Part shown: piece by piece, positions 1 through 64,000 of the stretch | How positions within the stretch are numbered: the stretch's first letter is position 1 | Layout of the letters: each line of letters starts with the position of its first letter | DNA from: Ophelia neglecta | Lineage: Eukaryota | Reading direction: 5' to 3' | DNA: 64,000 nt | NCBI GenBank assembly: GCA_965285935.1 | Contig: OZ260665.1 | Coordinates: 17,422,001-17,486,000 of the forward strand | The notes under the pieces: generated by a model | What the model was told of the DNA's origin: nothing | The model's database searches: none | What the model saw: the letters and a program-made list of their open reading frames with translations, nothing else | Position numbers and translations under genes: made by a program

Positions 1-207
1 AAAAAAGGAATGCGCGGTTTCGTTTAAACCAAGATCCCCCTTAGTTTCAAGGGTCACACAATGCAGTCCATGATTATCATTTCAGACTCCACTCTTCACA
101 ATCCCAACAGGTAGTATATAATAATCTTGTGCTGACACCTGTTGGGCAGTAGATTAACATACAACTGTATATTTGCCTATTTCATAAGGCAAATCTATAT
201 CTTTATA

Positions 208-385
208 CAGTGAAACCTGTGAATTAAGAGCACCAAAGAGACTGGAAAATACTGGTCTGATTTCGGGGGTGATCTGTTTCGACAGGTAATTTAACATACA
301 GACCGTGCAGTATGGTCCTCATATTAGTGTTCTGAATTAGCAGGTCGTCAGATTATAGATGTGGTATTTAAGGCAGGTTTCACTG
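208..385. mobile_element. Tc1/mariner (pogo-like) MITE, ~178 bp
   Basis: TIR CAGTGAAACCTG...CAGGTTTCACTG with TA on both sides; 7 further copies in the window. Confidence 0.85.
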
Positions 386-2239
386 TATATAATTCTCGAA
401 ATTTTCCTGTTCAATGATATTGTTGGCTTTTCAACAGACACACCTGTCTGCTCATAAATTAGACACGTAATAGTAGGTAAAGACGTTACAGATTTTTCAG
501 GCTCAGTTACCTCTGATTAATGAAAGTTAAGAAAATTGCACAATACCAAAGTATCTAAAACTTAAAATTCATTGCACGTTTCACGTTTCTAGTGGCTTTA
601 AAAATAATTGATTCCATCATAATTTATGGAGTGTGCCTTTAATGATCTCTGCTTATATTCATGACCTAGACTTCAGTCGAATGGCCTTATTTTGTTTTTT
701 CCTACTTGTGTTACTTTACGTTCTAACCCTCTGAAAGAAATTTATAATAGTGTTGGAAAGAAATAGTAACAAAATAATTGTTCATCTAGTTATATCCTGG
801 TCTTCTCAAATGACCTATAGAACAGCATACAACGAGATATTTATTTATTATGCTATATACCGCTACCCTGGCGATAAATAATGAGCGCTCCCTGAGCAGC
901 TTGGCACGGCCCCAAGGTCAATGCACTCTCAACGTACTTATTTGCCCTGTTGTTGCCGACTTTTGAAGGTGTGTGCATGCGCTCCCTCACGTGCGAAGGA
1001 TATGTTTGGCAAGAGGTCAAGAAACACCAATACCGAGAAAATAACATAAAAAGTCCAATGTTACTTTTCTGTTGCAAGGCTTCATGGGTGGTTAGACCTA
1101 GTTATATACCTTCTAGCTTCATCGTGAGGCAAAGGAAACGATATCTATCGCAGGTTAGAAGGAAAGCCGCGACATTCTGGTTCAAAAGGTTACATGCTGT
1201 TCTCGGTAAACAGAAACAAGAATAGTCTACCTCCTGGTCGCAGTAATTTTATTCCGTCATTTGCAATTTGGGAAAAAAGCAAGCCAACACCGTTCACATT
1301 AAGATGTCAACAAGCTTCAAAATCTGAATCGTACAAGAAACGGACAAGAAAAGAAAGGCAACATTTTCTTGGGAATTACGGGGCGCACTGTTCAAGGTTA
1401 ACCACCCTTGTGGTACACGTCACAGCTTTAGTCACGTGATACACAAGATACGCAGATACTGCGCATCCTAAGGTTTTAACAATGTCTTCAATGTGCGACT
1501 CAGGAAAGTCTTCGAGGGTTTCTGCACTCAACGATGTTCCGTTGGCCAATGGCAATGACACAAATAGCAACATTTTGCTATCTTTATCGTCTTACCATCC
1601 CGTTTGATTGTCAACAGAAAATGTTCTAGTTGTTTATAGCAAGTTGGTAAAATATCAGCAAGAGCAATTTCGAACCACTTTTTGAATATATAAAGAAGGA
1701 ATAATAAATGTAACAGGAATACATTTTAAATAAATACCATGTCACATTCACCGGAGGCTTTTTAGATACTTGTAATACATAACTGTGAAAACACGATTAC
1801 TTAGCATATTGTATAATCAAAAGATTTATTATCATTTTATTATTGGTGAATCAGTTTATTTTCAAATAACTAATCTTATCTTATATTAAAATATTTGTTG
1901 CCACTCTAAACTAGTATCCTGTAATAAAGTTAGACATGTGTTAAACGCTTTGAATATGCCATAGATTGCTATACAAATAGAAAAATATAAGGTGGATGCA
2001 TTTTTCTTGATTTGGAAGAGTAAATATTATATGATTAAACAGATAGAGGCACAAGATGATATGTGACGACTCAATTCTATTGGATGCATAATTCTAAAAA
2101 ATATACATTTAAGCTTAAAAATATAAAGCGGCCTATCGTAACATAAATATTGACTTACTTTGATAAAGAACTAATGCCAGTGTACATTTCAACTCTAGGA
2201 ATTTTTGTTTTAAGGAGATTATTACACATGGTTACAATA

Positions 2240-2355
2240 CAGTGATACAGCTGCTGAGATGCAGGGGGTTGAGAGGATTCCAAATTTCACGACCAGAAGA
2301 AAATGAAGGTTATAAGTCTTTCCCCAATCCAATTAGTATGTCGATCTCTATGATC
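2240..2355 (-). repeat. Decayed tandem duplicate of the innexin C-terminal coding segment
   Basis: Translates KIIEIDILIGLGKDL*PSFSS versus the true EILAAELLLALGEDLKPPVSS; gatacagctgctgagatgcagg is shared at 2244 and 2388. Confidence 0.7.
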
Positions 2356-4565
2356 TTAGCTCCTAACCCCAGGTATACACATATTGGGATACAGCTGCTG
2401 AGATGCAGGAGGGGCTGAAGGATGTTCCATCATACAAGCAGAAGAAACTGGGGGTTTAAGATCCTCGCCCAATGCAAGTAGTAATTCGGCCGCCAAGATC
2501 TCGTCTTTCATCGCCAGGTGGCGAATGATCAGATATTCGTCTTTGCTCAGATCTATGCTACCCCTGTAGGTTTCACTGAGAGCAGCGATCCTCGTGGCCA
2601 CAAAAGATCGCTGCCAAGCGGGTACACCCATGGTTATCACGTGATTGGAGAAACTCGCGAGATTGGCTGTCGCCACAAACAAGAGCCAGAACCAGACGAC
2701 GATGCTGACGCCCTCAAACACGTAATTCAACGGCAGTACGCATTGGACAGTGTGGCGCTGGATGTTCGCAAGGTGTTTGATCGCAACATCGCAGAGGCTC
2801 TGACGGGGGAAGGTCGAAGTTTCAGTAGGAAGATTGCCAACCCTAATGTGGTGCAATGCCTCTGGGCCATATACTCCATAACGCGACCCTAGAAAACGAT
2901 TAAGCCATATGAGTTGCCCGACAGATATTAATAAGTATATGAACTTGACCAGGGTATAGCTACACATCAATTTGATACTTCCTCTTGATGTAGACCGAAT
3001 TATTCTTGCAATGCCTCGAAAATGGCGTCTACGACAGATGTCATCCTTCGCTCGACAGCTTCCGGCGGCTGCTAGGAGACCGTATACGTTAATCCCACAG
3101 ATTCGTTGGAAACCGACCCATATTGTCGCGGGCAGGAATAAGATTAGAGCTTGGAGAGCGAGGAAAACACCCGTCCACTGATAGAAGACCAACTGTGGTG
3201 AAAACCGATCTCCTTCAACAGAGGGGGGAGATTCAACCTCCATTGGATACCATGGGGCGCCATAGCAGCTCTGGAAGTAAACACATTCATCATATTTTGT
3301 TCAATTAATATAAAAAAAATTTCACTTTTCTGAAACGAGCAAGTTTAATTTTCCCTAGTACTGGTGTCCTACAAGGAGAAAGACCCAAATGATGTGCATA
3401 GTTTTCTCAACTATAATTTACATGTGAGCTTCTGACAGCAACGGAGCTGATACTCAGCAAACAATTCAAAATCGGTTATTAATATCCAAGAATATTAATC
3501 AATTAAATAGGCCCGAGTTCATCAGGAAACTCAAAGCTCGACATCAACAATGTTCCCATCCGTAATCTCACATAAGCTGAAAATATCAATTAAAATAAAA
3601 TAAATAAACAACATTACATTATCCCACACCAACCAATCCCTGCACCAGAAGTACCCTCCACGTCCCTACACCCAAAACCCACTGTAGTTTTAACTAACTT
3701 ACGTATTCTTATTATACTGATAAGTAAACATGATGAACGGTAATTCTCTATATGTGATTTTCGTGCGTATCTTAACTTTCAAAGAAAATTCTGTCTGTGT
3801 TTGATTTCCCTGCCTATCATTCCATTGAAAGCCACTGTGTGTGATTACCCTACATTCACTACTTCTAAAGGGAGTCTCTCTGTATGTGACTTCCCTATGT
3901 ATCACTGCTTTCCATAGGAAAGTCTCTCTGTATGTGACTTCCCTACATAGGCCTAGCACTGCTTTAGGAAGTTTCTCTATTTGATTTCCCTACAAACTCT
4001 ATCGCTACCTTCTATAGGAAGTCTTCCTGTATGTGATTCCCTGTTGGTTTACCAGTGCGTTCCACGAGAAAGTCTGTCTTTGTGTGAAATCCCTAAAAGG
4101 CCTATCGCTATCTTCTATAGGAATGGCCCTCTGTTTGTGATATCCCTACATAGGCCATTCAATGCTTTTGATACTAATGTATCTCTAGCATGTCTTAGCA
4201 ACGAAACGTCTTGTTCTTCTGGTTATATATACGGAATGTGGTACAGTAAGTCATTTAATCAGTTACTGTCCACTTCTCTCGACTGTTCTCTCCACTAAAA
4301 CTGCTGGTGAAAATTTCTTAGTTTCTTAGTTATGTGATTTTGGCTGTTACTATCAAATTCTCTCCACCAAAACTGTATGCAAGGCACATCCTGTAAAGAG
4401 AAGTAGGGTACCTACCGCTTGGATCATGGCGACCTGAGCACTTGTCATATGTGGTGGGGTGTAGCATCGTACGGGGTCGAAAACGAAGGGCGCCAGGAGG
4501 AGTGCAGCTGCGCATAACAACAGTATTATAACCGAATAGTGAGAGGTCAGTCTTTCGGAGTACAT
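2356..4565 (-). CDS. Innexin (gap-junction/hemichannel protein), divergent; exons 4565-4416 and 3270-2356, ~354 aa
   Basis: The phase-0 intron (GTAGGT donor at 4415, TTCCAG acceptor at 3271) joins ...RLTSHYSVIILL..DPVRCYTP..VAMIQA to SCYGAPWY..FYQW..LQALILFLP..FPRQSLCDV..HTVQCVLPLN..VWFWL. These are the innexin motifs with all four extracellular Cys. A TTAG 30 nt upstream of the ATG may indicate a further 5' exon. Confidence 0.9.
3745..4185. repeat. Degenerate minisatellite (~42-55 bp unit, ~9 copies) in the innexin intron
   Basis: Recurring ctctctgtatgtgacttcccta...ggaagt units. Confidence 0.75.
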
Positions 4566-6171
4566 TCTGAAGTAAGGGCCAGACAGTCCCAGGATCTAAC
4601 ACCAACACGGACAGTATCTCCGAAACGCAACGTTGGGTGATGCTCTCTAGCTACTTCTCGAGCCAGAGTTGGACGGTTCAGAGTTTTTAAAAGTTGTTTA
4701 AAATAGTACTGTGTTTATCTCAATATGTATGTATGGCACTGGTACTGAGTATAAGATATTGCCTGTAGGTCTGCCTGCAGTGTAGTGCTAGCTTCCAATG
4801 TGACATGAGCTCAAGAGTCTATTACTCAAGTGTATGCAGGGGTTGTTGAGTCCCTGCCCCTACTGCGACAATAAGTGCAACGTTAGCGACGAGTTTACTA
4901 AACGGCGGGGTGAATTACTGATTGGAGGGGGGGGGGGGGTGTATTGTGTAAAATTGTCCAGAGTCAAGGAAGTATTTGTTTTAGGACAGCAGTAACAAAC
5001 TATTCAATTTTTATCTAAATTCAAAGACATTTCTTTATTGTAACGGTCTCTGGTAATGATGTATACGTTTTCCTTTTAAATAGCAATAGCACGTTCAGGT
5101 TTTTAAACGGTTTGTTTAGACGTTAGCTCGCCATTGCAAAGTGGCTTGGCGACTTAGTTTGATTGTTAAGTGTCGCCTAAGTGTCTTCATTCAACTACTA
5201 CCAAATACCAGCCTATCCCTGGCACACCTCTATGAAAACAATCTCCATGATACTGGAAACAAGAGGCCTCCCTATCCAGCATAGCATGTAAATACCAGCA
5301 GTGCCGGATGAGTCACTGGTGGTGGTGTTCTCATTTTATTTACACCAGATGTATAAACATGCCGCAATTGCTGCTAAATTGCTCTGATCACCAATACGAC
5401 TGTCCTATTTTGCAGTAATTGTTTGGTTGAAGCCAATTTGAACATCGTTAAGCCATTTAACAGTTAATGACAGAAACCTCGCCTTTACCCTGTTATGACC
5501 CAATTCTAACTTATTTTTTCGTATATGCCAAATTTTGAGAGATTTATTGGCTAGTTTTTCGCGGAATTAAGACATATGCGGATTTTGGCGGAAATTGATA
5601 GAAAGAAACATTTTCTGAGGTACAATTTACAAGAAAACTGACTAAACTGGTCGCGGATTTAGTATTCCTGATAGTCTGCTAAAACCACTTGCGAATTATG
5701 TGGTTGTACAGACTTTTACACATTTTGACAACTGTAAATAGATAGAGTTTCGGCAGAATATAACCACCATTGCATCTGCAAAATCTTAGTATAATATTTA
5801 TTCTATGTGGGTGAAATTGGGTTATTTCCTCAATTGTACCCAATTCTAATCCACTGTTTCAAAGAAAGGGTCTAAAAGTCGTACTGTTAATTCCGACGGA
5901 AACTGCCATAGTTTAATATGAGACGACATTGAAAATATCTACAACCACCATAGTTAATTGCTACAGTAGCGCTTATCAGCATACATATCCTGTTGTTTGT
6001 TGCCATATTAGCTACTGTAGAGTTGAACGATCAATTTAGATACAACTTATCTCTATCATGTGCCTTTACCGCCAAACTGAATCATCAAAATTTCTTGTGT
6101 AACAGTAGGCCACAAAATTTATGCCTGAAAATTGAGGTGGTGGCATCTTATTTGTTCGGTATATCCCTAAG

Positions 6172-6203
<32 letters not shown>

Positions 6204-6616
6204 AATTATGAATGACCCCTAAGTAAGGTAGGTTATATCAATTCGGGCCATTTATGCATCTATATATCACATGCAAAATCATGGCTAGTCATTCGTCATC
6301 TTTTCTGAACATATGAATTTATTTAAGTATTTCAATATAGGTTACTTTCTCCACGAAACGAAAATTAGTGACCTTTAATAAAGTCTGCCTCTTCATCAAG
6401 AACGTCTTTCAAATTCATTTATATGATAATATAATAGGCTTTGATTAACAGCGGAGGCCTGCGGCGGTAAATTTGCACAACACTAGACCTATATAAACCC
6501 CTCCCTAACCCTTTCTCTAACGCTAAAATTAGCCCCCAGCCCTAGCACTAGCCTTGCAGACGACTTTTTGCTTCGTGCCTCTCAGAAATACCCATAGGCT
6601 AAGAGTTTTGTGGAGT

Positions 6617-9600
6617 ATCAAAAAACAGCTACCGAGAGTGACAAGAAAAGAATACAATGTGACAAACATAATGTAAAGTTTCAGAAACGATTACCCATAG
6701 AATTAGTTAAGTGGTAAAAAAAGGCTAAAAATGTAGGTGGGTCGGTACGAGGGCTGTGTCGCCTTAAGCATTTTTAGCGCTTGTTCTTAGTCTAAGGAAG
6801 GCAGACGATCCGATCCTCAGCAAAATTGTGGGAGCAACACTTAGTGATGTCCTTGTCAGATATGTAAAGCACCTATTACAACAAGCGGAATCAACACACA
6901 TAGAATGACTGTGTACGTACAGAAATGTGTTACTAATAAGTCGAACTTAGCAATTATGCACAATAAGATATTTTGGGACTATTCTCATCAATGGTCGATA
7001 CATTTGATTGAAAATGATGCCTTGTCTTAGAATACAAGATTATGTTCGAGGGAGGTGGCAAATGCATATATGACGGATTCTGTTAACTTGAACAAATACA
7101 TCACTTACAGAAAGGAATAGATACTGCCAACGAAACACGAAGATACATCATAAACTTATATATCTTTTACCCTAAAAGTGTTTTCTTAATACAAATAGAT
7201 GATGAAAATGCAGAGTTCATTGATTGATTACATTCAGATTTACATAAATGGGGTTAGTGGTTAGATAGACATAGTGCTTTCACATCCAACACCAATTAAG
7301 AAATTAATCATGAGGTAAACAAGAAACATGTCATATCAAACTTTTAATGCAGAGGCCTAGTTATGACTATTTAACACAGCTACAGTGCCAGCAAACGTTT
7401 CATTTCAACCTACTTTATAAAAATGAAGGGAACGTGAGAAATAGAAATCGAATTTTTCAGCAGACTTTTGTAAATTGTTTTAATATTGCAATGATATACG
7501 GAGGCATACCTCTTTAAGTGGCTTGCATATAATATCATGACCTGAAGCAGATGGTATATACATTAGTCATTCTGTTCTAGATAATACATAAAAATAATTT
7601 CATAATGTCAATATTGTTTTGATACCATAATATCAAAATAGGGGCAAATATACACTCTTGATACCATATATCGTATTTTATAGTAAGGTATAATGCAAAC
7701 AGATTCTACATGTAAGTGACACTGAATCTTGTTGTTTGCTATCATCCATGCATCATTTAAATTCTAAATGTGTGTTTCATTTTGCATACTTAACATGCTC
7801 AATAAATATTGATCATTTTCTAATAAACATTGATAATATTTATCTTACTCATATCCAAATTCCCAAAACATGTGTCAGATATTGCAAAGAGCACGCGAGT
7901 TGTTGGAAGATTAAGCATAGAACAATTATTTCAAAGGTTCCATAGATTCGTGCACACCCATATTAGTAGAATAAGATGACCCTATGACATTTGGGTTAAG
8001 ACGTTAAAAACATATTTGACTTCAAAAATTCAAACTAGGGTCATAAGTTTGCCCCCACTAGAATCAATATTTAAACATGCTTTGCCCTAATTTCAAAATG
8101 GGCGTTTATGCTCCAGTCACACAGACGGTCGGGCTTAAATCGGCACCCAATCGGCCTAATGATATTTCATTCTCATCGGTTGTCGTAAGTGATTTCATTT
8201 CTTACTTTTAGTGTGACTGGGTATCGGTGGTGAATAGTTGTTCAGTTGGTCAAAATCATTGCTGGCATGATCGGTTATCATCGCTTGTAAGTCGGTGTTA
8301 AATCGGGTATGTCGGCGATCGATCGGTGTTGGGGAGCAAGTCAATAGTCACCAATCATTTTTCGTCTTAAATGGTCGGCGAGACATATGTGGTAATCGGT
8401 GGCCGATCGGGGATACATAGGTGATAAAGGGCTTGCATATCTCTTATCGCAGGTTGTTGTCGTTCCATTTAATAAAAAATATGTATAAGTGATGAAAACT
8501 GGGGAACATCTTACATTTCGCCGCTTGAAATCATGGAGGATGGAAAGGTAATCCAACAGTTTGCAACAGCAGGCCCTTCTCAATGTCAGACAAGTCATCC
8601 GGGTAGCCCAGCAGCCCATAGGCGAGCAAAGGCTATATGAAGATGACTCCGGAAAAGTTCGACGAGCTATTGCAACGCCTATATCTCCCAGAATCGTGAA
8701 GCCATTTTTTTTTTCCATTTTAATTACTTATAACAAGTTTAATTCTTAGCTGTTTTCATCGGTGGTTAGTAGCAGTAGCACGATAAGTGTGTTCACAATG
8801 AAATTATTTAATCTAATGTAGAGGTTATTTGAGGAAACTGAAGTCTTATTTGTGTTCGTATTGTTTAACGGTGCAAAAATATACCGAAACTTTTTTTTCT
8901 GAGTTATAGTGGCAAAATGTAACGTTTTGCATGTGAAGTGAAGCTAATCACTAGTGACTTGTATATACGTAGTGTATTTGTATCTCATTTTAAGCTAAAC
9001 ATGTCACATAGCAAATACAAGCAGTGCATAATGGCCGCGAACATCTAGTTTCTCAAGGTGTTGCGTAAAGAAATACCATTGGTTGGAGCCAATTACATGT
9101 ATACGAATGGCAGAAATCTATTCAGTACAAAATGTTAGAGATGAATAAATTAATTACGTTTTTGCCACCTGCTGCTTATTAACGTATACAACCAAGTGGA
9201 GTTGTTTTGGTCTTAAAATTCAATGATGTCACAATTATCTGCATAAAAGCATTCGCGCCTTCAGTTGAAAGGTTTGCATAACAAAAAAGGGCTCGCCTGT
9301 TCAACGTGCACTGCACACGTATTCACAATAAACTACCTAGATATATCATACATGTGTCCCCGTGCCTAACCAACCATGTTGTCTACGTTTATTCACAGTA
9401 AATGTTAAAGTAAAAGGAATGTTAGTGCAAAAACAATGTTGTACGCCTGGCAAGTGCTGTAGTTTTTATGTTAGAGATGCTATTGCCCCCTAGCCATGCA
9501 ATGTACGATTTGGCGAACAGACGGTTACAACGAACACAGTAGTATATGAAGGAAAGAGTAACTTCATGATACTAACATTTACAAATGAAATATCATTAAT

Positions 9601-11893
9601 AACTTCTCATATTATTATTACACACGGCAGTATCGGTATTGTAGACGGGGACTTCTACAGGGAGTTAATGAATGAACATTTTATTGTCTAGTTAATACCA
9701 TTTTAGAAGAATATATTTTAATTTATTAAGGGGAAAATACGACTCTTTGATATGCATACAAGTGAACCTTCTTAACAATAATAATTTCTAAACGCCTTTT
9801 TAGGTAATGAATTTTTTCACAATCACATAGATTTTAAGCGTACTTTCTTCGTTTAGGGGTACAAGGTCCAACAGGGCCACCGGGCCCTCCAGGGCCCATT
9901 GGACCGGGAGGCGGCCCCGTGGGGCCCATTGGTCCCCCTGGCCGAACAGGAGCAACAGGGCCCAGTGGTAGTCCAGGTCGGCCGGGATCCACAGGTTATC
10001 AGGGTAACCCAGGAGCCGAAGGCCGTCCAGGCAGAACCGGAGCAACAGGCCCGTGGGGTGTAATGGGGCACACAGGTCGCACAGGCAGTACGGGAGCCTC
10101 AGGTTACGACGGCAGGACGGGTGGTACCGGAATCACCGGACCCGAAGGCCCGACTGGTCGAACGGGAGCCACAGGTGACCGAGGCTGGATGGGTAGTACG
10201 GGAGCCACCGGACCCGAAGGCAGGATAGGTCGAACGGGAGCCACCGGATCCACAGGCAGGATAGGTTAAACGAGATCCACCGGACAAGCGATTAAAGGTG
10301 AACGCGGCTCAGAGCGGGTCCTTTTCTTAAAAACCATCAGTGTCGTTCTCACAGCTTAATAAATATATGTAAATACCGCAGAGGTTCTCGGACAATAGCT
10401 TCATGATGATAGTTCAAATGCTATTCAAATCACCCAATGAAGTTAAATATTTGAGACAATTTTTAAACTAATCTCGATCAAAATTGAAACATATTAAAAG
10501 GAAACTAATTTTTAGATGCATTCAAATTGTTTAAGTATGAATAAATATTAAGGATACAAATACAATATAAAATAACCAAGATTCTGTTTGTGCAGAAAGT
10601 GAAAGTTATAGATAAATTTAGATCTGGATATGTTACTATTAGCAAATAAAATGCTTTTGCCTATATTGAAACCTAATGTTTTTATATCGACTTTAACAGC
10701 AAATTAACGTTTAAATCTATATATTTAGTTTTAAATGACGCTATTCGCATAATAAGCATGTAGACTCTTCAGATAGTTTGCTATGAACATTCCGATTAGA
10801 AGTAAAGGGCATTTATCACGGTCAGTGTTTAAACGGAGACAGAGAAATGTACTCGCTTGGCTCCAATTGTGTAACTCCTTATTAACAAGATAAGACACAA
10901 ACCACTTGTTACGGCAGCCTAGGCCGAGTAGTGACAAAGTTGGTACGGCATGTGGCGCCCCCAGTTAATCGCCAGCCGAAATGTGTCGCTAAGTGTATCT
11001 TAGTCACGTGACAGTCATGGAAGGAAGCTGCCAGCAGCGTAATTTGGGTTGTTCCTCTCTGACCGGGCATCTGTCGAATAATATGTAAGTTCTGATAATA
11101 ATAATAACAACAGTACTTTCTTGTAAATTTATCATGGTGTATGTTTGTGCAGTTTATTTACGCTGTCGTTTCGTAATTTCAGCAAACCTACTGATATTGC
11201 TGGTGAAGGCTAACCGTCGTTCGTGTTGAGAAGAAAATAAAGTGTCGTCAATAGAGTGTATTTACTGGTACCAGACTTGTCATTTATCCGTGTCGTAAGA
11301 GTTTGGACGTCACACAACTGTTATATTGCTAGTAGTACACAAAATATAAACACATACCCAGCTACCATTTTCCGCTGGTCTTGTGTGATAAGACAGTACA
11401 AAGATTGGTTATTTAGAGACTTATTACATAAACGTCTACATATCCAGGAAGTGACGTAGCACTGCGGCTAACAGTGGTGATGCTATAATAATGTAGATTT
11501 AAGTTCATAGACAACAGACATGTTTTTTTCGTCTCAATGGCGTCAACTGCAGACCTATAGGTTAGCAAATTGTCTGGTGGAGTAATATATTCCACGACTG
11601 AGATATACGGACCTGGCTGGTGGTTGCCAGTAGGTTCGGAAATGGTATTTTTCTATGGATAAACTTCTAATTAATTTAAATAATTGTTTTCTGCCTCCTA
11701 TATAACTGACGTCTTGGCTGAATTTACTTCGTGTAGTCATCCGATGAAAATAGATCAAAATTTGCGTTGTCCATATTTAAATGCACGCTGCTAGAACATG
11801 TCTGCCTGCTGTGTCACGTGGTCAGGTGACGGGTGGCCCAGGTGAGTGATTGAAGGAGTGAATAGCTACTTTGTGTTAAATGTCAACGGGGCG
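6617..11893 (+). repeat. Segmental duplication unit A (collagen-like locus)
   Basis: 6617-6790 recurs at 11894-12066; 8778-11893 aligns with 16050-19010; its 3' part also aligns with 47790-49995. Confidence 0.8.
9857..10269 (+). pseudogene. Collagen-like gene copy A: intact Gly-X-Y exon, signal-peptide exon missing
   Basis: TTTAG acceptor at 9855-9856, then [34 protein letters not shown]...GRIG*. The region that holds exon 1 in copies B and C is replaced by unrelated sequence at ~8110-8777. Confidence 0.7.
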
Positions 11894-14800
11894 GTATCAA
11901 AAAACAGCTACCGAGAGTGACAAGAAAAGAATACAATGTGACAAACATAATGTAAAGTTTCAGAAACGATTACCCATAGAATTGGTTAAGTGGTAAAAAA
12001 AAAAAAAAATGTAGGTGGGTCGAAACGAGGGCTGTGTCGCCTTAAGCATTTTAAGCGCTTGTTCTAAAGGTTTTTTTTTTATTCCTGAAGGGCGTCTGTA
12101 AAACCTCTGCGGCAGGTGCAGTAGGTAGCACCTCCATTCTCCATGTAGTCATGTATCTTCTGTAAAAGCAATGTGAACCGGGTTGGTGTTGGAGCTGACA
12201 GTTTTAAATGTATTATAAAAAGGGGACCGTACACACGGTAGACAATGAAAATCATTCATTATGAATAATCCATTACTTCGGCCCGAATTCATCCAGAACT
12301 GTCAGCTGCAGGCCCTCAAATATCAATCCCCAGGGCCAGGTTTCTACAAGCTGTATTAAGGTTAGGGATTAGATGCGTTTATTACTGATTAGCTGAGACC
12401 ACGTTAATCTGTGTCTCAATTAACCAGGATCAAGTCTTAGACCAAAAAAGTTAACTTTAGACCAAATGCAGCTAAATTAAGATTAAGACGAATTGAGCGC
12501 TTTAATCCAGATGTAAATCTGAGTGAAGAGGTAATACTGCTACTAAAAACCGGGAACACTTAATTCCCTGAAATCACATTAAAAGTCTAGTGATTGGGCC
12601 TTAAAGAATAATAAATGTTACCCAGTGTAATGAAATCCTATAAAATATTAATGTGAATCACTCACAGGCCTATTTGCACTGCGGAATCTTCAGCATGTCT
12701 CAATGTCCAAATGGATAATATTCAGCGTGCCACATTCGAATAAGATATAACTAGTGTCTACTTTTGAAAGGAGGTTGAATAGACACAAAATAATTAAATA
12801 TCTACGCTAGTACTCCGTTCTTTTCATTTCGTATTGATTAGATGATGGCAAATCTTTGGATTGTGAACCAGTGACTGTTGTGGCAAAGAAGCTGTGCCAG
12901 ATAAACTCCGAAAATTTCTTCGGTAATAGCTTCAGACTTCTAGGAAAATAATGGCCCTATGCACCCCCCCCCCCCACACACACACACTACCCAGACCGAA
13001 ACCCTGTGAGATACATGTAAAACTACCATTTGTCTTGGACAAGTAAACCTATTAGCCCGTTGGGATATAGTCGACCACCCCTTCTCAGAATTTACGGGAT
13101 ATACGTTTTCGGAAACCTTATTATTTTTGGATTCAGAATCCATTTTTTGCCGAATATATAAATTTGCTCCTGGGCACCACGGCCTGTGAAGTAGTGGAAT
13201 CCTATCGTGTTGTGTAGTAATTAAGTGCCGACGATCCTAACCTCAGCAAAAAACGTACAGAAATGAGGTACTTATAAGTCAATGGTTCATAAATTTGACT
13301 GAAAATGATGCCTAGTCTTAGAATACAAGGATTTTGTTTAAGGCAGGTGGCAAATGTATTTATGACGGATTCTGTTTACATAAAACAAATATATCGTTTA
13401 CAGAACGGAAAAGATACTGCTTTTATAGGCAGTGTAAGTGGGGTTTGTTTCTAGTAACATTTCCAAAAAAAGATTTGGTGCACCTGATAATCTACGTGCA
13501 CTTTTCCATAATGCAAAACGCAGCCACACATGTGAAGATTCCATTAAGAGGAGGGTATGTTTGTTAGTCGACGGCCTTTTTAACGATATAACGTCGCCAG
13601 ACCTAAATGGGAACGCATGTACAATGCATGAGCTAGCATCCTGATGTGCCAGAAAGCACTGCTACGTATATCTAACTACTTTTTGTTTTCTCCTTTCTCC
13701 CTAAAACATTTCTATTTAACTTTTTCTGGCCCAATATTGGTGTCACGGGTTGCTTACATGAACTCTGTATCGCTGTTATTTCATGATATATCTCTGCCAC
13801 ATTGTTCATTTCGGCATTAAAATACACTTGCCTGCGTGAGTGGGTGTAAAATCAGGCATTAACCCATTACTATTCAATTCTTCCAGTAAATTAATTCTTA
13901 TCGAACATGATTTGGTTTTTTCTTTCATCTCAAGACTCTAGATTACTTCCGATAATCACTCTTAGCAACCATTTAATAACTGAATGATACCAACGAAGCC
14001 TGAAAATACATCTTAAATTTATATTTCTATAACCCCCAAAGTGCTCTCTAAATACACATAGATGATAAAAATGCAGAGTTCATTGATTGATTACATTCAG
14101 ATTAACATACGTGGGGCCGCGGATTAGAGTTACGTTTTGGATGCTGTAGTACACAGGAGATGTAATTTAATTAGACAAACGAGTGGATTCTTAAGCCATT
14201 CTTAAGAGATTAATCATGAGGTGAACAAGAAACATGTCATATTAAACTTTTAATGCAGAGGCCTAGTTATGATTATTTAACACAGCTACAGTACCACTAC
14301 ACGTTATCATTTAAAACTACTATAAAAATGAAGGGAATGTGAGAAATAGAAATCGATTTTTTGTCAGACTTTTGTAAATTGTTTTAATATTTCAAGCAGA
14401 CTGATAAACAATGAACATCTTTGAACGTATGTTTAAAGTTAGTGCCCTTTTGCACTCTTAATTCCACGTGTCGTATTTAATTGTAAGGTATATTGCAAAC
14501 AGGTTCTACATGTAAGTGACACTGAATCTCGTTGTTTGCTATCATCCGTGCTTCATTTAAATTCACAATTAAATGTGTGTTTTATTTTGCATACTTAACA
14601 TGCTAAATAAATATTGGTTATTTCTTAATAAATATTGATCATTTTTATCTTACTTATATTCAAATTCCCAAAACAGGTGTAAGATATAGCAAAGAGCATG
14701 CGACTTAAAAGGTGTCCTATTACATGTCATGTTATGATTAGCCATAGTGGGACCTTCAAATAATCTTGTAAGCTATTTTCATATGGGACGTTTAAATAAC

Positions 14801-15206
14801 TTTACATATTTGGGTGGTTTAATTTATCTAACATCTCAGGTATGAACGAGGTGATCATTATACCGTATACATAACTCTTCCAAACATACGCTATTGAAAT
14901 TTAACATTGTGATAAACCAGCGCAACTTATTGCACAGTGTCTTTGATGAGTTTTCTTTTCCCCATTTTATAATAAAACTATTGTAGTAAAAACCGTTTGT
15001 ACGCTTACAGCTGACTGCACCCGTACTATTCGTGGGCATTGATTGCTTTTTTTGGTCCGTGTGTGGCGAATACTGAGAATGCATTTCTTGTCGCCTAGCT
15101 TTTCTTCCGGGTACCTTTGTGTTAATAACAGCAGTCATAGGCCTGTAAATGCTAGGTTATCATATATGGTTTTAACTTTCAACAGTGAAGGAACGCAACA
15201 CTTGAC

Positions 15207-17359
15207 ATGATTGTTTATTTCTTATTTTCTCTGTGGGTGATCTGCGGTGGGCAGGAAACATCCAACGAGAGTTTCTACCCGGTCATTCAACTGAAACCAG
15301 AAATAGAAGACAAAGACATGTGTACCTTTTTGATTCGAAATTCTTTCCTTAAACAGTGTATCAAAGACACTGGTCTTGACGATGATAGGAAGCTTATTGC
15401 TGAATTGAAATGGGACATTGCTGCTCTGAAGGTCCAAAATGTTGCCATCATGTCTGCTTTAAAAGAACTGCAAAACAATGGTGAGTAACATTTGATGACT
15501 TGACCCCCAAAAAGGTGATGCATACTGTCGCATTTTAAATTTGCGAAATGATGTAGGAATTAAGTATACGAACTTTAACCACAAAACTGGAATGCCCTCT
15601 CATGTTTCTTAAGCCCTAACTAAAGTAGTAGACACTGACAGATAGCGATATGCAAGGAATCCAGTAGCGACACAATTCGAACTTGAGTCTAATTGTCAAG
15701 GTCAAATAGGCAAAGATGAATTCTTCCCAGTCGCGTTACGATTAAATGTGGAAAGATAGGTGTATAAAATGTATTTGCCATTAGTAGGAATTCATATCCA
15801 GTGAGTCTTAATTTTTATCTTCATTTTGAACTTGACCTCATTTTATGAGTGGACCGATGTAACAGAAATCCCCATTGCCATCTCATGGCTTATCGAAGCC
15901 AGCTATACGCACCAAATGTATTGACCAACAAAAGGAAGGCATGTAAGAAAAGACCAGGGTGATTTTGAAGGTGGACTCCTTATGTATTAATATGTAACAA
16001 GTCAAATTGCCATAACTGGAATCCTCTCGGTCTCCCACAGGCTTAGCAACGCACGATAAGTGTGTTCACAATGAAATTATTTAATCTAATGTAGAGGTTA
16101 TTTGAGGAAATTGAAGTCTTATTTGTGTTCGTATGTATTGTTTTACGGTGCAAAAGTATACCGAAACTTTTTTTTCTGAGTTATAGTGGCAAAATGTAAC
16201 GGTATGCATGTGAAGTGAAGCTAATCACTAGTGACTTGTATATACGTAGTGTATTTGTGTCCTGCAATCAAATCGTATCTCATTTTAAGCTAAACATCTG
16301 CATAAAAGCATTCGCCCCTTCAGTTGAAAGGTTTGCATAACAAAAAAGGGCTCGCCTGTTCAACGTGCACTGCACACTTATTCACAATAAACTACCTAGA
16401 TATGACATACATGTGTCCCCGTGCCTAACCAACCATGTTCTCTACGTTTATTTACAGTAAATGTTATAGTACAATAAATGCTAGTGCAAAAACAATGTTG
16501 TACGCCTGGCAAGTGCTGTAGTTTTTATGTTAGAGATGCTATTGCTAGCCCCCTAGCCATTTAATGTACCATTTGGCGAACAGCCGGTAACAACGAACAC
16601 AGTAGTATATGTAGAAAAGAGTACCTTCACGATAATAACATTTACAAATGAAATATCATTAATAACTTCCCATAATATTATTACACACGGCAGTATCGGT
16701 ATTGTAGACGGGGACTTCTACAGGGAGTTAATGAATGAACATTTTATTGTCTAGTTAATACCATTTTAGAAGAATATATTTTAATTTATTAAGGGGAAAA
16801 TACGACTCTTTGATATGCATACAAGTGAACTTTCTTAACAATAATAATTTCTAAACGCCTTTTTAGGTAATGATTTATTTCACAATCACATAGATTTTAA
16901 GCGTACTTTCTTCGTTTAGGGGTACAAGGTCCAACAGGGCCACCGGGCCCTCCAGGGCCCATTGGACCGGGAGGCGGTCCCGTGGGGCCCATTGGTCCCC
17001 CTGGCCGAACAGGAGCAACAGGGGCCTATGGTAGTTCAGGTTCGGCGGGATCCCCAGGACCGAGAGGCGACCTTGGTTACCCAGGAGCCACAGGCCGTCC
17101 AGGCAGAACCGGAGACTCAGGAGCAACAGGCCCGTGGGGTGGAATGGGGTCCACAGGTCGCACAGGCAGAAGTGGTCGAACGGGAGCCACAGGTGACCGA
17201 GGCTGGATGGGTAGTACGGGAGCCACCGGATCCAGAGGCGGGAATGGTCGAACGGGAGCCACCGGATCCAGAGGCGCGTCTGGTCGAACGGGAGCCACCG
17301 GATCCTCAGGCAGAGATGGTCGAACGGGATCCACCGGATCCACAGGCAGGATAGGTTAA
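15207..17359 (+). CDS. Secreted short collagen-like protein, copy B; exons 15207-15480 and 16920-17359, 237 aa
   Basis: Signal peptide MIVYFLFSLWVICGG, C-x11-C (CTFLIRNSFLKQC) and heptad coiled coil (LIAELKWDIAALKVQNVAIMSALKEL). A phase-1 GTGAGT...TTTAG intron joins in frame to Gly-X-Y repeats rich in GRT/GAT/GST. Confidence 0.85.
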
Positions 17360-19555
17360 ACGAGATCCACCGGACAAAGGGGCTTCCAAGCGATTAAAGG
17401 TGAACGCGGCTCAGAGAGGGTCCTTTTCTTAAAAACCATCAGTGTCGTTCTCACATCTTAATGAATATACGTAAATACCGGAGAGGTTCTCGGACAAAAG
17501 TTTCATGATGGTAGTTCAAATGCTATTCATGTCACCCAGTGAAGTTAAGTACTCGAGGCAATTTTAAAACTAATCTAGATCAAAATTGAAACATATTAAA
17601 AGGAAACCAATTTATCATGCATTCAAATTGTTTTAGTATGAATAAATATTAAGGATACAAATACAATATAAAATAACAAAGATTCTGTTTTTTCAGAAAG
17701 TTAAATCTATAGATAAATTTAGATCTGGATATGTTACTATTAGCAAATAAAATGCTTTTGCCTACATTGGAATTTATGTTTTTATATCGACATTAACAGC
17801 TAATTAACGGTTTTATATCTATATATATTTAATTTTAAATGACTCTATTCGCTTTATATACATGTAGACTCTTCAGATAGTTTGTTATAAATATTCCGAT
17901 TAGAAATAAAGGGCATTTATCACGGTCCGTGTTTAAACGGAGACGGAGAAATGTACTCGCTTGGCTCCGGTTGTGTAACTACTTACAAGACACAAATCAC
18001 TTGTTACGGCGTTACGGCAGCCTAGGCCAATTAGTGACGAAGTTGGTCCGGCATGTGGCGCCCCCAGTTTATCGCCAGCCGCAATGTGTCAGTACTAAGT
18101 GTATCTAAGCAAACAAGTCACGTGACAGTCATGGAAGGAAGCTGCCAGCAGCGTTATTTTGTTTGTTCCCCTTTGACCGGGCATCTGTCGAATAATAATG
18201 TAAGTTCTGATAATAATAATAACAGTCCTTTCTTGTAAATTTATCATGGTGTATGTTCGTGCAGTTTATTTACGCTGTCTTTTCGTAATTTCAGCAAACC
18301 TACTGATATTTCTGATGAAGGCTAACCGTCGTTCGTGTCGAGAAGAAAATAAAATGTCGTCAATAGTGTGTATATACTGGTACCAGACTTGTCATTTATC
18401 CGTGTCGCAAGAGTTTGGACGTCACACCATTGTTATATTGCTAGTAACGTTAGTACACAAAAAAATAAACACATACCCAGCTACCATTTTCCGCTGGTCT
18501 TGTGTGATAAGACAGTGCAAAGATTGGTTATCTAGAGACTTATTACATAAACGCTTACATATCCAGGAAGTGACGTAGCACTGCGGCTAACAGTGGTGAT
18601 GCTATAATAATGTAGATTTAAGTTCATAGACAACAGACATGTTTTTTCGTCTCAATGGCGTCAACCGCAGACCTTGGCAAATTGTCTGGTGGCGTATTAT
18701 CCTCCACGACAGGGATATATGGACCTGGCTGTTGGTTGCCAGTAGGTTCGGAAGAGGTATTTTTCTATGAATAAACTTCTAATAAATTCAAATAATTGTT
18801 ATCTGCCTCAGCTGTGTCATAACTGACGTCTTGGCTGAATTTACTTTGTGTAATCATCCGATGAAAATAGATCAAAATTTGCGTTGTCCATATTTAAATG
18901 CACGCTGCTAGAACATGTCTGCCTACTGTGTCACGTGGTCAGTTGACGTGTGGCCCAGGTGAGTGATTGGACGAATGAATAGCTACTTTGGGTTGATTAT
19001 CAATGGGGCGGGGCTTACCCATGATGTTCACCGTTTGCACACAAGGAGTTTGGATATTTACAGCTGTTAAGTCAGTTAAAATTTGATTGAACCAGATAAG
19101 TCTTCTTCCTCGAACACTAAATAGTGTATTACGTGTACTTGATTGGCTTGAAGTATAATGAAACAGTTCTTTAATAGAATTCATAATGTTTTGACACTGA
19201 GGGCGGTGCCAAGGCCATGATGTAGGCCTAGTAACAGCCTAGCAACAGATACTCGTTACTGAGCCCGTGGAGGGGAGGGGGGCTGTCAGGCTTGCTAAGT
19301 CTCGCTACTACGTAGGTCCCCTGATAGCAACCCCCCCCCCCCCCACCCTTCCTCCTCCTCCTCCTCGTCAACCGGCGGACTGACAAGTACCTATCACTAC
19401 AAGATGTGAAGTGGGGAATGAGGAGTGGAGAAAAAGTGACACATGTCCCGATTAACAAGTTTACAAACTAGTATTTTGAAAGTTTTTTTTTTACTTTTAT
19501 TACTTTATTCTATGCATGAGATGATAGGGCTATAAGAGGCTGTCTTTTACAAGTA

Positions 19556-19732
19556 CAGTGAAACCTGCCTTACAGACCACCTCTCTAATCAGACCACCTG
19601 TCAAACCAGACCACTGATGTAAGGATCTTTTTGTATACTTTCAATGTTGAATAACCTGTCTAAACAGACCACCTTAGAAATAAGACCCGTATTTCCAGTC
19701 CCTTTGGTGGCCTTAATTCACAGGTTTCACTG
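19556..19732. mobile_element. pogo-like MITE copy
   Basis: Same TIRs and TA flanks; the matching copy in unit C is at 50497-50673. Confidence 0.85.
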
Positions 19733-19953
19733 TACGGGGAAAAGATTTTGGCCATTGCTGCAGCCCCCAGTATACACTTCGTATGTATGATAGACTACAT
19801 TTAACACATATAGCCTCCTCCAACCATAGACTCCCATAGAATTAAGGCGAGACAAACAAAACTTGTAGTGCATACAATGTAAAGAATGAATTGATTTTAA
19901 ACAGCCATGTGGTGGGTATTTGATATTTAGATTTGACACAAAGGACTAAAGTA

Positions 19954-20134
19954 CAGTGAAACCTGCCTTAAAGACCACCTCTGTATTAAGACCACCTGTC
20001 AATTCAGACCACTAATATGAAGGCCATAGTATACATTTTCAATATAAATAACCTCAGTCTGTAAATAGACCACCTGTATAATCAGACCTGCATTTCCCAG
20101 TCCCTTGGATGGTCTTAATTCACAGGTTTCACTG
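19954..20134. mobile_element. pogo-like MITE copy, inserted after the B/C duplication
   Basis: TIRs plus TA TSD; the empty site ggactaaagTAttggtacag is present in unit C at ~50911-50930. Confidence 0.9.
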
Positions 20135-20271
20135 TAGTGGTACAGAATCCATTACACAAGAATTCCTTTGGACAAACGATCCGTGCATGTGAGAGATGGA
20201 CGAAAGGAATGACAAACGTAAGTCGGACGTCACAAGCTAGCGAAGCGACAAAAAAACAGGACATTTTGCAT

Positions 20272-20513
20272 GGCATACTGGAAAACCTGATACGAAATAC
20301 GAAGGAAATACGAGATACACAGATACGAAAAAAAGATAGAGTTGGGTTATGACGGGGTTAGGGGCAGGGTTAAGCTAGCAACCTAACTAAATCATAACTT
20401 ACTTAACCCTTCACCCTAACCCTAACCTAGTCCATATGGCTACGTTTTAAACACCTCTCATCTCGTATCTGCGTCTCGTATCTGGTATTTCGTATCAGGT
20501 TTTCCAGTATGCC
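20272..20513. mobile_element. Mutator-like (MULE) MITE, 242 bp
   Basis: ~29-bp TIR GGCATACTGGAAAACCTGATACGAAATAC; 9-bp TSD ATTTTGCAT (20263-20271, 20514-20522); empty site at ~51043 in unit C. Confidence 0.9.
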
Positions 20514-20660
20514 ATTTTGCATCGATGTTTATATCCACCGCGTGGCCAGCGGCCATCACTCATATTATGAGTAATGACCACCGCCAATACTAGGAATGAA
20601 AAGCAGATAGCTCACAGGACAGCCAGAGAGCCCAACTACTGTTAGCCTATAAATAATATC

Positions 20661-20706
<46 letters not shown>

Positions 20707-20708
<2 letters not shown>

Positions 20709-23166
20709 AGTATGTTTTAAGACTTAGGCAGACCCGAAGTATATAATAACCAGCATTAGGCAGACCTCAAATTTAGGCAGACAAAATCGGGTCTGCCTAA
20801 GTTTTCAGTTGCCATGGAGGCCTTGCTCTTTTGATTTTAATTCTTTTAGCAGTACTCCATGATAGGGTGGAAGGTACTCCCTTCGCTAAAAATCTAAGAC
20901 ACACCCAGTTTAAGGTATTAAAGCTATATCCCACTCTTAAAATCAAGGTCAATATATTTGGAACTATATATATTTTCATCCTTAGGTGGACATCTTTCAG
21001 CAGTGAATAAAAATGTAAAAATGGATGTATATTTATTTTTCAATAATTGGACATTTTACGCAAACCATCTATCTACAATTTCACAATATATTTAGATGAA
21101 AATGAACGTAAATGAAAAAAATGATATTTTGGTCGACCGTTTGGCCGTTGCTGCGATTTGGCCTGAGCCCAACCGGAAGTAGTTACCAAGACGCAGGGAC
21201 AGGGGACATTGAGGTTTTTCTCTAAAACAGCCCCATCTAGTTATGTTGTAAAGTAAAATAATTAATAAAGTAAAGAATTAAAATTCTTCTAGCAAAGTTA
21301 TATGAGCTTGCGATATATTGTTGGTCAGAGGAAGATGAATGTCTGCATAATGACGGATGTGTGTATGTCATGTCTACCTAATGATCGATATATATATATA
21401 TATAGTGTGATTATATATGGGGGTGCCTTATGTTGGTTATTTATTTTTTTTATATATACAAGGTCTGCCTAAGGAGTGCAGCATATATACAGAAAATTAG
21501 GCAGACCTCCAGATTTGTATATCCTAATTTAAACAATAAAATTTGAAAATTCTAAAATTCCCAATAGATCTATAGCAGTAACATTCTTAATTATCTTTTA
21601 AAATAGAAGTAAAGAATTAAAATTCTTCTGGCAAAGGTATATGAGCTTGCGATATATTGTTTGCCAGAAAAGGATGAATGTCTGCATAATGATGGATGTG
21701 TGTATGTCATGTATACCTAATAATGGATATATATATAGTGTGATTATATATGGGGGTGCCTTATGATGGTTATTTATTTTTATATATACAAGGTCTGCCT
21801 AAGGAGTGCAGCATATATAGAGAAAATTAGGCAGACCTCCAGATTTGTATATCCTAATTTAAACAATAAAATTTGAAAATTCTAAAATTCCCAATAGATC
21901 TATAGCAGTAACATTCTTAATTATCTTGTAAAATAGAAGTAAAGAATTAAAATTCTTCTAGCAAAGGTATATGAGCTTGCGATATATTGTTGGCCAGAAA
22001 AGGATGAATGTCTGCATAATGATGGATGTGTGTATGTCATGTCTACCTAATGATGGATATATATATATAGTGTGATTATATATGGGGGTGCCTTATGATG
22101 GTTATTTATTTTTATATATACAAGGTCTGCCTAAGGAGTGCAGCATATATACAGAAAATTAGGCAGACCTCCAGATTTGTATATCCTAATTTAAACAATA
22201 AAATTTGAAAATTCTAAAATTCCCAATAGATCTATAGCAGTAACTTTCTTAATTATCTTGTAAAATAGAAGTAAAGAATTAAAATTCTTCTGACAAAGGT
22301 ACATGTATATGAGCTTGCGATATATTGTTGGCCAGAAAAGGATGAATGTCTGCATAATGATGGATGTGTGTATGTCATGTCTACCTAATGATGGATATAT
22401 ATATATAGTGTGATTATATATGGGGGTGCCTTATGATGGTTATTTATTTTTATATATACAAGGTCTGCCTAAGGAGTGCAGCATATATACAGAAAATTAG
22501 GCAGACCTCCAGATTTGTATATCCTAATTTAAACAATAAAATTTGAAAATTCTAAAATTCCCAATAGATCTATAGCAGTAACTTTCTTAATTATCTTGTA
22601 AAATAGAAGTAAAGAATTAAAATTCTTCTGGCAAAGGTATATGAGCTTGCGATATATTGTTGGCCAGAAAAGGATGAATGTCTGCATAATGATGGATGTG
22701 TGTATGTCATGCCTACCTAATGATGGATATATATAGTGTGATTATATATGGCAGTGCCTTATGATGGTTATTTATATATACATGGTCTGCCTAAGGAGTG
22801 CAGCATATATACAGATAATTAGGCAGACCTCCAGATTTGTATATCCTAATTTAAACAATAAAATTTGAAAATCTCTACATTCCCAATATAGCAGTAATAT
22901 TCTTAATTATCTTTTAAAATAAAATAATTATTTGTCTATATATATATACAAGGTCTGCCTAAGGAGTGCAGCATATATTCAGAAAATTAGGCAGACCTCA
23001 AGATGGGTATATCCTAATTTAAACAATATAATTTGAAAATTCTAACATTCCCAATATAGCAGTAACATTCTTAATTATCTTGTAAAACAAAATAATTGAA
23101 AAAGTAAAAAAATGAAATGTCTGCCTAATACTGGTTTTGGGGGCAAGTCTGCCTAAGGATGAAAAC

Positions 23167-23168
<2 letters not shown>
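20707..23168. mobile_element. Non-autonomous TIR element with internal ~330-bp satellite array (copy 1, 5 units plus a partial)
   Basis: Ends tgttttaagacttaggcagac / gtctgcctaaggatgaaaaca form imperfect 21-bp inverted repeats; units start at ~21268, 21607, 21937, 22269 and 22607; flanked by (TA)n. Confidence 0.7.
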
Positions 23169-23205
<37 letters not shown>

Positions 23206-23211
23206 TATATA

Positions 23212-25248
23212 CAAGTATGTTTTAAGACTTAGGCAGACCCGAAGTATATAATAACCAGCATTAGGCAGACCTCAAATTTAGGCAGACAAAATCGGGTCTG
23301 CCTAAGTTTTCAGTTGCCATGGAGGCCTTGCTCTTTTGATTTTAATTCTTTTAGCAGTACTCCATGATAGGGTGGAAGGTACTCCCTTCGCTAAAAATCT
23401 AAAACACACCCAGTTTAAGGTATTAAAGCTATATCCCACTCTTAAAATGAAGGTCAATATATTTGGAACTATATATATTTTCATCCTTAGGTGGACATCT
23501 TTCAGCAGTGAATAAAAATGTAAAAATGGATGTATATTTATTTTTCAAAAATTGGACATTTTACGCAAACCATCTATCTACAATTTCACAATATATTTAG
23601 ATGAAAATGATCGTAAATGAAAAAAATGATATTTTGGTCGACCGTTTGGCCATTGCTGCGATTTGGCCTGAGCCCAACCGGAAGTAGTTACCAGGACGCA
23701 GGGACAGGGGACATTGAGGTTTTTCTCTAAAACAGCCCCATCTAGTTATGTTGTAAAATAAAATAATTAATAAAGTAAAGAATTAAAATTCTTCTGGCAA
23801 AGTTATATGAGCTTGCGATATATTGTTGGTCAGAGGAGGATGAATGTCTGCCTAATGACGGATGTGTGTATGTCATGTCTACCTAATGATGGATATATAT
23901 ATATATAGTGTGATTATATATGGGGGTGCCTTATGATGGTTATTTATTTTTATATATACAAGGTCTGCCTAAGGAGTGCAGCATATATACAGAAAATTAG
24001 GCAGACCTCCAGATTTGTATATCCTAATTTAAACAATAAAATTTGAAAATTCTAAAATTCCCAATAGATCTATAGCAGTAACATTCTTAATTATCTTGTA
24101 AAATAGAAGTAAAGAATTAAAATTCTTCTGCCAAAGGTATATGAGCTTGCGATATATTGTTTGCCAGAAAAGGATGAATGTCTGCATAATGATGGATGTG
24201 TGTATGTCATGTCTACCTAATGATGGATATATATATAGTGTGATTATATATGGGGGTGCCTTATGATGGTTATTTATTTTTTATATATACAAGGTCTGCC
24301 TAAGGAGTGCAGCATATATACAGAAAATTAGGCAGACATCCAGATTTGTATATCCTAATTTAAACAATAAAATTTGAAAATTCTAAAATTCCCAATAGAT
24401 CTATAGCAGTAACTGGATGAATGTCTGCATAATGATGGATGTGTGTATGTCATGTCTACCTAATGATGGATATATATATATAGTGTGATTATATATGGGG
24501 GTGCCTTATGATGATTATTTATTTTTATATATACAAGGTCTGCCTAAGGAGTGCAGCATATATACAGAAAATTAGGCAGACCTCCAGATTTGTATATCCT
24601 AATTTAAACAATAAAATTTGAAAATTCTAAAATTCCCAATAGATCTATAGCAGTAACTTTCTTAATTATCTTGTAAAATAGAAGTAAAGAATTAAAATTC
24701 TTCTGGCAAAGGTGTGTGAGCTTGCGATATATTGTTGGCCAGAAAAGGATGCATGTCTGCATAATGATGGATGTGTGTATGTCATGTCTACCTAATGATG
24801 GATATATATAGTGTGATTATATATGGCAGTGCCTTATGATGATTATTTATATATACATGGTCTGCCTAAGGAGTGCAGCATATATACAGAAAATTAGGCA
24901 GACCTCCAGATTTGTATATCCTAATTTAAACAATAAAATTTGAAAATCTCTACATTTCCAATATAGCAGTAATAATCTTAATTATCTTTTAAAATAAAAT
25001 AATTATTTGTCTATGTATATATACAAGGTCTGCCTAAGGAGTGCAGCATATATTCAGAAAATTAGGCAGACCTCAAGATGGGTATATCCTAATTTAAACA
25101 ATATAATTTGAAAATTCTAACATTCCCAATATAGCAGTAACATTCTTAATTATCTTGTAAAATAAAATAATTGAAAAAGTAAAAAAATGAAATGTCTGCC
25201 TAATACTGGTTTTGGGGGCAAGTCTGCCTAAGGATGAAAACTTAGGCA
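23212..25248. mobile_element. Non-autonomous TIR element with internal satellite (copy 2, ~4 units, one internally deleted)
   Basis: Near-identical to 20707-23168 and separated from it by (TA)n. Confidence 0.7.
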
Positions 25249-25335
25249 TATATATATATATATATATATATATGTTTTTCATAGTGACTATAGGGCAAAT
25301 AGATTGTAAGGACATACCTACAAACACTATAATAA

Positions 25336-25600
25336 TTATAATAATTCATTGACCATGGCTGCCAGCCATTTACATATTTGCGGGTCTTGTGATTGTAATA
25401 GATAAATAAATTGAGGTTTTTCACTGACATGACTAAATTCTGGCCAGCAATGAGAGAATTCATCAATATAATATTGGTGGGTATCAGCTAACATATCAGA
25501 GTGAAGTAAAAAGTGAATTTCATCCCCATTACCAGAGTTACATATAGTAGGCCTACACATGCGATTTTCTATAGAGATTTCTGATTGGTAGAACAAATTG
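25336..25600 (-). mobile_element. Degenerate 3' end of a LINE ORF2 (Cys/His knuckle region)
   Basis: NRMCRPTICNSGNGDEIHFLLH resembles the R-x-C..C..DExHFLLxC terminal motif of non-LTR ORF2; duplicate at ~51265-51530. Confidence 0.55.
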
Positions 25601-26340
25601 TTCTACAAAGATTGTCCTGAGTGTGTGATCGCCTTATCGCAGCTGTGTTTTGACACACACTGTTAAATGTCGTCTGAGGTTACTTCGACAGAATAAATCC
25701 GGCGACGATTCGTCCTCTATAGATCTACTGGCTTTTATAATATTTTTATTTGTGCCGTTATTATCAACAGGTGTATGAATGTCGCCACTTCACCCACCTC
25801 CCACGCCCTCTCTTCACCTTAATGCCCCAAAAATACAGCAACGCTCAACGCGGCCGAACGGGGATGAGGGGGGGGGGGGGGGGTTGGAGGGGAGGGAAAT
25901 TGGAATTTCCATAATGCGTGGTTTATACGCAAATATTCTGTATGAAGCGTGCAATTGAGATTCTCTCATCATAAATCGTGAAGCAATGGGTGGCCTCGAG
26001 TTGTGAAATGGAAGAATAAATTCCCTAGAACTGTAAAGAAACAAATTAATTTCGTGTAAACCGGGAAAGGACGGTTTTATTTACGTAAATTTTTAAAGTT
26101 AGTGCCCTTTTGCCAGACTTGTAACTGATGAGCAGTCATTCTTTGATATGATACGGTGGCATACCTCTTTAAGTGGCTTGCATATAATATCCGGACCTGA
26201 AGCATATCACATTAGTCATTCTGCTCTAGATAATACATAAAAATAATTTCATAATGTCAATATTGTTTTGATACCATAATATCAAAATAGGCGCAAATAT
26301 GCACTCTTGATTCCATATATCATATTTTATCGTAAGGTAT

Positions 26341-27399
26341 TGTTGCGTGACTGGTGGGTCAGCAAAAGTTCAAACAGGTATTTTAAATTCAACCAGTTTT
26401 ATTTTAACAGCAATAACTATGGTCATAGTTGGGGGTTTCTTATGGCTGGCAGAGGCAAGGCAAGGTGCAATACTTAAATTTTCAAGTCTAGAAAATTTCA
26501 AGTCCCGAACTTCAAAGTTAATAAAAATTTCTAATCTCTTACTAAAAGTCCAATGTAGCTGTGATTTCTTAATAAGCTCGAATTTATATGGATGTCTATA
26601 AGCTCCTGGTGGACAGTTCAATCACAGTTCTTGGCAAAATTCGAATTTTCGAATTTGGTTGAAAGTCAACCTTGAATTTTCGAATGAGGTATAAACTCGA
26701 ATTTTCGAATGCAGGTATAAACTCGAATTTTCGGGAGCAATGCTTACAGCCAGGACTTGAATTTTCGAGTTCTGACAGCTGAGTAACACATTTCTGTCAA
26801 GTTACCAAAAAGAACCAACAGAGCGAAAGAATGAACGTAATAAACGTCAACAGTTCAATTTGAATGTAAGAAACTGAAATATTCAGTATACTCAGCCTAG
26901 GCTGTATATTTGAAGCCAATTTGGCTTTTAAAATGGCATGTTTACGAAGTGAAGCGTAGGAGACAAACTTGAAAATTCGAGTAACGCGCCCCCTTTTATA
27001 GTTTTCTGGCCAGCAGACGGTGCTGAAATCCTAGGAACGCCACTATGATGTAGGTCGCAGGTCACATAAATTACGTCACACAAGGCCCACGAGATTTGGC
27101 ACAATACACCAGTATCGCGGTAAAATGTACCTATTCATGTCGTATCTACTAAATTACGAGTGATAAATAAGTTCTTTGTCACCGGGAACCATTGCTTGCT
27201 TAATGCCAAGAAATACACTAAAAGTTACGGCACCATCATGCAATGTTTAGTCAAGTGGGTCAAAATGGCGGTGGCACATCCGGTCTTCTGTCAACGATAC
27301 AATTTGGAGCTACAAAGTTTGTTACAGCAATAAAAGTCTCAAGTGTTTTCGCTCAGGTAACAACAGTTTATTAAAGGTCATAAAACACGGTACACCACA
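26341..27399 (-). repeat. Gypsy 3' LTR
   Basis: Direct repeat of 44013-45071; preceded on the minus strand by the polypurine tract AAGAAGGGGAGAG (27400-27412). Confidence 0.97.
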
Positions 27400-27697
27400 C
27401 TCTCCCCTTCTTAAAAACTCCCCCATCTGACTTGCTAGCACCCGTTAACTGAACACAATGGTACACAGGTAAAATTTCCTAATCCAGACTAGATACTTTA
27501 TAATATAAACAGCTGATAATCGGATAATAACAATAATATGAATATAGAATTCCTTAATCCAGGCTACGAACAATGTGACACATCCTAATCCAGACTAGAA
27601 TAACAAGGTAATAATAACAGTCTTAATCCAAGCTATTAAAATCAATAGAAGTAATGTCACAGATGGCTCCCATCTGAGGCGTCCAGGAACTTTAGGC

Positions 27698-28847
27698 TTA
27701 GCGCAGCATGGGCTGGAGAATGCTGGCATCTGCCAAGCAGACTACTTGGTGCAAAAGTTTGTCCGTTTCCATGCATTTCGTGCAGGCGGCTACATAAGGC
27801 TGGTGGGGGTGCCCATGTAGGGGTCCCAGGCACTCAAAGAGTTCATCAAAAACCTTACCCAACTTGGCCCGAGTAGACACCGATGAAGTGGCAGGTCCTG
27901 TCATTTGATGCAATGTCGTGGCATAGTCTTTCAAACTGTCAATAAACACTGTTTTTAACCCATTAAAGTGGTAGGTTAAGTCCTTTTTAATGTGAGTAAA
28001 TGCTGTGACACCTCTGACATTTCTGGGGATGTCTCAGAGTGGCTTGCTGCGGCACCCGACGTCTGGTCCTCCTTTGTCCTCGTTGGCGTGGTATCCAGGA
28101 CAGCTTGAGGGGTTGGTTTGTAAGTTTTGCCGAAATAGTTCCAGTTGGAACATACGGCGATAATGACAGACCAGTCAGCGTCTTCCTTTTCCGTCGTTCA
28201 TCCACACAGGGCGCACTTAATGGACAGATCGGTGACGACAAGTTTAACATCAGATCCAATGAAGGCATACTAAGGACACCCGTCTTCCTCTGAGGTGTCG
28301 CCTCCAGCGGCGTCGCCAAGGCGTCCACGTCAATTGGCCCAAGATCCGGCAGCTTCGCTGGGGGAACGCACGCTGAGCTGTCCAGCATTTCCTTCTCCAC
28401 CAGCTGAGACAGCGTGGTTGCACTCTTTGGTAAGAGGAGGGGCCTTTTGGCCTTGACCGGCCGAATGTCCGAGGTGCACGTCTCGATTTTTCGCTTGACG
28501 TTACTCTTCTTTGCTTGTTGGTTAGTGTCCTTTTTGCCCTGAGTGGCTTTCACCGGCGTCGCAGTGACCTGTCGACCGTCCCGAAGCACCCAGCCCTCTT
28601 TAAAAATGTCCCTCGCTGTGGGGTTGGGTTTCAATTCACTTGGCGCGCTCATCTGCTCCAACCTGTTTTTTAGGTGTCCTTTTGATTCCTTGTGCAAGCT
28701 ATAATCATAGCGAGCCCGGCAATACCATAAACACTTGTCCACTGGACATACATATGGCCACTCGTCCTGCGGGATATGGTTGTAGATATGGCGGAGTACT
28801 TGTACTTTCTTCTCACTGGAAAAATCTCCCCTCTTGCAGGAAAACAT
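27698..28847 (-). pseudogene. Gypsy accessory ORF3 with N-terminal C2H2-type zinc fingers (frameshifted)
   Basis: FSCKRGDF..VLRHIYNH-IPQDEWPYV-CPVDKC-x12-H-x5-H, then a basic/low-complexity middle and a helical C-terminus with HGHPH..CTKC in a shifted frame (27698-27949). It lies between integrase and the PPT on the element's sense strand. Confidence 0.7.
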
Positions 28848-29049
28848 GTTGATCTAGGATCAAGAATAAAAACTTTTAGACCGTTAATATATATATCCTT
28901 AATAGAAAACAGTATCAACTTGCCAGTGCCAGCCAAATGTCAGTCTTTTATAAGTTATTCAGGGAAAGAATTAGTTTTCTTTTCCAATTTTCCAAATTGG
29001 AACCTAGGAAGGGGGTTAATTTGTTATGATGGACGATTTTTCTGGTCCC

Positions 29050-32000
29050 GCCCTTGTTCATTTGTATCTGAAAGTTTAGATCACCAATAGTCTTGGTGAT
29101 TACATAAGGCCCTTTCCATTATTTTCCAGTTTGTGGCATATACCAGGTTTAGTCAGTTCATTTAGTAACCAGACAGCATCACCGACTTTGTATTTGATGA
29201 CAGATATATTGGTGTTGTATGCAGCCTGTTGGCTTCTAGTTTTAACATGGAGGTATTTTCTGGCTAATTGGTGAGCCACGTTTGAGTCTTTTATTAGTTC
29301 AGCGAGATAGTCCACTGGACTCTTGTAGCCGTGGTCCTTGGTTGGTGGGCCATACACTAGTGTGGTAGGAGCACGAACTTCCCGTCCCGTCATGAGAATA
29401 TTCGGAGTGAATTTGGTGCTTTCATGTGGGGAGGAGTTGTAAGCTGCTGCGAGGCACCCCAAGTTTCGGTCCCATTGGTTTTGTTTACCACCGATGTAAG
29501 ACTTTATCATTTTTATCAAGGTAGAATTGAATCGCTCCACCATTCCATTGCCTTCTGGATGTCGGGGAAAAGTCCGTGTTTTGTTAATCTTGAGAATTTT
29601 ACACATTTCCTGGAAAAGTTCCGACTCATAGCTTCGAGCCTGGTCTGTGTGTATACTCAGAGGTACGCCCCAGGTAGCAATGAATGTGTTGACCAAAACT
29701 TCAGCGCAGGCTTTGGCAGTGGCATCCGGTATGGCATGAATCTCAACGTACTTGGTGAAGTAGTCTTGAACCACCATTACATATTTATTTCCTCGAGGAG
29801 TTCTAGGTAATGGCCCCAGTAGATCAGTAGCAACTTTGTCCAATGGGAAGCCGGTCTTCACCTGTCCCAGCGGCGCTTTTGGTTTTCTTTGCAGCTTCCG
29901 GTTGGCTCCACAGATCTCACATTGCCTAACCCACTGATATATACATTCTTTCATTTTATACCAGTAGTACTGTTTCATGAGCTTGATATAAGTTTTCTTA
30001 TAACCCATGTGCCCTGCCAGAATGTTATTGTGACCCATCCCTTATATGTCGCTTTTGAGTTTTTCAGGCACAATAAGCTGTTGAGTTGCAGAAACAGGAT
30101 CTCTTCTGACCAGCCTCCCCTGATCGAATGACAGGTTGTCCCAACTCAACCAGAGATGTCTCAGGACCGGGCTTTGGAACGACACATCTTTGAGAGGTGG
30201 TCTATTTGGTGACTCATTCTTCCAGATGATTATAGGATAGATATCAGGATCTTCTTCTTGCATTTTTCTAAACATTACGTTATCAGATGAGTCAACCCAA
30301 TTACACGTAGTAGCAGTTGATATTGCAGGGTTGGCGGATAAAGGAGTTTCTGCCTGACTTGTTGAATTGTCCCGCTTGGCAGCCTTCCTTGTGGTCACTG
30401 ACCGTGTGGGGAGTTTTTCTTCATGTTCAGATTTTTTAATACAGGCTTTACATGGTCCACATGGTAATTTTTCCTCTTCACAGGTGCAGTTATCTGGTTG
30501 ACAAGGACCCCTTGACATGCCGTCTGCATTCGAGTGACGAGCGCCAGGACGATATTCAATAGTAAAATCATAGCTAGCTAACCACTCTAACCATCTTGCC
30601 GTCTGTCCTGTAGGGTCTCTGAGGCGAAAAAGCCATTTCAGGGGCTGATGATCCGACCGAACGATGAATGGACGTCCAATCAGATAGTTCCTGAAGTATT
30701 CAATGAAGTAAACTATAGCTAAAAGTTCTTTCCTGGTTACACAGTATTTTCTTTCAGCTTGATTCATGGATCTGCTGGCATATGATATAACTCTTTCAGT
30801 GCCATTCTGCAACTGCGATAAGACACCGCCAACTCCATAGTCAGACGCATCGGTGTCCAGAATAAAATTGCTTGTTTGGTCTGGATAAGCTAGAATTGGT
30901 GCTGAGGTAAGTTTCCCCTTTAGAGTTTCAAATGCGGTTTGACAGTCCTGTGTCCAATCAAAAGATTCCCCCTTTCCCGTCAATCGGGTGAGTGGGCTTG
31001 CTATATTTGCAAAAATCTTTATAAATTTCCTATAATAGGATGCAAAACCGATGAAAGATCTCAACTGAGTAACTGTTTTGGGTCTCTCCCATTTCTCTAC
31101 TGCTACGATTTTGCTCAATTCTGTGGAGATTCCATCTTCGCTAACTGAGTGACCCAAAAACGTAACTTGTTTCTGTAGAATATGGCATTTTGAAGGTTTC
31201 AACTTGAGGTTTGCTTGGGTCAGCCTTTTAAAAACATCCTCCAGTCTAGCCAGGTGGTGTGGTATGGTTGCACTGAATATAATTATATCATCCAAATAAA
31301 TGAAACAAGTCTGCCATTGTAAGCCACGTAAAACACTTTCCATGCAGCGCTCAAAGGAGCTGAGAGCTCCGGCCAAACCGAAAGGTAGAGAATTGAACTC
31401 GTACAACCCGGACTTTGTGACAAAAGCAGTTTTAGGCTTGTCTTCTTCTCGAACCTTAATCTGCCAATATCCAGCAGATAAGTCAACGACAGAAAAATAC
31501 TTTGACCCAGCCAGTGACTCGAAACAGTCGTCGGCCCTCGGAAGGGGGTAAGAGTCTTTTTTCGTTATCTCATTCAGCCTTCGGTAATCAATACAGAAAC
31601 GAGTGGTTTTGTCCTTCTTCATTACTAAACAAACAGGAGATGCCCATGGGCTGCTGGACTCACGGATTACACCTTGTTGTAACATAGACTGTATTTCTTT
31701 TTCTTCTTCACCCTTGAATGCCAGAGGGGTACGTCTCGGCTTCTGCCTGGCTGGTCGAGCATCGCCAGTGTCAATTATGTGTTCAACAGTATCGCAGTGT
31801 CCTAGATCAGTTTTTCCTTTAGAAAAAATATTCTGATAGTCAACAATAAGTTTCGTTAACATATAAGAATCTGACTCTGTGAGGCCCTCTGTGGCCCTTT
31901 CACAGAGTTCTAATAAATGTTCAGGTATGATCAGTGGCTTGTCCCTAATCTCGACATTTCCCACCTTTACAGCGTCATTCGGCCTAAATGACTGCTTCAC

Positions 32001-32828
32001 GGCTATTCTCCTCACTGCTTCCTCTGACACGTCATTCTCTGATTCTGAATATAACACCTGTTGTTCCGATTCGATATCAAATATTTCACCCAGACAGGTA
32101 TTACAATGCATCACTACTGGCTTGCTCTGAGGATTCAAGATTCTGATTGGAATAGTCTTTTCGTAAGGGTCCACTAACGTGGCGGCCATCTTGATAACAT
32201 ACTTTTCTTCTACTGCAGGCAGTGGTTCAAAGAGTGCTCTGTCCCTACCAATACGTAAAACGTTTCTCCCTTCTATTATCATTTCAGATTTTGCAGGTAT
32301 GACATTATCTTCCACCATAAAAACCTTGCATGCACCCACGGCATTTGTCCGTCTGACTTCTGCTTTTTCTCCCATGAGCAATCTGCCTTTCTGCAGGTCG
32401 ATATGGCAACGATGTTTTCTAAGGAAATCTAACCCAATTATCCCACAGTCACTGATGGCCGCTACAATAACTTCATGTGACACCTCTTTGTCACCGACTG
32501 CTATTTTCATTTCAGCGCAACCAAGAGTCCTGAGCGGATCTCCATTGGCCATTTCCAGCTTATGTCTTCTGTCACTACCTTCTATGATAACCGGTTTATT
32601 TTCTACAGAAAGTTTCTTGTAAGTTTAAGTTAGTATTGTCCTGCTAGCACCAGTGTCCAATAAAAAGGGAACGTCCAATTGTCCCACCCTACAGTTAACA
32701 AAAATTCCTTTTTCAGCTGCCGTTCTACTGATATGCACAACTTCAATGTCATTTTCTTCCGTACTACAGGTTTCACCGGTCGACTCTGGGCCGTTAGAAT
32801 CGACCGATCCTAGTTTTCCGACTGACAC
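29050..32828 (-). pseudogene. pol: Gypsy pol (protease, RT, RNase H, integrase) with in-frame stops
   Basis: FLLDTGAS protease; RFCIDYRRLN and FIYLDDII RT; DTDAS RNase H; GHMG..CEIC, DLLGP, TDQ, GMVERFN integrase. TAA stops at 32625 and 30042 in the same frame, and a frameshift near 29120. Confidence 0.95.
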
Positions 32829-33837
32829 GTTGGCAAATCACACTGCTCTAGTGAGCGGGTCGGAATAGGTTCCTGTGCTTTATTTCTTCTCTCTTTTTCA
32901 GGGCAGTCCTTGGCATAGTGGCCAGCCCCATTACAGGCAAAAGAGAAAAATTCTGTTTTCTGCCTCGTTACCGGTTTTGCCGAAAAATTATTGGCCACGA
33001 GCTGCTCCAATAGATGAATTGTTTTCTCCAATAGTTTCTGTAACCCATCCGTACTTCCAGGTTTCTCTCTTGGCTTCATATACTTGCTCACTTTCACTGT
33101 ATCAATATCTATATCAGAGACCTCTTCGTCATCGACTGATGGACGAACCATTCTGACAGCTTTTCGTGGGTGCTTGCCCTTCAAAGAAACATATGAGTAG
33201 TAGGCTGCTACTAAGTCCACAGCTTCGTCTAAGGTACGGGGCTTTTGTAGATATTTGACACGATACTCGGTTTCTTGATCACGGAGTCCATCAAAAAATT
33301 GCTTCAACAACATGTCCTCCTTCACCGCCTGTGACACACCAGTAGGGTAAACTCGCTGTATAAGAGATTTCAAATCAGCTGCAAATTCACGTGGGGTCTC
33401 ATTTTGTCGGATAGATCGGTTGTAAAATAGAGTTTGACAAGCTTCTCTAGTTTCAACAATCTGGAATCTTCTTTGCAAATGAAATTTTAGGAGATTGTAG
33501 TCGGTAAGCACTTCTGGCTCCAGTTCAAAAGCAAAATCTGCAGCTATGTCTGAAAGACTAGCTAACAATTGATTCAGTCTAAGATTTATGTCCACACCTG
33601 CCGTCATGAGTTCGAACCTTCGAATGAAGGTGTTCCATTTCGTCTTCCCATCACAAAGTGGTGTTCTTAACGGTTTTGGTCTGGGTAGGTCATATCTTGG
33701 TTGCTGGGGCCAGTTGTTTCCTGGATAAACCGTTCCGTCCGTGTAACCATGATAAGGCTCATGATACTCTGTTTCCCACTGCTCAGCCGCATAGAATGAG
33801 GGCTGAGAAGTAGCTCGCCTAGGCTCAGCAGCATGAT
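32810..33837 (-). pseudogene. gag: Gypsy gag, 3' part
   Basis: CDGKTKWNTFIRRFEL..QNETPREFAADL..QFFDGL..PRTLDEAV, and degenerate zinc knuckle SFACNGAGHYAKDC; the frame is open from the LINE junction to 32810. Confidence 0.85.
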
Positions 33838-34851
33838 GAAATAAAGAAAATAGCTATTCACATGAAACCAAAATCATCTTGTGGCTTTGACAATCAGTCC
33901 CCAAAATTTATTAAACAAATCCTTCCTTCTGTTATTTTTCCTTTATTACAGTGTGACTGCAGTAGGAGAGACGATGACTAGGTTTGTGTTTCATACGGCT
34001 TTATTGTTTCTTAAATGAATGCCATGGACACCTTGGGTACCGTGAAACTGTAACAAATAAACTCACGATATATTCTTTACATATTGCACAGAGATCACAA
34101 CACAATTACACATGATAACATATACAAGTAAACGATGTAACGAACCTCTTTGGCCTCTTACAGTTCTGGCTCCTACATACAGTTATACTGTCGACCGTAT
34201 CGCTGTCGACTTCACCGAGAACACATGCACTGTCGCCGCTCACATAACGACAACCGCTACCGCAGACGCGTTGATGACCACTGACCAAATCTCAATATAC
34301 CAGATATCTTAGTGCCTTACGCAACAGAGCCGAGTCTCGGTACCGGAAGGTAAGGAAAGATCCGAGATCGCTGGTCAGGTACCCTGGTCATCAGTAGTGG
34401 TCAGCGGTCTGTCACACATAGCTATTTACAGTATACATAAATAGTAGTGACTACTTTCCGACCGGCCACTTATACGGCCACTTATACTAATAAAGTAGCA
34501 ACATTTACACTCCCGCCTGGAAATTAGGTTGTTTCCACAATTTCAATATATACACTTATCGTAGCTTGATATACATTAGTCAAAGCAACAATAATAACAC
34601 AATGGGAATACCTGAAATAAAGGGACCTGCAACAATATACACGAGATTCGTCAGTTTTCATACCTCGAATTGCCGATCTCTTGAGGCACGACAATAAATG
34701 CAATGTCGAGCCGTTACTAAACGGCCTCAAGTGCTGAAATACAATTTGTCACGACGTTAGAAACTTAAATAATGAAAGGATTAGTACCGGGAACGATAGC
34801 CCTATCGACATTAGACCGATGAGATGATTGATTAGAACGGAAGACAACCGC

Positions 34852-37800
34852 CTACGATTTAGATTCTAGTAAGAGTACCAGCTTGCAGACTGGTCTCTCA
34901 TATTCAGACAAAGGTGTCAGTCGTTCACCCTTGTTGTTCAGTTTGGTATCGCCGACTGCGATTTTAACCTTTCTTACTCTTTCATCCTTACTCGGATAAA
35001 CATCAGTGACTCGAGCTAACTGCCAATGGTTTCGGGGCGAGTCATCTTTGGTTATCACAATATCCCCGATCGCCAAGTTGCGTTGTGGCCTGCACCATTT
35101 CTTGCGGGCCTGCAGATTTTGCAAGAACTCAAGGCGCCAGCGAGACCAGAAAATATTTGCGAGATACTGCACTCGTCTCCAACGCCTTCTGACGTACAAG
35201 TCGGCTTCCTGAAATTCTCCAGGGGGTGACACGACAATCTGTGACTTCATGGTCAGGATTTGGTTGGGACTGAGGGGTTTTAAGGACGTTGGGTCGTTGA
35301 GATTGTCTGTTGTCAATGGACGGGCATTGAGAATTGCGGCTACTTCCGCAAGAAAGGTTCTCAATGAATCATCGTCCAACTGAGAACCCGAACGATCCAA
35401 CAAGGTAGTCAGGATGGATCTGACAGAGCGAATCTGTCGCTCCCAAACGCCACCAAAATGACTAGAATACGGTGGGTTCATCTGGAAAGAGAAGTCACAG
35501 TTGTTGCTTAGGAGAAATTGCTTGATACTACTGTGGTTCATCTCCTTCCAACATTCAGAAATTTCGCGTTTTGCTCCTACGAAATTTGTGCCCTGATCAG
35601 ACCGCAATACGCGAATGGTTCCACGGAGGGCAATGAAACGACGGAGTGAATTGATGAAAGATGAGGTATCTAATGATGGAACGACTTCGATATGGACGGC
35701 TCTGCACGCTAGACATGTATAAAGCGCCCCGTACCTCTTTACGCGCTTACGACCTTTAGTTACACACCATGGACCAAAGAGATCTACGGCACAGAAGGAA
35801 AAGGGTGGAGCAGAATCCAATCGATCCTTGGGGAGATCGGCCATTATCTGACAGACTGGCTGACCACGATATTTTCTGCACAGGACACATTTGTGAATGA
35901 GTTCTGAAACAGCGGAAGAACAACCTATGACCCAAAACCCACTATTTCGGATCATGTTAACGGTCATGCCACGGCCTTGGTGCTGTACAAGTTCATGACA
36001 GTATTGGATAATGAGGCGTGTAGCCAAATGCCTCCTCGGTAGGACCAGTGGAAACATTTCGTCAAATGGCAAGTCCGCTCGTCTCAAGCGACCACCTACC
36101 CTTAAAAGGCCGTCTTCATCAATGAAAGGGTCCAATTTATACAATTGACTGCCTTTCTTCAAGACTGCGTGGCGTTCCTTTACACGAACTCTATCGGTTT
36201 CGGAGGCAGAAACATCAAGAGAAGACAGAACCCTCAGTTCAGTTTCAAAGGCTTCGGCTTGGGTCAGCCGAACAATCTCCCTCTCAGAAATGGAGATATC
36301 TTCTGGTGTAACGGGTAAGTTTGCTGGTTTCTGTCTTAATCGTGCTTTATATTTCAGACAAAGTGCGATGGCTCGTTTTGCTTTGAACCAGTCTGAGAAA
36401 TAACCAAGAAGGCTAGACACGAACATGTTCGGATAGTTGACTGACAACGAGTGCACTTTAACTGCCTTGACTTCGGGATCGGAGACTGTGAATTCGACAT
36501 CCTTCCCGAGAGATTGAACCGGAAGCTCTGGCTTCCACAAAAAGGGGGGGCATCTGAGCCATATGGAACTTTCAACAAACTGCCTTGTGGACATACCTCT
36601 CGACGCTTCATCGGCCGGATTTTCACCCGTCGCTACGTAACCCCATTGGCATGGCTTGGTCTGATCCCTAATTTGTTGGACTCTATTGGCTACAAATGTG
36701 TGAAATCTCTTTGCATCATTTGAGATATAACCTAGCACAATCATACTGTCCGACCAGAAGTACTCCACAACGTTTTCATAATCAAGCTCTTTCCTTAGAA
36801 TATTGCTGACCCTTACAGATACGAGAGCGGCGGTCAGCTCCAGTCGTGGTACGGTGATCACCCTCATAGGCGCTACCCGAGCCTTCCCCATGACGAATGA
36901 GCAATGAACTCGCCCTGTACTGTCAATCAAGCGAAGGTAAGAACATTGACCATAGCCAAATGTACTAGCGTCGGAAAAGTGATGCAACTCCACCCCAACA
37001 CAATCGAAACTGCGGGGACAAAACGATCTATTGATTTGGAGTGAGTCAAGGAGAAACAGACTTTCACGCCACTGCTCCCACAGCATTCTGCACTCTTGGG
37101 GAATCGTTTCGTCCCAGCCTGCGCCATCTCGACAGAGCGACTGCAAAATCGACTTTCCGACTAAAACCACAGGTGCTATCAGACCCAGCGGGTCGTAGAT
37201 AGAACTGACTGTGGACAGAACTCCTCTGCGAGTGAGGGGCCTATCCTGCAGGGTTATTCGGAATTTTATTGTATCTGACTCAATACACCAATAGAGACCG
37301 AGGGCTTTCTCGATGGGGAGTGGATCGTTCGACAGTACATCGAATTCTTGAAGACCACAGGCCCGGTCTTCCGGCCTCACAGCATCAATCAATTCCCTAG
37401 CATTGGAAACGATTTTGTGCAAGCGTAAACCACCACTAGCACAGAGAATTTGGGCTTGTTTAACCAATTCGATTGCTTCATCCACTGTTGGGAGAGAAGC
37501 GAGGCCATCATCAACGTAGAAATTGTGGCGAATGAAATCTGCGGCTGGTCGACCGAACTGCTCTTCGGCGTCGTCAGCCAACCGTTTCAGACCAAAATTG
37601 GCGCAGCCTGGGGAGGATGATGCGCCAAACAAGTGGACAGTCATACGGTACTCCACAATCGCCTTGCCGTCAAACCACAAGAAACGCAAGTAATCTCGGT
37701 GCCTTGCACTGACTGAAAACTGGTAAAACATTTTTTCAACGTCACAAGAAAAGGCAACTGAACTCTGTCGAAACCGACAGAGAACTCCTATGAGCGTGTT

Positions 37801-38600
37801 TGTCAGATCGATGACCGATGACTCTTTCAGCATATCCCCGTTGGATCATGTTTTCAATGAAATCACTGTACTCCCGGTCAGGCTTCAATCGCATGAGCCG
37901 GCGCAAGGCTAGGTGTTTGTTGTTTGGCATAATCGGGTCGTCTTCCTTGAAGGGTAGAGGCATTTCATAGTGTTTATCTCCCCTTTTGATTATCCCCTTC
38001 GACATCATGGATAAGAACTGACTGTCTTCAAAGGAAAGAGGAGGGCCACACTTGTGGTCATCGAAATCCATCTCAAGGATGCTAGTGACCCTTTCAGTGA
38101 GGACCTCATGTACGCTAGTTCGCAAAGTAATAGCGACAGAAGGTAGCTCACTCGTGATGACACAATGGCTCGAACCAAAACCATCACTGTCAACTCCTCT
38201 GTGATCTACGATGCCAACTATACCCCAACCCAAATCAGTCCTTATTGCAAAGGGTTCATTGTACACAGGGGGTATGACATCACGAGGAGCCAAGGCACGG
38301 GAACAGTCATAACCAATGAGGAGACCGATGTGACAGTCACCCAGTGGCATAAGAGAATCGACAATTTTCTCCAAGTGAGGCCATTTACTGGCCATTTCAG
38401 GGGTAGGAATGTGTGTCCGATCTGCTGGCATAATTTCCCTGGTATATGTAGAGGGCAGCTGTAATTTCAGATCACTGTTGTAACCTCTAACAACTAAACC
38501 GTCTACACGGAAGCTTCGGATGGGCTGGTTAACACACGACATTGTTGATAGGGATAAGTTCACTGGAACACCTGTAATTCCCAATTTCTCAGTGAGCCGT
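34852..38600 (-). pseudogene. pol: BEL/Pao pol (partial protease and RT, RNase H, integrase)
   Basis: IGLLIGYD, YEMPLPFK, DVEKMFYQF, HLFGASSSP, FYVDD, LHHFSDAS, PRLEL, HQG..CVLC, DLFGP, SDQGTNF, GGVWER, RWRRVQ. Frame breaks at ~38598 and ~37815 fall where conserved blocks are missing. Confidence 0.92.
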
Positions 38601-40910
38601 TGAACTTGCTTTAACCTCACCTGGCGAGGTTGGTGTTGTCCTTTCAACACCAGATGACACATTTCCCGGTGAATCACCGTGGAGCAGAGTGGGATGCCTT
38701 TTATGACAGGTGTCGCAAGTATCCCGATTCTTACAAAATTTGGATCTATGACCGAACTGCAGACAGCCAAAGCAGAGCCTCTGGTCAAAGACAAACTGCC
38801 TTTTCTCTTGTAGAGACAAGGCAGACAATCTTCCACAAGAGCTAGTTTTATGTGTTCCATTACACATAACACATAAAGGTATATACGACGGAACCGTACT
38901 GTCATTACTTCTGTGATCAGCAGTCTGCTGCGTAGGCCTTGGATGTACAATTGATGCGAGCACCTTTTTGGATAAACCCTGCCCTTTATCTGACGAACGA
39001 TCCTTATCACAGGGAGCAGAGGACCCTCCACCTTTTAGAGCCTGGAACGAAGTAATGGGGTCACAAGCGATCTCTGCTTCCTGCACTACAAACTCTACAA
39101 ATTCCTGAAACAAGGGAAAGGACTGGGCTTCCCTTTTACCAGTGGCTACAATTCGTGCCCATCGAACAATGACCCAATCGGGGAGTTTCATTAACAATTT
39201 CTGGTTTTCCTGTTCATCATTTAGAACAGTGAGCGACCGTATAGTCCGCATGGCTACCAAACATTGACGTAAAAAATCTGCAAATTGGCGCAGAGCGGTC
39301 CCATCTCTGGGCTGTATCTTAGGCCAAGAAGAAAGCCTATCTCGAAAAGCCTTTGCTACAATGAAAGGATCTCCGTATCGCTGATCGAGCAAAGTTTTAG
39401 CTTCACTATAAGCATCTTCGGTAGACAAAATAAAGCAACCCTCTACAACACTTCTGGCCTCTCCACCAAGATAACGCTTGAGATAATGTATTTTCTCTTC
39501 TTGGGGGATATGTCTATGGTCAACCAAGGCAGAAAAGGCTGATTTCCACGCAGGATATTGCAGGGTATTCCCTGAGAACACACCGGGCTCGGGAGGGGCC
39601 AGCCTATTCAACGACAACTGTTCTGCCAACAGACCTACCATGGCCTCGTTACTCAAACCTTGTTGAGAGTAGGACGAATGACCAAATGGACATTGCGGAG
39701 GGTTTATCAATGGAGATTCTTGCCTGGACGACATCACTGGGCCAGACACAGAAATAGAGGGAACAAGCGGTGCATATCCATGATAGGGCGCACCTGGCTG
39801 AAAATTTGTGAAATGACCAACAGAGGATTGCAACAAGTGTGTTCGTGAAGACTCTTGTCCAGGAAACGACACTTGATTTGACAACGAACTTGAAGGACCA
39901 GGCGGTGCATAGCTATGAAAGGACACATCAGCTTGGCTAGATGTGAAATGACCAACAGAGGATTGCAACAAGTGTGTTCGTGAAGACTCTTGTCCAGGAA
40001 ACGACACTTGATTTGACAACGAACTTGAAAGACCAGGCGGTGCATAGCTATGAAAGGACACATCAGCTTGGCTAGATGCTAGTCCAGTCATAGTCGACGA
40101 TTGCTGCCCATACGTCGGCTGCGTATGCACGGAAATTGTAGAGGAATACATAGTTGATGCCACCGAAGACAAAGTCGGTGCCCTATCGCAAGATTTAGAC
40201 GCAACTGTGGCAGTCGGTTGCATTGTCAGAGTCCGAGCAATCTGATAAGTACTCGAGCCAGCGGAGGGAGTTGGGGCAGGTTCCATCGAAGACGTTGATG
40301 GGGCAACCTGGTACGATACTGATGCCGCAGCTGCCACTGGACATTCCCCAGGAGTACGTGAGGGAGCAGGGTTTGGATATGTGGTTTGAGAATCTAAAAA
40401 CTTGGACAAAATGATAGATTTATTTTCCACCTCTGACACATCATCCTTTCCCTTACCCAGAGATGCTAAGTCATCGTATTCCTCAAAGGTATCTATCACT
40501 TTGAGTTGGGCTTCGGTCTCTTCCATTTCCCTCATAGTCTGTAATTGCTCTAAGGCATATTTTTGCTCTGACTCTGCCTTAAGATAATTTGATTTTACTT
40601 TCAGGGACTCAGAATGCATAGCCAGTTCTAACCGTTTTTGTGAAGTGCTACTAGCACGAGAACTTTTCCTAGACTTTAGGCTCCTGCATCCTGGGCCTTC
40701 ACGGTTTGACTTGGGGGGAGGAAAATACAGTCTACCTTCATATACAAGCTTAGACAAGGTACCCCCCGGTATATCAGGTATATTTCCTATGTCTAAATTG
40801 TCCAGTGGACGCCCTAGATTATTTCTGTATTCTAGAAATTTCTCTGTCCTGACTGGACCTATTCCATAGAGGGTTAGTAAATCATCTTTCGTGATGTCAT
40901 TCACGTCCAT
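38589..40910 (-). CDS. gag: BEL/Pao Gag with N-terminal helix-hairpin-helix domain
   Basis: PEPGVFSGNTLQYPAWKSAF..EKIHYLKRYL..RYGDPF (Pao gag core); three Cys/His knuckles CVMC..H..C, CFGC..GH..C, CDTC..HP..LH; N-terminus DVNDITKDDLLTLYGIGP. Confidence 0.9.
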   Translation of the reverse strand: MDVNDITKDDLLTLYGIGPVRTEKFLEYRNNLGRPLDNLDIGNIPDIPGGTLSKLVYEGRLYFPPPKSNREGPGCRSLKSRKSSRASSTSQKRLELAMHSESLKVKSNYLKAESEQKYALEQLQTMREMEETEAQLKVIDTFEEYDDLASLGKGKDDVSEVENKSIILSKFLDSQTTYPNPAPSRTPGECPVAAAASVSYQVAPSTSSMEPAPTPSAGSSTYQIARTLTMQPTATVASKSCDRAPTLSSVASTMYSSTISVHTQPTYGQQSSTMTGLASSQADVSFHSYAPPGLSSSLSNQVSFPGQESSRTHLLQSSVGHFTSSQADVSFHSYAPPGPSSSLSNQVSFPGQESSRTHLLQSSVGHFTNFQPGAPYHGYAPLVPSISVSGPVMSSRQESPLINPPQCPFGHSSYSQQGLSNEAMVGLLAEQLSLNRLAPPEPGVFSGNTLQYPAWKSAFSALVDHRHIPQEEKIHYLKRYLGGEARSVVEGCFILSTEDAYSEAKTLLDQRYGDPFIVAKAFRDRLSSWPKIQPRDGTALRQFADFLRQCLVAMRTIRSLTVLNDEQENQKLLMKLPDWVIVRWARIVATGKREAQSFPLFQEFVEFVVQEAEIACDPITSFQALKGGGSSAPCDKDRSSDKGQGLSKKVLASIVHPRPTQQTADHRSNDSTVPSYIPLCVMCNGTHKTSSCGRLSALSLQEKRQFVFDQRLCFGCLQFGHRSKFCKNRDTCDTCHKRHPTLLHGDSPGNVSSGVERTTPTSPGEVKASSTAH
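39672..40076 (-). repeat. 135-bp (45-aa) tandem repeat inside BEL gag: two near-identical copies and one diverged copy
   Basis: SSQADVSFHSYAPPG(L/P)SSSLSNQVSFPGQESSRTHLLQSSVGHFT x2, then NFQPGAPYHGYAPLVPSISVSGPVMSSRQESP. Confidence 0.9.
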
Positions 40911-43584
40911 GATTGAATGTATGAGTTACTAAATGGTTGTCACTGTGCAAATGAAGATGAATGAAATCGTTGTTGGTTCCCACAAGTACCTTTCAAATGG
41001 GGTTCGCAAATGAAGGACCAACAACGAAACACAGTATTAAAGGTGCAACACAGTATGAAAATGCCCAAGGAATTGAACTCAATGTCCCTTGGAAAAGTCA
41101 TGCATGAAAACTCGAAGTACACACGTGAGCACAATAACAAATTCAAATACAACATGCACATGTTCATTCAAGAGAATACGAAGACTATCAATCCATTTAA
41201 TATAAAACGATGAAAATGAATTTAAATCACAATAAATTACAGTTCAAACAAGTCCGTGAGAAGAAAGTGCGCCATGCTAGAAATCACAAAATGGTGGCAC
41301 TTCTATCCTTGACGGAGGAATCCAGGTAGCATACGACACAGCGCAGACGTCGTGAAGGAGTGGCATAGAGTTTCACTGTGACTGCAGTAGGAGAGACGAT
41401 GACTAGGTTTGTGTTTCATACGGCTTTATTGTTTCTTAAATGAATGCCATGGACACCTTGGGTACCGTGAAACTGTAACAAATAAACTCACGATATATTC
41501 TTTACATATTGCACAGAGATCACAACACAATTACACATGATAACATATACAAGTAAACGATGTAACGAACCTCTTTGGCCTCTTACAGTTCTGGCTCCTA
41601 CATACAGTTATACTGTCGACCGTATCGCTGTCGACTTCACCGAGAACACATGCACTGTCGCCGCTCACATAACGACAACCGCTACCGCAGACGCGTTGAT
41701 GACCACTGACCAAATCTCAATATACCAGATATCTTAGTGCCTTACGCAACAGAGCCGAGTCTCGGTACCGGAAGGTAAGGAAAGATCCGAGATCGCTGGT
41801 CAGGTACTCTGGTCATCAGTAGTGGTCAGCGGTCTGTCACACATAGCTATTTACAGTATACATAAATAGTAGTGACTACTTTCCGACCGGCCACTTATAC
41901 GGCCACTTATACTAATAAAGTAGCAACATTTACAACAGATTTTTAACAGTATGATCAAAACGAGTGAATTTCCAGAGGACATGAAAATATCAAAGGTACT
42001 TCCTTTCTATAAGTCAGGTGACCTAACAAATGTTACAAATTACAGACCTATTTCAATCCTACCTACATTTTCCAAAATATTCGAAAGGCTGATATACAAC
42101 AGATTATATAATTTTTTCACCAAGCAAAATATATTTTTCCCTTCTCAATATGGCTTTAGAAAACATCATTCGACAGAACATGCAACCCTAGAACTAATAG
42201 AACACATTACCCAGAAACTAGACCAAAAGAAACATGTTGCTGCAATATTCATAGACCTTACCAAAGCTTTCGACACCATCAAACACACTATTCTACTTCA
42301 GAAACTATTTCATTATGGCATAAGGGGTACACCCCATAATCTATTGAAAAGCTATCTCTCTAATAGGTCACAATATGTTCTCTTCAAACAAAAATCATCA
42401 GAATTACTAAAACAGAAAGTTGGTGTACCTCAAGGGTCAATCCTTGGGCCCTTATTCTTCTTAATTTACATAAACGACATATATAAATCACTGAATACAA
42501 CATCATAACCTATCCTGTTTGCTGACGACACCAGTGTAATTATTCATAATAAACATTTAGAGAGGTTATACAATAACATCAATCACGAACTCTCAAATAT
42601 ACAAATCTGGATTAAATCAAATTTCCTATCCCTCAACATTAAGAAAACTAAATTTATGATCTTCAAAAACTCTAACAACCCACCAGACCAGATTCCCGAT
42701 TTATTTAGAGTAAAAATAGACAATACAATAATAGAACAAGTTTCTACATTCAAATTTCTTGGCATACATATTGATGAACATCTCAATTGGAAAACGCACA
42801 TAAATGAAAAATGTAAGAAAGTGTCCCAAATCATAGGGCTGATGAATCGCCTAAAACAATATCTTCCAACATACATTCTAAAAATTATCTACAATTCTTT
42901 AATACAACCTCATCTCTTTTATGGTATCACAGCCTACTATAACTGCACAAACTTGTCAACATGCAATAGACTTTTTCTCCTTCAGAAACGGGCCATGAGA
43001 ACCATCTCAAAATCATGGTACCTGGCCCATACGGAACCACTTTTCAAATCGCTCAAAATTCTAAGATTAAATGATCTATATTTTGTCAAAGCATTAAAAA
43101 TCTATTTCAACATCATACAATCCAAATGCCCAAACTTTACAAAACAATCGGTTGAACTTGTTGACCAAGGCAAAAAACAATACTACACCAGAAACAATGA
43201 CGTTATTGTAAGAAAACCCTTTAGAACAAACATTATTAAACAATGTCTTTGGTTTAAACTGCTCAGTGTCACCAACCAAATCCTTCACCACTACAAAATA
43301 CCACTAAGTCAATCATACAATTACAAAGCATATTTCATAAATACATATACTAACACCTGTAATATAAATAGCTGTTACATATGTAACAAAACTCTTCTTG
43401 TCTGATATTGTACGTCGTATATATTTGTCTGCACACAGCAGTTTATTGGTTTTCTGAAATGTTTAGTGATCTCGTCACGCTTAATATTGTACATCATATA
43501 TACTATGTCTCAAAGGGGCGGCCAGCAAAAACGGCAGATGCTATAGCTGGCGTCCAGAATAAATGTATTTCAATCAATCAATCA

Positions 43585-43940
43585 ATGATTTCTGGTTGCA
43601 AATCTGAATGTTTCTCTGGGTCGAGCATCCAAGTGATCCCGGCGGGAGCCAAAAGAAACAGAGTTCGAATTCAACAGTCCTTGTCGGTTGCCTTGTGAAG
43701 GGTCCTCCCTGTCGGCTGATAGGTTTGGTTGTGCCAAATTGTTCTTTTCTGGTGAATGATCACCGGCTGCTGATGTGCTGGGGTATTCTTGTTGATCCGG
43801 TGCTGGTTGTATGTTGATAGGTTGTCTAAAGCTTCAGTGATGCCTGAGTTGTCGCTGAAGGCTTGATTGTTCTTAGGTAGGATGGTAGACTTCTCATTTT
43901 CTGATTGCTCCGTCTGCTTCATGCCTTTTCTCGGGGCCAT
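43585..43940 (-). pseudogene. gag: Gypsy gag, 5' part (frameshifted)
   Basis: ATG ~60 nt after the PBS (MAPRKGMKQ). After a frameshift near 43830 it reads ..RETFRFATRNH, which joins AAEPRR at ~33832 across the LINE insertion. Confidence 0.7.
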
Positions 43941-43997
43941 CTTGAAGATCAGTGAGACTGGGGTTCTTCTGAGGGTTTAATTATTTAAATCCCTTCG

Positions 43998-44009
43998 CTT
44001 CTGACACCA
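43998..44009 (-). other. Primer-binding site complementary to a tRNA-Leu 3' end
   Basis: TGGTGTCAGAAG 3 nt inside the 5' LTR; complement of ...CUUCUGACACCA of metazoan tRNA-Leu. Confidence 0.8.
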
Positions 44010-44012
44010 AAA

Positions 44013-45071
44013 TGTTGCGTGACTGGTGGGTCAGCAAAAGTTCAAACAGGTATTTTAAATTCAACCAGTTTTATTTTAACAGCAATAACTATGGTCATAG
44101 TTGGGGGTTTCTTATGGCTGGCAGAGGCAAGGCAAGGTGCAATACTTAAATTTTCAAGTCTAGAAAATTTCAAGTCCCGAACTTCAAAGTTAATAAAAAT
44201 TTCTAATATCTTACTAAAAGTCCAATGTAGCTGTGATTTCTAAATAAGCTCGAATTTATATGGATGTCTATAAGCTCCTGGTGGACAGTTCAATCACAGT
44301 TCTTGGCAGAATTCGAATTTTCGATTTTGGTTGAAAGTCAACCTTGAATTTTCGAATGAGGTATAAACTCGAATTTTCGAATGCAGGTATAAACTCGAAT
44401 TTTCGGGAGCAATGCTTACAGCCAGGACTTGAATTTTCGAGTTCTGACAGCTGAGTAACACATTTCTGTCAAGTTACCAAAAAGAACCAACAGAGCGAAA
44501 GAATGAACGTAATAAACGTTAACAGTTCAATTTGAATGTAAGAAACTGAAATATTCAGTATACTCAGCCTAGGCTGTATATTTGAAGCCAATTTGGCTTT
44601 TAAAATGGCATGTTTACCAAGTGAAGCGTAGGAGACAAACTTGAAAATTCGAGTTACGCGCCCCCTTTTATAGTTTTCTGGCCAGCAGACGGTGCTGACA
44701 TCCTAGCAACGCCACTATGATGTAGGTCGCAGGTCACATAAATTACGTCACACAAGGCCCACGAGATTTGGCACAATACACCAGTATCGCGGTAAAATGT
44801 ACCTATTCATGTCGTATCTACTAAATTACGAGTGATAAATAAGTTCTTTGTCACCGGGAACCATTGCTTGCTTAATGCCAAGAAATACACTAAAAGTTAC
44901 GGTACCATCATGCAATGTTTAGTCAAGTGGGTCAAAATGGCGGTGGCACATCCGGTCTTCTGTCAACGATACAATTTGGAGCTACAAAGTTTGTTACAGC
45001 AATAAAAGTCTCAAGTGTTTTCGCTCAGGTAACAACAGTTTATTAAAGGTCATAAAACACGGTACACCACA
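44013..45071 (-). repeat. Gypsy 5' LTR with candidate TATA box
   Basis: Direct repeat of 26341-27399; TATAAAA on the minus strand at 44672-44666. Confidence 0.95.
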
Positions 45072-45937
45072 GTATATTGCAAACAGATTCTACATGTAAG
45101 TGACACTGAATCTTGTTGTTTGCTATCATCCATGCATCATTTAAAAGTTGTTGGAAGATTACGCATAGAACAATTATTTCCAATGTTCAATGGATTCGTG
45201 CACACCCATATTAGTAGTATATGATGACCCTACGACATTTGCATTAAGACGTTAAAACCATATTTGACTTCAAAACTTCCAACTAGGGTCACTTTTCTCT
45301 CGTCAAAGTTTGCCCCCACTAGAATCGATATTTAAACATTCTTTGCCCTAATTTAAAAATGGGCTTTTAAAACCTTAGCCAATGCTGTAGCAGTCAACAA
45401 CGTGTAGGGTATTAAGGATGTAATAAGGTTTCAAATGGCGACTGTCCTATTACATGTCATGTTATGATTAGCCATAGTGGGACCTGCAAATAATCTTGTA
45501 AGATATTTTCATTTGGGACGTTGAAATAAATTTACATATTTGGGTGGTTTATTTCATCCAACACCATGCCAGGTATGAGCAAAGTGATCATTATACCGTA
45601 TACAAAACTCTTCAAAACATACGCCATTGAAATTTAACACTGTGATAAACCAGGGCAACGTATTGAATACTATTTCTGATAGGTTTGCTTAGCCCCATTT
45701 TATAATCTACCTATGGTTACGTAGTAAAAACCGTTTTGTATGCTTATAGCTGATTGCACCAATGATAATCCAGGGCGTTTGTTTACTATCTTGTCTGGGG
45801 AATAGTGCGAAGGCATTTATTTTCGCCTAGATTTTCTTCCGGGTACCTCTGTGTTAATAACAGCAGTCATAACCTGTAAATGCTAGGTTATCATATTTGG
45901 TTCTAACTCTCAACAGTGAAGGACAGCACCGCTTGAC

Positions 45938-48426
<2,489 letters not shown>

Positions 48427-50496
48427 ACGAGATCCACCGGACAAAGGGGCTTCCATGGTGAACGCGGCTCAGAGCGGGTCCTTGTCTTAAATACCATCAG
48501 TGTCGGTCTCACAGCTTAATGAATATACATATGCATACCGCAGAAGTTCTCGGACAATCACCCAGAGAAGTTAAATATTTGAGACAATTTCAAAACTTAT
48601 CTTGATCAACATTGAAACATATTAAAAGGAAACCAATTTAACATGCATTTAAATTGTTAAAGTATGAATAAATATTAAGGATACAAATATATTATAAAAT
48701 AACCAAGAGTCCGTTTTTGCAGGAAGTTAAATTTATAGATAAATTTAGATCTGGATATGTTACCATTAGCAAATAAAATTCTTTTGACTTCATTGGAACC
48801 TAATGTTTTACATCGACATTAACAGCAAATTAACGGTTTTATATCTATACACTACTTTCAAATGACTCTATTCGCATAATAAGCATGTAGACTCTTCAGA
48901 TAGTTTGCTATGAATATTCCAATTAGAAGAAAAGGTCATTTATCACGGTCCGTGTCGCAGAAATGTATTCGCTTGGCTCCGATTGTGTAAACCTTACAGG
49001 ATAAGGCACAAACCACTTGTTACGGCAGCCTAGGCCAAGTAGTGACAAAGTTGGTCCGGCATGTGGCGCCCCCTGTTTATCGCCAGCCGCAGTGCATGTC
49101 GCTAAGAGTATCTAGGCCTACAAGTCGCGTGACAGTCATGGAAGGAAACTGCCAGCCAGCGTAATTTGGATTGTTTCTCTTTGACCGGGCATCTGTCGAA
49201 TAATATGTAAGTTCTGATAATAATAATAACAGTACTTTCTTGTAAATTTATCATGGTGTATGTTCGTGCAGTTTATTTACGCTGTCGTTTCGTAATTTCA
49301 GCAAACCTACTGATATTTCTGATGAAGGCTAACCGTCGTTCATGTTGAGAAGAAAATAAAGTGTCGTCAATAGTGTGTATATACTGGTACCAGACTTGTC
49401 TTTCATCCGTGTCGCACCACTGTTATATTGCTAGTAGTACACAAAAATTAAACACCCAGCTACCATTTTCCGCTGGTCTTGTGTTATAAGAGAGTGCAAA
49501 GATTGGTTATCTAGAGACTTATTACATAAACGTGTACATATCCAGGAAGTGACGTAGCACTGCGGCTAACAGTGGTGATGCTATAATAATGTAGATTTAA
49601 GTTCATAGACAACAGACATGTTTTTTCGTCTCAATGGCGTCAACTGCAGACCTTAGCAAACTGTCTGGTGGGGTATTATTATATCCTCCACGACAGGGAT
49701 ATACGGACCTGGCTGTTGGTTGCCAGTAGGTTCGGAAGAGGTATTTTTCTATGAATAAACTTCTAATAAATTTAAATAATTGTTTTCTGCCTACACCTGT
49801 GTCATAACTGACGTCTTGGCTGAATTTATTTTGTGTAATCATACGATGAAAATAGATACAAATTTGCGTTGTTCATATTGAAATGCACGCTGCTAGAACA
49901 TGACTGCCTATTGTGTCACGTGGTCAGGTGACGCGAGACCCAGGTGAGTGATTGGACGAATGAATAGCTACTTTGTGTTGATTGTCAATGGGGCGGGGCT
50001 TACCCATGAAGTTCACCGTTTGCATACAAGGAGTTTGGATATTTTCAGCTTTTAAGTCTGTTAAGATTTGACTGAACCAAATAAGTCTTATTCCTCGAAC
50101 ACTAAATAGTGAATTACTTGATTGGCTTTAAGTAGAATGAAGCAGTTATTTAATAGAATTCACATTGTTTTGACACTGAGGGCGATGCCAGGGCCATGAT
50201 GTAGGCCTAGCAACAGCCTAGCAACGTACTCGTAACTGAGTCCGTGGAGGGGGGGGGGGGGGCTGTCAGGCTTGCTAAGTCTCGCTACTACGTAGGTCCC
50301 CTGACAGCAAACCCCCCCCCCCCTCCTCCTCCTCGTCAACTACAAGATGTGAAGTGGGGAATGAGGAGTGGAGAAAAAGTGACACATGTCCCGATTAACA
50401 AGTTACAAACTAGTATTTTGAAAGTTTTTTTAAACTTTTATTACTTTATTCTATGCATGAGATGATAGGGCTATAAGAGGCTGTCTTATACAAGTA

Positions 50497-50673
50497 CAGT
50501 GAAACCTGCCTTACAGACCACTCCTATAATCAGACCACCTGTCAAACCAGACCACTGATGTAAGGATCATTTTGTATACTTTCAATGTTGAATAACCTGT
50601 CTTAACAGACCACCTTAGAAATAAGACCCGTATTTCCAGTCCCTTTGGTGGCCTTAATTCAAAGGTTTCACTG
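50497..50673. mobile_element. pogo-like MITE copy
   Basis: TIRs and TA flanks; duplicate of 19556-19732. Confidence 0.85.
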
Positions 50674-52419
50674 TACGGGGAAAAGATTTTGGCCATTGCT
50701 GCAGCCCCCGGTATACACTTCGTATATATGATGGACTATACGTTTAGCCTTCACCAACCATAGACCCATAATAGGCGAGAAAAACAAATCTTGTCGTCTT
50801 GTCATACAATGTAAAGAATGAATTGGTATTATTTCCTGCTAAAATTTGGCATATCTTTCTGTGTAAACTTAGCCATGTGGTGGCTATTCGATATTTAGAT
50901 TGGACACAAAGGACTAAAGTATTGGTACAGATTCCACTCCACAAGAATTGCTATGGACAACCGCTCCGTGTGAGAGATGGACGAAAGGAACAACAATCGG
51001 AAGTCGAACGTCACTAGCTAGCGATGCGAAAAAAAACGGGACATTTCGCATCGATGTCTATATCCACCGCGTGGCCAGCGGCCATCACTCATATTATGAG
51101 TAATGACCACCGCCAATACTAGGAATGAAAAGCAGATAGCTCACAGGACGGCCAGAGAGCACAACTACTGTAAGGCTATAAATAATAGGGGCTATATATA
51201 TGTTTTTTCATAGTAACTATAGGGCAAATAGATTATAAGGACATACCTACAAACACTATATCTTATAATAAATCATTGACCATGGCTGCCAGCCATTTAC
51301 ATATTTGCGGGCCTTGTGATTGCAATAGATAAATAAATTGAGTTTTTTCACTGACATGACTAAATTCTGGCCAGCAATGAGAGAATTCATCAATATATTA
51401 TTGGTGGGTATTGGCTAACATATCAGAGTGAAGTAAAAAGTGAATTTCATCCCCAATACCAGAGTTACACATAGTAGGCCTACACATGCGATTTTCTGTA
51501 GGGATTTGTGATTGGTAGAACAAATTGTTCTACAAAGAATGTCCTGAGTGTGTGATCGCCTTATCGCAGCTGTGTTTAGACACACACTCTTAAATGTCGT
51601 CTGAGGTTAAACCGCCGACAATTCGTCCTCTATAGATCTACTGGCTTTTATGATATTTTTATTTGTGCCGTTATTATCAATAGGCGTATGAATGTCGCCA
51701 CTTCACCCACCTCCCACGCCCCCTCTCCACCCTAATGCCCTAACAATACAGCAAAGCTCATGCAACTCGGCCGAACGGGGATGAGGGGGGTTGAAGGGAA
51801 GGAAATGGTAATTTCCATAATGCGTGGTTTATACGCAATTATTCTGTATGAAGCGTGCAATTGAGATTCTCTCATCATAAATCGTGAAACAATGGTTGGC
51901 TTCGAGTTGTGAAATGGAAGAATAAATTCCCTGGAGCTGTAAAGAAACAAATTTCTTTCGTGTAAACCGGGAAAGGACGGTTTTATTCCCGTAAATTGTG
52001 CTATATCCTCGACGCGCATCTACCCCACCCCCCTTCCCAAAAACTCTTTTGGAATGTCATGTGAACTGAAAAAGGGGATATATCCCCGTGAATTGTGATG
52101 ACGCCCGACTCCCCTCCCCGGTGAACCTCGAACAGCCGTATTATTTCTGAATACACTGACTAAGAGCTAGGGGCTTATAACCACTGCTATAGATATATAA
52201 TGTAAACTAGTGAATAAGATTTGAACGAGGAAAAAAGCTGGTCTGGTGTTGACCCGGTTATCAAAGGTTCATCCAGAGTTGGTAGATTTTAATGACACGC
52301 ATGACTGATCTCCAATAAAGGAACATAGAAGTACCTTAGGGTCAGGCGGATGGCAAGAGTGAAAGTACTGGCGGCTCTAGGGGCAAAGGAACGGGTGTGA
52401 GGAGGGTGTTAGTGTCTGG

Positions 52420-52810
52420 GGATGGGAGGGACGGGGAGAGAGTGTGTGCGTGAGGGGAGGGGGGGGGGGGGTCAGGAGGGGTGAGTGCGCGATGATGGGA
52501 GGGACGTGGAGAGTGTGTGTGTGTATGTGAGGGCGGGGGGGGGGGGGGGGGGGCGGTCAGGAGGGCGTGAGTGCGTGTGGATGGGAGGGACCGGGAGAGA
52601 ATGTGTGTGTGTGTATGTGGGGGGGGGGGGGGCTCAGGAAAGTGAGTGCGTGTGGATGGGAGGGACCGGGATATAATGTGTGTGTGTGAGGGGGGGGGGG
52701 GGGGGCTCGGGAGAGTGTGAGTGCGTGTGGATGGGAGGGACCGGGAGATAATGTCTGTGTGAGTGTGGGGGGGGGGGGGGTGTTAGGAGAGTGTGAGTGC
52801 GTGTGGATCG
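52420..52810. repeat. G-rich minisatellite (~70-80 bp unit, ~5 copies)
   Basis: gagtgcgtgtggatgggagggaccgggaga-(gt)n-poly(G) units. Confidence 0.85.
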
Positions 52811-53566
52811 GTGCTTTCTGTGGGGGAGAGTGAAGAGAATGGGGGAATGATGAAGAGCAGGGGTTAAGAGGAGGGACAGAGCAGAGGTTAAGTAAGGGTT
52901 GCATTTTTTTTTGGGGGGGGGGCGGTTTTGGGAGAAGGCGGGGGGGGGGGGGGGGGTTGTCTGGTAGACCCATTAGTCAAATCAAGAAGGGTATATGGGT
53001 TTTACACTAAAATAGGGCCCTTGCGGACCTATATATGGCGTCCAACTGCATCCGGCCAGACGCACCTCTCCTTCAAACATTCTACCCTTTAATTGAACCA
53101 TAAACTTATTAACGCAGGCATCTCGTAGGAAATATTTGTGACCAGAAAAGATGTATAATTTGACAATATCCGACACTTTTCTGCTAAAAATATCACTATC
53201 ATTATTAATACCACTAACCTGGTGTAACGTTTCAAATGTCGGGGACCATATTTTCGCTTTTCGGCCGATTTTGGCGTATACCATACAAATATTTTGGCTG
53301 CTAACATTTGCCGGAGTACATTGTAGTACAGGGATAGTTTGATAGAAGTTGGTCTTTTTCGCCTACAAGGCTTCTTGGGGTCGTGACCTGACCTCGTACA
53401 ATGTCTACACACGCTTGAACGGCCACGGTCGCGAATCGCCACTTGTCTTTATTATATCACGCAAAGAAAAACACATCGCGCTACCCAGATCATAACTTAA
53501 TACGAAGCTACCCTTGCCTGTGCTGAGAACACCTAGCGAGGAAAGTGCGGGACAGGCACAAGCATC

Positions 53567-56307
53567 ATGGCGATGGTCCTATCACAAAATATTAAAGTTG
53601 GCCTGATATATCTAGTATTAATATTAGAGCTTGTGCAAGGACAATCCACTGGAAGTAATGACTTTGTAAGGTATGATATAGGCGACAAGGACCAAGGAAT
53701 CTGTTCTTATTTTGTACGAGGTTCCGTAGCAGACGACTGCCAGGGTCTGTCCGGTCTGACAGCCGATGGGGAAACTACGGTGGCCCAGCAGGTAACAGTC
53801 TTACAACAAGACTCGGTCAGACAACAGAGAAAACTGGACCAGCAGGAACAACTTCTATCGGAGCAAAAGGACCAGATCGAGGGATTGGAGAACAAGATAA
53901 AATCATTGGAAGATAGACTGGACGCCGTGCTACAAAGTGGAGGTATGAATACACGTCTGAATGTAGTGCCTAAATGTCTTTTCCGTGCGATAATAGGTTT
54001 ATTCAGCGCACGTTGAAAATACGGATTTAATTCCGCGCAGTAAGTAGTACAGTATTCGTGGAATAAGCCTACTTAATGCTCGAAATAAACGATGCGCGAA
54101 CTTAATACTGTATTAATTTTGATAAACAGGTGTCAGCACTGTTGTCATATAAATAACACAAGAAACTTCGACAGCGGAAAAATCGCACAACACCCAGAAC
54201 AAAATCCTTCTCACGAAATGCCCCGTCTGACATTTACCTGCTTAGACCTATTTTCCCTCAGAAATCACGTAGTTTCTTTTGCCTGAATTAAAAAAGCTAG
54301 AGAAAACTTTATTCATTTGGTATATCTTAAAGCTATAATTCATATCGGGAATCGCTAGGGCGAACTTTGTAGAAATAATGACCCGAGTTATGGCAAAAAA
54401 TTGCTCTAGTTAAAGCTAAACTGTGGATTTACTTAGGGCACCAGTATGCTGTCCAAAGGCTGTTTTTTAATTGCGCACGGGCTTTAAAAATTTAGCCTTA
54501 AAAAACTACCCTAGGAGCGGAGCTTACCCGGATGCCAAGTATACTGACTGAATTTTATTTTAAAATTATTTGTAGTTAGATATACGAACATTGTCTTATT
54601 GAATAATTAATCAATTAATTACTAAAGTAACTATTAATCTCAATAACGTCTTTGTGTAGCCTTTACAAACGCAGGTAAAATAGAGTACATAGATTATAAT
54701 ATGTTTTTTGCAGAAGAAAAATGTCTTTGAGAGGTGTTGTTTTCAGTGTTTTGTCATTACACATCTAAAGATACGTCACTTCCTTGTATTCTGGAAGCCA
54801 CAAAACTATATTTACTGTTAAATACTCACAATGTTATTATTAAAAAAAATATAGGCCTAACTCCACGTTACCCCACAAAGTAAAATGCAATTTAAAAAAA
54901 AATCAAATTATATATTATTAGGTTTTATAAGTTGAACTTATACAATGATATGTTATTATTTAGTATTGTAATTCAGGTGATTTATTATTTTTAGGTACGG
55001 GTGGTCTCAGTGGCGTTGCTGTCCCTGGGCCTCCCGGTCCGATTGGTCCAGCGGGACCTCCTGGCGTACCAGGGAGTAAAGGCAGGACAGGGGCTACGGG
55101 CAGCCGTGGTACGATAGGGGCCACTGGCGGTACCGGACCCCTCGGCGGCCCTCCGGGCGTCCCCGGTGTGCCTGGACGAGATGGGTCTACAGGAGGTACC
55201 GGTCCTGGGGGTAGAACAGGGGCGACCGGTGCCAGCGGACGACCGGGGTCACTTGGCAGGCCAGGCTCTACCGGTCTGGCCGGAAAAACAGGTCCTGCCG
55301 GTGTTCCTGGCGAACCAGGACCTATCGGGCCCGGCGGGGGACCTCCAGGGCCCACAGGAGCTACTGGGGCTGCCGGTCCATCGGGCGGACCCCCAGGGGT
55401 GGCTGGAGCACAAGGAAGGGATGGCAAAACCGGAGCTACAGGGACCGCTGGACCAGTTGGTCGTACAGGGGCCACCGGTAATTTGGGCCCTGCCGGCCCG
55501 AACGGTATATCAGGCCGCACCGGGGCAACGGGATCTAGTGGCCTTCCCGGTTCCGTCGGCGAGCCTGGGGCAATCGGTGCCACTGGACCTCTAGGAGGGC
55601 CTCCTGGGGCAACTGGGGCTTCCGGGCGCCCAGGACCCTCGGGCGGTCCTCCTGGTCCTTCAGGGGCGACCGGGTCTACTGGAGTCGCTGGTGCAGACGG
55701 CGGGGTAGGTCCTGCCGGCCGAACTGGGGCCACAGGGCAACGGGGAAGAACGGGAGCGCCTGGAGTGTCTGGTGGTACAGGAGCAACGGGTTCTAAAGGC
55801 TTCGCCGGGCGGCCAGGGACTCCAGGTGCCCCCGGGCCAAGCGGCGGGCCGCCGGGACCCGCTGGAGCGACAGGGAGCACGGGGCCGGGCGGGGGCCCAC
55901 CTGGTGCTACGGGAGCTACCGGTAGCCTGGGTCGGACGGGGGCTACCGGTACCGCTGGAACCTCCGGGTCCTCGGGACCGAAAGGACCAACAGGCGCAAC
56001 GGGATCCACAGGGCCCCTGGGATTCACCGGCGCCACAGGACCTGATGGAAAGACCGGCGCTGACGGACTCCCCGGGCCAACCGGACCTGGAGGCGGGCCT
56101 CCTGGACCCATAGGCGCCACCGGCTTCACGGGACCTCTCGGCGGGCCTCCGGGGCGGACAGGAGCCACCGGCAGCAATGGAAAAACGGGAGCTACTGGAC
56201 AGCCGGGCAAGTTTGGTCGAACGGGTGCAACTGGAAATACAGGATCACGTGGTCCGTCTGGCTTTACCGGCGCTACTGGATCTCCAGGGCCATCCTCGAG
56301 ACGGTAA
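53567..56307 (+). CDS. Secreted collagen-like protein, copy D (older paralog); exons 53567-53942 and 54995-56307, 562 aa
   Basis: Signal peptide, C-x11-C ([13 protein letters not shown]) and long coiled coil ([33 protein letters not shown]); phase-1 GTATGA..TTTAG intron; ~140 Gly-X-Y triplets with nine G-GPP interruptions. Confidence 0.88.
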
Positions 56308-57935
56308 TCCGCCTGGAAAATATGCCATCGGTGTTCAGGTCCTTACTTGTCTTATTCAGTCCTGTAAAAGGCGGGACGGCAGGAGTGACGAAGGAAATCA
56401 AAAAGGAACTGCTTAGTAGACGATACGAGTCGGGAAAAAACGGCTGATTGTATACTACTGGCTGGAAAATGAACCACAGTGAAGTCAAATTGTGAAACGC
56501 GGAATTTGTATTCTGTTGGACTTAAGATTATTTTAGAGAGCAATACGCGGGACATTATTCTTAAACGCTAGAATTTTTGTTCATTTCTTATTAATTTTTA
56601 ACTGCTGGCAGATTATTAGATTAATAAAAATGGATTCAACTGACATAATTCTATTGTTCCTGTCATTGCGTCACGTGGGATGGTGGACGCGGGTGGTGGG
56701 TGAGTGTATGGAGAGGGTGGCGGTTAGGGGTCAGGACCCCTTTTTCTTTGCAAAAATGGCTCATGGGGCTGTCTAGAGAGAGTGGGATAGGTGCCACGCC
56801 CACCCCGACCCCTGCCCCCGGAGCTGGCCTGGGGGCTTTCGTTGCTCCTCTTTGATATATATGGCTAGACCAACTTAAGTTACCCCGAGCTATGAATGTG
56901 CGGAATAAACCTAAACTTAGGGAGTGTTCATTATTTATCACCAGGGGAGGGTCATTGTCTATTTGTCCCCGGCTTGGACCGCTTTTTTTCCACTCATTCT
57001 AGGGGACAGTCAGAAACTTTTCCTTGTACTGTAACAGTAAAAAAAAGGCTACTACGAAAATTCCCAAATTTCGCCAAAGGAAAATGTCGCGATATTAAAA
57101 CAGGCGAATTTCGCCTAGTAGGTATATATCAAGACTATATCTCTAGCAATGAAAGTAAATAAATGCTGAGGGTCAGTTTTTCGAAAAGGTGTGATTTTTT
57201 CCCCGTAACAGTATTATTTCTAATAATTTTCTAATGAATTAATAGAGTTTACGAAAGAATCCGACAACTAAGAAGCATTGCGTGAATTGCCTACAATGTT
57301 GTATTTATTGCAAGCTTAATTAGGTATTATTATCAGTATTTTAACTGATTATTATAATAAACACATGTTCACTTAGCACGTATGCCTGTAGGCTGGATTG
57401 TGGCCAAAGTCACTCGCGCCGAAATACACAACAGTATTACCCACTTTATTATGGTTTATTCGCTGCAAAAAACGCAAAACCTAGATGTATAGTTTAACGG
57501 GGTGTTATACTACTGCGAGGATATCGAACGAGGCTTTTTGGCGTCAAGGAAATATATATACGGCATTAAGTAGTAACAAATTTAGTATTTTAATGACCAA
57601 AGTTGTTCACAGCTGACTGAAATGAGGCGGGTACGAGAAACAGAGGTCATTTGCAAGAAAATAAAAAACTATTAAGCTAATTGTTTTAAACGTGTTGTAT
57701 GGTGTTGTCGAAAATGCGGAAAACACGGGTAAGATACTGAAAGGGAACCATTAAAGGTTGAAACTGTGGCAGAATGTAGCTTAGAAGTAGCCACGGAGAT
57801 ATAAGAAGACGCGGCTTGTACATGAAAGACGTAAGATAAATACTAAATAAGCCAATGAAGTCGCCGTGGTGCTAACAGACATTTATTTTGAGAATCATTA
57901 TATGTCGTGGTGTGAAAATATTAGTAATTCCTAAT

Positions 57936-60900
57936 TTAATTAATATCTGTCGTTGGAATATACATTTTACTGTCAGCTACAAACTGTTTATTTAATGAAC
58001 TATCACTAGAAAGTTGTTCGGGCGTAGACTGCAAAACCAGCTCACACGTTGTTTTACCTCCGTTACTACTCGGTGTCATGGAAAGTGTGTCAGTCGCCGA
58101 TTGCAGCGCCGCTGTGACAGTGCCCAACTTTTTAAAGAGATATGGTGTGTAAAGAACAAGGTTACTAAACAGCTTGCTGTCCATAATACCCAGATCTACA
58201 CCGCCATCTAGCGGTATATCAACGAAGTTGAAAGATGGGTCCAAAACTCTATTGACATCGTCTATCGTTTGGTATATGCTATCAAGCAAGGCGAAGTCGG
58301 CGTATTTGAGCACATGACCTTCAAAGGATTTCACCTTGGTGAGAAGGTCACTGAGTTTTAACCGAGAGAGGTTTACAATTGACAGGAAGTCGGTCACTAG
58401 GTCAGTCTGTACGGTTTTCCCAACGCTAGGACTTGCGCGCAGGTAGCGATGGACGGATATGACGTCACCCAACGTGCAGAATACTTTAATATCCACTGGT
58501 TTGACAAGTTTTAAGGTCATGAGAAAATCCTTTCTGTGGGCAGAAATGTGTTGATGGCGTCCATCCAGAGAGGCAATATGAGTTTTAAAATCCTCCAAAA
58601 CGTTCTGAAAAGACGTTGCACAGTCTATTCGGGACATGAAGTTTGGTTCTTTAACTGAAATCATAAAACATATAAAAAAAAATTTGTAAAACGGCTATTC
58701 GAAATAGTGATGTATATACGCAACAAAAAACACTTCTTTCTCTAGGCAAGGCAATAAGGCGAATAACAGGGTGGAAACTATATCCATGTTATCAGAGTTT
58801 TAATAGAGTTGGGAACTGCATGATTGCCGGTTATAGCCGTCGGCATCCAGAAAAATACGGAAAAATATAGGTTTTTCTAAAGCAAAACGCCGTCCGCTTT
58901 TGAACATTTTGTCTCCATTTTAAGGAAGAATATTCGTTACATGGGTGGACCCAATGAGCATGCAGTCCCCCTCCCACGCCCTCGGGAACAGCCCTACAGG
59001 GCACTCGTTGTGAAAACAATTGACAGTGACATCACAGTACAGTGAAACCTGCCTTAAAGACCACCTCTGTATTAGGACCACCTGTCAATTCAGACCACTA
59101 ATATGAAGGTTATAGTATACATTTTCAATGTAAATTAACCTCTGTAAATAGACCGCCTCTATAATCAGACCTACAATTGCCAGTCCCTTGGGTGGTCTTA
59201 AATCACAGGTTTGACTGTAGTTGTATTCTATAGTTACCTTCTCTCTCTTCAAGGTTCAATCCGGGTTCCTGTTTAATGGCGTTGTCAATATCCACAATGG
59301 TCAGCTCTCGTTTACAGCGCTCGAAATCGGCTGGCTCAATGATAGTGTCCAAGATGAGATTCTGTCAAACGGAAATAGGCAGTGGAATCAAATGTTTACT
59401 ACTTTCGCTTTTTTTTATCTTTTTCAGTAAAACAATTGGTTATGTCACCCCACTGTTCATGCAGTAAATTCGGAAGCACGAATCTACTGATGTCAGCAGA
59501 TTCGTAAACTGTCTCGTGTGTGTATTTACTTATCCACTTGTATTGTATAATGCCTACCTAGCCCTGGCAGGAGAAGTTATATAACACAATACTTGAAGAG
59601 TTACTACGCCTGACCGCATTATAATGAGCGATAACACCGGACACTACAGCCCTGGATTCCTATAGAACTAATGATTCCGCGCACCGCCACAATTTTCTTT
59701 TTCAATTTTCTTTTCTTACCTTGCCCTTAAGGAATTGTAAGTTTGAAAACTGGTCATATTTTCAATGGAAAATATGATTAAATTACATTTCAAATTTCAA
59801 AATCCAACAACGGTGTTGTTGATGTTTGCAAACATTTCATCTGAATTTCATGTAATTTTCATTTCATTTGCGCCGTCCGTCTTGTGGCTAATTGTGGAAC
59901 AATGACGTGGAGGTTTTACCCCTGACTATTTATAACAGAATTGACTTGTGCATAGTAGATTCATAGAACCGAACTCCATCGGCGCGACAGCGCCACGGCC
60001 ATTCGAATCTACGAATCTACTGCTGCTCGTTCATTCTCTACTTCATAACTAGGTGATGTCTTACATCTTGATTTTCAACAGTTTTCCCGACTTTTTTTCA
60101 ACGCAGATTCGGAAAATGTTATAAACTGATTAACTCGTGATTGCATTGTTAGAAAAGTGACTATTTGTCGATGGATACGAGTGGAAGGAATCTTACAAAC
60201 CAAATAAGGGACATGAGCAAACTAGTTTCACATGAATTGCATTTCTTTAGCAAGTAAAGCAACGAAATTTTTGGTCATTAATTAAACCGCTATAGGAGTC
60301 ATGTTGCCTGGCAAAAGGTGCTAGCTAATTATGTACCTGAACTCCCATCTCCTCCATGAGCTCTGCGTTGGCAAGGACTTGATTCACGATCTTGTTGAGA
60401 AATCGTTTCCGGTAGAGTTTCTCCAGACGCTGTAGAGCGCTCGGAGTTCGACACTGCATCTGAATGACCAGACTACCAACCGACAGCGTCTTGATCTCAA
60501 TGTCTGCAAGGTCAGGCAGGGCGGAGAACTGCTCTATGTAGATACTCTCATCCCGCAATACGGCTGGAAACAGATGAATTAACTTTACACATTTTATTAG
60601 ATTTAACCGCGACAACACAGGAAAGAATACCATGCAGATAAAGCAAAATACATGATCAAGAATGGTCGAGATACGGTCTAGCGAAACACCGAAATAACCT
60701 TTGCAATGCCGAAATAACCCGAAATAACCTCTAAAAACTATTAATTTTATCGAAATAACCCCTTTTTCATTTGTGGAACTTATAATTTATAAGTGTGAGA
60801 CCTTTGGCACCTAGCGATTGATGGTGAAATAGCAGTCATTTTGATGTACCCGACCGGGCATAGATCGTATTGTGTTAAGTTGAAAATAGGTCATTGGAAA

Positions 60901-62744
60901 AGCTATTATCGATTAAAAACGGTCTAAACATACTATATTATAAATACCGAACATGATAAAAAGGTTATTTAAAAAAAAGAAAAAAAGTTTTAAACGTTAT
61001 TCCGGGTTATCTCGGTATTTCAAAGGTTATTCCGGTGTTTCGCCTGATCCGTCTAGATATATCAAAACTCGAAATTCATCGGGATTCCTCAACTAACTTT
61101 TGGGCAAAAAGCGTCAATCCCCACTTCCCCCGGGTAATGTTGTATTTTATATGGCTACCCCTGCTGCAAGTGGGAACAAAAATTTAGATTAGCGCATCAG
61201 ATGTAAATGCTGTCCTAATCACCTTCTCGCTCGACATAAAACCAAATATATATGTATTTTAACAGTCGACCATGGCATTATTTCAAGCTATGGTCGCCAT
61301 GAAAATTTTTCCTTTGAAACATAATGGTTTGTTGGGGATACGCAGGAAAACGTGAACTCTCCACGATCCTTTGTCTTCATATAGTCTGTGATTGTGATAT
61401 GCATTGAACTTATCTTTTTCAATGTCCGCTATGTTTGAATGTTCTTTTTAGAAATACTCAAACGTAGATATGTTCATTTTATGCGATGTCTCTTTTCTAA
61501 ATTACATTTCGTAGCGTTTATGTGAGAAGTGTCTGACAGAGGTTTGTCCACACGGTCTTAATTCAGTTTATAAGCAAGATACAATTGTCTTTCCTATATA
61601 TGTGCATTGCCTTCTTTCTCTTGTAGTCCTCAACAACAACCATGGAGGCTTGTTCGTTTACAGTGAAACCTGTGAATTGAGACCACCCTAAGGACTAGAA
61701 TAAACTGGTCTAATTATTGAGGTGGTCTGTTTGGACAGGTTATTTTACATGCACATTGTAAATTATTGTCTTCAGATTAGTGGTCTGAATTCCAGGTTGT
61801 CTGAATAAAGAGGTGGATTATAAGGATGCGTGAATCAATGATTGCCTGCCTGGGAGAGGGGGGGGGGGGGGGGGCAGGGGCAAGAGATGTGCGCAAAGCG
61901 ACCCAATGCTACCAGCCCACCCCTAAAACTAAACAATAAACCCCTTCATTGGGTTGAAAAGAATCACCCCTCTCTCCCAACTCTGACCTGGGTTTCTTTG
62001 AACAGTTCTTTAATCCATGTTGGCTATTAATTAATTATGTCACGAACTTGTTGTTTATTCTTGGCGCTTAAGTTTGAGAATGCATATTAAAAAAATGACA
62101 TCAACGAGAAGAAATCAACGAAATAGAATAGAAGCGGAGGTTTTTTGAGGTTAGGTGGCGCAAAACATTCAAAAAAAAATCTTTGCCGATTTCAGTGTCC
62201 CCTCCACTGAAGAATACGGTTGACTTGGAGGGGTGTGTGTGGGGGGTTTGGGGTGAGGGTGGGGGCGGGCGGTGTTTGATAAATGATGACGGTTTACCTG
62301 TGTAGAAGATGAGTTCCTTGTTCTGGTAGGCACGCAGCCAGGAGGTCCCACTCACAGGATGAGGCATGTCTACATCTTGAACGGACACACGCACGTACAG
62401 ACTGCCTGTAACATAAACCAATTCTCCTTTAAGAGTGTCCGTTAATAGAAGCAAAATATACATACATATATATATATATGGTCCCTAATCTCAGAAACCC
62501 ACGGATAATCAACGGCGCAACCGCGGCGCATCCGCGTCCTGCTGCGTGCGGGCCATGGGGCTTAAAAAGGTGCTCGGCCACTTATCCATATGGGCCTATT
62601 TCCTGCGGCTGGGGGTACTACATGCCCGTCATACTGCAAAAAAACTTAGAGGACTAAAACCCGCCCCCTAGACCTACCACATAGCCGGAATTCTCAAAAT
62701 ACTTCGTCTGCAGGAGAAAAACTACATGCATACTCACCCGCCAT
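57936..62744 (-). CDS. TRADD-N/DEDD-C-like domain protein; exons 62744-62738, 62405-62298, 60563-60337, 59361-59238 and 58654-57936, 394 aa
   Basis: All four introns are GT-AG and phase-compatible (1,1,0,1); total 1185 nt. GSLVIQMQCRTPSALQRLEKLY..LNKIVNQVLANAELMEEMGVQNLILDTIIEPADFERCKREL matches the TRADD-like N-terminal domain pattern by eye. Confidence 0.75.
59040..59217. mobile_element. pogo-like MITE copy (intronic)
   Basis: TIRs (one mismatch) and TA flanks. Confidence 0.85.
60674..61051. mobile_element. MITE with long imperfect TIRs (intronic)
   Basis: cggtctagcgaaacaccgaaataacctttg... / ...caaaggttattccggtgtttcgcctgatccg; 8-bp TSD tcgagata/tctagata (1 mismatch). Confidence 0.75.
61661..61825. 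mobile_element. pogo-like MITE, right TIR lost
   Basis: Left TIR TAcagtgaaacctgtg and family-typical internal sequence. Confidence 0.7.
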
Positions 62745-64000
62745 TTTGTCAGAAAGCTTCGACGCCTTACAAAAGACAAGTTTAGTATCATTTCAAGTAG
62801 TGTAGTGTTGATCGAGGTATTCCGGACGGGAGACTGCTAGGCCGGGAGAATTCCTGACCTTAAACAAGTCGACCACTGCAGTGGATTACCATTAACTGAA
62901 TGACAACTTTCACGTATACACAACACACATATCGATCTATCGAGTCAATATTGAAGTTCGGTTCACTTGTACACGTTTATAGCGGTCTTAAGTTGAAACA
63001 TTCGCCTCACGAGGCTAAAACAAGAGAAAAGTGCACTTATCCAGACAGTGTCAAGAGTCTACATCCGGGGCCTCGCCGTGTTAAAACAAAAACCATTGTT
63101 TTCAAGATTAGAAGGGGGTGCCTCCGTCTAACAGGTCGGTAGTAGTCTAGGGAGAAGCCATATTATACTCAAAAATAGAATTCTGCGGAGAGACTTCCCC
63201 CTTAACAATACAGTGTGTGTCTTATCATTAATACACGCCAGTCGTCAAGGTGAGAGGGGGTGCTGCCGGCTTGAATAATTAAAACACATTTTCAAGCGAC
63301 GGTAATAAAGTAGACCAGTGAAGTTTAATATCTTGCATGTAACCGTGTCATTTAGAGTACACCACTAACTCCTCCCCTCTCCAACTCTACCCCCCCCCCC
63401 CCCCTCCCCCCGTTTTGGCTGCCTATGGAAGGTGTATCGACTTACATCGACAACCATAATGAGTTGGACAATATGAAGTGAAAAAAATACACGGAAGTCT
63501 TTCGGTGCAAGTGCTGCATGCACTAAAATAAACGCCGAGTCCGAAATAATCGCCGGGTCTTTTAATATTGCCGGGTGTATTATTCGTAATCCACTCTCAA
63601 TCACAAGCGTGCATATATTTTGCAGGTCACAGGGGGATACTTTGCGTGGGGCATAAACGCACTCGAGATTAACTTTCGCGTAACGACATGCAAAAAAAGC
63701 GAAATGTCATGAAACATTTGCACAGAATTTTTGCAACATAATTAATTGCATGCAGGTGCGAAAATTAGAGCCGGTAGACGGAAGTTTTACACGTTTATTT
63801 ATAATAATAATAAGTTTTATTCGTTTAGTGCAACCTAAAAGTTAATGCGGAATGAAAAATATAGAGCCAAGTCCAGACAAAAAGGTAAAAAAGGCAATAA
63901 ACCTACAAGCCCATTGTAATTAAAAAAATATCTAATCGATTTATTGGTTTAGCGCAAAATTGGTAATTAACTTTAAAAAAACAACAACTATGGATCCATT

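What the first reader, a model, noticed from the sequence alone, without database searches (positions are those of the whole stretch)
9857..56307. Tandem family of secreted collagen-like proteins with an N-terminal Cys-x11-Cys plus coiled-coil head and no C-terminal domain
Seen: four same-strand loci (A-D). B, C and D have a signal peptide, a Cys pair with identical spacing despite low identity ([13 protein letters not shown] vs [13 protein letters not shown]), a heptad coiled coil, a phase-1 intron, then Gly-X-Y that runs to the stop codon. Known: most secreted metazoan collagens and collagenous lectins (fibrillar, type IV, C1q, ficolins, collectins) nucleate at a C-terminal domain, while N-terminal nucleation is typical of membrane collagens (XIII/XXIII/XXV) and streptococcal Scl proteins. 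The CxY/F..C plus coiled-coil head resembles the angiopoietin superclustering region. Inference: a lineage-specific family of soluble, N-nucleated, disulfide-clustered collagen tails for cuticle, tube, mucus or adhesive, still expanding.
Basis: partly seen in the sequence, partly recalled or inferred. Interest (0 to 1): 0.78.

Follow-up and report, generated by a model that had tools for sequence, protein, structure and literature searches.

The report
Secreted mini-collagens with coiled-coil heads
An invertebrate genome carries a young tandem cluster of three intact genes and one truncated copy for small secreted collagen-like proteins that have a novel cysteine-pair and coiled-coil head, a bacteria-like threonine-rich triple helix and no tail domain; the design principle is known, but this family looks undescribed.

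Summary
Loci B, C and D each have a first exon encoding a signal peptide, a Cys-x11-Cys motif and an unbroken heptad coiled coil. That exon ends in a phase-1 donor (G|GT) and joins in frame to Gly-X-Y exons that run to a stop codon.

- C has three exons.
- A is a 5'-truncated copy without promoter or head.
- The A-C stop codon lies inside the collagen repeat array, so it is a shared truncation of a once longer helix.

The B and C heads differ with dN/dS 0.13 (p = 5e-4), so they are constrained coding sequence. No Pfam domain turned up in 98 downstream + strand ORFs. The head matches no Pfam family and no solved structure. HMMER found one relative among 1.84 billion proteins: a Logan contig with the same architecture.

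Thr fills 37-75% of Y positions, which is typical of bacterial collagens and vent-worm cuticle collagen. Pro-rich triplets sit directly after the coiled coil.

Most likely these are soluble trimers that fold from the N terminus towards the C terminus. The fold direction, glycosylation, disulfide pattern and tissue role are all inferred. The angiopoietin likeness is analogy only. No RNA evidence was available, and the organism is unknown.

The parts
9857..10269 (+). Locus A: lone collagen exon (137 codons, ends GRIG-TAA). It is a 5'-truncated copy without promoter or head exon.
   Evidence: GXY run and acceptor ag|GG. No head by tblastn. The counterpart of B 14707-16050 is missing and replaced by 7902-8777.
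15207..15471 (+). Locus B exon 1: signal peptide, QETSNESF N-terminus with an N-E-S sequon, Cys-x11-Cys (15321-15359), four-heptad coiled coil (about 15375-15470), donor G|GTGAGT in phase 1.
   Evidence: dN/dS against C is 0.13.
16920..17359 (+). Locus B exon 2: Pro-rich start (GPPGPPGPI), one GGP-V-G break, then Thr-rich GXY repeats to GRIG-TAA.
   Evidence: Pfam Collagen E = 4e-19.
17360..17458 (+). Relic of a former longer helix after the B stop; in frame it reads TRSTGQRGFQAIKGERGSER followed by 13 non-collagen residues. The same relic follows the A stop (from 10270) and the C stop (from 48427).
   Evidence: TRF arrays run across the stop codons.
45938..46202 (+). Locus C exon 1: head, 94% identical in protein to B; Cys pair at 46052-46090.
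47001..47165 (+). Locus C exon 2: phase 1-1 collagen exon of 55 codons with [15 protein letters not shown]; acceptor ttgcag|GA, donor G|GTAAGG. Absent from A and B.
   Evidence: Pfam Collagen E = 1.9e-7.
47888..48426 (+). Locus C exon 3: collagen exon with Thr at 75% of Y positions, ends GRIG-TAA.
53567..53945 (+). Locus D exon 1: signal peptide, Cys-x11-Cys (53702-53740), seven-heptad Gln-rich coiled coil (about 53777-53944), donor G|GTATGA in phase 1.
   Evidence: AF2 gives a helix at residues 72-125 with pLDDT up to 92.
54995..56307 (+). Locus D exon 2: 436-residue collagen domain with nine GGP-P-G one-residue breaks. It contains four modules of about 83 residues and ends [12 protein letters not shown].
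   Evidence: Pfam Collagen E = 1e-44.

Best explanation
B, C and D are functional genes of a lineage-restricted family of small secreted collagen-like proteins. A is a dead 5'-truncated duplicate.

Proposed mechanism:
1. The signal peptide is cleaved before a conserved Gln.
2. The 4-7 heptad coiled coil, which sits 3-4 residues before the first Gly-X-Y triplet, brings three chains into register.
3. The Pro-rich triplets directly behind it (GPPGPPGPI and similar) form the first turns of triple helix.
4. The helix then zips from N to C through a Pro-poor, Thr-rich body. That body probably needs O-glycosylated Thr, or a hydration network, rather than hydroxyproline for stability.
5. The helix ends free, with no C-terminal knot or recognition domain.
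6. The Cys-x11-Cys element either staples a small hairpin or links chains or trimers.

The product would be a rod of roughly 40-50 nm (B, C) or about 125 nm (D) with flexible one-residue breaks, for an extracellular material or surface coat.

Shown: gene anatomy, reading-frame continuity, heptad pattern, composition, purifying selection on the head, and no detectable downstream domain.
Inferred: splicing, secretion, trimerisation, fold direction, glycosylation, disulfide pattern and tissue role.
For: Splice phase. All junctions are phase 1 and restore the GXY frame. The only outside relative (P0121, locus L001) ends its head the same way, at G|GTAAGG.

Selection. B vs C head: 9 synonymous and 5 non-synonymous codon changes, dN/dS 0.13, binomial p = 5e-4. 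This constraint acted after the shared stop codon arose.

Coiled coil. The heptad pattern is significant, and AF2 gives a confident long helix for D.

Pro gradient. Pro fraction is 0.30-0.37 in the first 30 helix residues of A-C and falls to 0-0.04 at the C end.

Thr content. Thr fills 37-75% of Y positions. Thr-type helices are known to work when glycosylated (PMC11923368, citing Mann 1996 and the Gly-Pro-Thr peptide work).

No C-terminal domain.
- No C1q, FReD or lectin match among 98 downstream + strand ORFs.
- The stop-overlapping GT sites are poor donors: TAG|GTTAAA and ACG|GTAATC.
- Minus-strand ORFs begin about 1.6 kb after D.

Precedent. N-to-C folding from an N-terminal coiled coil is established for MACIT collagens and collagen XVII (PMC10538796, citing Snellman 2000 and Areida 2001). 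Nucleation by the N-terminal variable domain is established for Scl proteins (PMC8968730).
Against: - No transcript or protein evidence exists for any exon junction, 3' end or expression.
- A-C share a stop inside the repeat array, which could mark decay.
- A is clearly truncated.
- The low Pro content of the helix body makes stability uncertain without modifications I cannot test.
- AF2 is not confident about the Cys region (pLDDT below 50).
- Oligomer state was not modelled.
- Exons outside the window cannot be excluded for D.
Confidence: 0.55

Rival explanations
1. The genes are longer than they look. Transcripts use the GT that overlaps the stop codon, or another donor, and splice on to a C-terminal recognition domain. 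These would then be ordinary defence collagens of the C1q, ficolin or collectin type with an extra N-terminal coiled coil.
For: Each stop codon overlaps a GT: ATAG|GTTAAA in A-C and GACG|GTAATC in D. No RNA data were available. D lies only 7.7 kb from the window end.
Against: No Pfam domain of any relevant kind occurs in 98 + strand stop-to-stop ORFs of at least 40 aa downstream of A-D. The candidate donors lack the usual +3 purine (A-C) or +5 G (D), unlike the four strong donors the genes do use. The next ORFs after D are on the opposite strand. In A-C the frame after the stop is a decayed continuation of the same helix, not an intron-like break.
Confidence: 0.12
2. The cluster is mostly decaying duplicates. 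A is truncated, and A-C carry a shared premature stop, so only D, or none, makes a working protein.
For: A lacks promoter and exon 1. The TAA of A-C sits within the 36-nt repeat array, with in-frame GXY after it. Transposons and satellites fill the space between B and C.
Against: The B and C heads show dN/dS 0.13 (p = 5e-4) since their duplication, which postdates the shared stop. All ORFs and splice sites of B, C and D are intact. A related head with the same layout exists in another sample.
Confidence: 0.15
3. The Thr-rich collagen cassette was acquired from a bacterium or virus and fused to a host head exon, which would explain its prokaryote-like composition.
For: Thr at Y is 37-75% here, against 31.6-48.3% in bacteria and mostly Pro/Hyp in human collagens (PMC8968730). 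Thr triplets are over-represented in bacteria, archaea and viruses but not in eukaryotes (PMC11923368). The best database matches of the D helix are bacterial, up to 53% identity.
Against: Those matches are low-complexity compositional matches with no flanking homology. The exons have metazoan-style phase-1 introns that split the Gly codon. Vent-worm cuticle collagen shows that animals can evolve Thr-type helices themselves (Mann 1996, via PMC11923368). This reading concerns origin only and is compatible with the best explanation.
Confidence: 0.08
4. The Gly-X-Y frames are a by-product of a 9-nt or 36-nt periodic satellite and are not coding.
For: The repeats leave several frames open on both strands. 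TRF finds 36, 72, 81 and 117-nt periods.
Against: The GXY frame is the one restored by each phase-1 junction, in B/C, in D and on both sides of C exon 2. The exons start with non-repetitive Pro-rich sequence directly after good acceptors. D's 1.3 kb helix shows no tandem array at TRF score of at least 100, and its roughly 83-residue modules are recognisable only at protein level. The head is under purifying selection.
Confidence: 0.02

Closest known systems
Membrane-associated collagens with interrupted triple helices (types XIII, XXIII, XXV) and collagen XVII
   Same: A coiled coil lies directly N-terminal to the collagen domain. Folding proceeds N to C, and helices are interrupted (PMC10538796, citing Snellman 2000 and Areida 2001).
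   Different: Those are type II membrane proteins with a signal anchor and several COL domains. Here the hydrophobic stretch is only 12-13 residues, with a small-residue cleavage site before Gln, so a cleaved signal peptide is expected. No sequence similarity was found.
Streptococcal Scl1/Scl2 collagen-like proteins
   Same: An N-terminal helical domain nucleates a hydroxyproline-free collagen-like region, and there is no C-terminal globular domain (PMC8968730).
   Different: Scl proteins are bacterial, cell-wall anchored, have no Cys pair and are stabilised by charge. Here the genes are eukaryotic with introns, the C-terminus is free (GRIG or SSRR) and the helix is Thr-rich.
Bacillus BclA-type and other Gram-positive collagen-like proteins
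   Same: Thr dominates the Y position. In BclA the Thr is glycosylated (PMC8968730, PMC11923368).
   Different: BclA has a very stable C-terminal domain (PMC8968730). The matches to the D helix are compositional only.
Vent-worm (Riftia) cuticle collagen
   Same: An animal collagen whose triple helix is stabilised by glycosylated Thr at Y rather than by Hyp (Mann 1996, as cited in PMC11923368).
   Different: From my own recollection, those chains are very long cuticle collagens without this head.
Sawfly silk collagens SfC A-C
   Same: Small, lineage-specific secreted animal collagens without hydroxyproline and with short termini of no known family; proposed as a new class (PMC3790195).
   Different: Their termini are Gly-rich, with no coiled coil or Cys pair. 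Pro sits mainly at X, and Thr enrichment is not reported.
Nematode cuticle collagens
   Same: Small collagens in large multigene families with short interruptions and Cys residues. Some have predicted N-terminal coiled coils (PMC10538796, citing McAlinden 2003).
   Different: The Col_cuticle_N domain is not matched. There are no Cys clusters after the helix blocks, and no conserved dibasic cleavage motif in the B and C heads.
Angiopoietin superclustering plus coiled-coil region
   Same: A secreted protein with an N-terminal clustering region followed by a coiled coil (PMC4609988). That the clustering region carries cysteines rests on my own recollection.
   Different: Angiopoietins end in a fibrinogen-like domain and have no collagen. 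No match appeared in the PDB profile search or Pfam. From memory only, the Cys spacing in angiopoietin-1 is x12 rather than x11; this was not tested.

Membership tests
Collagen triple-helix repeat proteins (Pfam PF01391) | Long uninterrupted or near-uninterrupted Gly-X-Y repeats | tested here: met
   E = 4e-19 (B), 1.9e-7 (C exon 2) and 1e-44 (D). GXY runs of 114-156 residues.
C1q/TNF-type defence collagens | C-terminal globular C1q domain after the collagen stalk | tested here: not met
   The ORFs stop at the end of GXY. No C1q match in 98 downstream + strand ORFs. Tested at DNA level only, with no RNA.
Ficolins, angiopoietins and other FReD proteins | C-terminal fibrinogen-related domain | tested here: not met
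   No Fibrinogen_C match in the exons or in downstream ORFs.
Angiopoietin N-terminal superclustering region | Sequence or fold similarity of the Cys-containing N-terminal segment | tested here: inconclusive
   A profile of four heads against all PDB sequences gives only designed coiled coils. The region seems not to be represented among solved structures, and I did not type a sequence from memory.
Collectins | Coiled-coil neck and C-type lectin domain C-terminal to the collagen | tested here: not met
   The coiled coil is N-terminal. No Lectin_C match.
Nematode cuticle collagens | Col_cuticle_N domain (PF01484) and Cys clusters flanking the helix blocks | tested here: not met
   No Pfam hit for the B and C heads at E <= 1, and only weak coiled-coil noise for D. 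No Cys in any collagen exon.
MACIT and other transmembrane collagens | N-terminal cytoplasmic tail and a transmembrane signal anchor of about 20 residues | tested here: not met
   The hydrophobic stretches are 12-13 residues, directly after Met (B, C) or after a 10-residue n-region (D), with C/V at -3 and G at -1 before Gln. This was read from the sequence; no predictor was run.
MACIT and other transmembrane collagens | Coiled coil immediately N-terminal to the collagen domain that nucleates N-to-C folding | tested here: inconclusive
   The position and heptad pattern are met. Nucleation and fold direction cannot be tested in silico here.
Streptococcal Scl proteins | Cell-wall anchor (LPXTG) after the collagen-like region; bacterial gene | tested here: not met
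   The proteins end GRIG or SSRR. The genes have spliceosomal-type introns.
Cnidarian minicollagens | Short helix flanked by poly-Pro and six-Cys domains at both ends | tested here: not met
   There are only two Cys beyond the predicted signal peptide, both N-terminal. There are no poly-Pro stretches and no C-terminal Cys domain. The family definition is from my own knowledge.

The most novel reading that the evidence does not exclude
Animals of this lineage have evolved, or acquired, a soluble collagen class that needs neither a C-terminal trimerisation domain nor hydroxyproline. An N-terminal disulfide-bearing coiled coil sets the register, and a Thr-glycan stabilised helix zips N to C. This would be a eukaryotic counterpart of the bacterial Scl and BclA design, used for a secreted material and evolving fast by tandem duplication and repeat turnover.
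Probability: 0.25. Interest if true: 0.7.

Novelty: new variant of a known kind. Interest (0 to 1): 0.5.

Why it matters
If the gene models are right, these are animal collagens that put the folding nucleus at the N terminus of a soluble protein and replace Hyp with Thr at the stabilising position. Each feature is known on its own: the first from membrane collagens and streptococcal proteins, the second from bacteria and vent-worm cuticle. I found no report of the two combined in a secreted metazoan family.

The genes are small (240-560 residues), which gives a tractable system to test:
- N-to-C triple-helix folding.
- Stabilisation of the helix by Thr glycosylation in an animal.
- The design of short recombinant collagens.

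The cluster also shows fast turnover within 50 kb: repeat expansion, exon gain in C, loss of the head in A, and a shared truncation.

Tried and rejected
1. Word search with the D collagen exon. It returned 4587 generic, mostly bacterial collagen-like hits and no self or orthologue hit, so it says nothing about family membership.
2. Two word searches with the innexin ORF to place the organism. Nothing scored at E <= 0.001. The organism stays unknown, and the collection holds no close relative of even a common invertebrate protein. Absence of head relatives is therefore weak evidence.
3. Full HMMER search with the head profile against 1.84 billion representatives. One hit only, P0121. Its contig is 2.2 kb and stops 108 bp after the called ORF (about 150 bp after the head exon's donor), so its collagen exons cannot be seen.
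4. JGI metagenome scan with head patterns: no relative.
5. PDB profile search: only designed coiled coils.
6. AF2 of the B and D heads. Mean pLDDT was 52.6 and 56.2. Only the D coiled-coil helix is confident and the Cys region is not, so I ran no fold search, which would have been meaningless.
7. Rfam scan of the window: nothing.
8. The bacterial promoter and terminator scan is irrelevant for a eukaryote.
9. Literature searches found no description of such a family.
10. Considered and rejected: satellite artefact, membrane collagen, minicollagen and cuticle collagen (see the membership tests).
11. Exons were handled separately by reference.


Full report
**Setting**

The window is invertebrate-type eukaryotic DNA. 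It holds an innexin exon on the minus strand at 2356-3243 (Pfam Innexin, E = 1e-42), nested LTR retrotransposons, a non-LTR reverse transcriptase fragment and satellites. It has no N. Nothing in it looked human. The organism could not be named: two word searches with the innexin ORF returned nothing.

**What is there**

A six-frame scan finds long Gly-X-Y runs only at four + strand loci. Pfam Collagen confirms them, from E = 4e-19 to 1e-44.

B, C and D each have an upstream exon that starts with Met and a hydrophobic stretch of 12-13 residues. A small-residue site then precedes a conserved Gln...ICGG|QETS in B and C...LVQG|QSTG in D. Next comes a Cys-x11-Cys motif, [13 protein letters not shown] in B and C and [13 protein letters not shown] in D, followed by an unbroken heptad repeat.

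The heptad pattern is real. Core residues fill 69-89% of a/d positions against 10-18% elsewhere, and at most 16 of 2000 shuffles reach that contrast. AF2 models residues 72-125 of the D head as one helix with pLDDT up to 92.

The B and D heads are 28% identical, with a pairwise E of 2e-5, centred on the DKD..C....R.S....C..GL motif.

**Gene models**

Exon 1 ends one base into a Gly codon at a good donor: AATG|GTGAGT in B and C, GGAG|GTATGA in D. The collagen exons begin after pyrimidine-rich acceptors with the two bases that complete that Gly: ag|GG GTA CAA, and ag|GT ACG GGT. Every junction is therefore phase 1 and restores the Gly-X-Y frame.

C has an additional phase 1-1 exon at 47001-47165, with acceptor ttgcag|GA and donor G|GTAAGG. 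This exon has no counterpart in A or B, and C's intron has largely been replaced.

A is a lone collagen exon. tblastn finds no head. Alignment shows that A lacks the counterpart of B 14707-16050, which covers the promoter, exon 1 and the 5' part of the intron. That stretch is replaced by unrelated sequence at 7902-8777. A is best read as a 5'-truncated pseudogene.

**The C-terminal end**

A, B and C all end ...STGRIG-TAA. D ends ...[12 protein letters not shown].

In A-C the TAA sits inside the 36-nt repeat array. TRF arrays run across it, and the frame after it still reads TRSTGQRGF..GERGSER before a short non-collagen tail. The stop is therefore a nonsense change that shortened a longer helix, and it was inherited by all three copies.

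The heads of B and C have since diverged by 9 synonymous and 5 non-synonymous codon changes. That gives dS 0.19, dN 0.024 and dN/dS 0.13, with binomial p = 5e-4. The shortened gene has therefore been kept under purifying selection.

Downstream of the four loci, none of the 98 + strand stop-to-stop ORFs of at least 40 aa matches C1q, a fibrinogen-related domain or a lectin. The best hits are isolated chance-level matches. The GT sites that overlap the stops are poor donors. The next ORFs after D lie on the opposite strand.

Within the limits of DNA-only evidence, there is no C-terminal domain.

**The helix**

Thr occupies 44%, 40%, 75% and 37% of Y positions in A, B, C and D respectively. Pro occupies only 5-20% of Y positions.

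This profile is the one reported for bacterial collagen-like proteins: Y = Thr in 31.6% of all bacteria and 48.3% of Gram-positives, against 33-42% Pro/Hyp in human collagens (PMC8968730). Thr-containing triplets are reported as over-represented in bacteria, archaea and viruses but not in eukaryotic collagen-like proteins. (Gly-Pro-Thr)10 folds only when its Thr residues are galactosylated, as in vent-worm cuticle collagen (PMC11923368).

Pro is concentrated at the very start of the helix. In A-C the Pro fraction is 0.30-0.37 over the first 30 residues and falls to 0-0.04 at the C end.

Each helix has one-residue breaks of the form GGP-V-G or GGP-P-G. D has nine of them. They alternate between blocks of 15 and 63-69 residues, and four modules of about 83 residues align with each other.

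**Relatives**

- The B and C heads match no Pfam family at E <= 1. D gives only sub-threshold coiled-coil noise.
- A four-sequence head profile against all PDB sequences finds only designed coiled coils.
- HMMER against 1.84 billion representatives gives one protein, P0121, at E = 8.7e-8.
- P0121 comes from a 2.2 kb Logan contig of run ERR14113986. It shows the same layout: a hydrophobic leader, [21 protein letters not shown], 3.5 heptads, then G|GTAAGG in phase 1. The family therefore exists in at least one other sample.
- A JGI metagenome scan found nothing.

The collection returned nothing even for an innexin, so the near-absence of relatives is weak evidence of true rarity.

**How it most likely works**

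The layout is a cleavable leader, a coiled coil 3-4 residues before the first triplet, the most stable triplets next to it, a Pro-poor body and a free C-terminus. This fits N-terminal nucleation and N-to-C zipping.

That mechanism is established for MACIT collagens and collagen XVII (PMC10538796). Nucleation by an N-terminal domain is established for Scl proteins (PMC8968730). Coiled coils beside collagen helices are described as nearly ubiquitous in the superfamily (McAlinden 2003, cited in PMC10538796).

What differs here is the combination: a soluble protein, N-terminal nucleation, no tail domain and a Thr-type helix.

The role of the Cys pair is open. The turn-forming residues in the middle of the motif (NS, GS, EG) would fit a disulfide-stapled hairpin. 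AF2 instead draws a low-confidence helix for B, which would imply interchain bonds. Either reading is inference.

**Verdict**

This is a real gene family, apparently undescribed, whose design principle is known. I rate it a new variant of a known kind, with moderate interest. The main uncertainties are the lack of RNA evidence, the unknown taxon and the poor metazoan coverage of the searchable collections.

Noticed in passing
window 26341-45071: Nested retrotransposons separate B from C. The outer LTR pair is 26341-27399 / 44013-45071 (99.1% identical) around Gypsy-type gag, RT/RNase H and integrase ORFs on the minus strand (27987-33607). The inner LTR pair is 33946-34509 / 41371-41934 (99.5% identical) around a BEL/Pao element (Peptidase_A17, DUF1759, DUF5641). 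A non-LTR RT fragment lies at 41951-43405 on the + strand. The near-identical LTRs point to recent insertions.
   Followed up: partly
window 20664-25273: Satellite block with units of about 331-338 bp and sub-repeats of 168 and 244 bp, 91-98% identical, downstream of locus B.
   Followed up: no
window 206-387, 19554-19734, 19952-20136, 46426-46606, 46605-46774, 50495-50675, 59038-59219, 61659-61825: An interspersed repeat of about 185 bp (SINE-like, 73-91% identical, both orientations). Two copies lie in C's first intron. No Rfam match.
   Followed up: no
window 2356-3243 (-): Innexin exon (Pfam E = 1e-42) with FYQWT in place of the usual YYQWV signature (the signature is from my own recollection). 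The word search found no relative at all, so this lineage or paralogue is poorly represented in the protein collection.
   Followed up: partly
window 57936-58664 (-) and 60325-60633 (-): Two minus-strand ORFs downstream of D. One is 242 aa with no Pfam match. The other is 102 aa with a weak TRADD-like N-terminal domain hit (E = 0.009, below the Pfam cut-off).
   Followed up: no
window 52381-53007: G-rich and TG-rich repeats of about 75 bp just upstream of locus D, giving poly-Gly or poly-Pro ORFs on both strands. They are not in Gly-X-Y register and are not part of the collagen genes.
   Followed up: no
window 10270-10360, 17360-17461, 48427-48520: The two length differences among A, B and C after the shared stop are 12 nt and 9 nt, both multiples of three. 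With only two events this may simply reflect the 9-nt repeat structure, but stop-codon readthrough was not excluded.
   Followed up: partly
window 55153-56151: D's helix carries GGP-P-G one-residue breaks in a regular 15 / about 66 residue alternation (four modules of about 83 residues). The periodicity is visible in protein, but TRF does not detect it in DNA.
   Followed up: partly
L001 1770-2042 and window 15252-15284: The best conserved stretch between the window heads and the Logan relative is the predicted mature N-terminus, QETSNESF(Y/I)PV, which holds an N-E-S glycosylation sequon. It is more conserved than the coiled coil.
   Followed up: no

Follow-up and report, generated by a model that had tools for sequence, protein, structure and literature searches.

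A selected zinc-finger gene in the envelope position of Gypsy retrotransposons of Ophelia neglecta and its possible role in regulating the element's own RNA

A Gypsy element that lacks env is commonly assumed to consist of gag and pol only, and the env gene of errantiviruses is expressed from a spliced RNA. Additional open reading frames (ORFs) in retrotransposons with long terminal repeats (LTRs) are already known, and spliced expression has been stated for third ORFs (ORF3s) in general (PMC5408684). The one Gypsy accessory regulator worked out in the literature consulted is CERV of Cer1, a Ty3/Gypsy element of C. elegans, which is a nuclear, Cys-rich protein made from a spliced mRNA, with a proline-directed phosphorylation switch, and is needed for export of the genomic RNA (PMC10309623). 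The ORF3 reported here from Ophelia neglecta resembles CERV in being an accessory protein with a spliced mRNA (predicted for ORF3), a nuclear location (likely for ORF3), a Cys-rich site, a coiled coil, structured domains on flexible linkers, and a proline-directed phosphorylation site (predicted in ORF3). [quoted passage not shown] No likeness to CERV was seen in sequence or fold searches with ORF3 as the query. Errantivirus env occupies the same slot between integrase and the polypurine tract (PPT), and some errantiviruses also use tRNA-Leu priming (PMC13524379), but ORF3 has no signal peptide, membrane segment, or F/gB-type ectodomain. The ORF3s of the bdelloid elements Juno and Vesta are likewise family-specific, non-env, and located behind pol, with several kinds per genome, one of them a nuclease (PMC5408684). 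Unlike the ORF3 described here, they are DEDDy exonuclease, GDSL esterase, and coiled-coil or membrane proteins, and the word 'zinc' is absent from PMC5408684. VANC of Arabidopsis VANDAL is also a fast-diverging accessory protein beside family-specific repeat arrays, but VANDAL is a plant DNA transposon (PMC5735166), no homology was seen, and motif sharing among the ORF3 families does not track the protein. The likeness to classical C2H2 pairs (CTCF, SALL4, and BCL11A) and to U1/matrin/JAZ fingers is one of predicted fold over ORF3 residues 1-67, and ORF3 differs from both in its mixed pair, degenerate finger 1, conserved extension to residue 90, and lack of a Pfam family at cut-off. No paper on a C2H2 or TatD ORF3 in Gypsy elements was found in a literature search that left aside Repbase Reports, where a database entry may exist; nor was one found there on the ORF3 family described here.

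The window (the whole stretch of 64,000 nucleotides analyzed, positions 17,422,001 to 17,486,000 of contig OZ260665.1) contains a Ty3/Gypsy (Metaviridae) element on its reverse strand (Table 1), assigned by its LTRs with target duplication, primer-binding site (PBS), and PPT and by the order of gag, protease, reverse transcriptase (RT), RNase H, then integrase in Pfam. The tRNA-Leu PBS is exact in four of the five families that carry this ORF3 and has one mismatch in family D. The copy in the window is dead: gag is split by a BEL/Pao element and a LINE-like piece, pol is interrupted by a stop codon (30042-30044) and by a loss of frame near 29118, and ORF3 is broken twice. The LINE-like fragment, at about 41935-43584 beside the BEL/Pao element, was named by eye from an RT motif and is presumably of LINE origin. 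The BEL/Pao element is young, and the start of its Gag weakly matches a helix-hairpin-helix domain (PF12836, E 0.04). Elsewhere in the window, at about 9500-12000, 16500-19700, and 47000-50600, are three duplicated blocks that contain collagen-like Gly-X-Y repeats.

Table 1. Features of the ORF3-bearing Gypsy element and associated sequences (window positions unless a contig is named)
Feature	Position	Strand	Remarks
5' LTR	44013..45071	-	1059 bp; 10 substitutions vs 3' LTR; 4-bp target duplication GTAT
TATA-like box, 5' LTR	44666..44673	-	Putative promoter
Candidate splice donor	44612..44620	-	GT at 44617-44616, 56 nt after TATA box; putative, weak, found after the fact
PBS	43998..44009	-	Matches last 12 nt of tRNA-Leu
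5' part of gag	43585..43940	-	ATG 43940; severed from remainder by insertions
Nested BEL/Pao element within gag	33946..41934	-	564-bp LTRs, 99.5% alike
3' gag (zinc knuckle) and pol (protease, RT, RNase H, integrase)	29100..33839	-	
Predicted ORF3 splice acceptor	28854..28871	-	Pyrimidine tract + TAG; AG at 28855-28854, 6 nt before ATG 28847
ORF3	27698..28847	-	ATG 28847 to TAA 27698; breaks near 28138 and 27988
ORF3 N-terminal domain, residues 1-97	28557..28847	-	Finger 1, WPY linker, finger 2, conserved Asn75
Finger 1	28838-28776	-	C-x2-G...H-x3-H
Finger 2	28748-28674	-	C-x4-C-x12-H-x5-H
Disordered linker	28182..28511	-	Basic runs 28511-28488 and 28196-28182
TP-x-x-DE site in linker	28214-28197	-	Window copy without Thr
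ORF3 C-terminal domain	27701..27988	-	DLTYHF helix + coiled coil, helix, H-x-H-x(5-11)-C-x2-C (27817-27773), helix
Four copies of 15-nt motif, 3' untranslated part	27478..27635	-	At 27635, 27598, 27567, 27492
3' LTR	26341..27399	-	
PPT	27400..27412	-	
Satellite (L193-L195)	G000:C1:12414292-12428751		29-bp unit behind ISL2EU-like THAP/DDE_Tnp_4 transposase

The original prediction placed a frameshifted ORF of about 380 codons between integrase and the PPT on the sense strand of the element, and its position and strand are evident in the letters of the window, as are C-x4-C-x12-H-x5-H in finger 2, the PYxC linker (here WPYxC), the basic runs KKSNVKRK and RRKRK, and the helical C terminus with His and Cys residues. 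The frame is indeed shifted, but by two breaks instead of one, and the natural open length is 385 amino acids in copy L002 and 384 in copy L003. Because the ORF3 of the window has two breaks, its first frame ends in out-of-frame text, to which the Arg-rich stretch and CQRCH belong. Near 27988 the break falls inside a single-base run that is longer in overlapping contigs, and it may be an assembly slip. Two C2H2-like fingers had been claimed, of which finger 2 stands, but finger 1 lacks the second Cys here and in three sister families. The absence of a membrane segment holds for the window copy, with a largest 19-residue hydropathy of 1.05, and the view that the protein is not an envelope is upheld by values of at most 1.46 in all 13 family proteins and by a structure model without signal peptide or membrane anchor. 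No F- or gB-type fusion ectodomain was matched in Pfam or PDB sequences, and the model consists of fingers, disorder, and three helices.

The ORF3 segment is present in other copies of the family, with 10 matches at five places in a DNA search of the genome, and the frame is open in L002 and L003 and also in the sister-family copies L083, L084, and L093. One A-family remnant (L014/L003) keeps an open ORF3, the acceptor, and the 3' LTR, with no pol upstream within 20 kb. Searching the genome three times with protein queries yielded 23, 19, and 23 matches, none of which is a host-gene copy of ORF3. In 13 of the 20 fetched 10-kb stretches, ORF3 lies directly behind a same-strand Gypsy integrase, which refutes a one-off capture or a DNA-transposon fragment; the other seven (L091, L095, L097, and L099-L102) are not host genes but broken fragments, and four of them clearly belong to family B. 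A nested DNA-transposon fragment was also rejected: no transposase domain, inverted ends, or patchy presence was seen.

Five Gypsy families, A (that of the window) to E, hold ORF3 between integrase and the PPT, followed by the LTR. Their identity to family A is 51-58% in pol and 22-31% in ORF3, and the families are young, since their LTR pairs are 96-100% alike. In a midpoint-rooted tree of 56 integrases, from which nine short rows were left out, the five families form one clade (support 100/99), and this ORF3 type is present in every one of the 13 top-ranking integrase matches out of 150. The ORF3 tree is poorly resolved, and the RT and integrase trees put family A in different places with low support. 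The close relative L138 has no ORF3 at all, which indicates that some lineage can do without the gene.

In five A- and B-family pairs the dN/dS of ORF3 was 0.21, 0.33, 0.16, 0.17, and 0.21 (P 0.015 to 2e-14), in agreement with the value below 1 expected by the original prediction, and it was lowest in the two folded domains; one pair had 80 synonymous vs 71 replacement changes (P 2e-14). Two partial pairs gave 0.47 and 0.26, and young or decayed pairs of families C, D, and E gave 0.44-0.88, of which 0.66-0.88 in decayed pairs is likely the neutral level, because dN/dS was calculated without transition correction. Integrase values from fewer than 15 codons were discarded. No positive selection on ORF3 was seen in the dN/dS of pairs. 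The dS of ORF3 exceeds that of integrase between L083 and both L094 (0.59 vs 0.16) and L084 (0.077 vs 0.033), a hint at the sequence level of 3' module exchange between copies. ORF3 is a real, selected, non-envelope accessory gene.

The predicted splice acceptor before ORF3 gains support from its recurrence in spacers without DNA likeness: a pyrimidine tract and YAG lie 6, 9, 9, 7, and 3 nt before the ATG in families A to E, with shuffle P values of 0.03, 0.007, 0.004, 0.10, and 0.013, the family D site being weak (7/12). The acceptor rule was adjusted once, from a 14-nt version that missed family B to 12 nt, and the combined P of 1e-9 overstates the case because the five families share ancestry. 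Since the acceptor distances are not all multiples of three and an in-frame stop lies at the acceptor in family A, ORF3 likely starts at its own ATG without Gag/Pol fusion. A donor-like GT occurs 56-57 nt after the TATA box in three of five families (A, B, and D), within GTAAGT at 57 nt in B and 56 nt in D, and at 105 nt in C and 113 nt in E. Among 22 ORF3 starts of the sister lineages, for which the Met was chosen by hand near the conserved part, a YAG lies at most 12 nt upstream in 20 and at least 7 of 12 nucleotides are pyrimidines in 18, compared with 39 of 668 integrase ATGs in the control. ORF3 is thus likely translated from a spliced RNA, as judged from these signals. Contigs from three sequencing runs of one sample contain no GT-AG joint into the acceptor, a result that counts neither for nor against splicing.

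When 1.84 billion proteins were scanned in full by HMMER with the L002 ORF as the query, 20 matches were obtained, of which 19 are credible (P0018, a repeat protein, was dropped) and 10 cover both ends. The outside homologues are protein sequences from public assemblies in Logan and ENA. Word-index protein searches gave 1, 2, and 0 matches, the 0 being weak evidence from the query for longer, fused forms. A metagenome scan gave two loci, L210, a 10-residue match, and L209, which was rejected as a chance match inside a recombinase-like gene, and no ORF3 was found in viral contigs. None of the 23 ORF3 proteins reaches the cut-off of any Pfam family. In the protein atlas the top matches (0.90) share few features and fall in unnamed or C2H2 clusters, and nothing matched the C-terminal domain.

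The invariant or nearly invariant residues are C4, H20, H24, P31, C34, C39, Y49, H52, H58, and N75 in the N-terminal domain and R329, H347, H349, C358, and C361 in the C-terminal domain. H-x-H-x(5-11)-C-x2-C is found in 15 of 18 family proteins, and TP-[VCLI]-x-DE, a motif defined after inspection, in 13 of 18 vs 0.03 expected from shuffles; the acidic residue at +4 after Thr-Pro may point to an Fbw7-type degron. The C-terminal domain and the TP-x-x-DE motif correspond to no family in the libraries searched. NLS-like basic runs occur in 9 of 13 proteins, and the Ser/Thr/Pro content of the linker is 20-31%. In a pattern scan, leucine-rich export patterns were found in 6 of 13 proteins at unrelated places, and no such signal is conserved. 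RS/SR pairs number 0-7 in proteins of the window's ORF3 family, which have no RS tail.

The classical C-x2-4-C pattern of finger 1 is found in family E and most outside homologues and is lacking in families A-D, P0002, and P0003, and the inter-finger linker IPQDEWPY is longer than the TGEKPY type. Finger 2 agrees with the classical C-x2-4-C-x12-H-x3-5-H spacing and has the U1/matrin/JAZ pattern (C...C-x12-H-x5-H followed by a second helix). The suggested C2H2/matrin assignment fits in spacing and second helix, but the zf-met and zf-C2H2_jaz models matched below the Pfam cut-off. In the AlphaFold2 model, residues 1-95 have a pLDDT of about 95, the middle is disordered, and helices 278-318, 325-347, and 359-375 surround the His/Cys site; the N-terminal domain modelled alone has a pLDDT of 88.6. 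Its best fold match is the DNA-bound classical pair of CTCF (5yeg; Z 4.9, rmsd 2.5, 54 aa), and classical pairs in general gave Z up to 4.9 and rmsd 2.0-2.9. Finger 2 with the second helix gave Z 3.0-4.4 against RNA-complex fingers, and finger 2 alone matched 7uqz_I (Z 4.4, rmsd 2.7, 41 aa), 6qx9_A2 (Z 3.6), TUT1 9j8p (Z 3.5), and JAZ-dsRNA 2mkn (Z 3.4). We take 7uqz_I, 6qx9_A2, and 7vpx_N to be Bud20, SF3A2, and U1C, respectively. Because the DNA-type and RNA-type matches are tied within 1 Z and all weak, the fold does not settle DNA versus RNA. Profile searches matched the DNA-binding fingers of 1mey (E 8e-6), Ikaros/Helios, and MBP-1, and the best viral-model match was a U1-type domain protein (E 3e-3). 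Whole-model fold searches, within which alone the C-terminal domain was compared, gave only weak finger matches and generic coiled coils (Z <6).

Zinc-finger third genes are the rule in one Gypsy lineage of the O. neglecta genome. A zinc-finger or HLPW pattern was found behind pol in 47 of 60 further integrase loci, with 9 in the reverse-strand control; the 60 loci were hand-picked from 150 integrase matches and are a nonrandom set that includes near-copies. The sister ORF3s comprise N-terminal finger pairs, single fingers, mid-protein C-x2-C...HLPW proteins, and RS-rich proteins with a finger and a TatD nuclease, and these types cluster on the integrase tree. Sister finger-pair ORF3s match the window's family by profile (probability 85, E 6e-6). 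Those of L137, L139, and L142 have 630-770 amino acids, a long coiled coil, poly-Ser, and an Arg/Ser-rich tail, and together with L162 they contain 12-23 RS/SR pairs. In L162 (2146-4963, plus strand), L160, and L179, the third ORF links an Arg/Ser-rich region to a zinc finger and to a TatD nuclease (PF01026, E 2e-35) and is preceded by a splice-acceptor-like site. The C-x2-C...H-x3-HLPW ORF3s (L144-L148, L155, L157, L164, L165, L168, and others) have 400-550 amino acids, with an unnamed N-terminal domain and a helical domain that appears by eye to be related to the part before TatD, and have no Pfam match. L188, L189, and L191 fall outside the lineage. The outgroup Gypsy element L189 has a hydrophobic third ORF (1691-2860, minus strand) without a Pfam match that by eye is possibly env-like. 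A motif search in supplementary material of PMC6238403 gave no match that would assign the lineage to a clade (Mag, MolGy, and the like).

Repeat motifs accompany ORF3 in several families. The 15-nt motif in the 3' untranslated part of family A (three matches at one mismatch vs 0.02 expected) occurs seven times in the family B LTR, families C and D share another motif, and the family A LTR has a third. In the LTR of the window copy there are five direct copies of a near-palindromic 10-12-nt motif (window 44260-44440), with one inverted copy (44649) immediately past the TATA box. For the A/B motif the genome has 682 matches vs 0 for the control, largely a 29-bp satellite of 14.4 kb that begins about 130 nt behind a THAP/DDE_Tnp_4 transposase. 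The satellite unit and the B repeats hold TGTA-H-ATA and the core motif holds GGATTA, sequences that resemble Pumilio- and Otx-type sites. Because it is shared with the satellite of an unrelated DNA transposase, the A/B motif is better explained as the site of a host factor than as one reserved for ORF3, and the 3' repeats are probably not private targets of ORF3. The pairs of families with a common motif (A with B, C with D) do not correspond to the likeness of the finger-2 helices, which are alike in B, C, and D. Two ideas on the repeats were rejected. The 3' repeats fold as RNA hairpins but no better than shuffles (z -0.3 to 0.6; L089, a piece of gag, was left out of the six folded stretches), and the count of general 5-3-5 palindromes beats every shuffle only in family D.

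A nuclear accessory protein, as the original prediction proposed, can soundly be inferred from the sequence. We tentatively favor, with a rough probability of 0.4, that ORF3 is a Rev/CERV-like nuclear RNA regulator of its own element. A donor about 25 nt after the transcription start would join the ORF3 acceptor, and this splice would remove the PBS, gag, and pol as one intron, so that ORF3 mRNA would be the default product. The protein would accumulate, likely enter the nucleus, bind the element's own RNA through the U1/matrin-type finger, and oligomerise, probably via the coiled coil, with proline-directed phosphorylation at TP-x-x-DE probably switching it. Unspliced genomic RNA would then escape splicing and leave the nucleus, as with HIV Rev and CERV of Cer1, and output would shift to full-length RNA for Gag, Pol, and packaging. 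This reading is preferred because the default product of such a layout is the short spliced RNA, finger 2 belongs to the RNA-binding type, sister ORF3s have RS tails, and CERV is a precedent with a phosphorylation switch; Arg/Ser-rich tails are typical of RNA-processing proteins. Against it stand the lack of a conserved export signal and of an RS tail in the window's ORF3 family, the classical pair geometry, the weak donor, and the ORF3-less L138. We rank RNA-level control, which was absent from the list in the original prediction, a little ahead of transactivation or anti-silencing; targeting comes further down.

The foamy-virus protein Tas is a model for an LTR-activating DNA-binding factor. 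ORF3 could similarly be a sequence-specific DNA-binding LTR transactivator or anti-silencer with the LTR repeat arrays as its sites, which we regard as only slightly less likely. The tandem C2H2 pair with its PYxC linker and classical geometry, the DNA-binding profile matches, the NLS-like runs, and the Ser/Thr/Pro-rich disordered linker all suit such a factor, as do the short repeat arrays in the LTRs of families A, B, C, and D, given that the targets of VANC are tandem repeats differing between families (PMC5735166). However, finger 1 is short of one zinc ligand in four of the families, the distribution of the motifs is out of step with the finger-2 helices, the presence of the A/B motif in a satellite behind an unrelated transposase points to a host factor, and the arrays lie downstream of the TATA box, with a significant palindrome count only in D. 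The finger pair would also serve if ORF3 anchored the integration machinery at selected chromatin or DNA, for which CopiaMBD is a retrotransposon-borne reader precedent (PMC6673714). This is quite unlikely, considering that known targeting modules are fused to integrase whereas in every family seen ORF3 stands as a gene apart, with a predicted acceptor of its own, and that three target duplications (GTAT, CATG, and ATAT) show no long target motif. Suppression of small-RNA silencing by binding of dsRNA or a host silencing protein, which is unlikely, would be consistent with the JAZ-type dsRNA-binding finger among the fold matches (2mkn), the faster divergence of ORF3 than of pol between families, the hint of module swapping from dS in B pairs, and the TatD nuclease that a sister lineage has at this position; yet one JAZ-type finger is usually too little for dsRNA binding, no positive selection was seen, and the NLS-like runs point to the nucleus. 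That ORF3 is a captured host zinc-finger piece carried without use would agree with the dN/dS of 0.44-0.88 in decayed or very young C, D, and E pairs and with L138, but it is largely refuted and very improbable: the Cys/His residues, Asn75, and TP-x-x-DE are kept across 20-30% identity, families A and B are under purifying selection, and no host-gene copy is among the genome matches.

On a larger scale, we put forward, with less than even confidence, that a large unnamed branch of animal Gypsy elements consists of 'complex' retrotransposons, in which spliced, swappable zinc-finger regulators in the env slot switch the element between spliced and genomic RNA in the manner of Rev or Tat. The regulator types would be the finger pair with H-x-H-C-x2-C, the RS-tailed, the C-x2-C...HLPW, and the finger with TatD nuclease. 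If such ORF3s regulate RNA export or transcription, Rev/Tat-like control would have arisen in Metaviridae on a wide front, and export of intron-containing RNA and evasion of germline silencing by these elements could be tested with small proteins. Such ORFs may also be miscounted as host zinc-finger or TatD genes in annotations. Decayed ORF3 fragments (L095, L097, L099, L100, and L102) cluster near a contig end (G000:C8:0.98-2.15 Mb), which is perhaps, as a guess, a transposon graveyard or piRNA cluster.

Follow-up and report, generated by a model that had tools for sequence, protein, structure and literature searches.

Why does an animal collagen break its triple helix nine times with the same single residue, and at spacings that repeat? 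The question is raised by copy D, one of four paralogous collagen genes (A-D), all on the + strand, in a stretch of 64,000 nt of the Ophelia neglecta genome (the window). A first-pass annotation proposed that the spacing is under selection and produces either a triple helix with regularly spaced double kinks or the turns of a polyproline-II bundle. Here, we found that the pattern is real, old and probably constrained. The whole explanation that we favour, and hold to be fairly probable, is that copy D encodes a secreted homotrimeric short-chain collagen whose period derives from an old duplication and whose block lengths have been held by purifying selection.

Gene structure of copy D

Exon 1 (53567..53942, +) ends at a putative phase-1 GT donor and contains a signal peptide or hydrophobic leader (about residues 1-25), a Cys46/Cys58 pair spaced by 12 residues and, by heptad scoring, a coiled coil (about residues 73-124) with 71% hydrophobic residues at the a/d positions of the best register. 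It gave weak coiled-coil-like matches only in Pfam, and 18 weak coiled-coil matches against PDB sequences (best E 0.032). A putative GT-AG intron follows (53943..54994, +); the acceptor at 54994 is favoured, since run X3 carries a deletion of one nucleotide at 54987 that would throw an alternative upstream acceptor out of frame. Exon 2 (54995..56307, +) is an open reading frame for a short linker, a collagen domain (Pfam PF01391, E 1.8e-44) and a stop codon, and its junction with exon 1 in phase 1 would give a product of ~562 aa. The stop lies a few residues past the last triplet, so that a C-terminal globular domain is absent in this reading; a candidate GT donor is present at 56305. Domains of the C1q, NC1, lectin and TSPN types had no Pfam match in the seven ORFs scanned, two long downstream ones included.

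The collagen domain (55027..56295, +; ~423 residues) comprises 138 Gly-X-Y triplets in ten blocks. Thr occupies the Y position in 51 of 137 scored triplets (37%), Gly-Ala-Thr occurs 23 times, and the domain is basic (28 K+R, 7 D+E).

Nine identical hinges at regular spacing

Exon 2 carries nine one-residue insertions, each a single extra Gly, and all of them lie in one context, Gly-Pro-(Leu/Gly/Ser), extra Gly, Gly-Pro-Pro, just as the first-pass annotation had described. The extra Gly codons start at 55144, 55336, 55384, 55594, 55642, 55843, 55891, 56092 and 56140. The first hinge (55144..55146, +) is single; the others form four paired-hinge cassettes on the + strand at 55327..55398 (extra Gly at 55336 and 55384, five triplets between them), 55585..55656 (55594, 55642), 55834..55905 (55843, 55891) and 56083..56154 (56092, 56140). 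The uninterrupted blocks measure 13, 21, 5, 23, 5, 22, 5, 22, 5 and 17 triplets. Thus, the alternation of long and short blocks reported earlier stands, but the triplet counts given with it are one too low after the first block, because the post-hinge triplet had been taken as part of the interruption. The six blocks of 13-23 triplets exceed the 6-repeat definition of a collagen run, and the four 5-triplet spacers lie just below it.

From hinge to hinge the spacings are 64, 16, 70, 16, 67, 16, 67 and 16 residues, which makes repeat units of 80, 86, 83 and 83 residues; the autocorrelation has its top lag at 83 aa (249 nt), and the proposed super-period of about 83 residues is thereby recovered. 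When nine breaks were distributed at random among the 138 triplets, none of 2,000,000 placements matched this regularity on either of two statistics. All nine internal Gly-Pro-Pro triplets directly follow a hinge, the other two standing at the start of the domain, and the Pro fraction of X/Y positions is 0.375-0.5 in the four pre-hinge triplets, 1.0 in the post-hinge triplet and 0.125 in mid-block.

The paralogues A, B and C

A hinge of the same type occurs once each in A, B and C, in agreement with the earlier observation. It is followed by 38 triplets in A (collagen exon 9857..10269, +), by 41 in B (15207..17359, +; exon 1 15207-15480, collagen exon 16920-17359) and by 52 in C (45938..48426, +; exon 1 45938-46211, extra collagen exon 47001-47165, last exon 47888-48426). 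An exon 1 of A was not found by tblastn or blastn between 6500 and 9857 in the window; A may be a truncated duplicate, and it may be a pseudogene. The extra collagen exon of C was not found in A or B, and the last exon of C is expanding through repeats of 36, 81, 117 and 153 nt. A, B and C have a common stop codon behind which degenerate Gly-X-Y coding continues in frame (10267-10360, 17357-17450 and 48424-48510), so that this exon probably extended further in their ancestor.

Modelled triple helix and proposed mechanism

A triple helix, one of the two folds suggested by the first-pass annotation, is supported by structure prediction. A homotrimer model of 77 residues over cassette 1 (within 55270-55500) scored 0.50, the best of three controls 0.01; its runs shared at least 97% of contacts, partner pLDDT was at least 85 and 77/77 residues lay in a staggered interface. 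The mark applied was reached by 21/30 solved one-chain pairs and 0/23 single chains from microbes, and by 17/29 and 0/30, respectively, from eukaryotes; this calibration used two copies and the model three, and the pass may reflect memory of solved collagen peptides. As a single chain, 147 residues of copy D reached a pLDDT of only 40 in AlphaFold.

In the mechanism that we propose, the N-terminal coiled coil would register the three chains and nucleate the trimer, the Cys pair may link the chains, and the triple helix would zip from the N- towards the C-terminus. Being imino-poor and Thr-rich, the rod probably depends on O-glycosylated Thr at Y, as we infer from Riftia cuticle collagen and BclA: according to the accessible parts of two reports, (Gly-Pro-Thr)10 is a coil unless its Thr is glycosylated (PMC11923368) and the Riftia cuticle collagen depends on glycosylated Thr (PMC11766948). 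Each extra Gly would shift the Gly register by one and thereby create a local flexible joint, while the Pro-rich triplets on either side, chiefly the Gly-Pro-Pro after all nine joints, would clamp it and restart the helix. The 5-triplet spacer may be near the minimum length that stays triple-helical between two breaks. As the block interiors diverged almost past alignment, purifying selection would have kept the lengths, most tightly that of the spacer. With a rise of 2.9 A per residue (PMC8968730), the rod would measure ~120 nm and consist of stiff segments of 18-20 nm connected by double joints of 4-5 nm. We speculate that it forms a flexible extracellular glycoprotein filament, with cuticle, tube, mucus, egg coat or adhesive matrix as candidate settings.

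Age and origin of the period

The period is not young. The codons of copy D were said to be diverged, and they are: fourfold third positions are identical in 77/252 hinge comparisons and 30/111 cassette comparisons, at a chance level of 0.25, while the amino-acid identity of the cassettes is 0.78. The longest exact repeat is 13 nt in D (17, 25 and 97 nt in A, B and C), and TRF found arrays in the exons of the three paralogues but not in that of D. A recent near-identical DNA duplication, which the first-pass annotation had named as an explanation of the period that would refute its reading, is ruled out by these repeats, arrays and fourfold sites.

Traces of an older event persist. The long blocks have just 7-14 of 32-40 X/Y residues in common, and their homology score of 100 compares with 85.0+-4.9 for shuffled blocks (p 0.004) and, marginally, with 90.1+-5.4 for rotated ones (p 0.05). 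In two look-alike loci described below the signature of duplication is visible in the codons, with fourfold identities of 636/1425 (0.45; chance 0.25) in L021 and 60/114 (0.53; chance 0.29) in L054. Based on this faint unit homology and the young repeats of the look-alikes, the period of copy D likely arose by old tandem duplication of a unit of ~83 residues that comprised a long block and a paired hinge. The first-pass annotation did not notice that the paired hinge is also present in bacterial and viral proteins with no relation to D, where tandem duplication produces it; this argues for duplication as the origin of the period even if its retention was selected.

The hinge in other proteins and a geometric reading

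Is the paired hinge a common element of collagen-like proteins? The exact pattern with a 5-triplet spacer was found at 16 loci in bacterial and archaeal genomes and at 38 metagenome loci. Many are Thr-rich collagens (records of Paenibacillus, Terribacillus, Thermoactinomyces, Bacillus and Oscillospiraceae); others are not collagens but merely rich in Pro and Gly. The metagenome ORF L021 (L021:1-4042), of more than 1340 residues, is collagen throughout and carries 12 paired hinges in the same long/short alternation as D, with periods of 44-185 residues; its long blocks are mostly 22-23 or 29-30 triplets, differences of 7. L054 (L054:74-1732) is an intronless ORF with a hydrophobic leader, a Cys cluster, a coiled coil and a Thr-rich collagen with four paired hinges and an 85-residue period, three times repeated. 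It differs from copy D in an additional two-residue break per unit and in its younger repeats, and its N-terminus aligns weakly to that of D (19%); a basic site in it is presumably furin-like.

Since this pattern has a spacer of 5 built in, single hinges were scanned as well. Among the matches listed (122 genome and 128 viral loci), a collagen filter rejected 87 and 10, respectively, and 10 viral duplicates were removed; 35 and 108 loci were kept, with a clean hinge-to-hinge block in 7 and 32. The per-locus spacings among these matches (n=49) were 3 triplets once, 4 twice, 5 nine times, 6 seven times, 7 five times, 8 and 9 once each, with a tail to 59. A viral scan that covered spacers of 4, 5 and 6 triplets gave at least 120 loci in at least 59 clusters for 4, at least 121 in at least 81 for 5, and 86 in 59 for 6. 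Thus, five triplets is the mode of a band from 4 to 7, and no fixed code. Periods of paired hinges outside D range from 41 to 315 residues, with 9/39 at 82-92 (a Gly-fraction filter dropped 3 of the 29 rows listed), so that 83 residues is not clearly privileged; a special 83-residue period across proteins is unsupported.

These data bear on a geometric reading, by which the paired hinge is a compensated crank, with spacer and period alike adjusted to the phase of the helix. A 10/3 collagen superhelix turns by 36 degrees per triplet, so that five triplets make half a turn and the two kinks would be opposed and cancel. The 5-triplet spacers throughout D (4), L021 (12) and L054 (4) speak for such tuning, the latter two loci having been found by a pattern that requires one such pair, as do the modal position of 5 with 21/49 spacings at 5-7, the viral clusters (at least 81 at this length, at least 59 at 4 and 59 at 6) and the recurrence of periods of 82-86 in L016, L021, L054 and L623. 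Against it stand the frequent spacers of 4 and 6 and those of 7 (5/49), all among the matches listed, the small share of periods near that of D, and the long blocks of D itself, which vary from 21 to 23. Homotrimeric peptides with short interruptions, moreover, remain roughly rod-like. For incommensurate interruptions PMC11923368 mentions a proposed kink, but it states that crystal structures of them do not exist and that their structural effect is unknown for this reason. In copy D the paired joints may be floppy, may compensate each other as a half-turn crank or may fold the rod. We consider a geometric code of this kind unlikely, and unlikely too its expected product, either a rod that runs straight but steps sideways at regular intervals or a planar zig-zag able to pack into a lattice.

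A related suggestion, possible though doubtful, is that Thr-rich collagens of animals, bacteria, archaea and viruses have repeatedly evolved one as yet undescribed structural element, the paired extra-Gly hinge with its Pro clamps, whose two kinks lie about half a superhelical turn apart, and that D is a natural periodic array of it that selection has maintained long past the saturation of its codons. With kinks that either cancel or add up in one fixed plane, copy D would build a filament or lattice in segments, repeating every ~24 nm; if the rod is straight and the spacing in orthologues loose, copy D is an ordinary interrupted collagen. The D homotrimer, with nine breaks in one context, together with microbial and viral spacers of 4, 5, 6 and 7, offers a ready series on the effect of an extra Gly, which could show whether kinks can be phased and is relevant to collagen design.

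Is the spacing maintained by selection?

The opposite reading is a frozen accident: an ancient tandem expansion in which the hinges are merely tolerated and the spacing has no function, its lengths persisting because triplet indels are rare once the DNA repeats have diverged. Three indels of one triplet each separate paralogues A and B, in which 79/88 fourfold sites are identical; the indel count rests on an alignment with a poorly aligned middle. In simulations, the probability that the lengths of copy D outlast saturation is 0.0003-0.0015 at this rate, 0.01-0.07 at 0.3 times and 0.18-0.43 at 0.1 times the rate, where the lengths need no selection; over 0.1-0.03 times the rate P is 0.18-0.81. 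The A/B rate is probably an upper bound, since all three paralogues of D are rich in repeats, which may make their exons slip faster than D, and A is possibly a pseudogene. The earlier claim that the spacing is under selection thus holds in part: some length constraint is indicated at the A/B rate, but not at a tenfold lower one.

Besides the outcome at low indel rates, a frozen accident is favoured by the visible origin of the pattern through duplication in L021 and L054 and by the lack of DNA repeats in D that could drive slippage. It accounts poorly for hinge residues that are near-invariant while their codons are at chance and the block interiors have drifted apart, and for length changes that occurred in long blocks and in none of the short ones. 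We regard it as quite unlikely. Judged from the sequence, selection on the block lengths of copy D, most of all on the spacer, is likely.

Three contig runs from one sample cover copy D. The allelic differences in exon 2 are synonymous in five of six cases, with none at a register Gly and no indels (P 0.017; one sample), and in exon 1 in five of eight, again with no coding indels (one sample). This pattern shows a constrained gene, which is distinct from constrained spacing. All six exon-2 differences of run X3 fall within 55089-55275; the exon is identical over the kilobase that follows its first 280 nt, and the single replacement among the six turns its triplet into the commonest one.

The polyproline-II alternative

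The second fold put forward by the first-pass annotation, a polyproline-II bundle in which a single chain would fold into antiparallel helices with the extra Gly as the turn, on the pattern of springtail antifreeze proteins, is highly improbable: these proteins resemble copy D in being secreted and in having Gly at every third residue, and a five-triplet block is near the length of a bundle helix, but they differ in oligomer state, in Gly content and in the lengths of both helix and loop. As far as the accessible part of PMC10235112 goes, they have 3-4 GX1X2 repeats per helix, loops of 3-6 residues and often Gly at X1, and in the accessible part of bioRxiv 10.1101/2023.11.25.568672 Gly content grows with the number of neighbours in the bundle; copy D has blocks of 5 and 13-23 triplets (the long ones 21-23), one-residue breaks in 9/9 cases and Gly at 4/137 X and 4/137 Y positions. 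The upstream coiled coil and the modelled three-chain helix also argue against a bundle.

Relation to known collagens

The preferred reading, a secreted homotrimer with selected block lengths, can be set beside known systems. In the nomenclature of PMC11923368, the hinges of copy D are G0G interruptions. They make up 9/9 interruptions in D and, in the accessible Supplementary Data 2 of that paper, 2/393 human, 3/155 archaeal and, counted by eye, about 320/23,869 eukaryotic rows; in human collagens the type is one of the rarest. The first archaeal row of the interruption list in that paper is a copy D-type hinge, unremarked in the accessible part. Interruptions described there tend to have Lys-Gly-Glu/Asp flanks, in contrast to the Pro-rich flanks in D. 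A literature search, missing most subscription papers and the main supplement of PMC11923368, found neither paired nor periodic G0G hinges described, and the module is apparently undescribed; a description of this protein type was likewise not found, again with most subscription papers missing.

The best sequence and Atlas matches of D, among the matches listed, are BclA-type Thr-rich proteins of Bacillota, archaea and viruses, which have a comparable share of Thr at Y and the same single and paired extra-Gly hinges. Thr is found at Y in 31.6% of triplets in all bacteria and in 48.3% in Gram-positives (PMC8968730), and Thr triplets are anomalous in prokaryotes and viruses and not in eukaryotes, according to the accessible part of PMC11923368. 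Copy D differs from the BclA type as an intron-containing animal gene with a signal peptide and an N-terminal coiled coil, and it lacks the prokaryotic context and C-terminal trimer domain of that type; the similarity is of low complexity, so that convergence and transfer are not distinguishable. As an animal collagen with bacterial-type Thr content, D may offer a second setting for Thr glycosylation in place of hydroxyproline.

Among animal collagens, that of the Riftia pachyptila cuticle likewise carries Thr where it can stabilise the helix; compared by description, from the accessible part of PMC11766948, it forms a very long, high-mass triple helix, whereas the ~423 residues of D are broken periodically and its 138 triplets are followed by a stop, unless the donor at 56305 is used. 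FACIT, types VIII/X and IV and the stalks of C1q and MBL share with D a short triple helix with incommensurate interruptions. C1q and MBL stalks are kinked. The C-terminal C1q, lectin or fibrinogen domain of types VIII/X, C1q, collectins and ficolins is absent from D by Pfam in the seven ORFs, and the stop follows the helix. Copy D works like an interrupted short-chain collagen and belongs to the collagen-like superfamily, but fits no named family tested.

With the collagen exon as query, the orthologue search gave low-complexity matches only among the best 120 of 4633, and those with a name came from bacteria or fungi; in Atlas exon 2 falls among collagen clusters. Exon 1 found no orthologue among longer proteins, either alone (480 candidates) or as an alignment (7998 scored). 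Its weak Atlas match (0.79; commonest taxon Mollusca) hints at lophotrochozoans but is a lead only. A representative library gave four matches, P0121-P0124, of which P0121-P0123 are repeat proteins matched by chance. P0124 is animal-like, matches exon 1 with E 4.2e-4 and is 44% identical to C; L018, also animal-like, has an ORF with leader and coil, followed by another ORF that encodes the collagen and contains a single paired hinge. P0124 is a true relative of exon 1; P0124, L018 and L054 fall short of demonstrated orthologues.

Genomic neighbourhood

By its content the window is animal DNA, with LTR and LINE elements, an innexin and intron-split genes; copy D, one of the latter, lies near the innexin and LTR elements. 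The innexin ORF (2356-3300, -; PF00876, E 8e-43) is apparently single-exon. Beyond copy D, an ORF of 252 aa (57936-58694, -) lacks a Pfam match, and one of 153 aa (60325-60786, -) has a weak TRADD-like N-terminal match (E 0.018). A cluster of retroelement ORFs (27987-43405, -), which we take to be Gypsy-like, Bel/Pao-like and LINE reverse transcriptases, separates B and C. It is flanked by repeats at 26341-27399/44013-45071 (99%) and 33946-34509/41371-41934 (99.5%), which suggest nested recent insertions between the two genes. A satellite of ~330-340 bp occupies 20664-25273, with sub-arrays of 168 and 244 bp.
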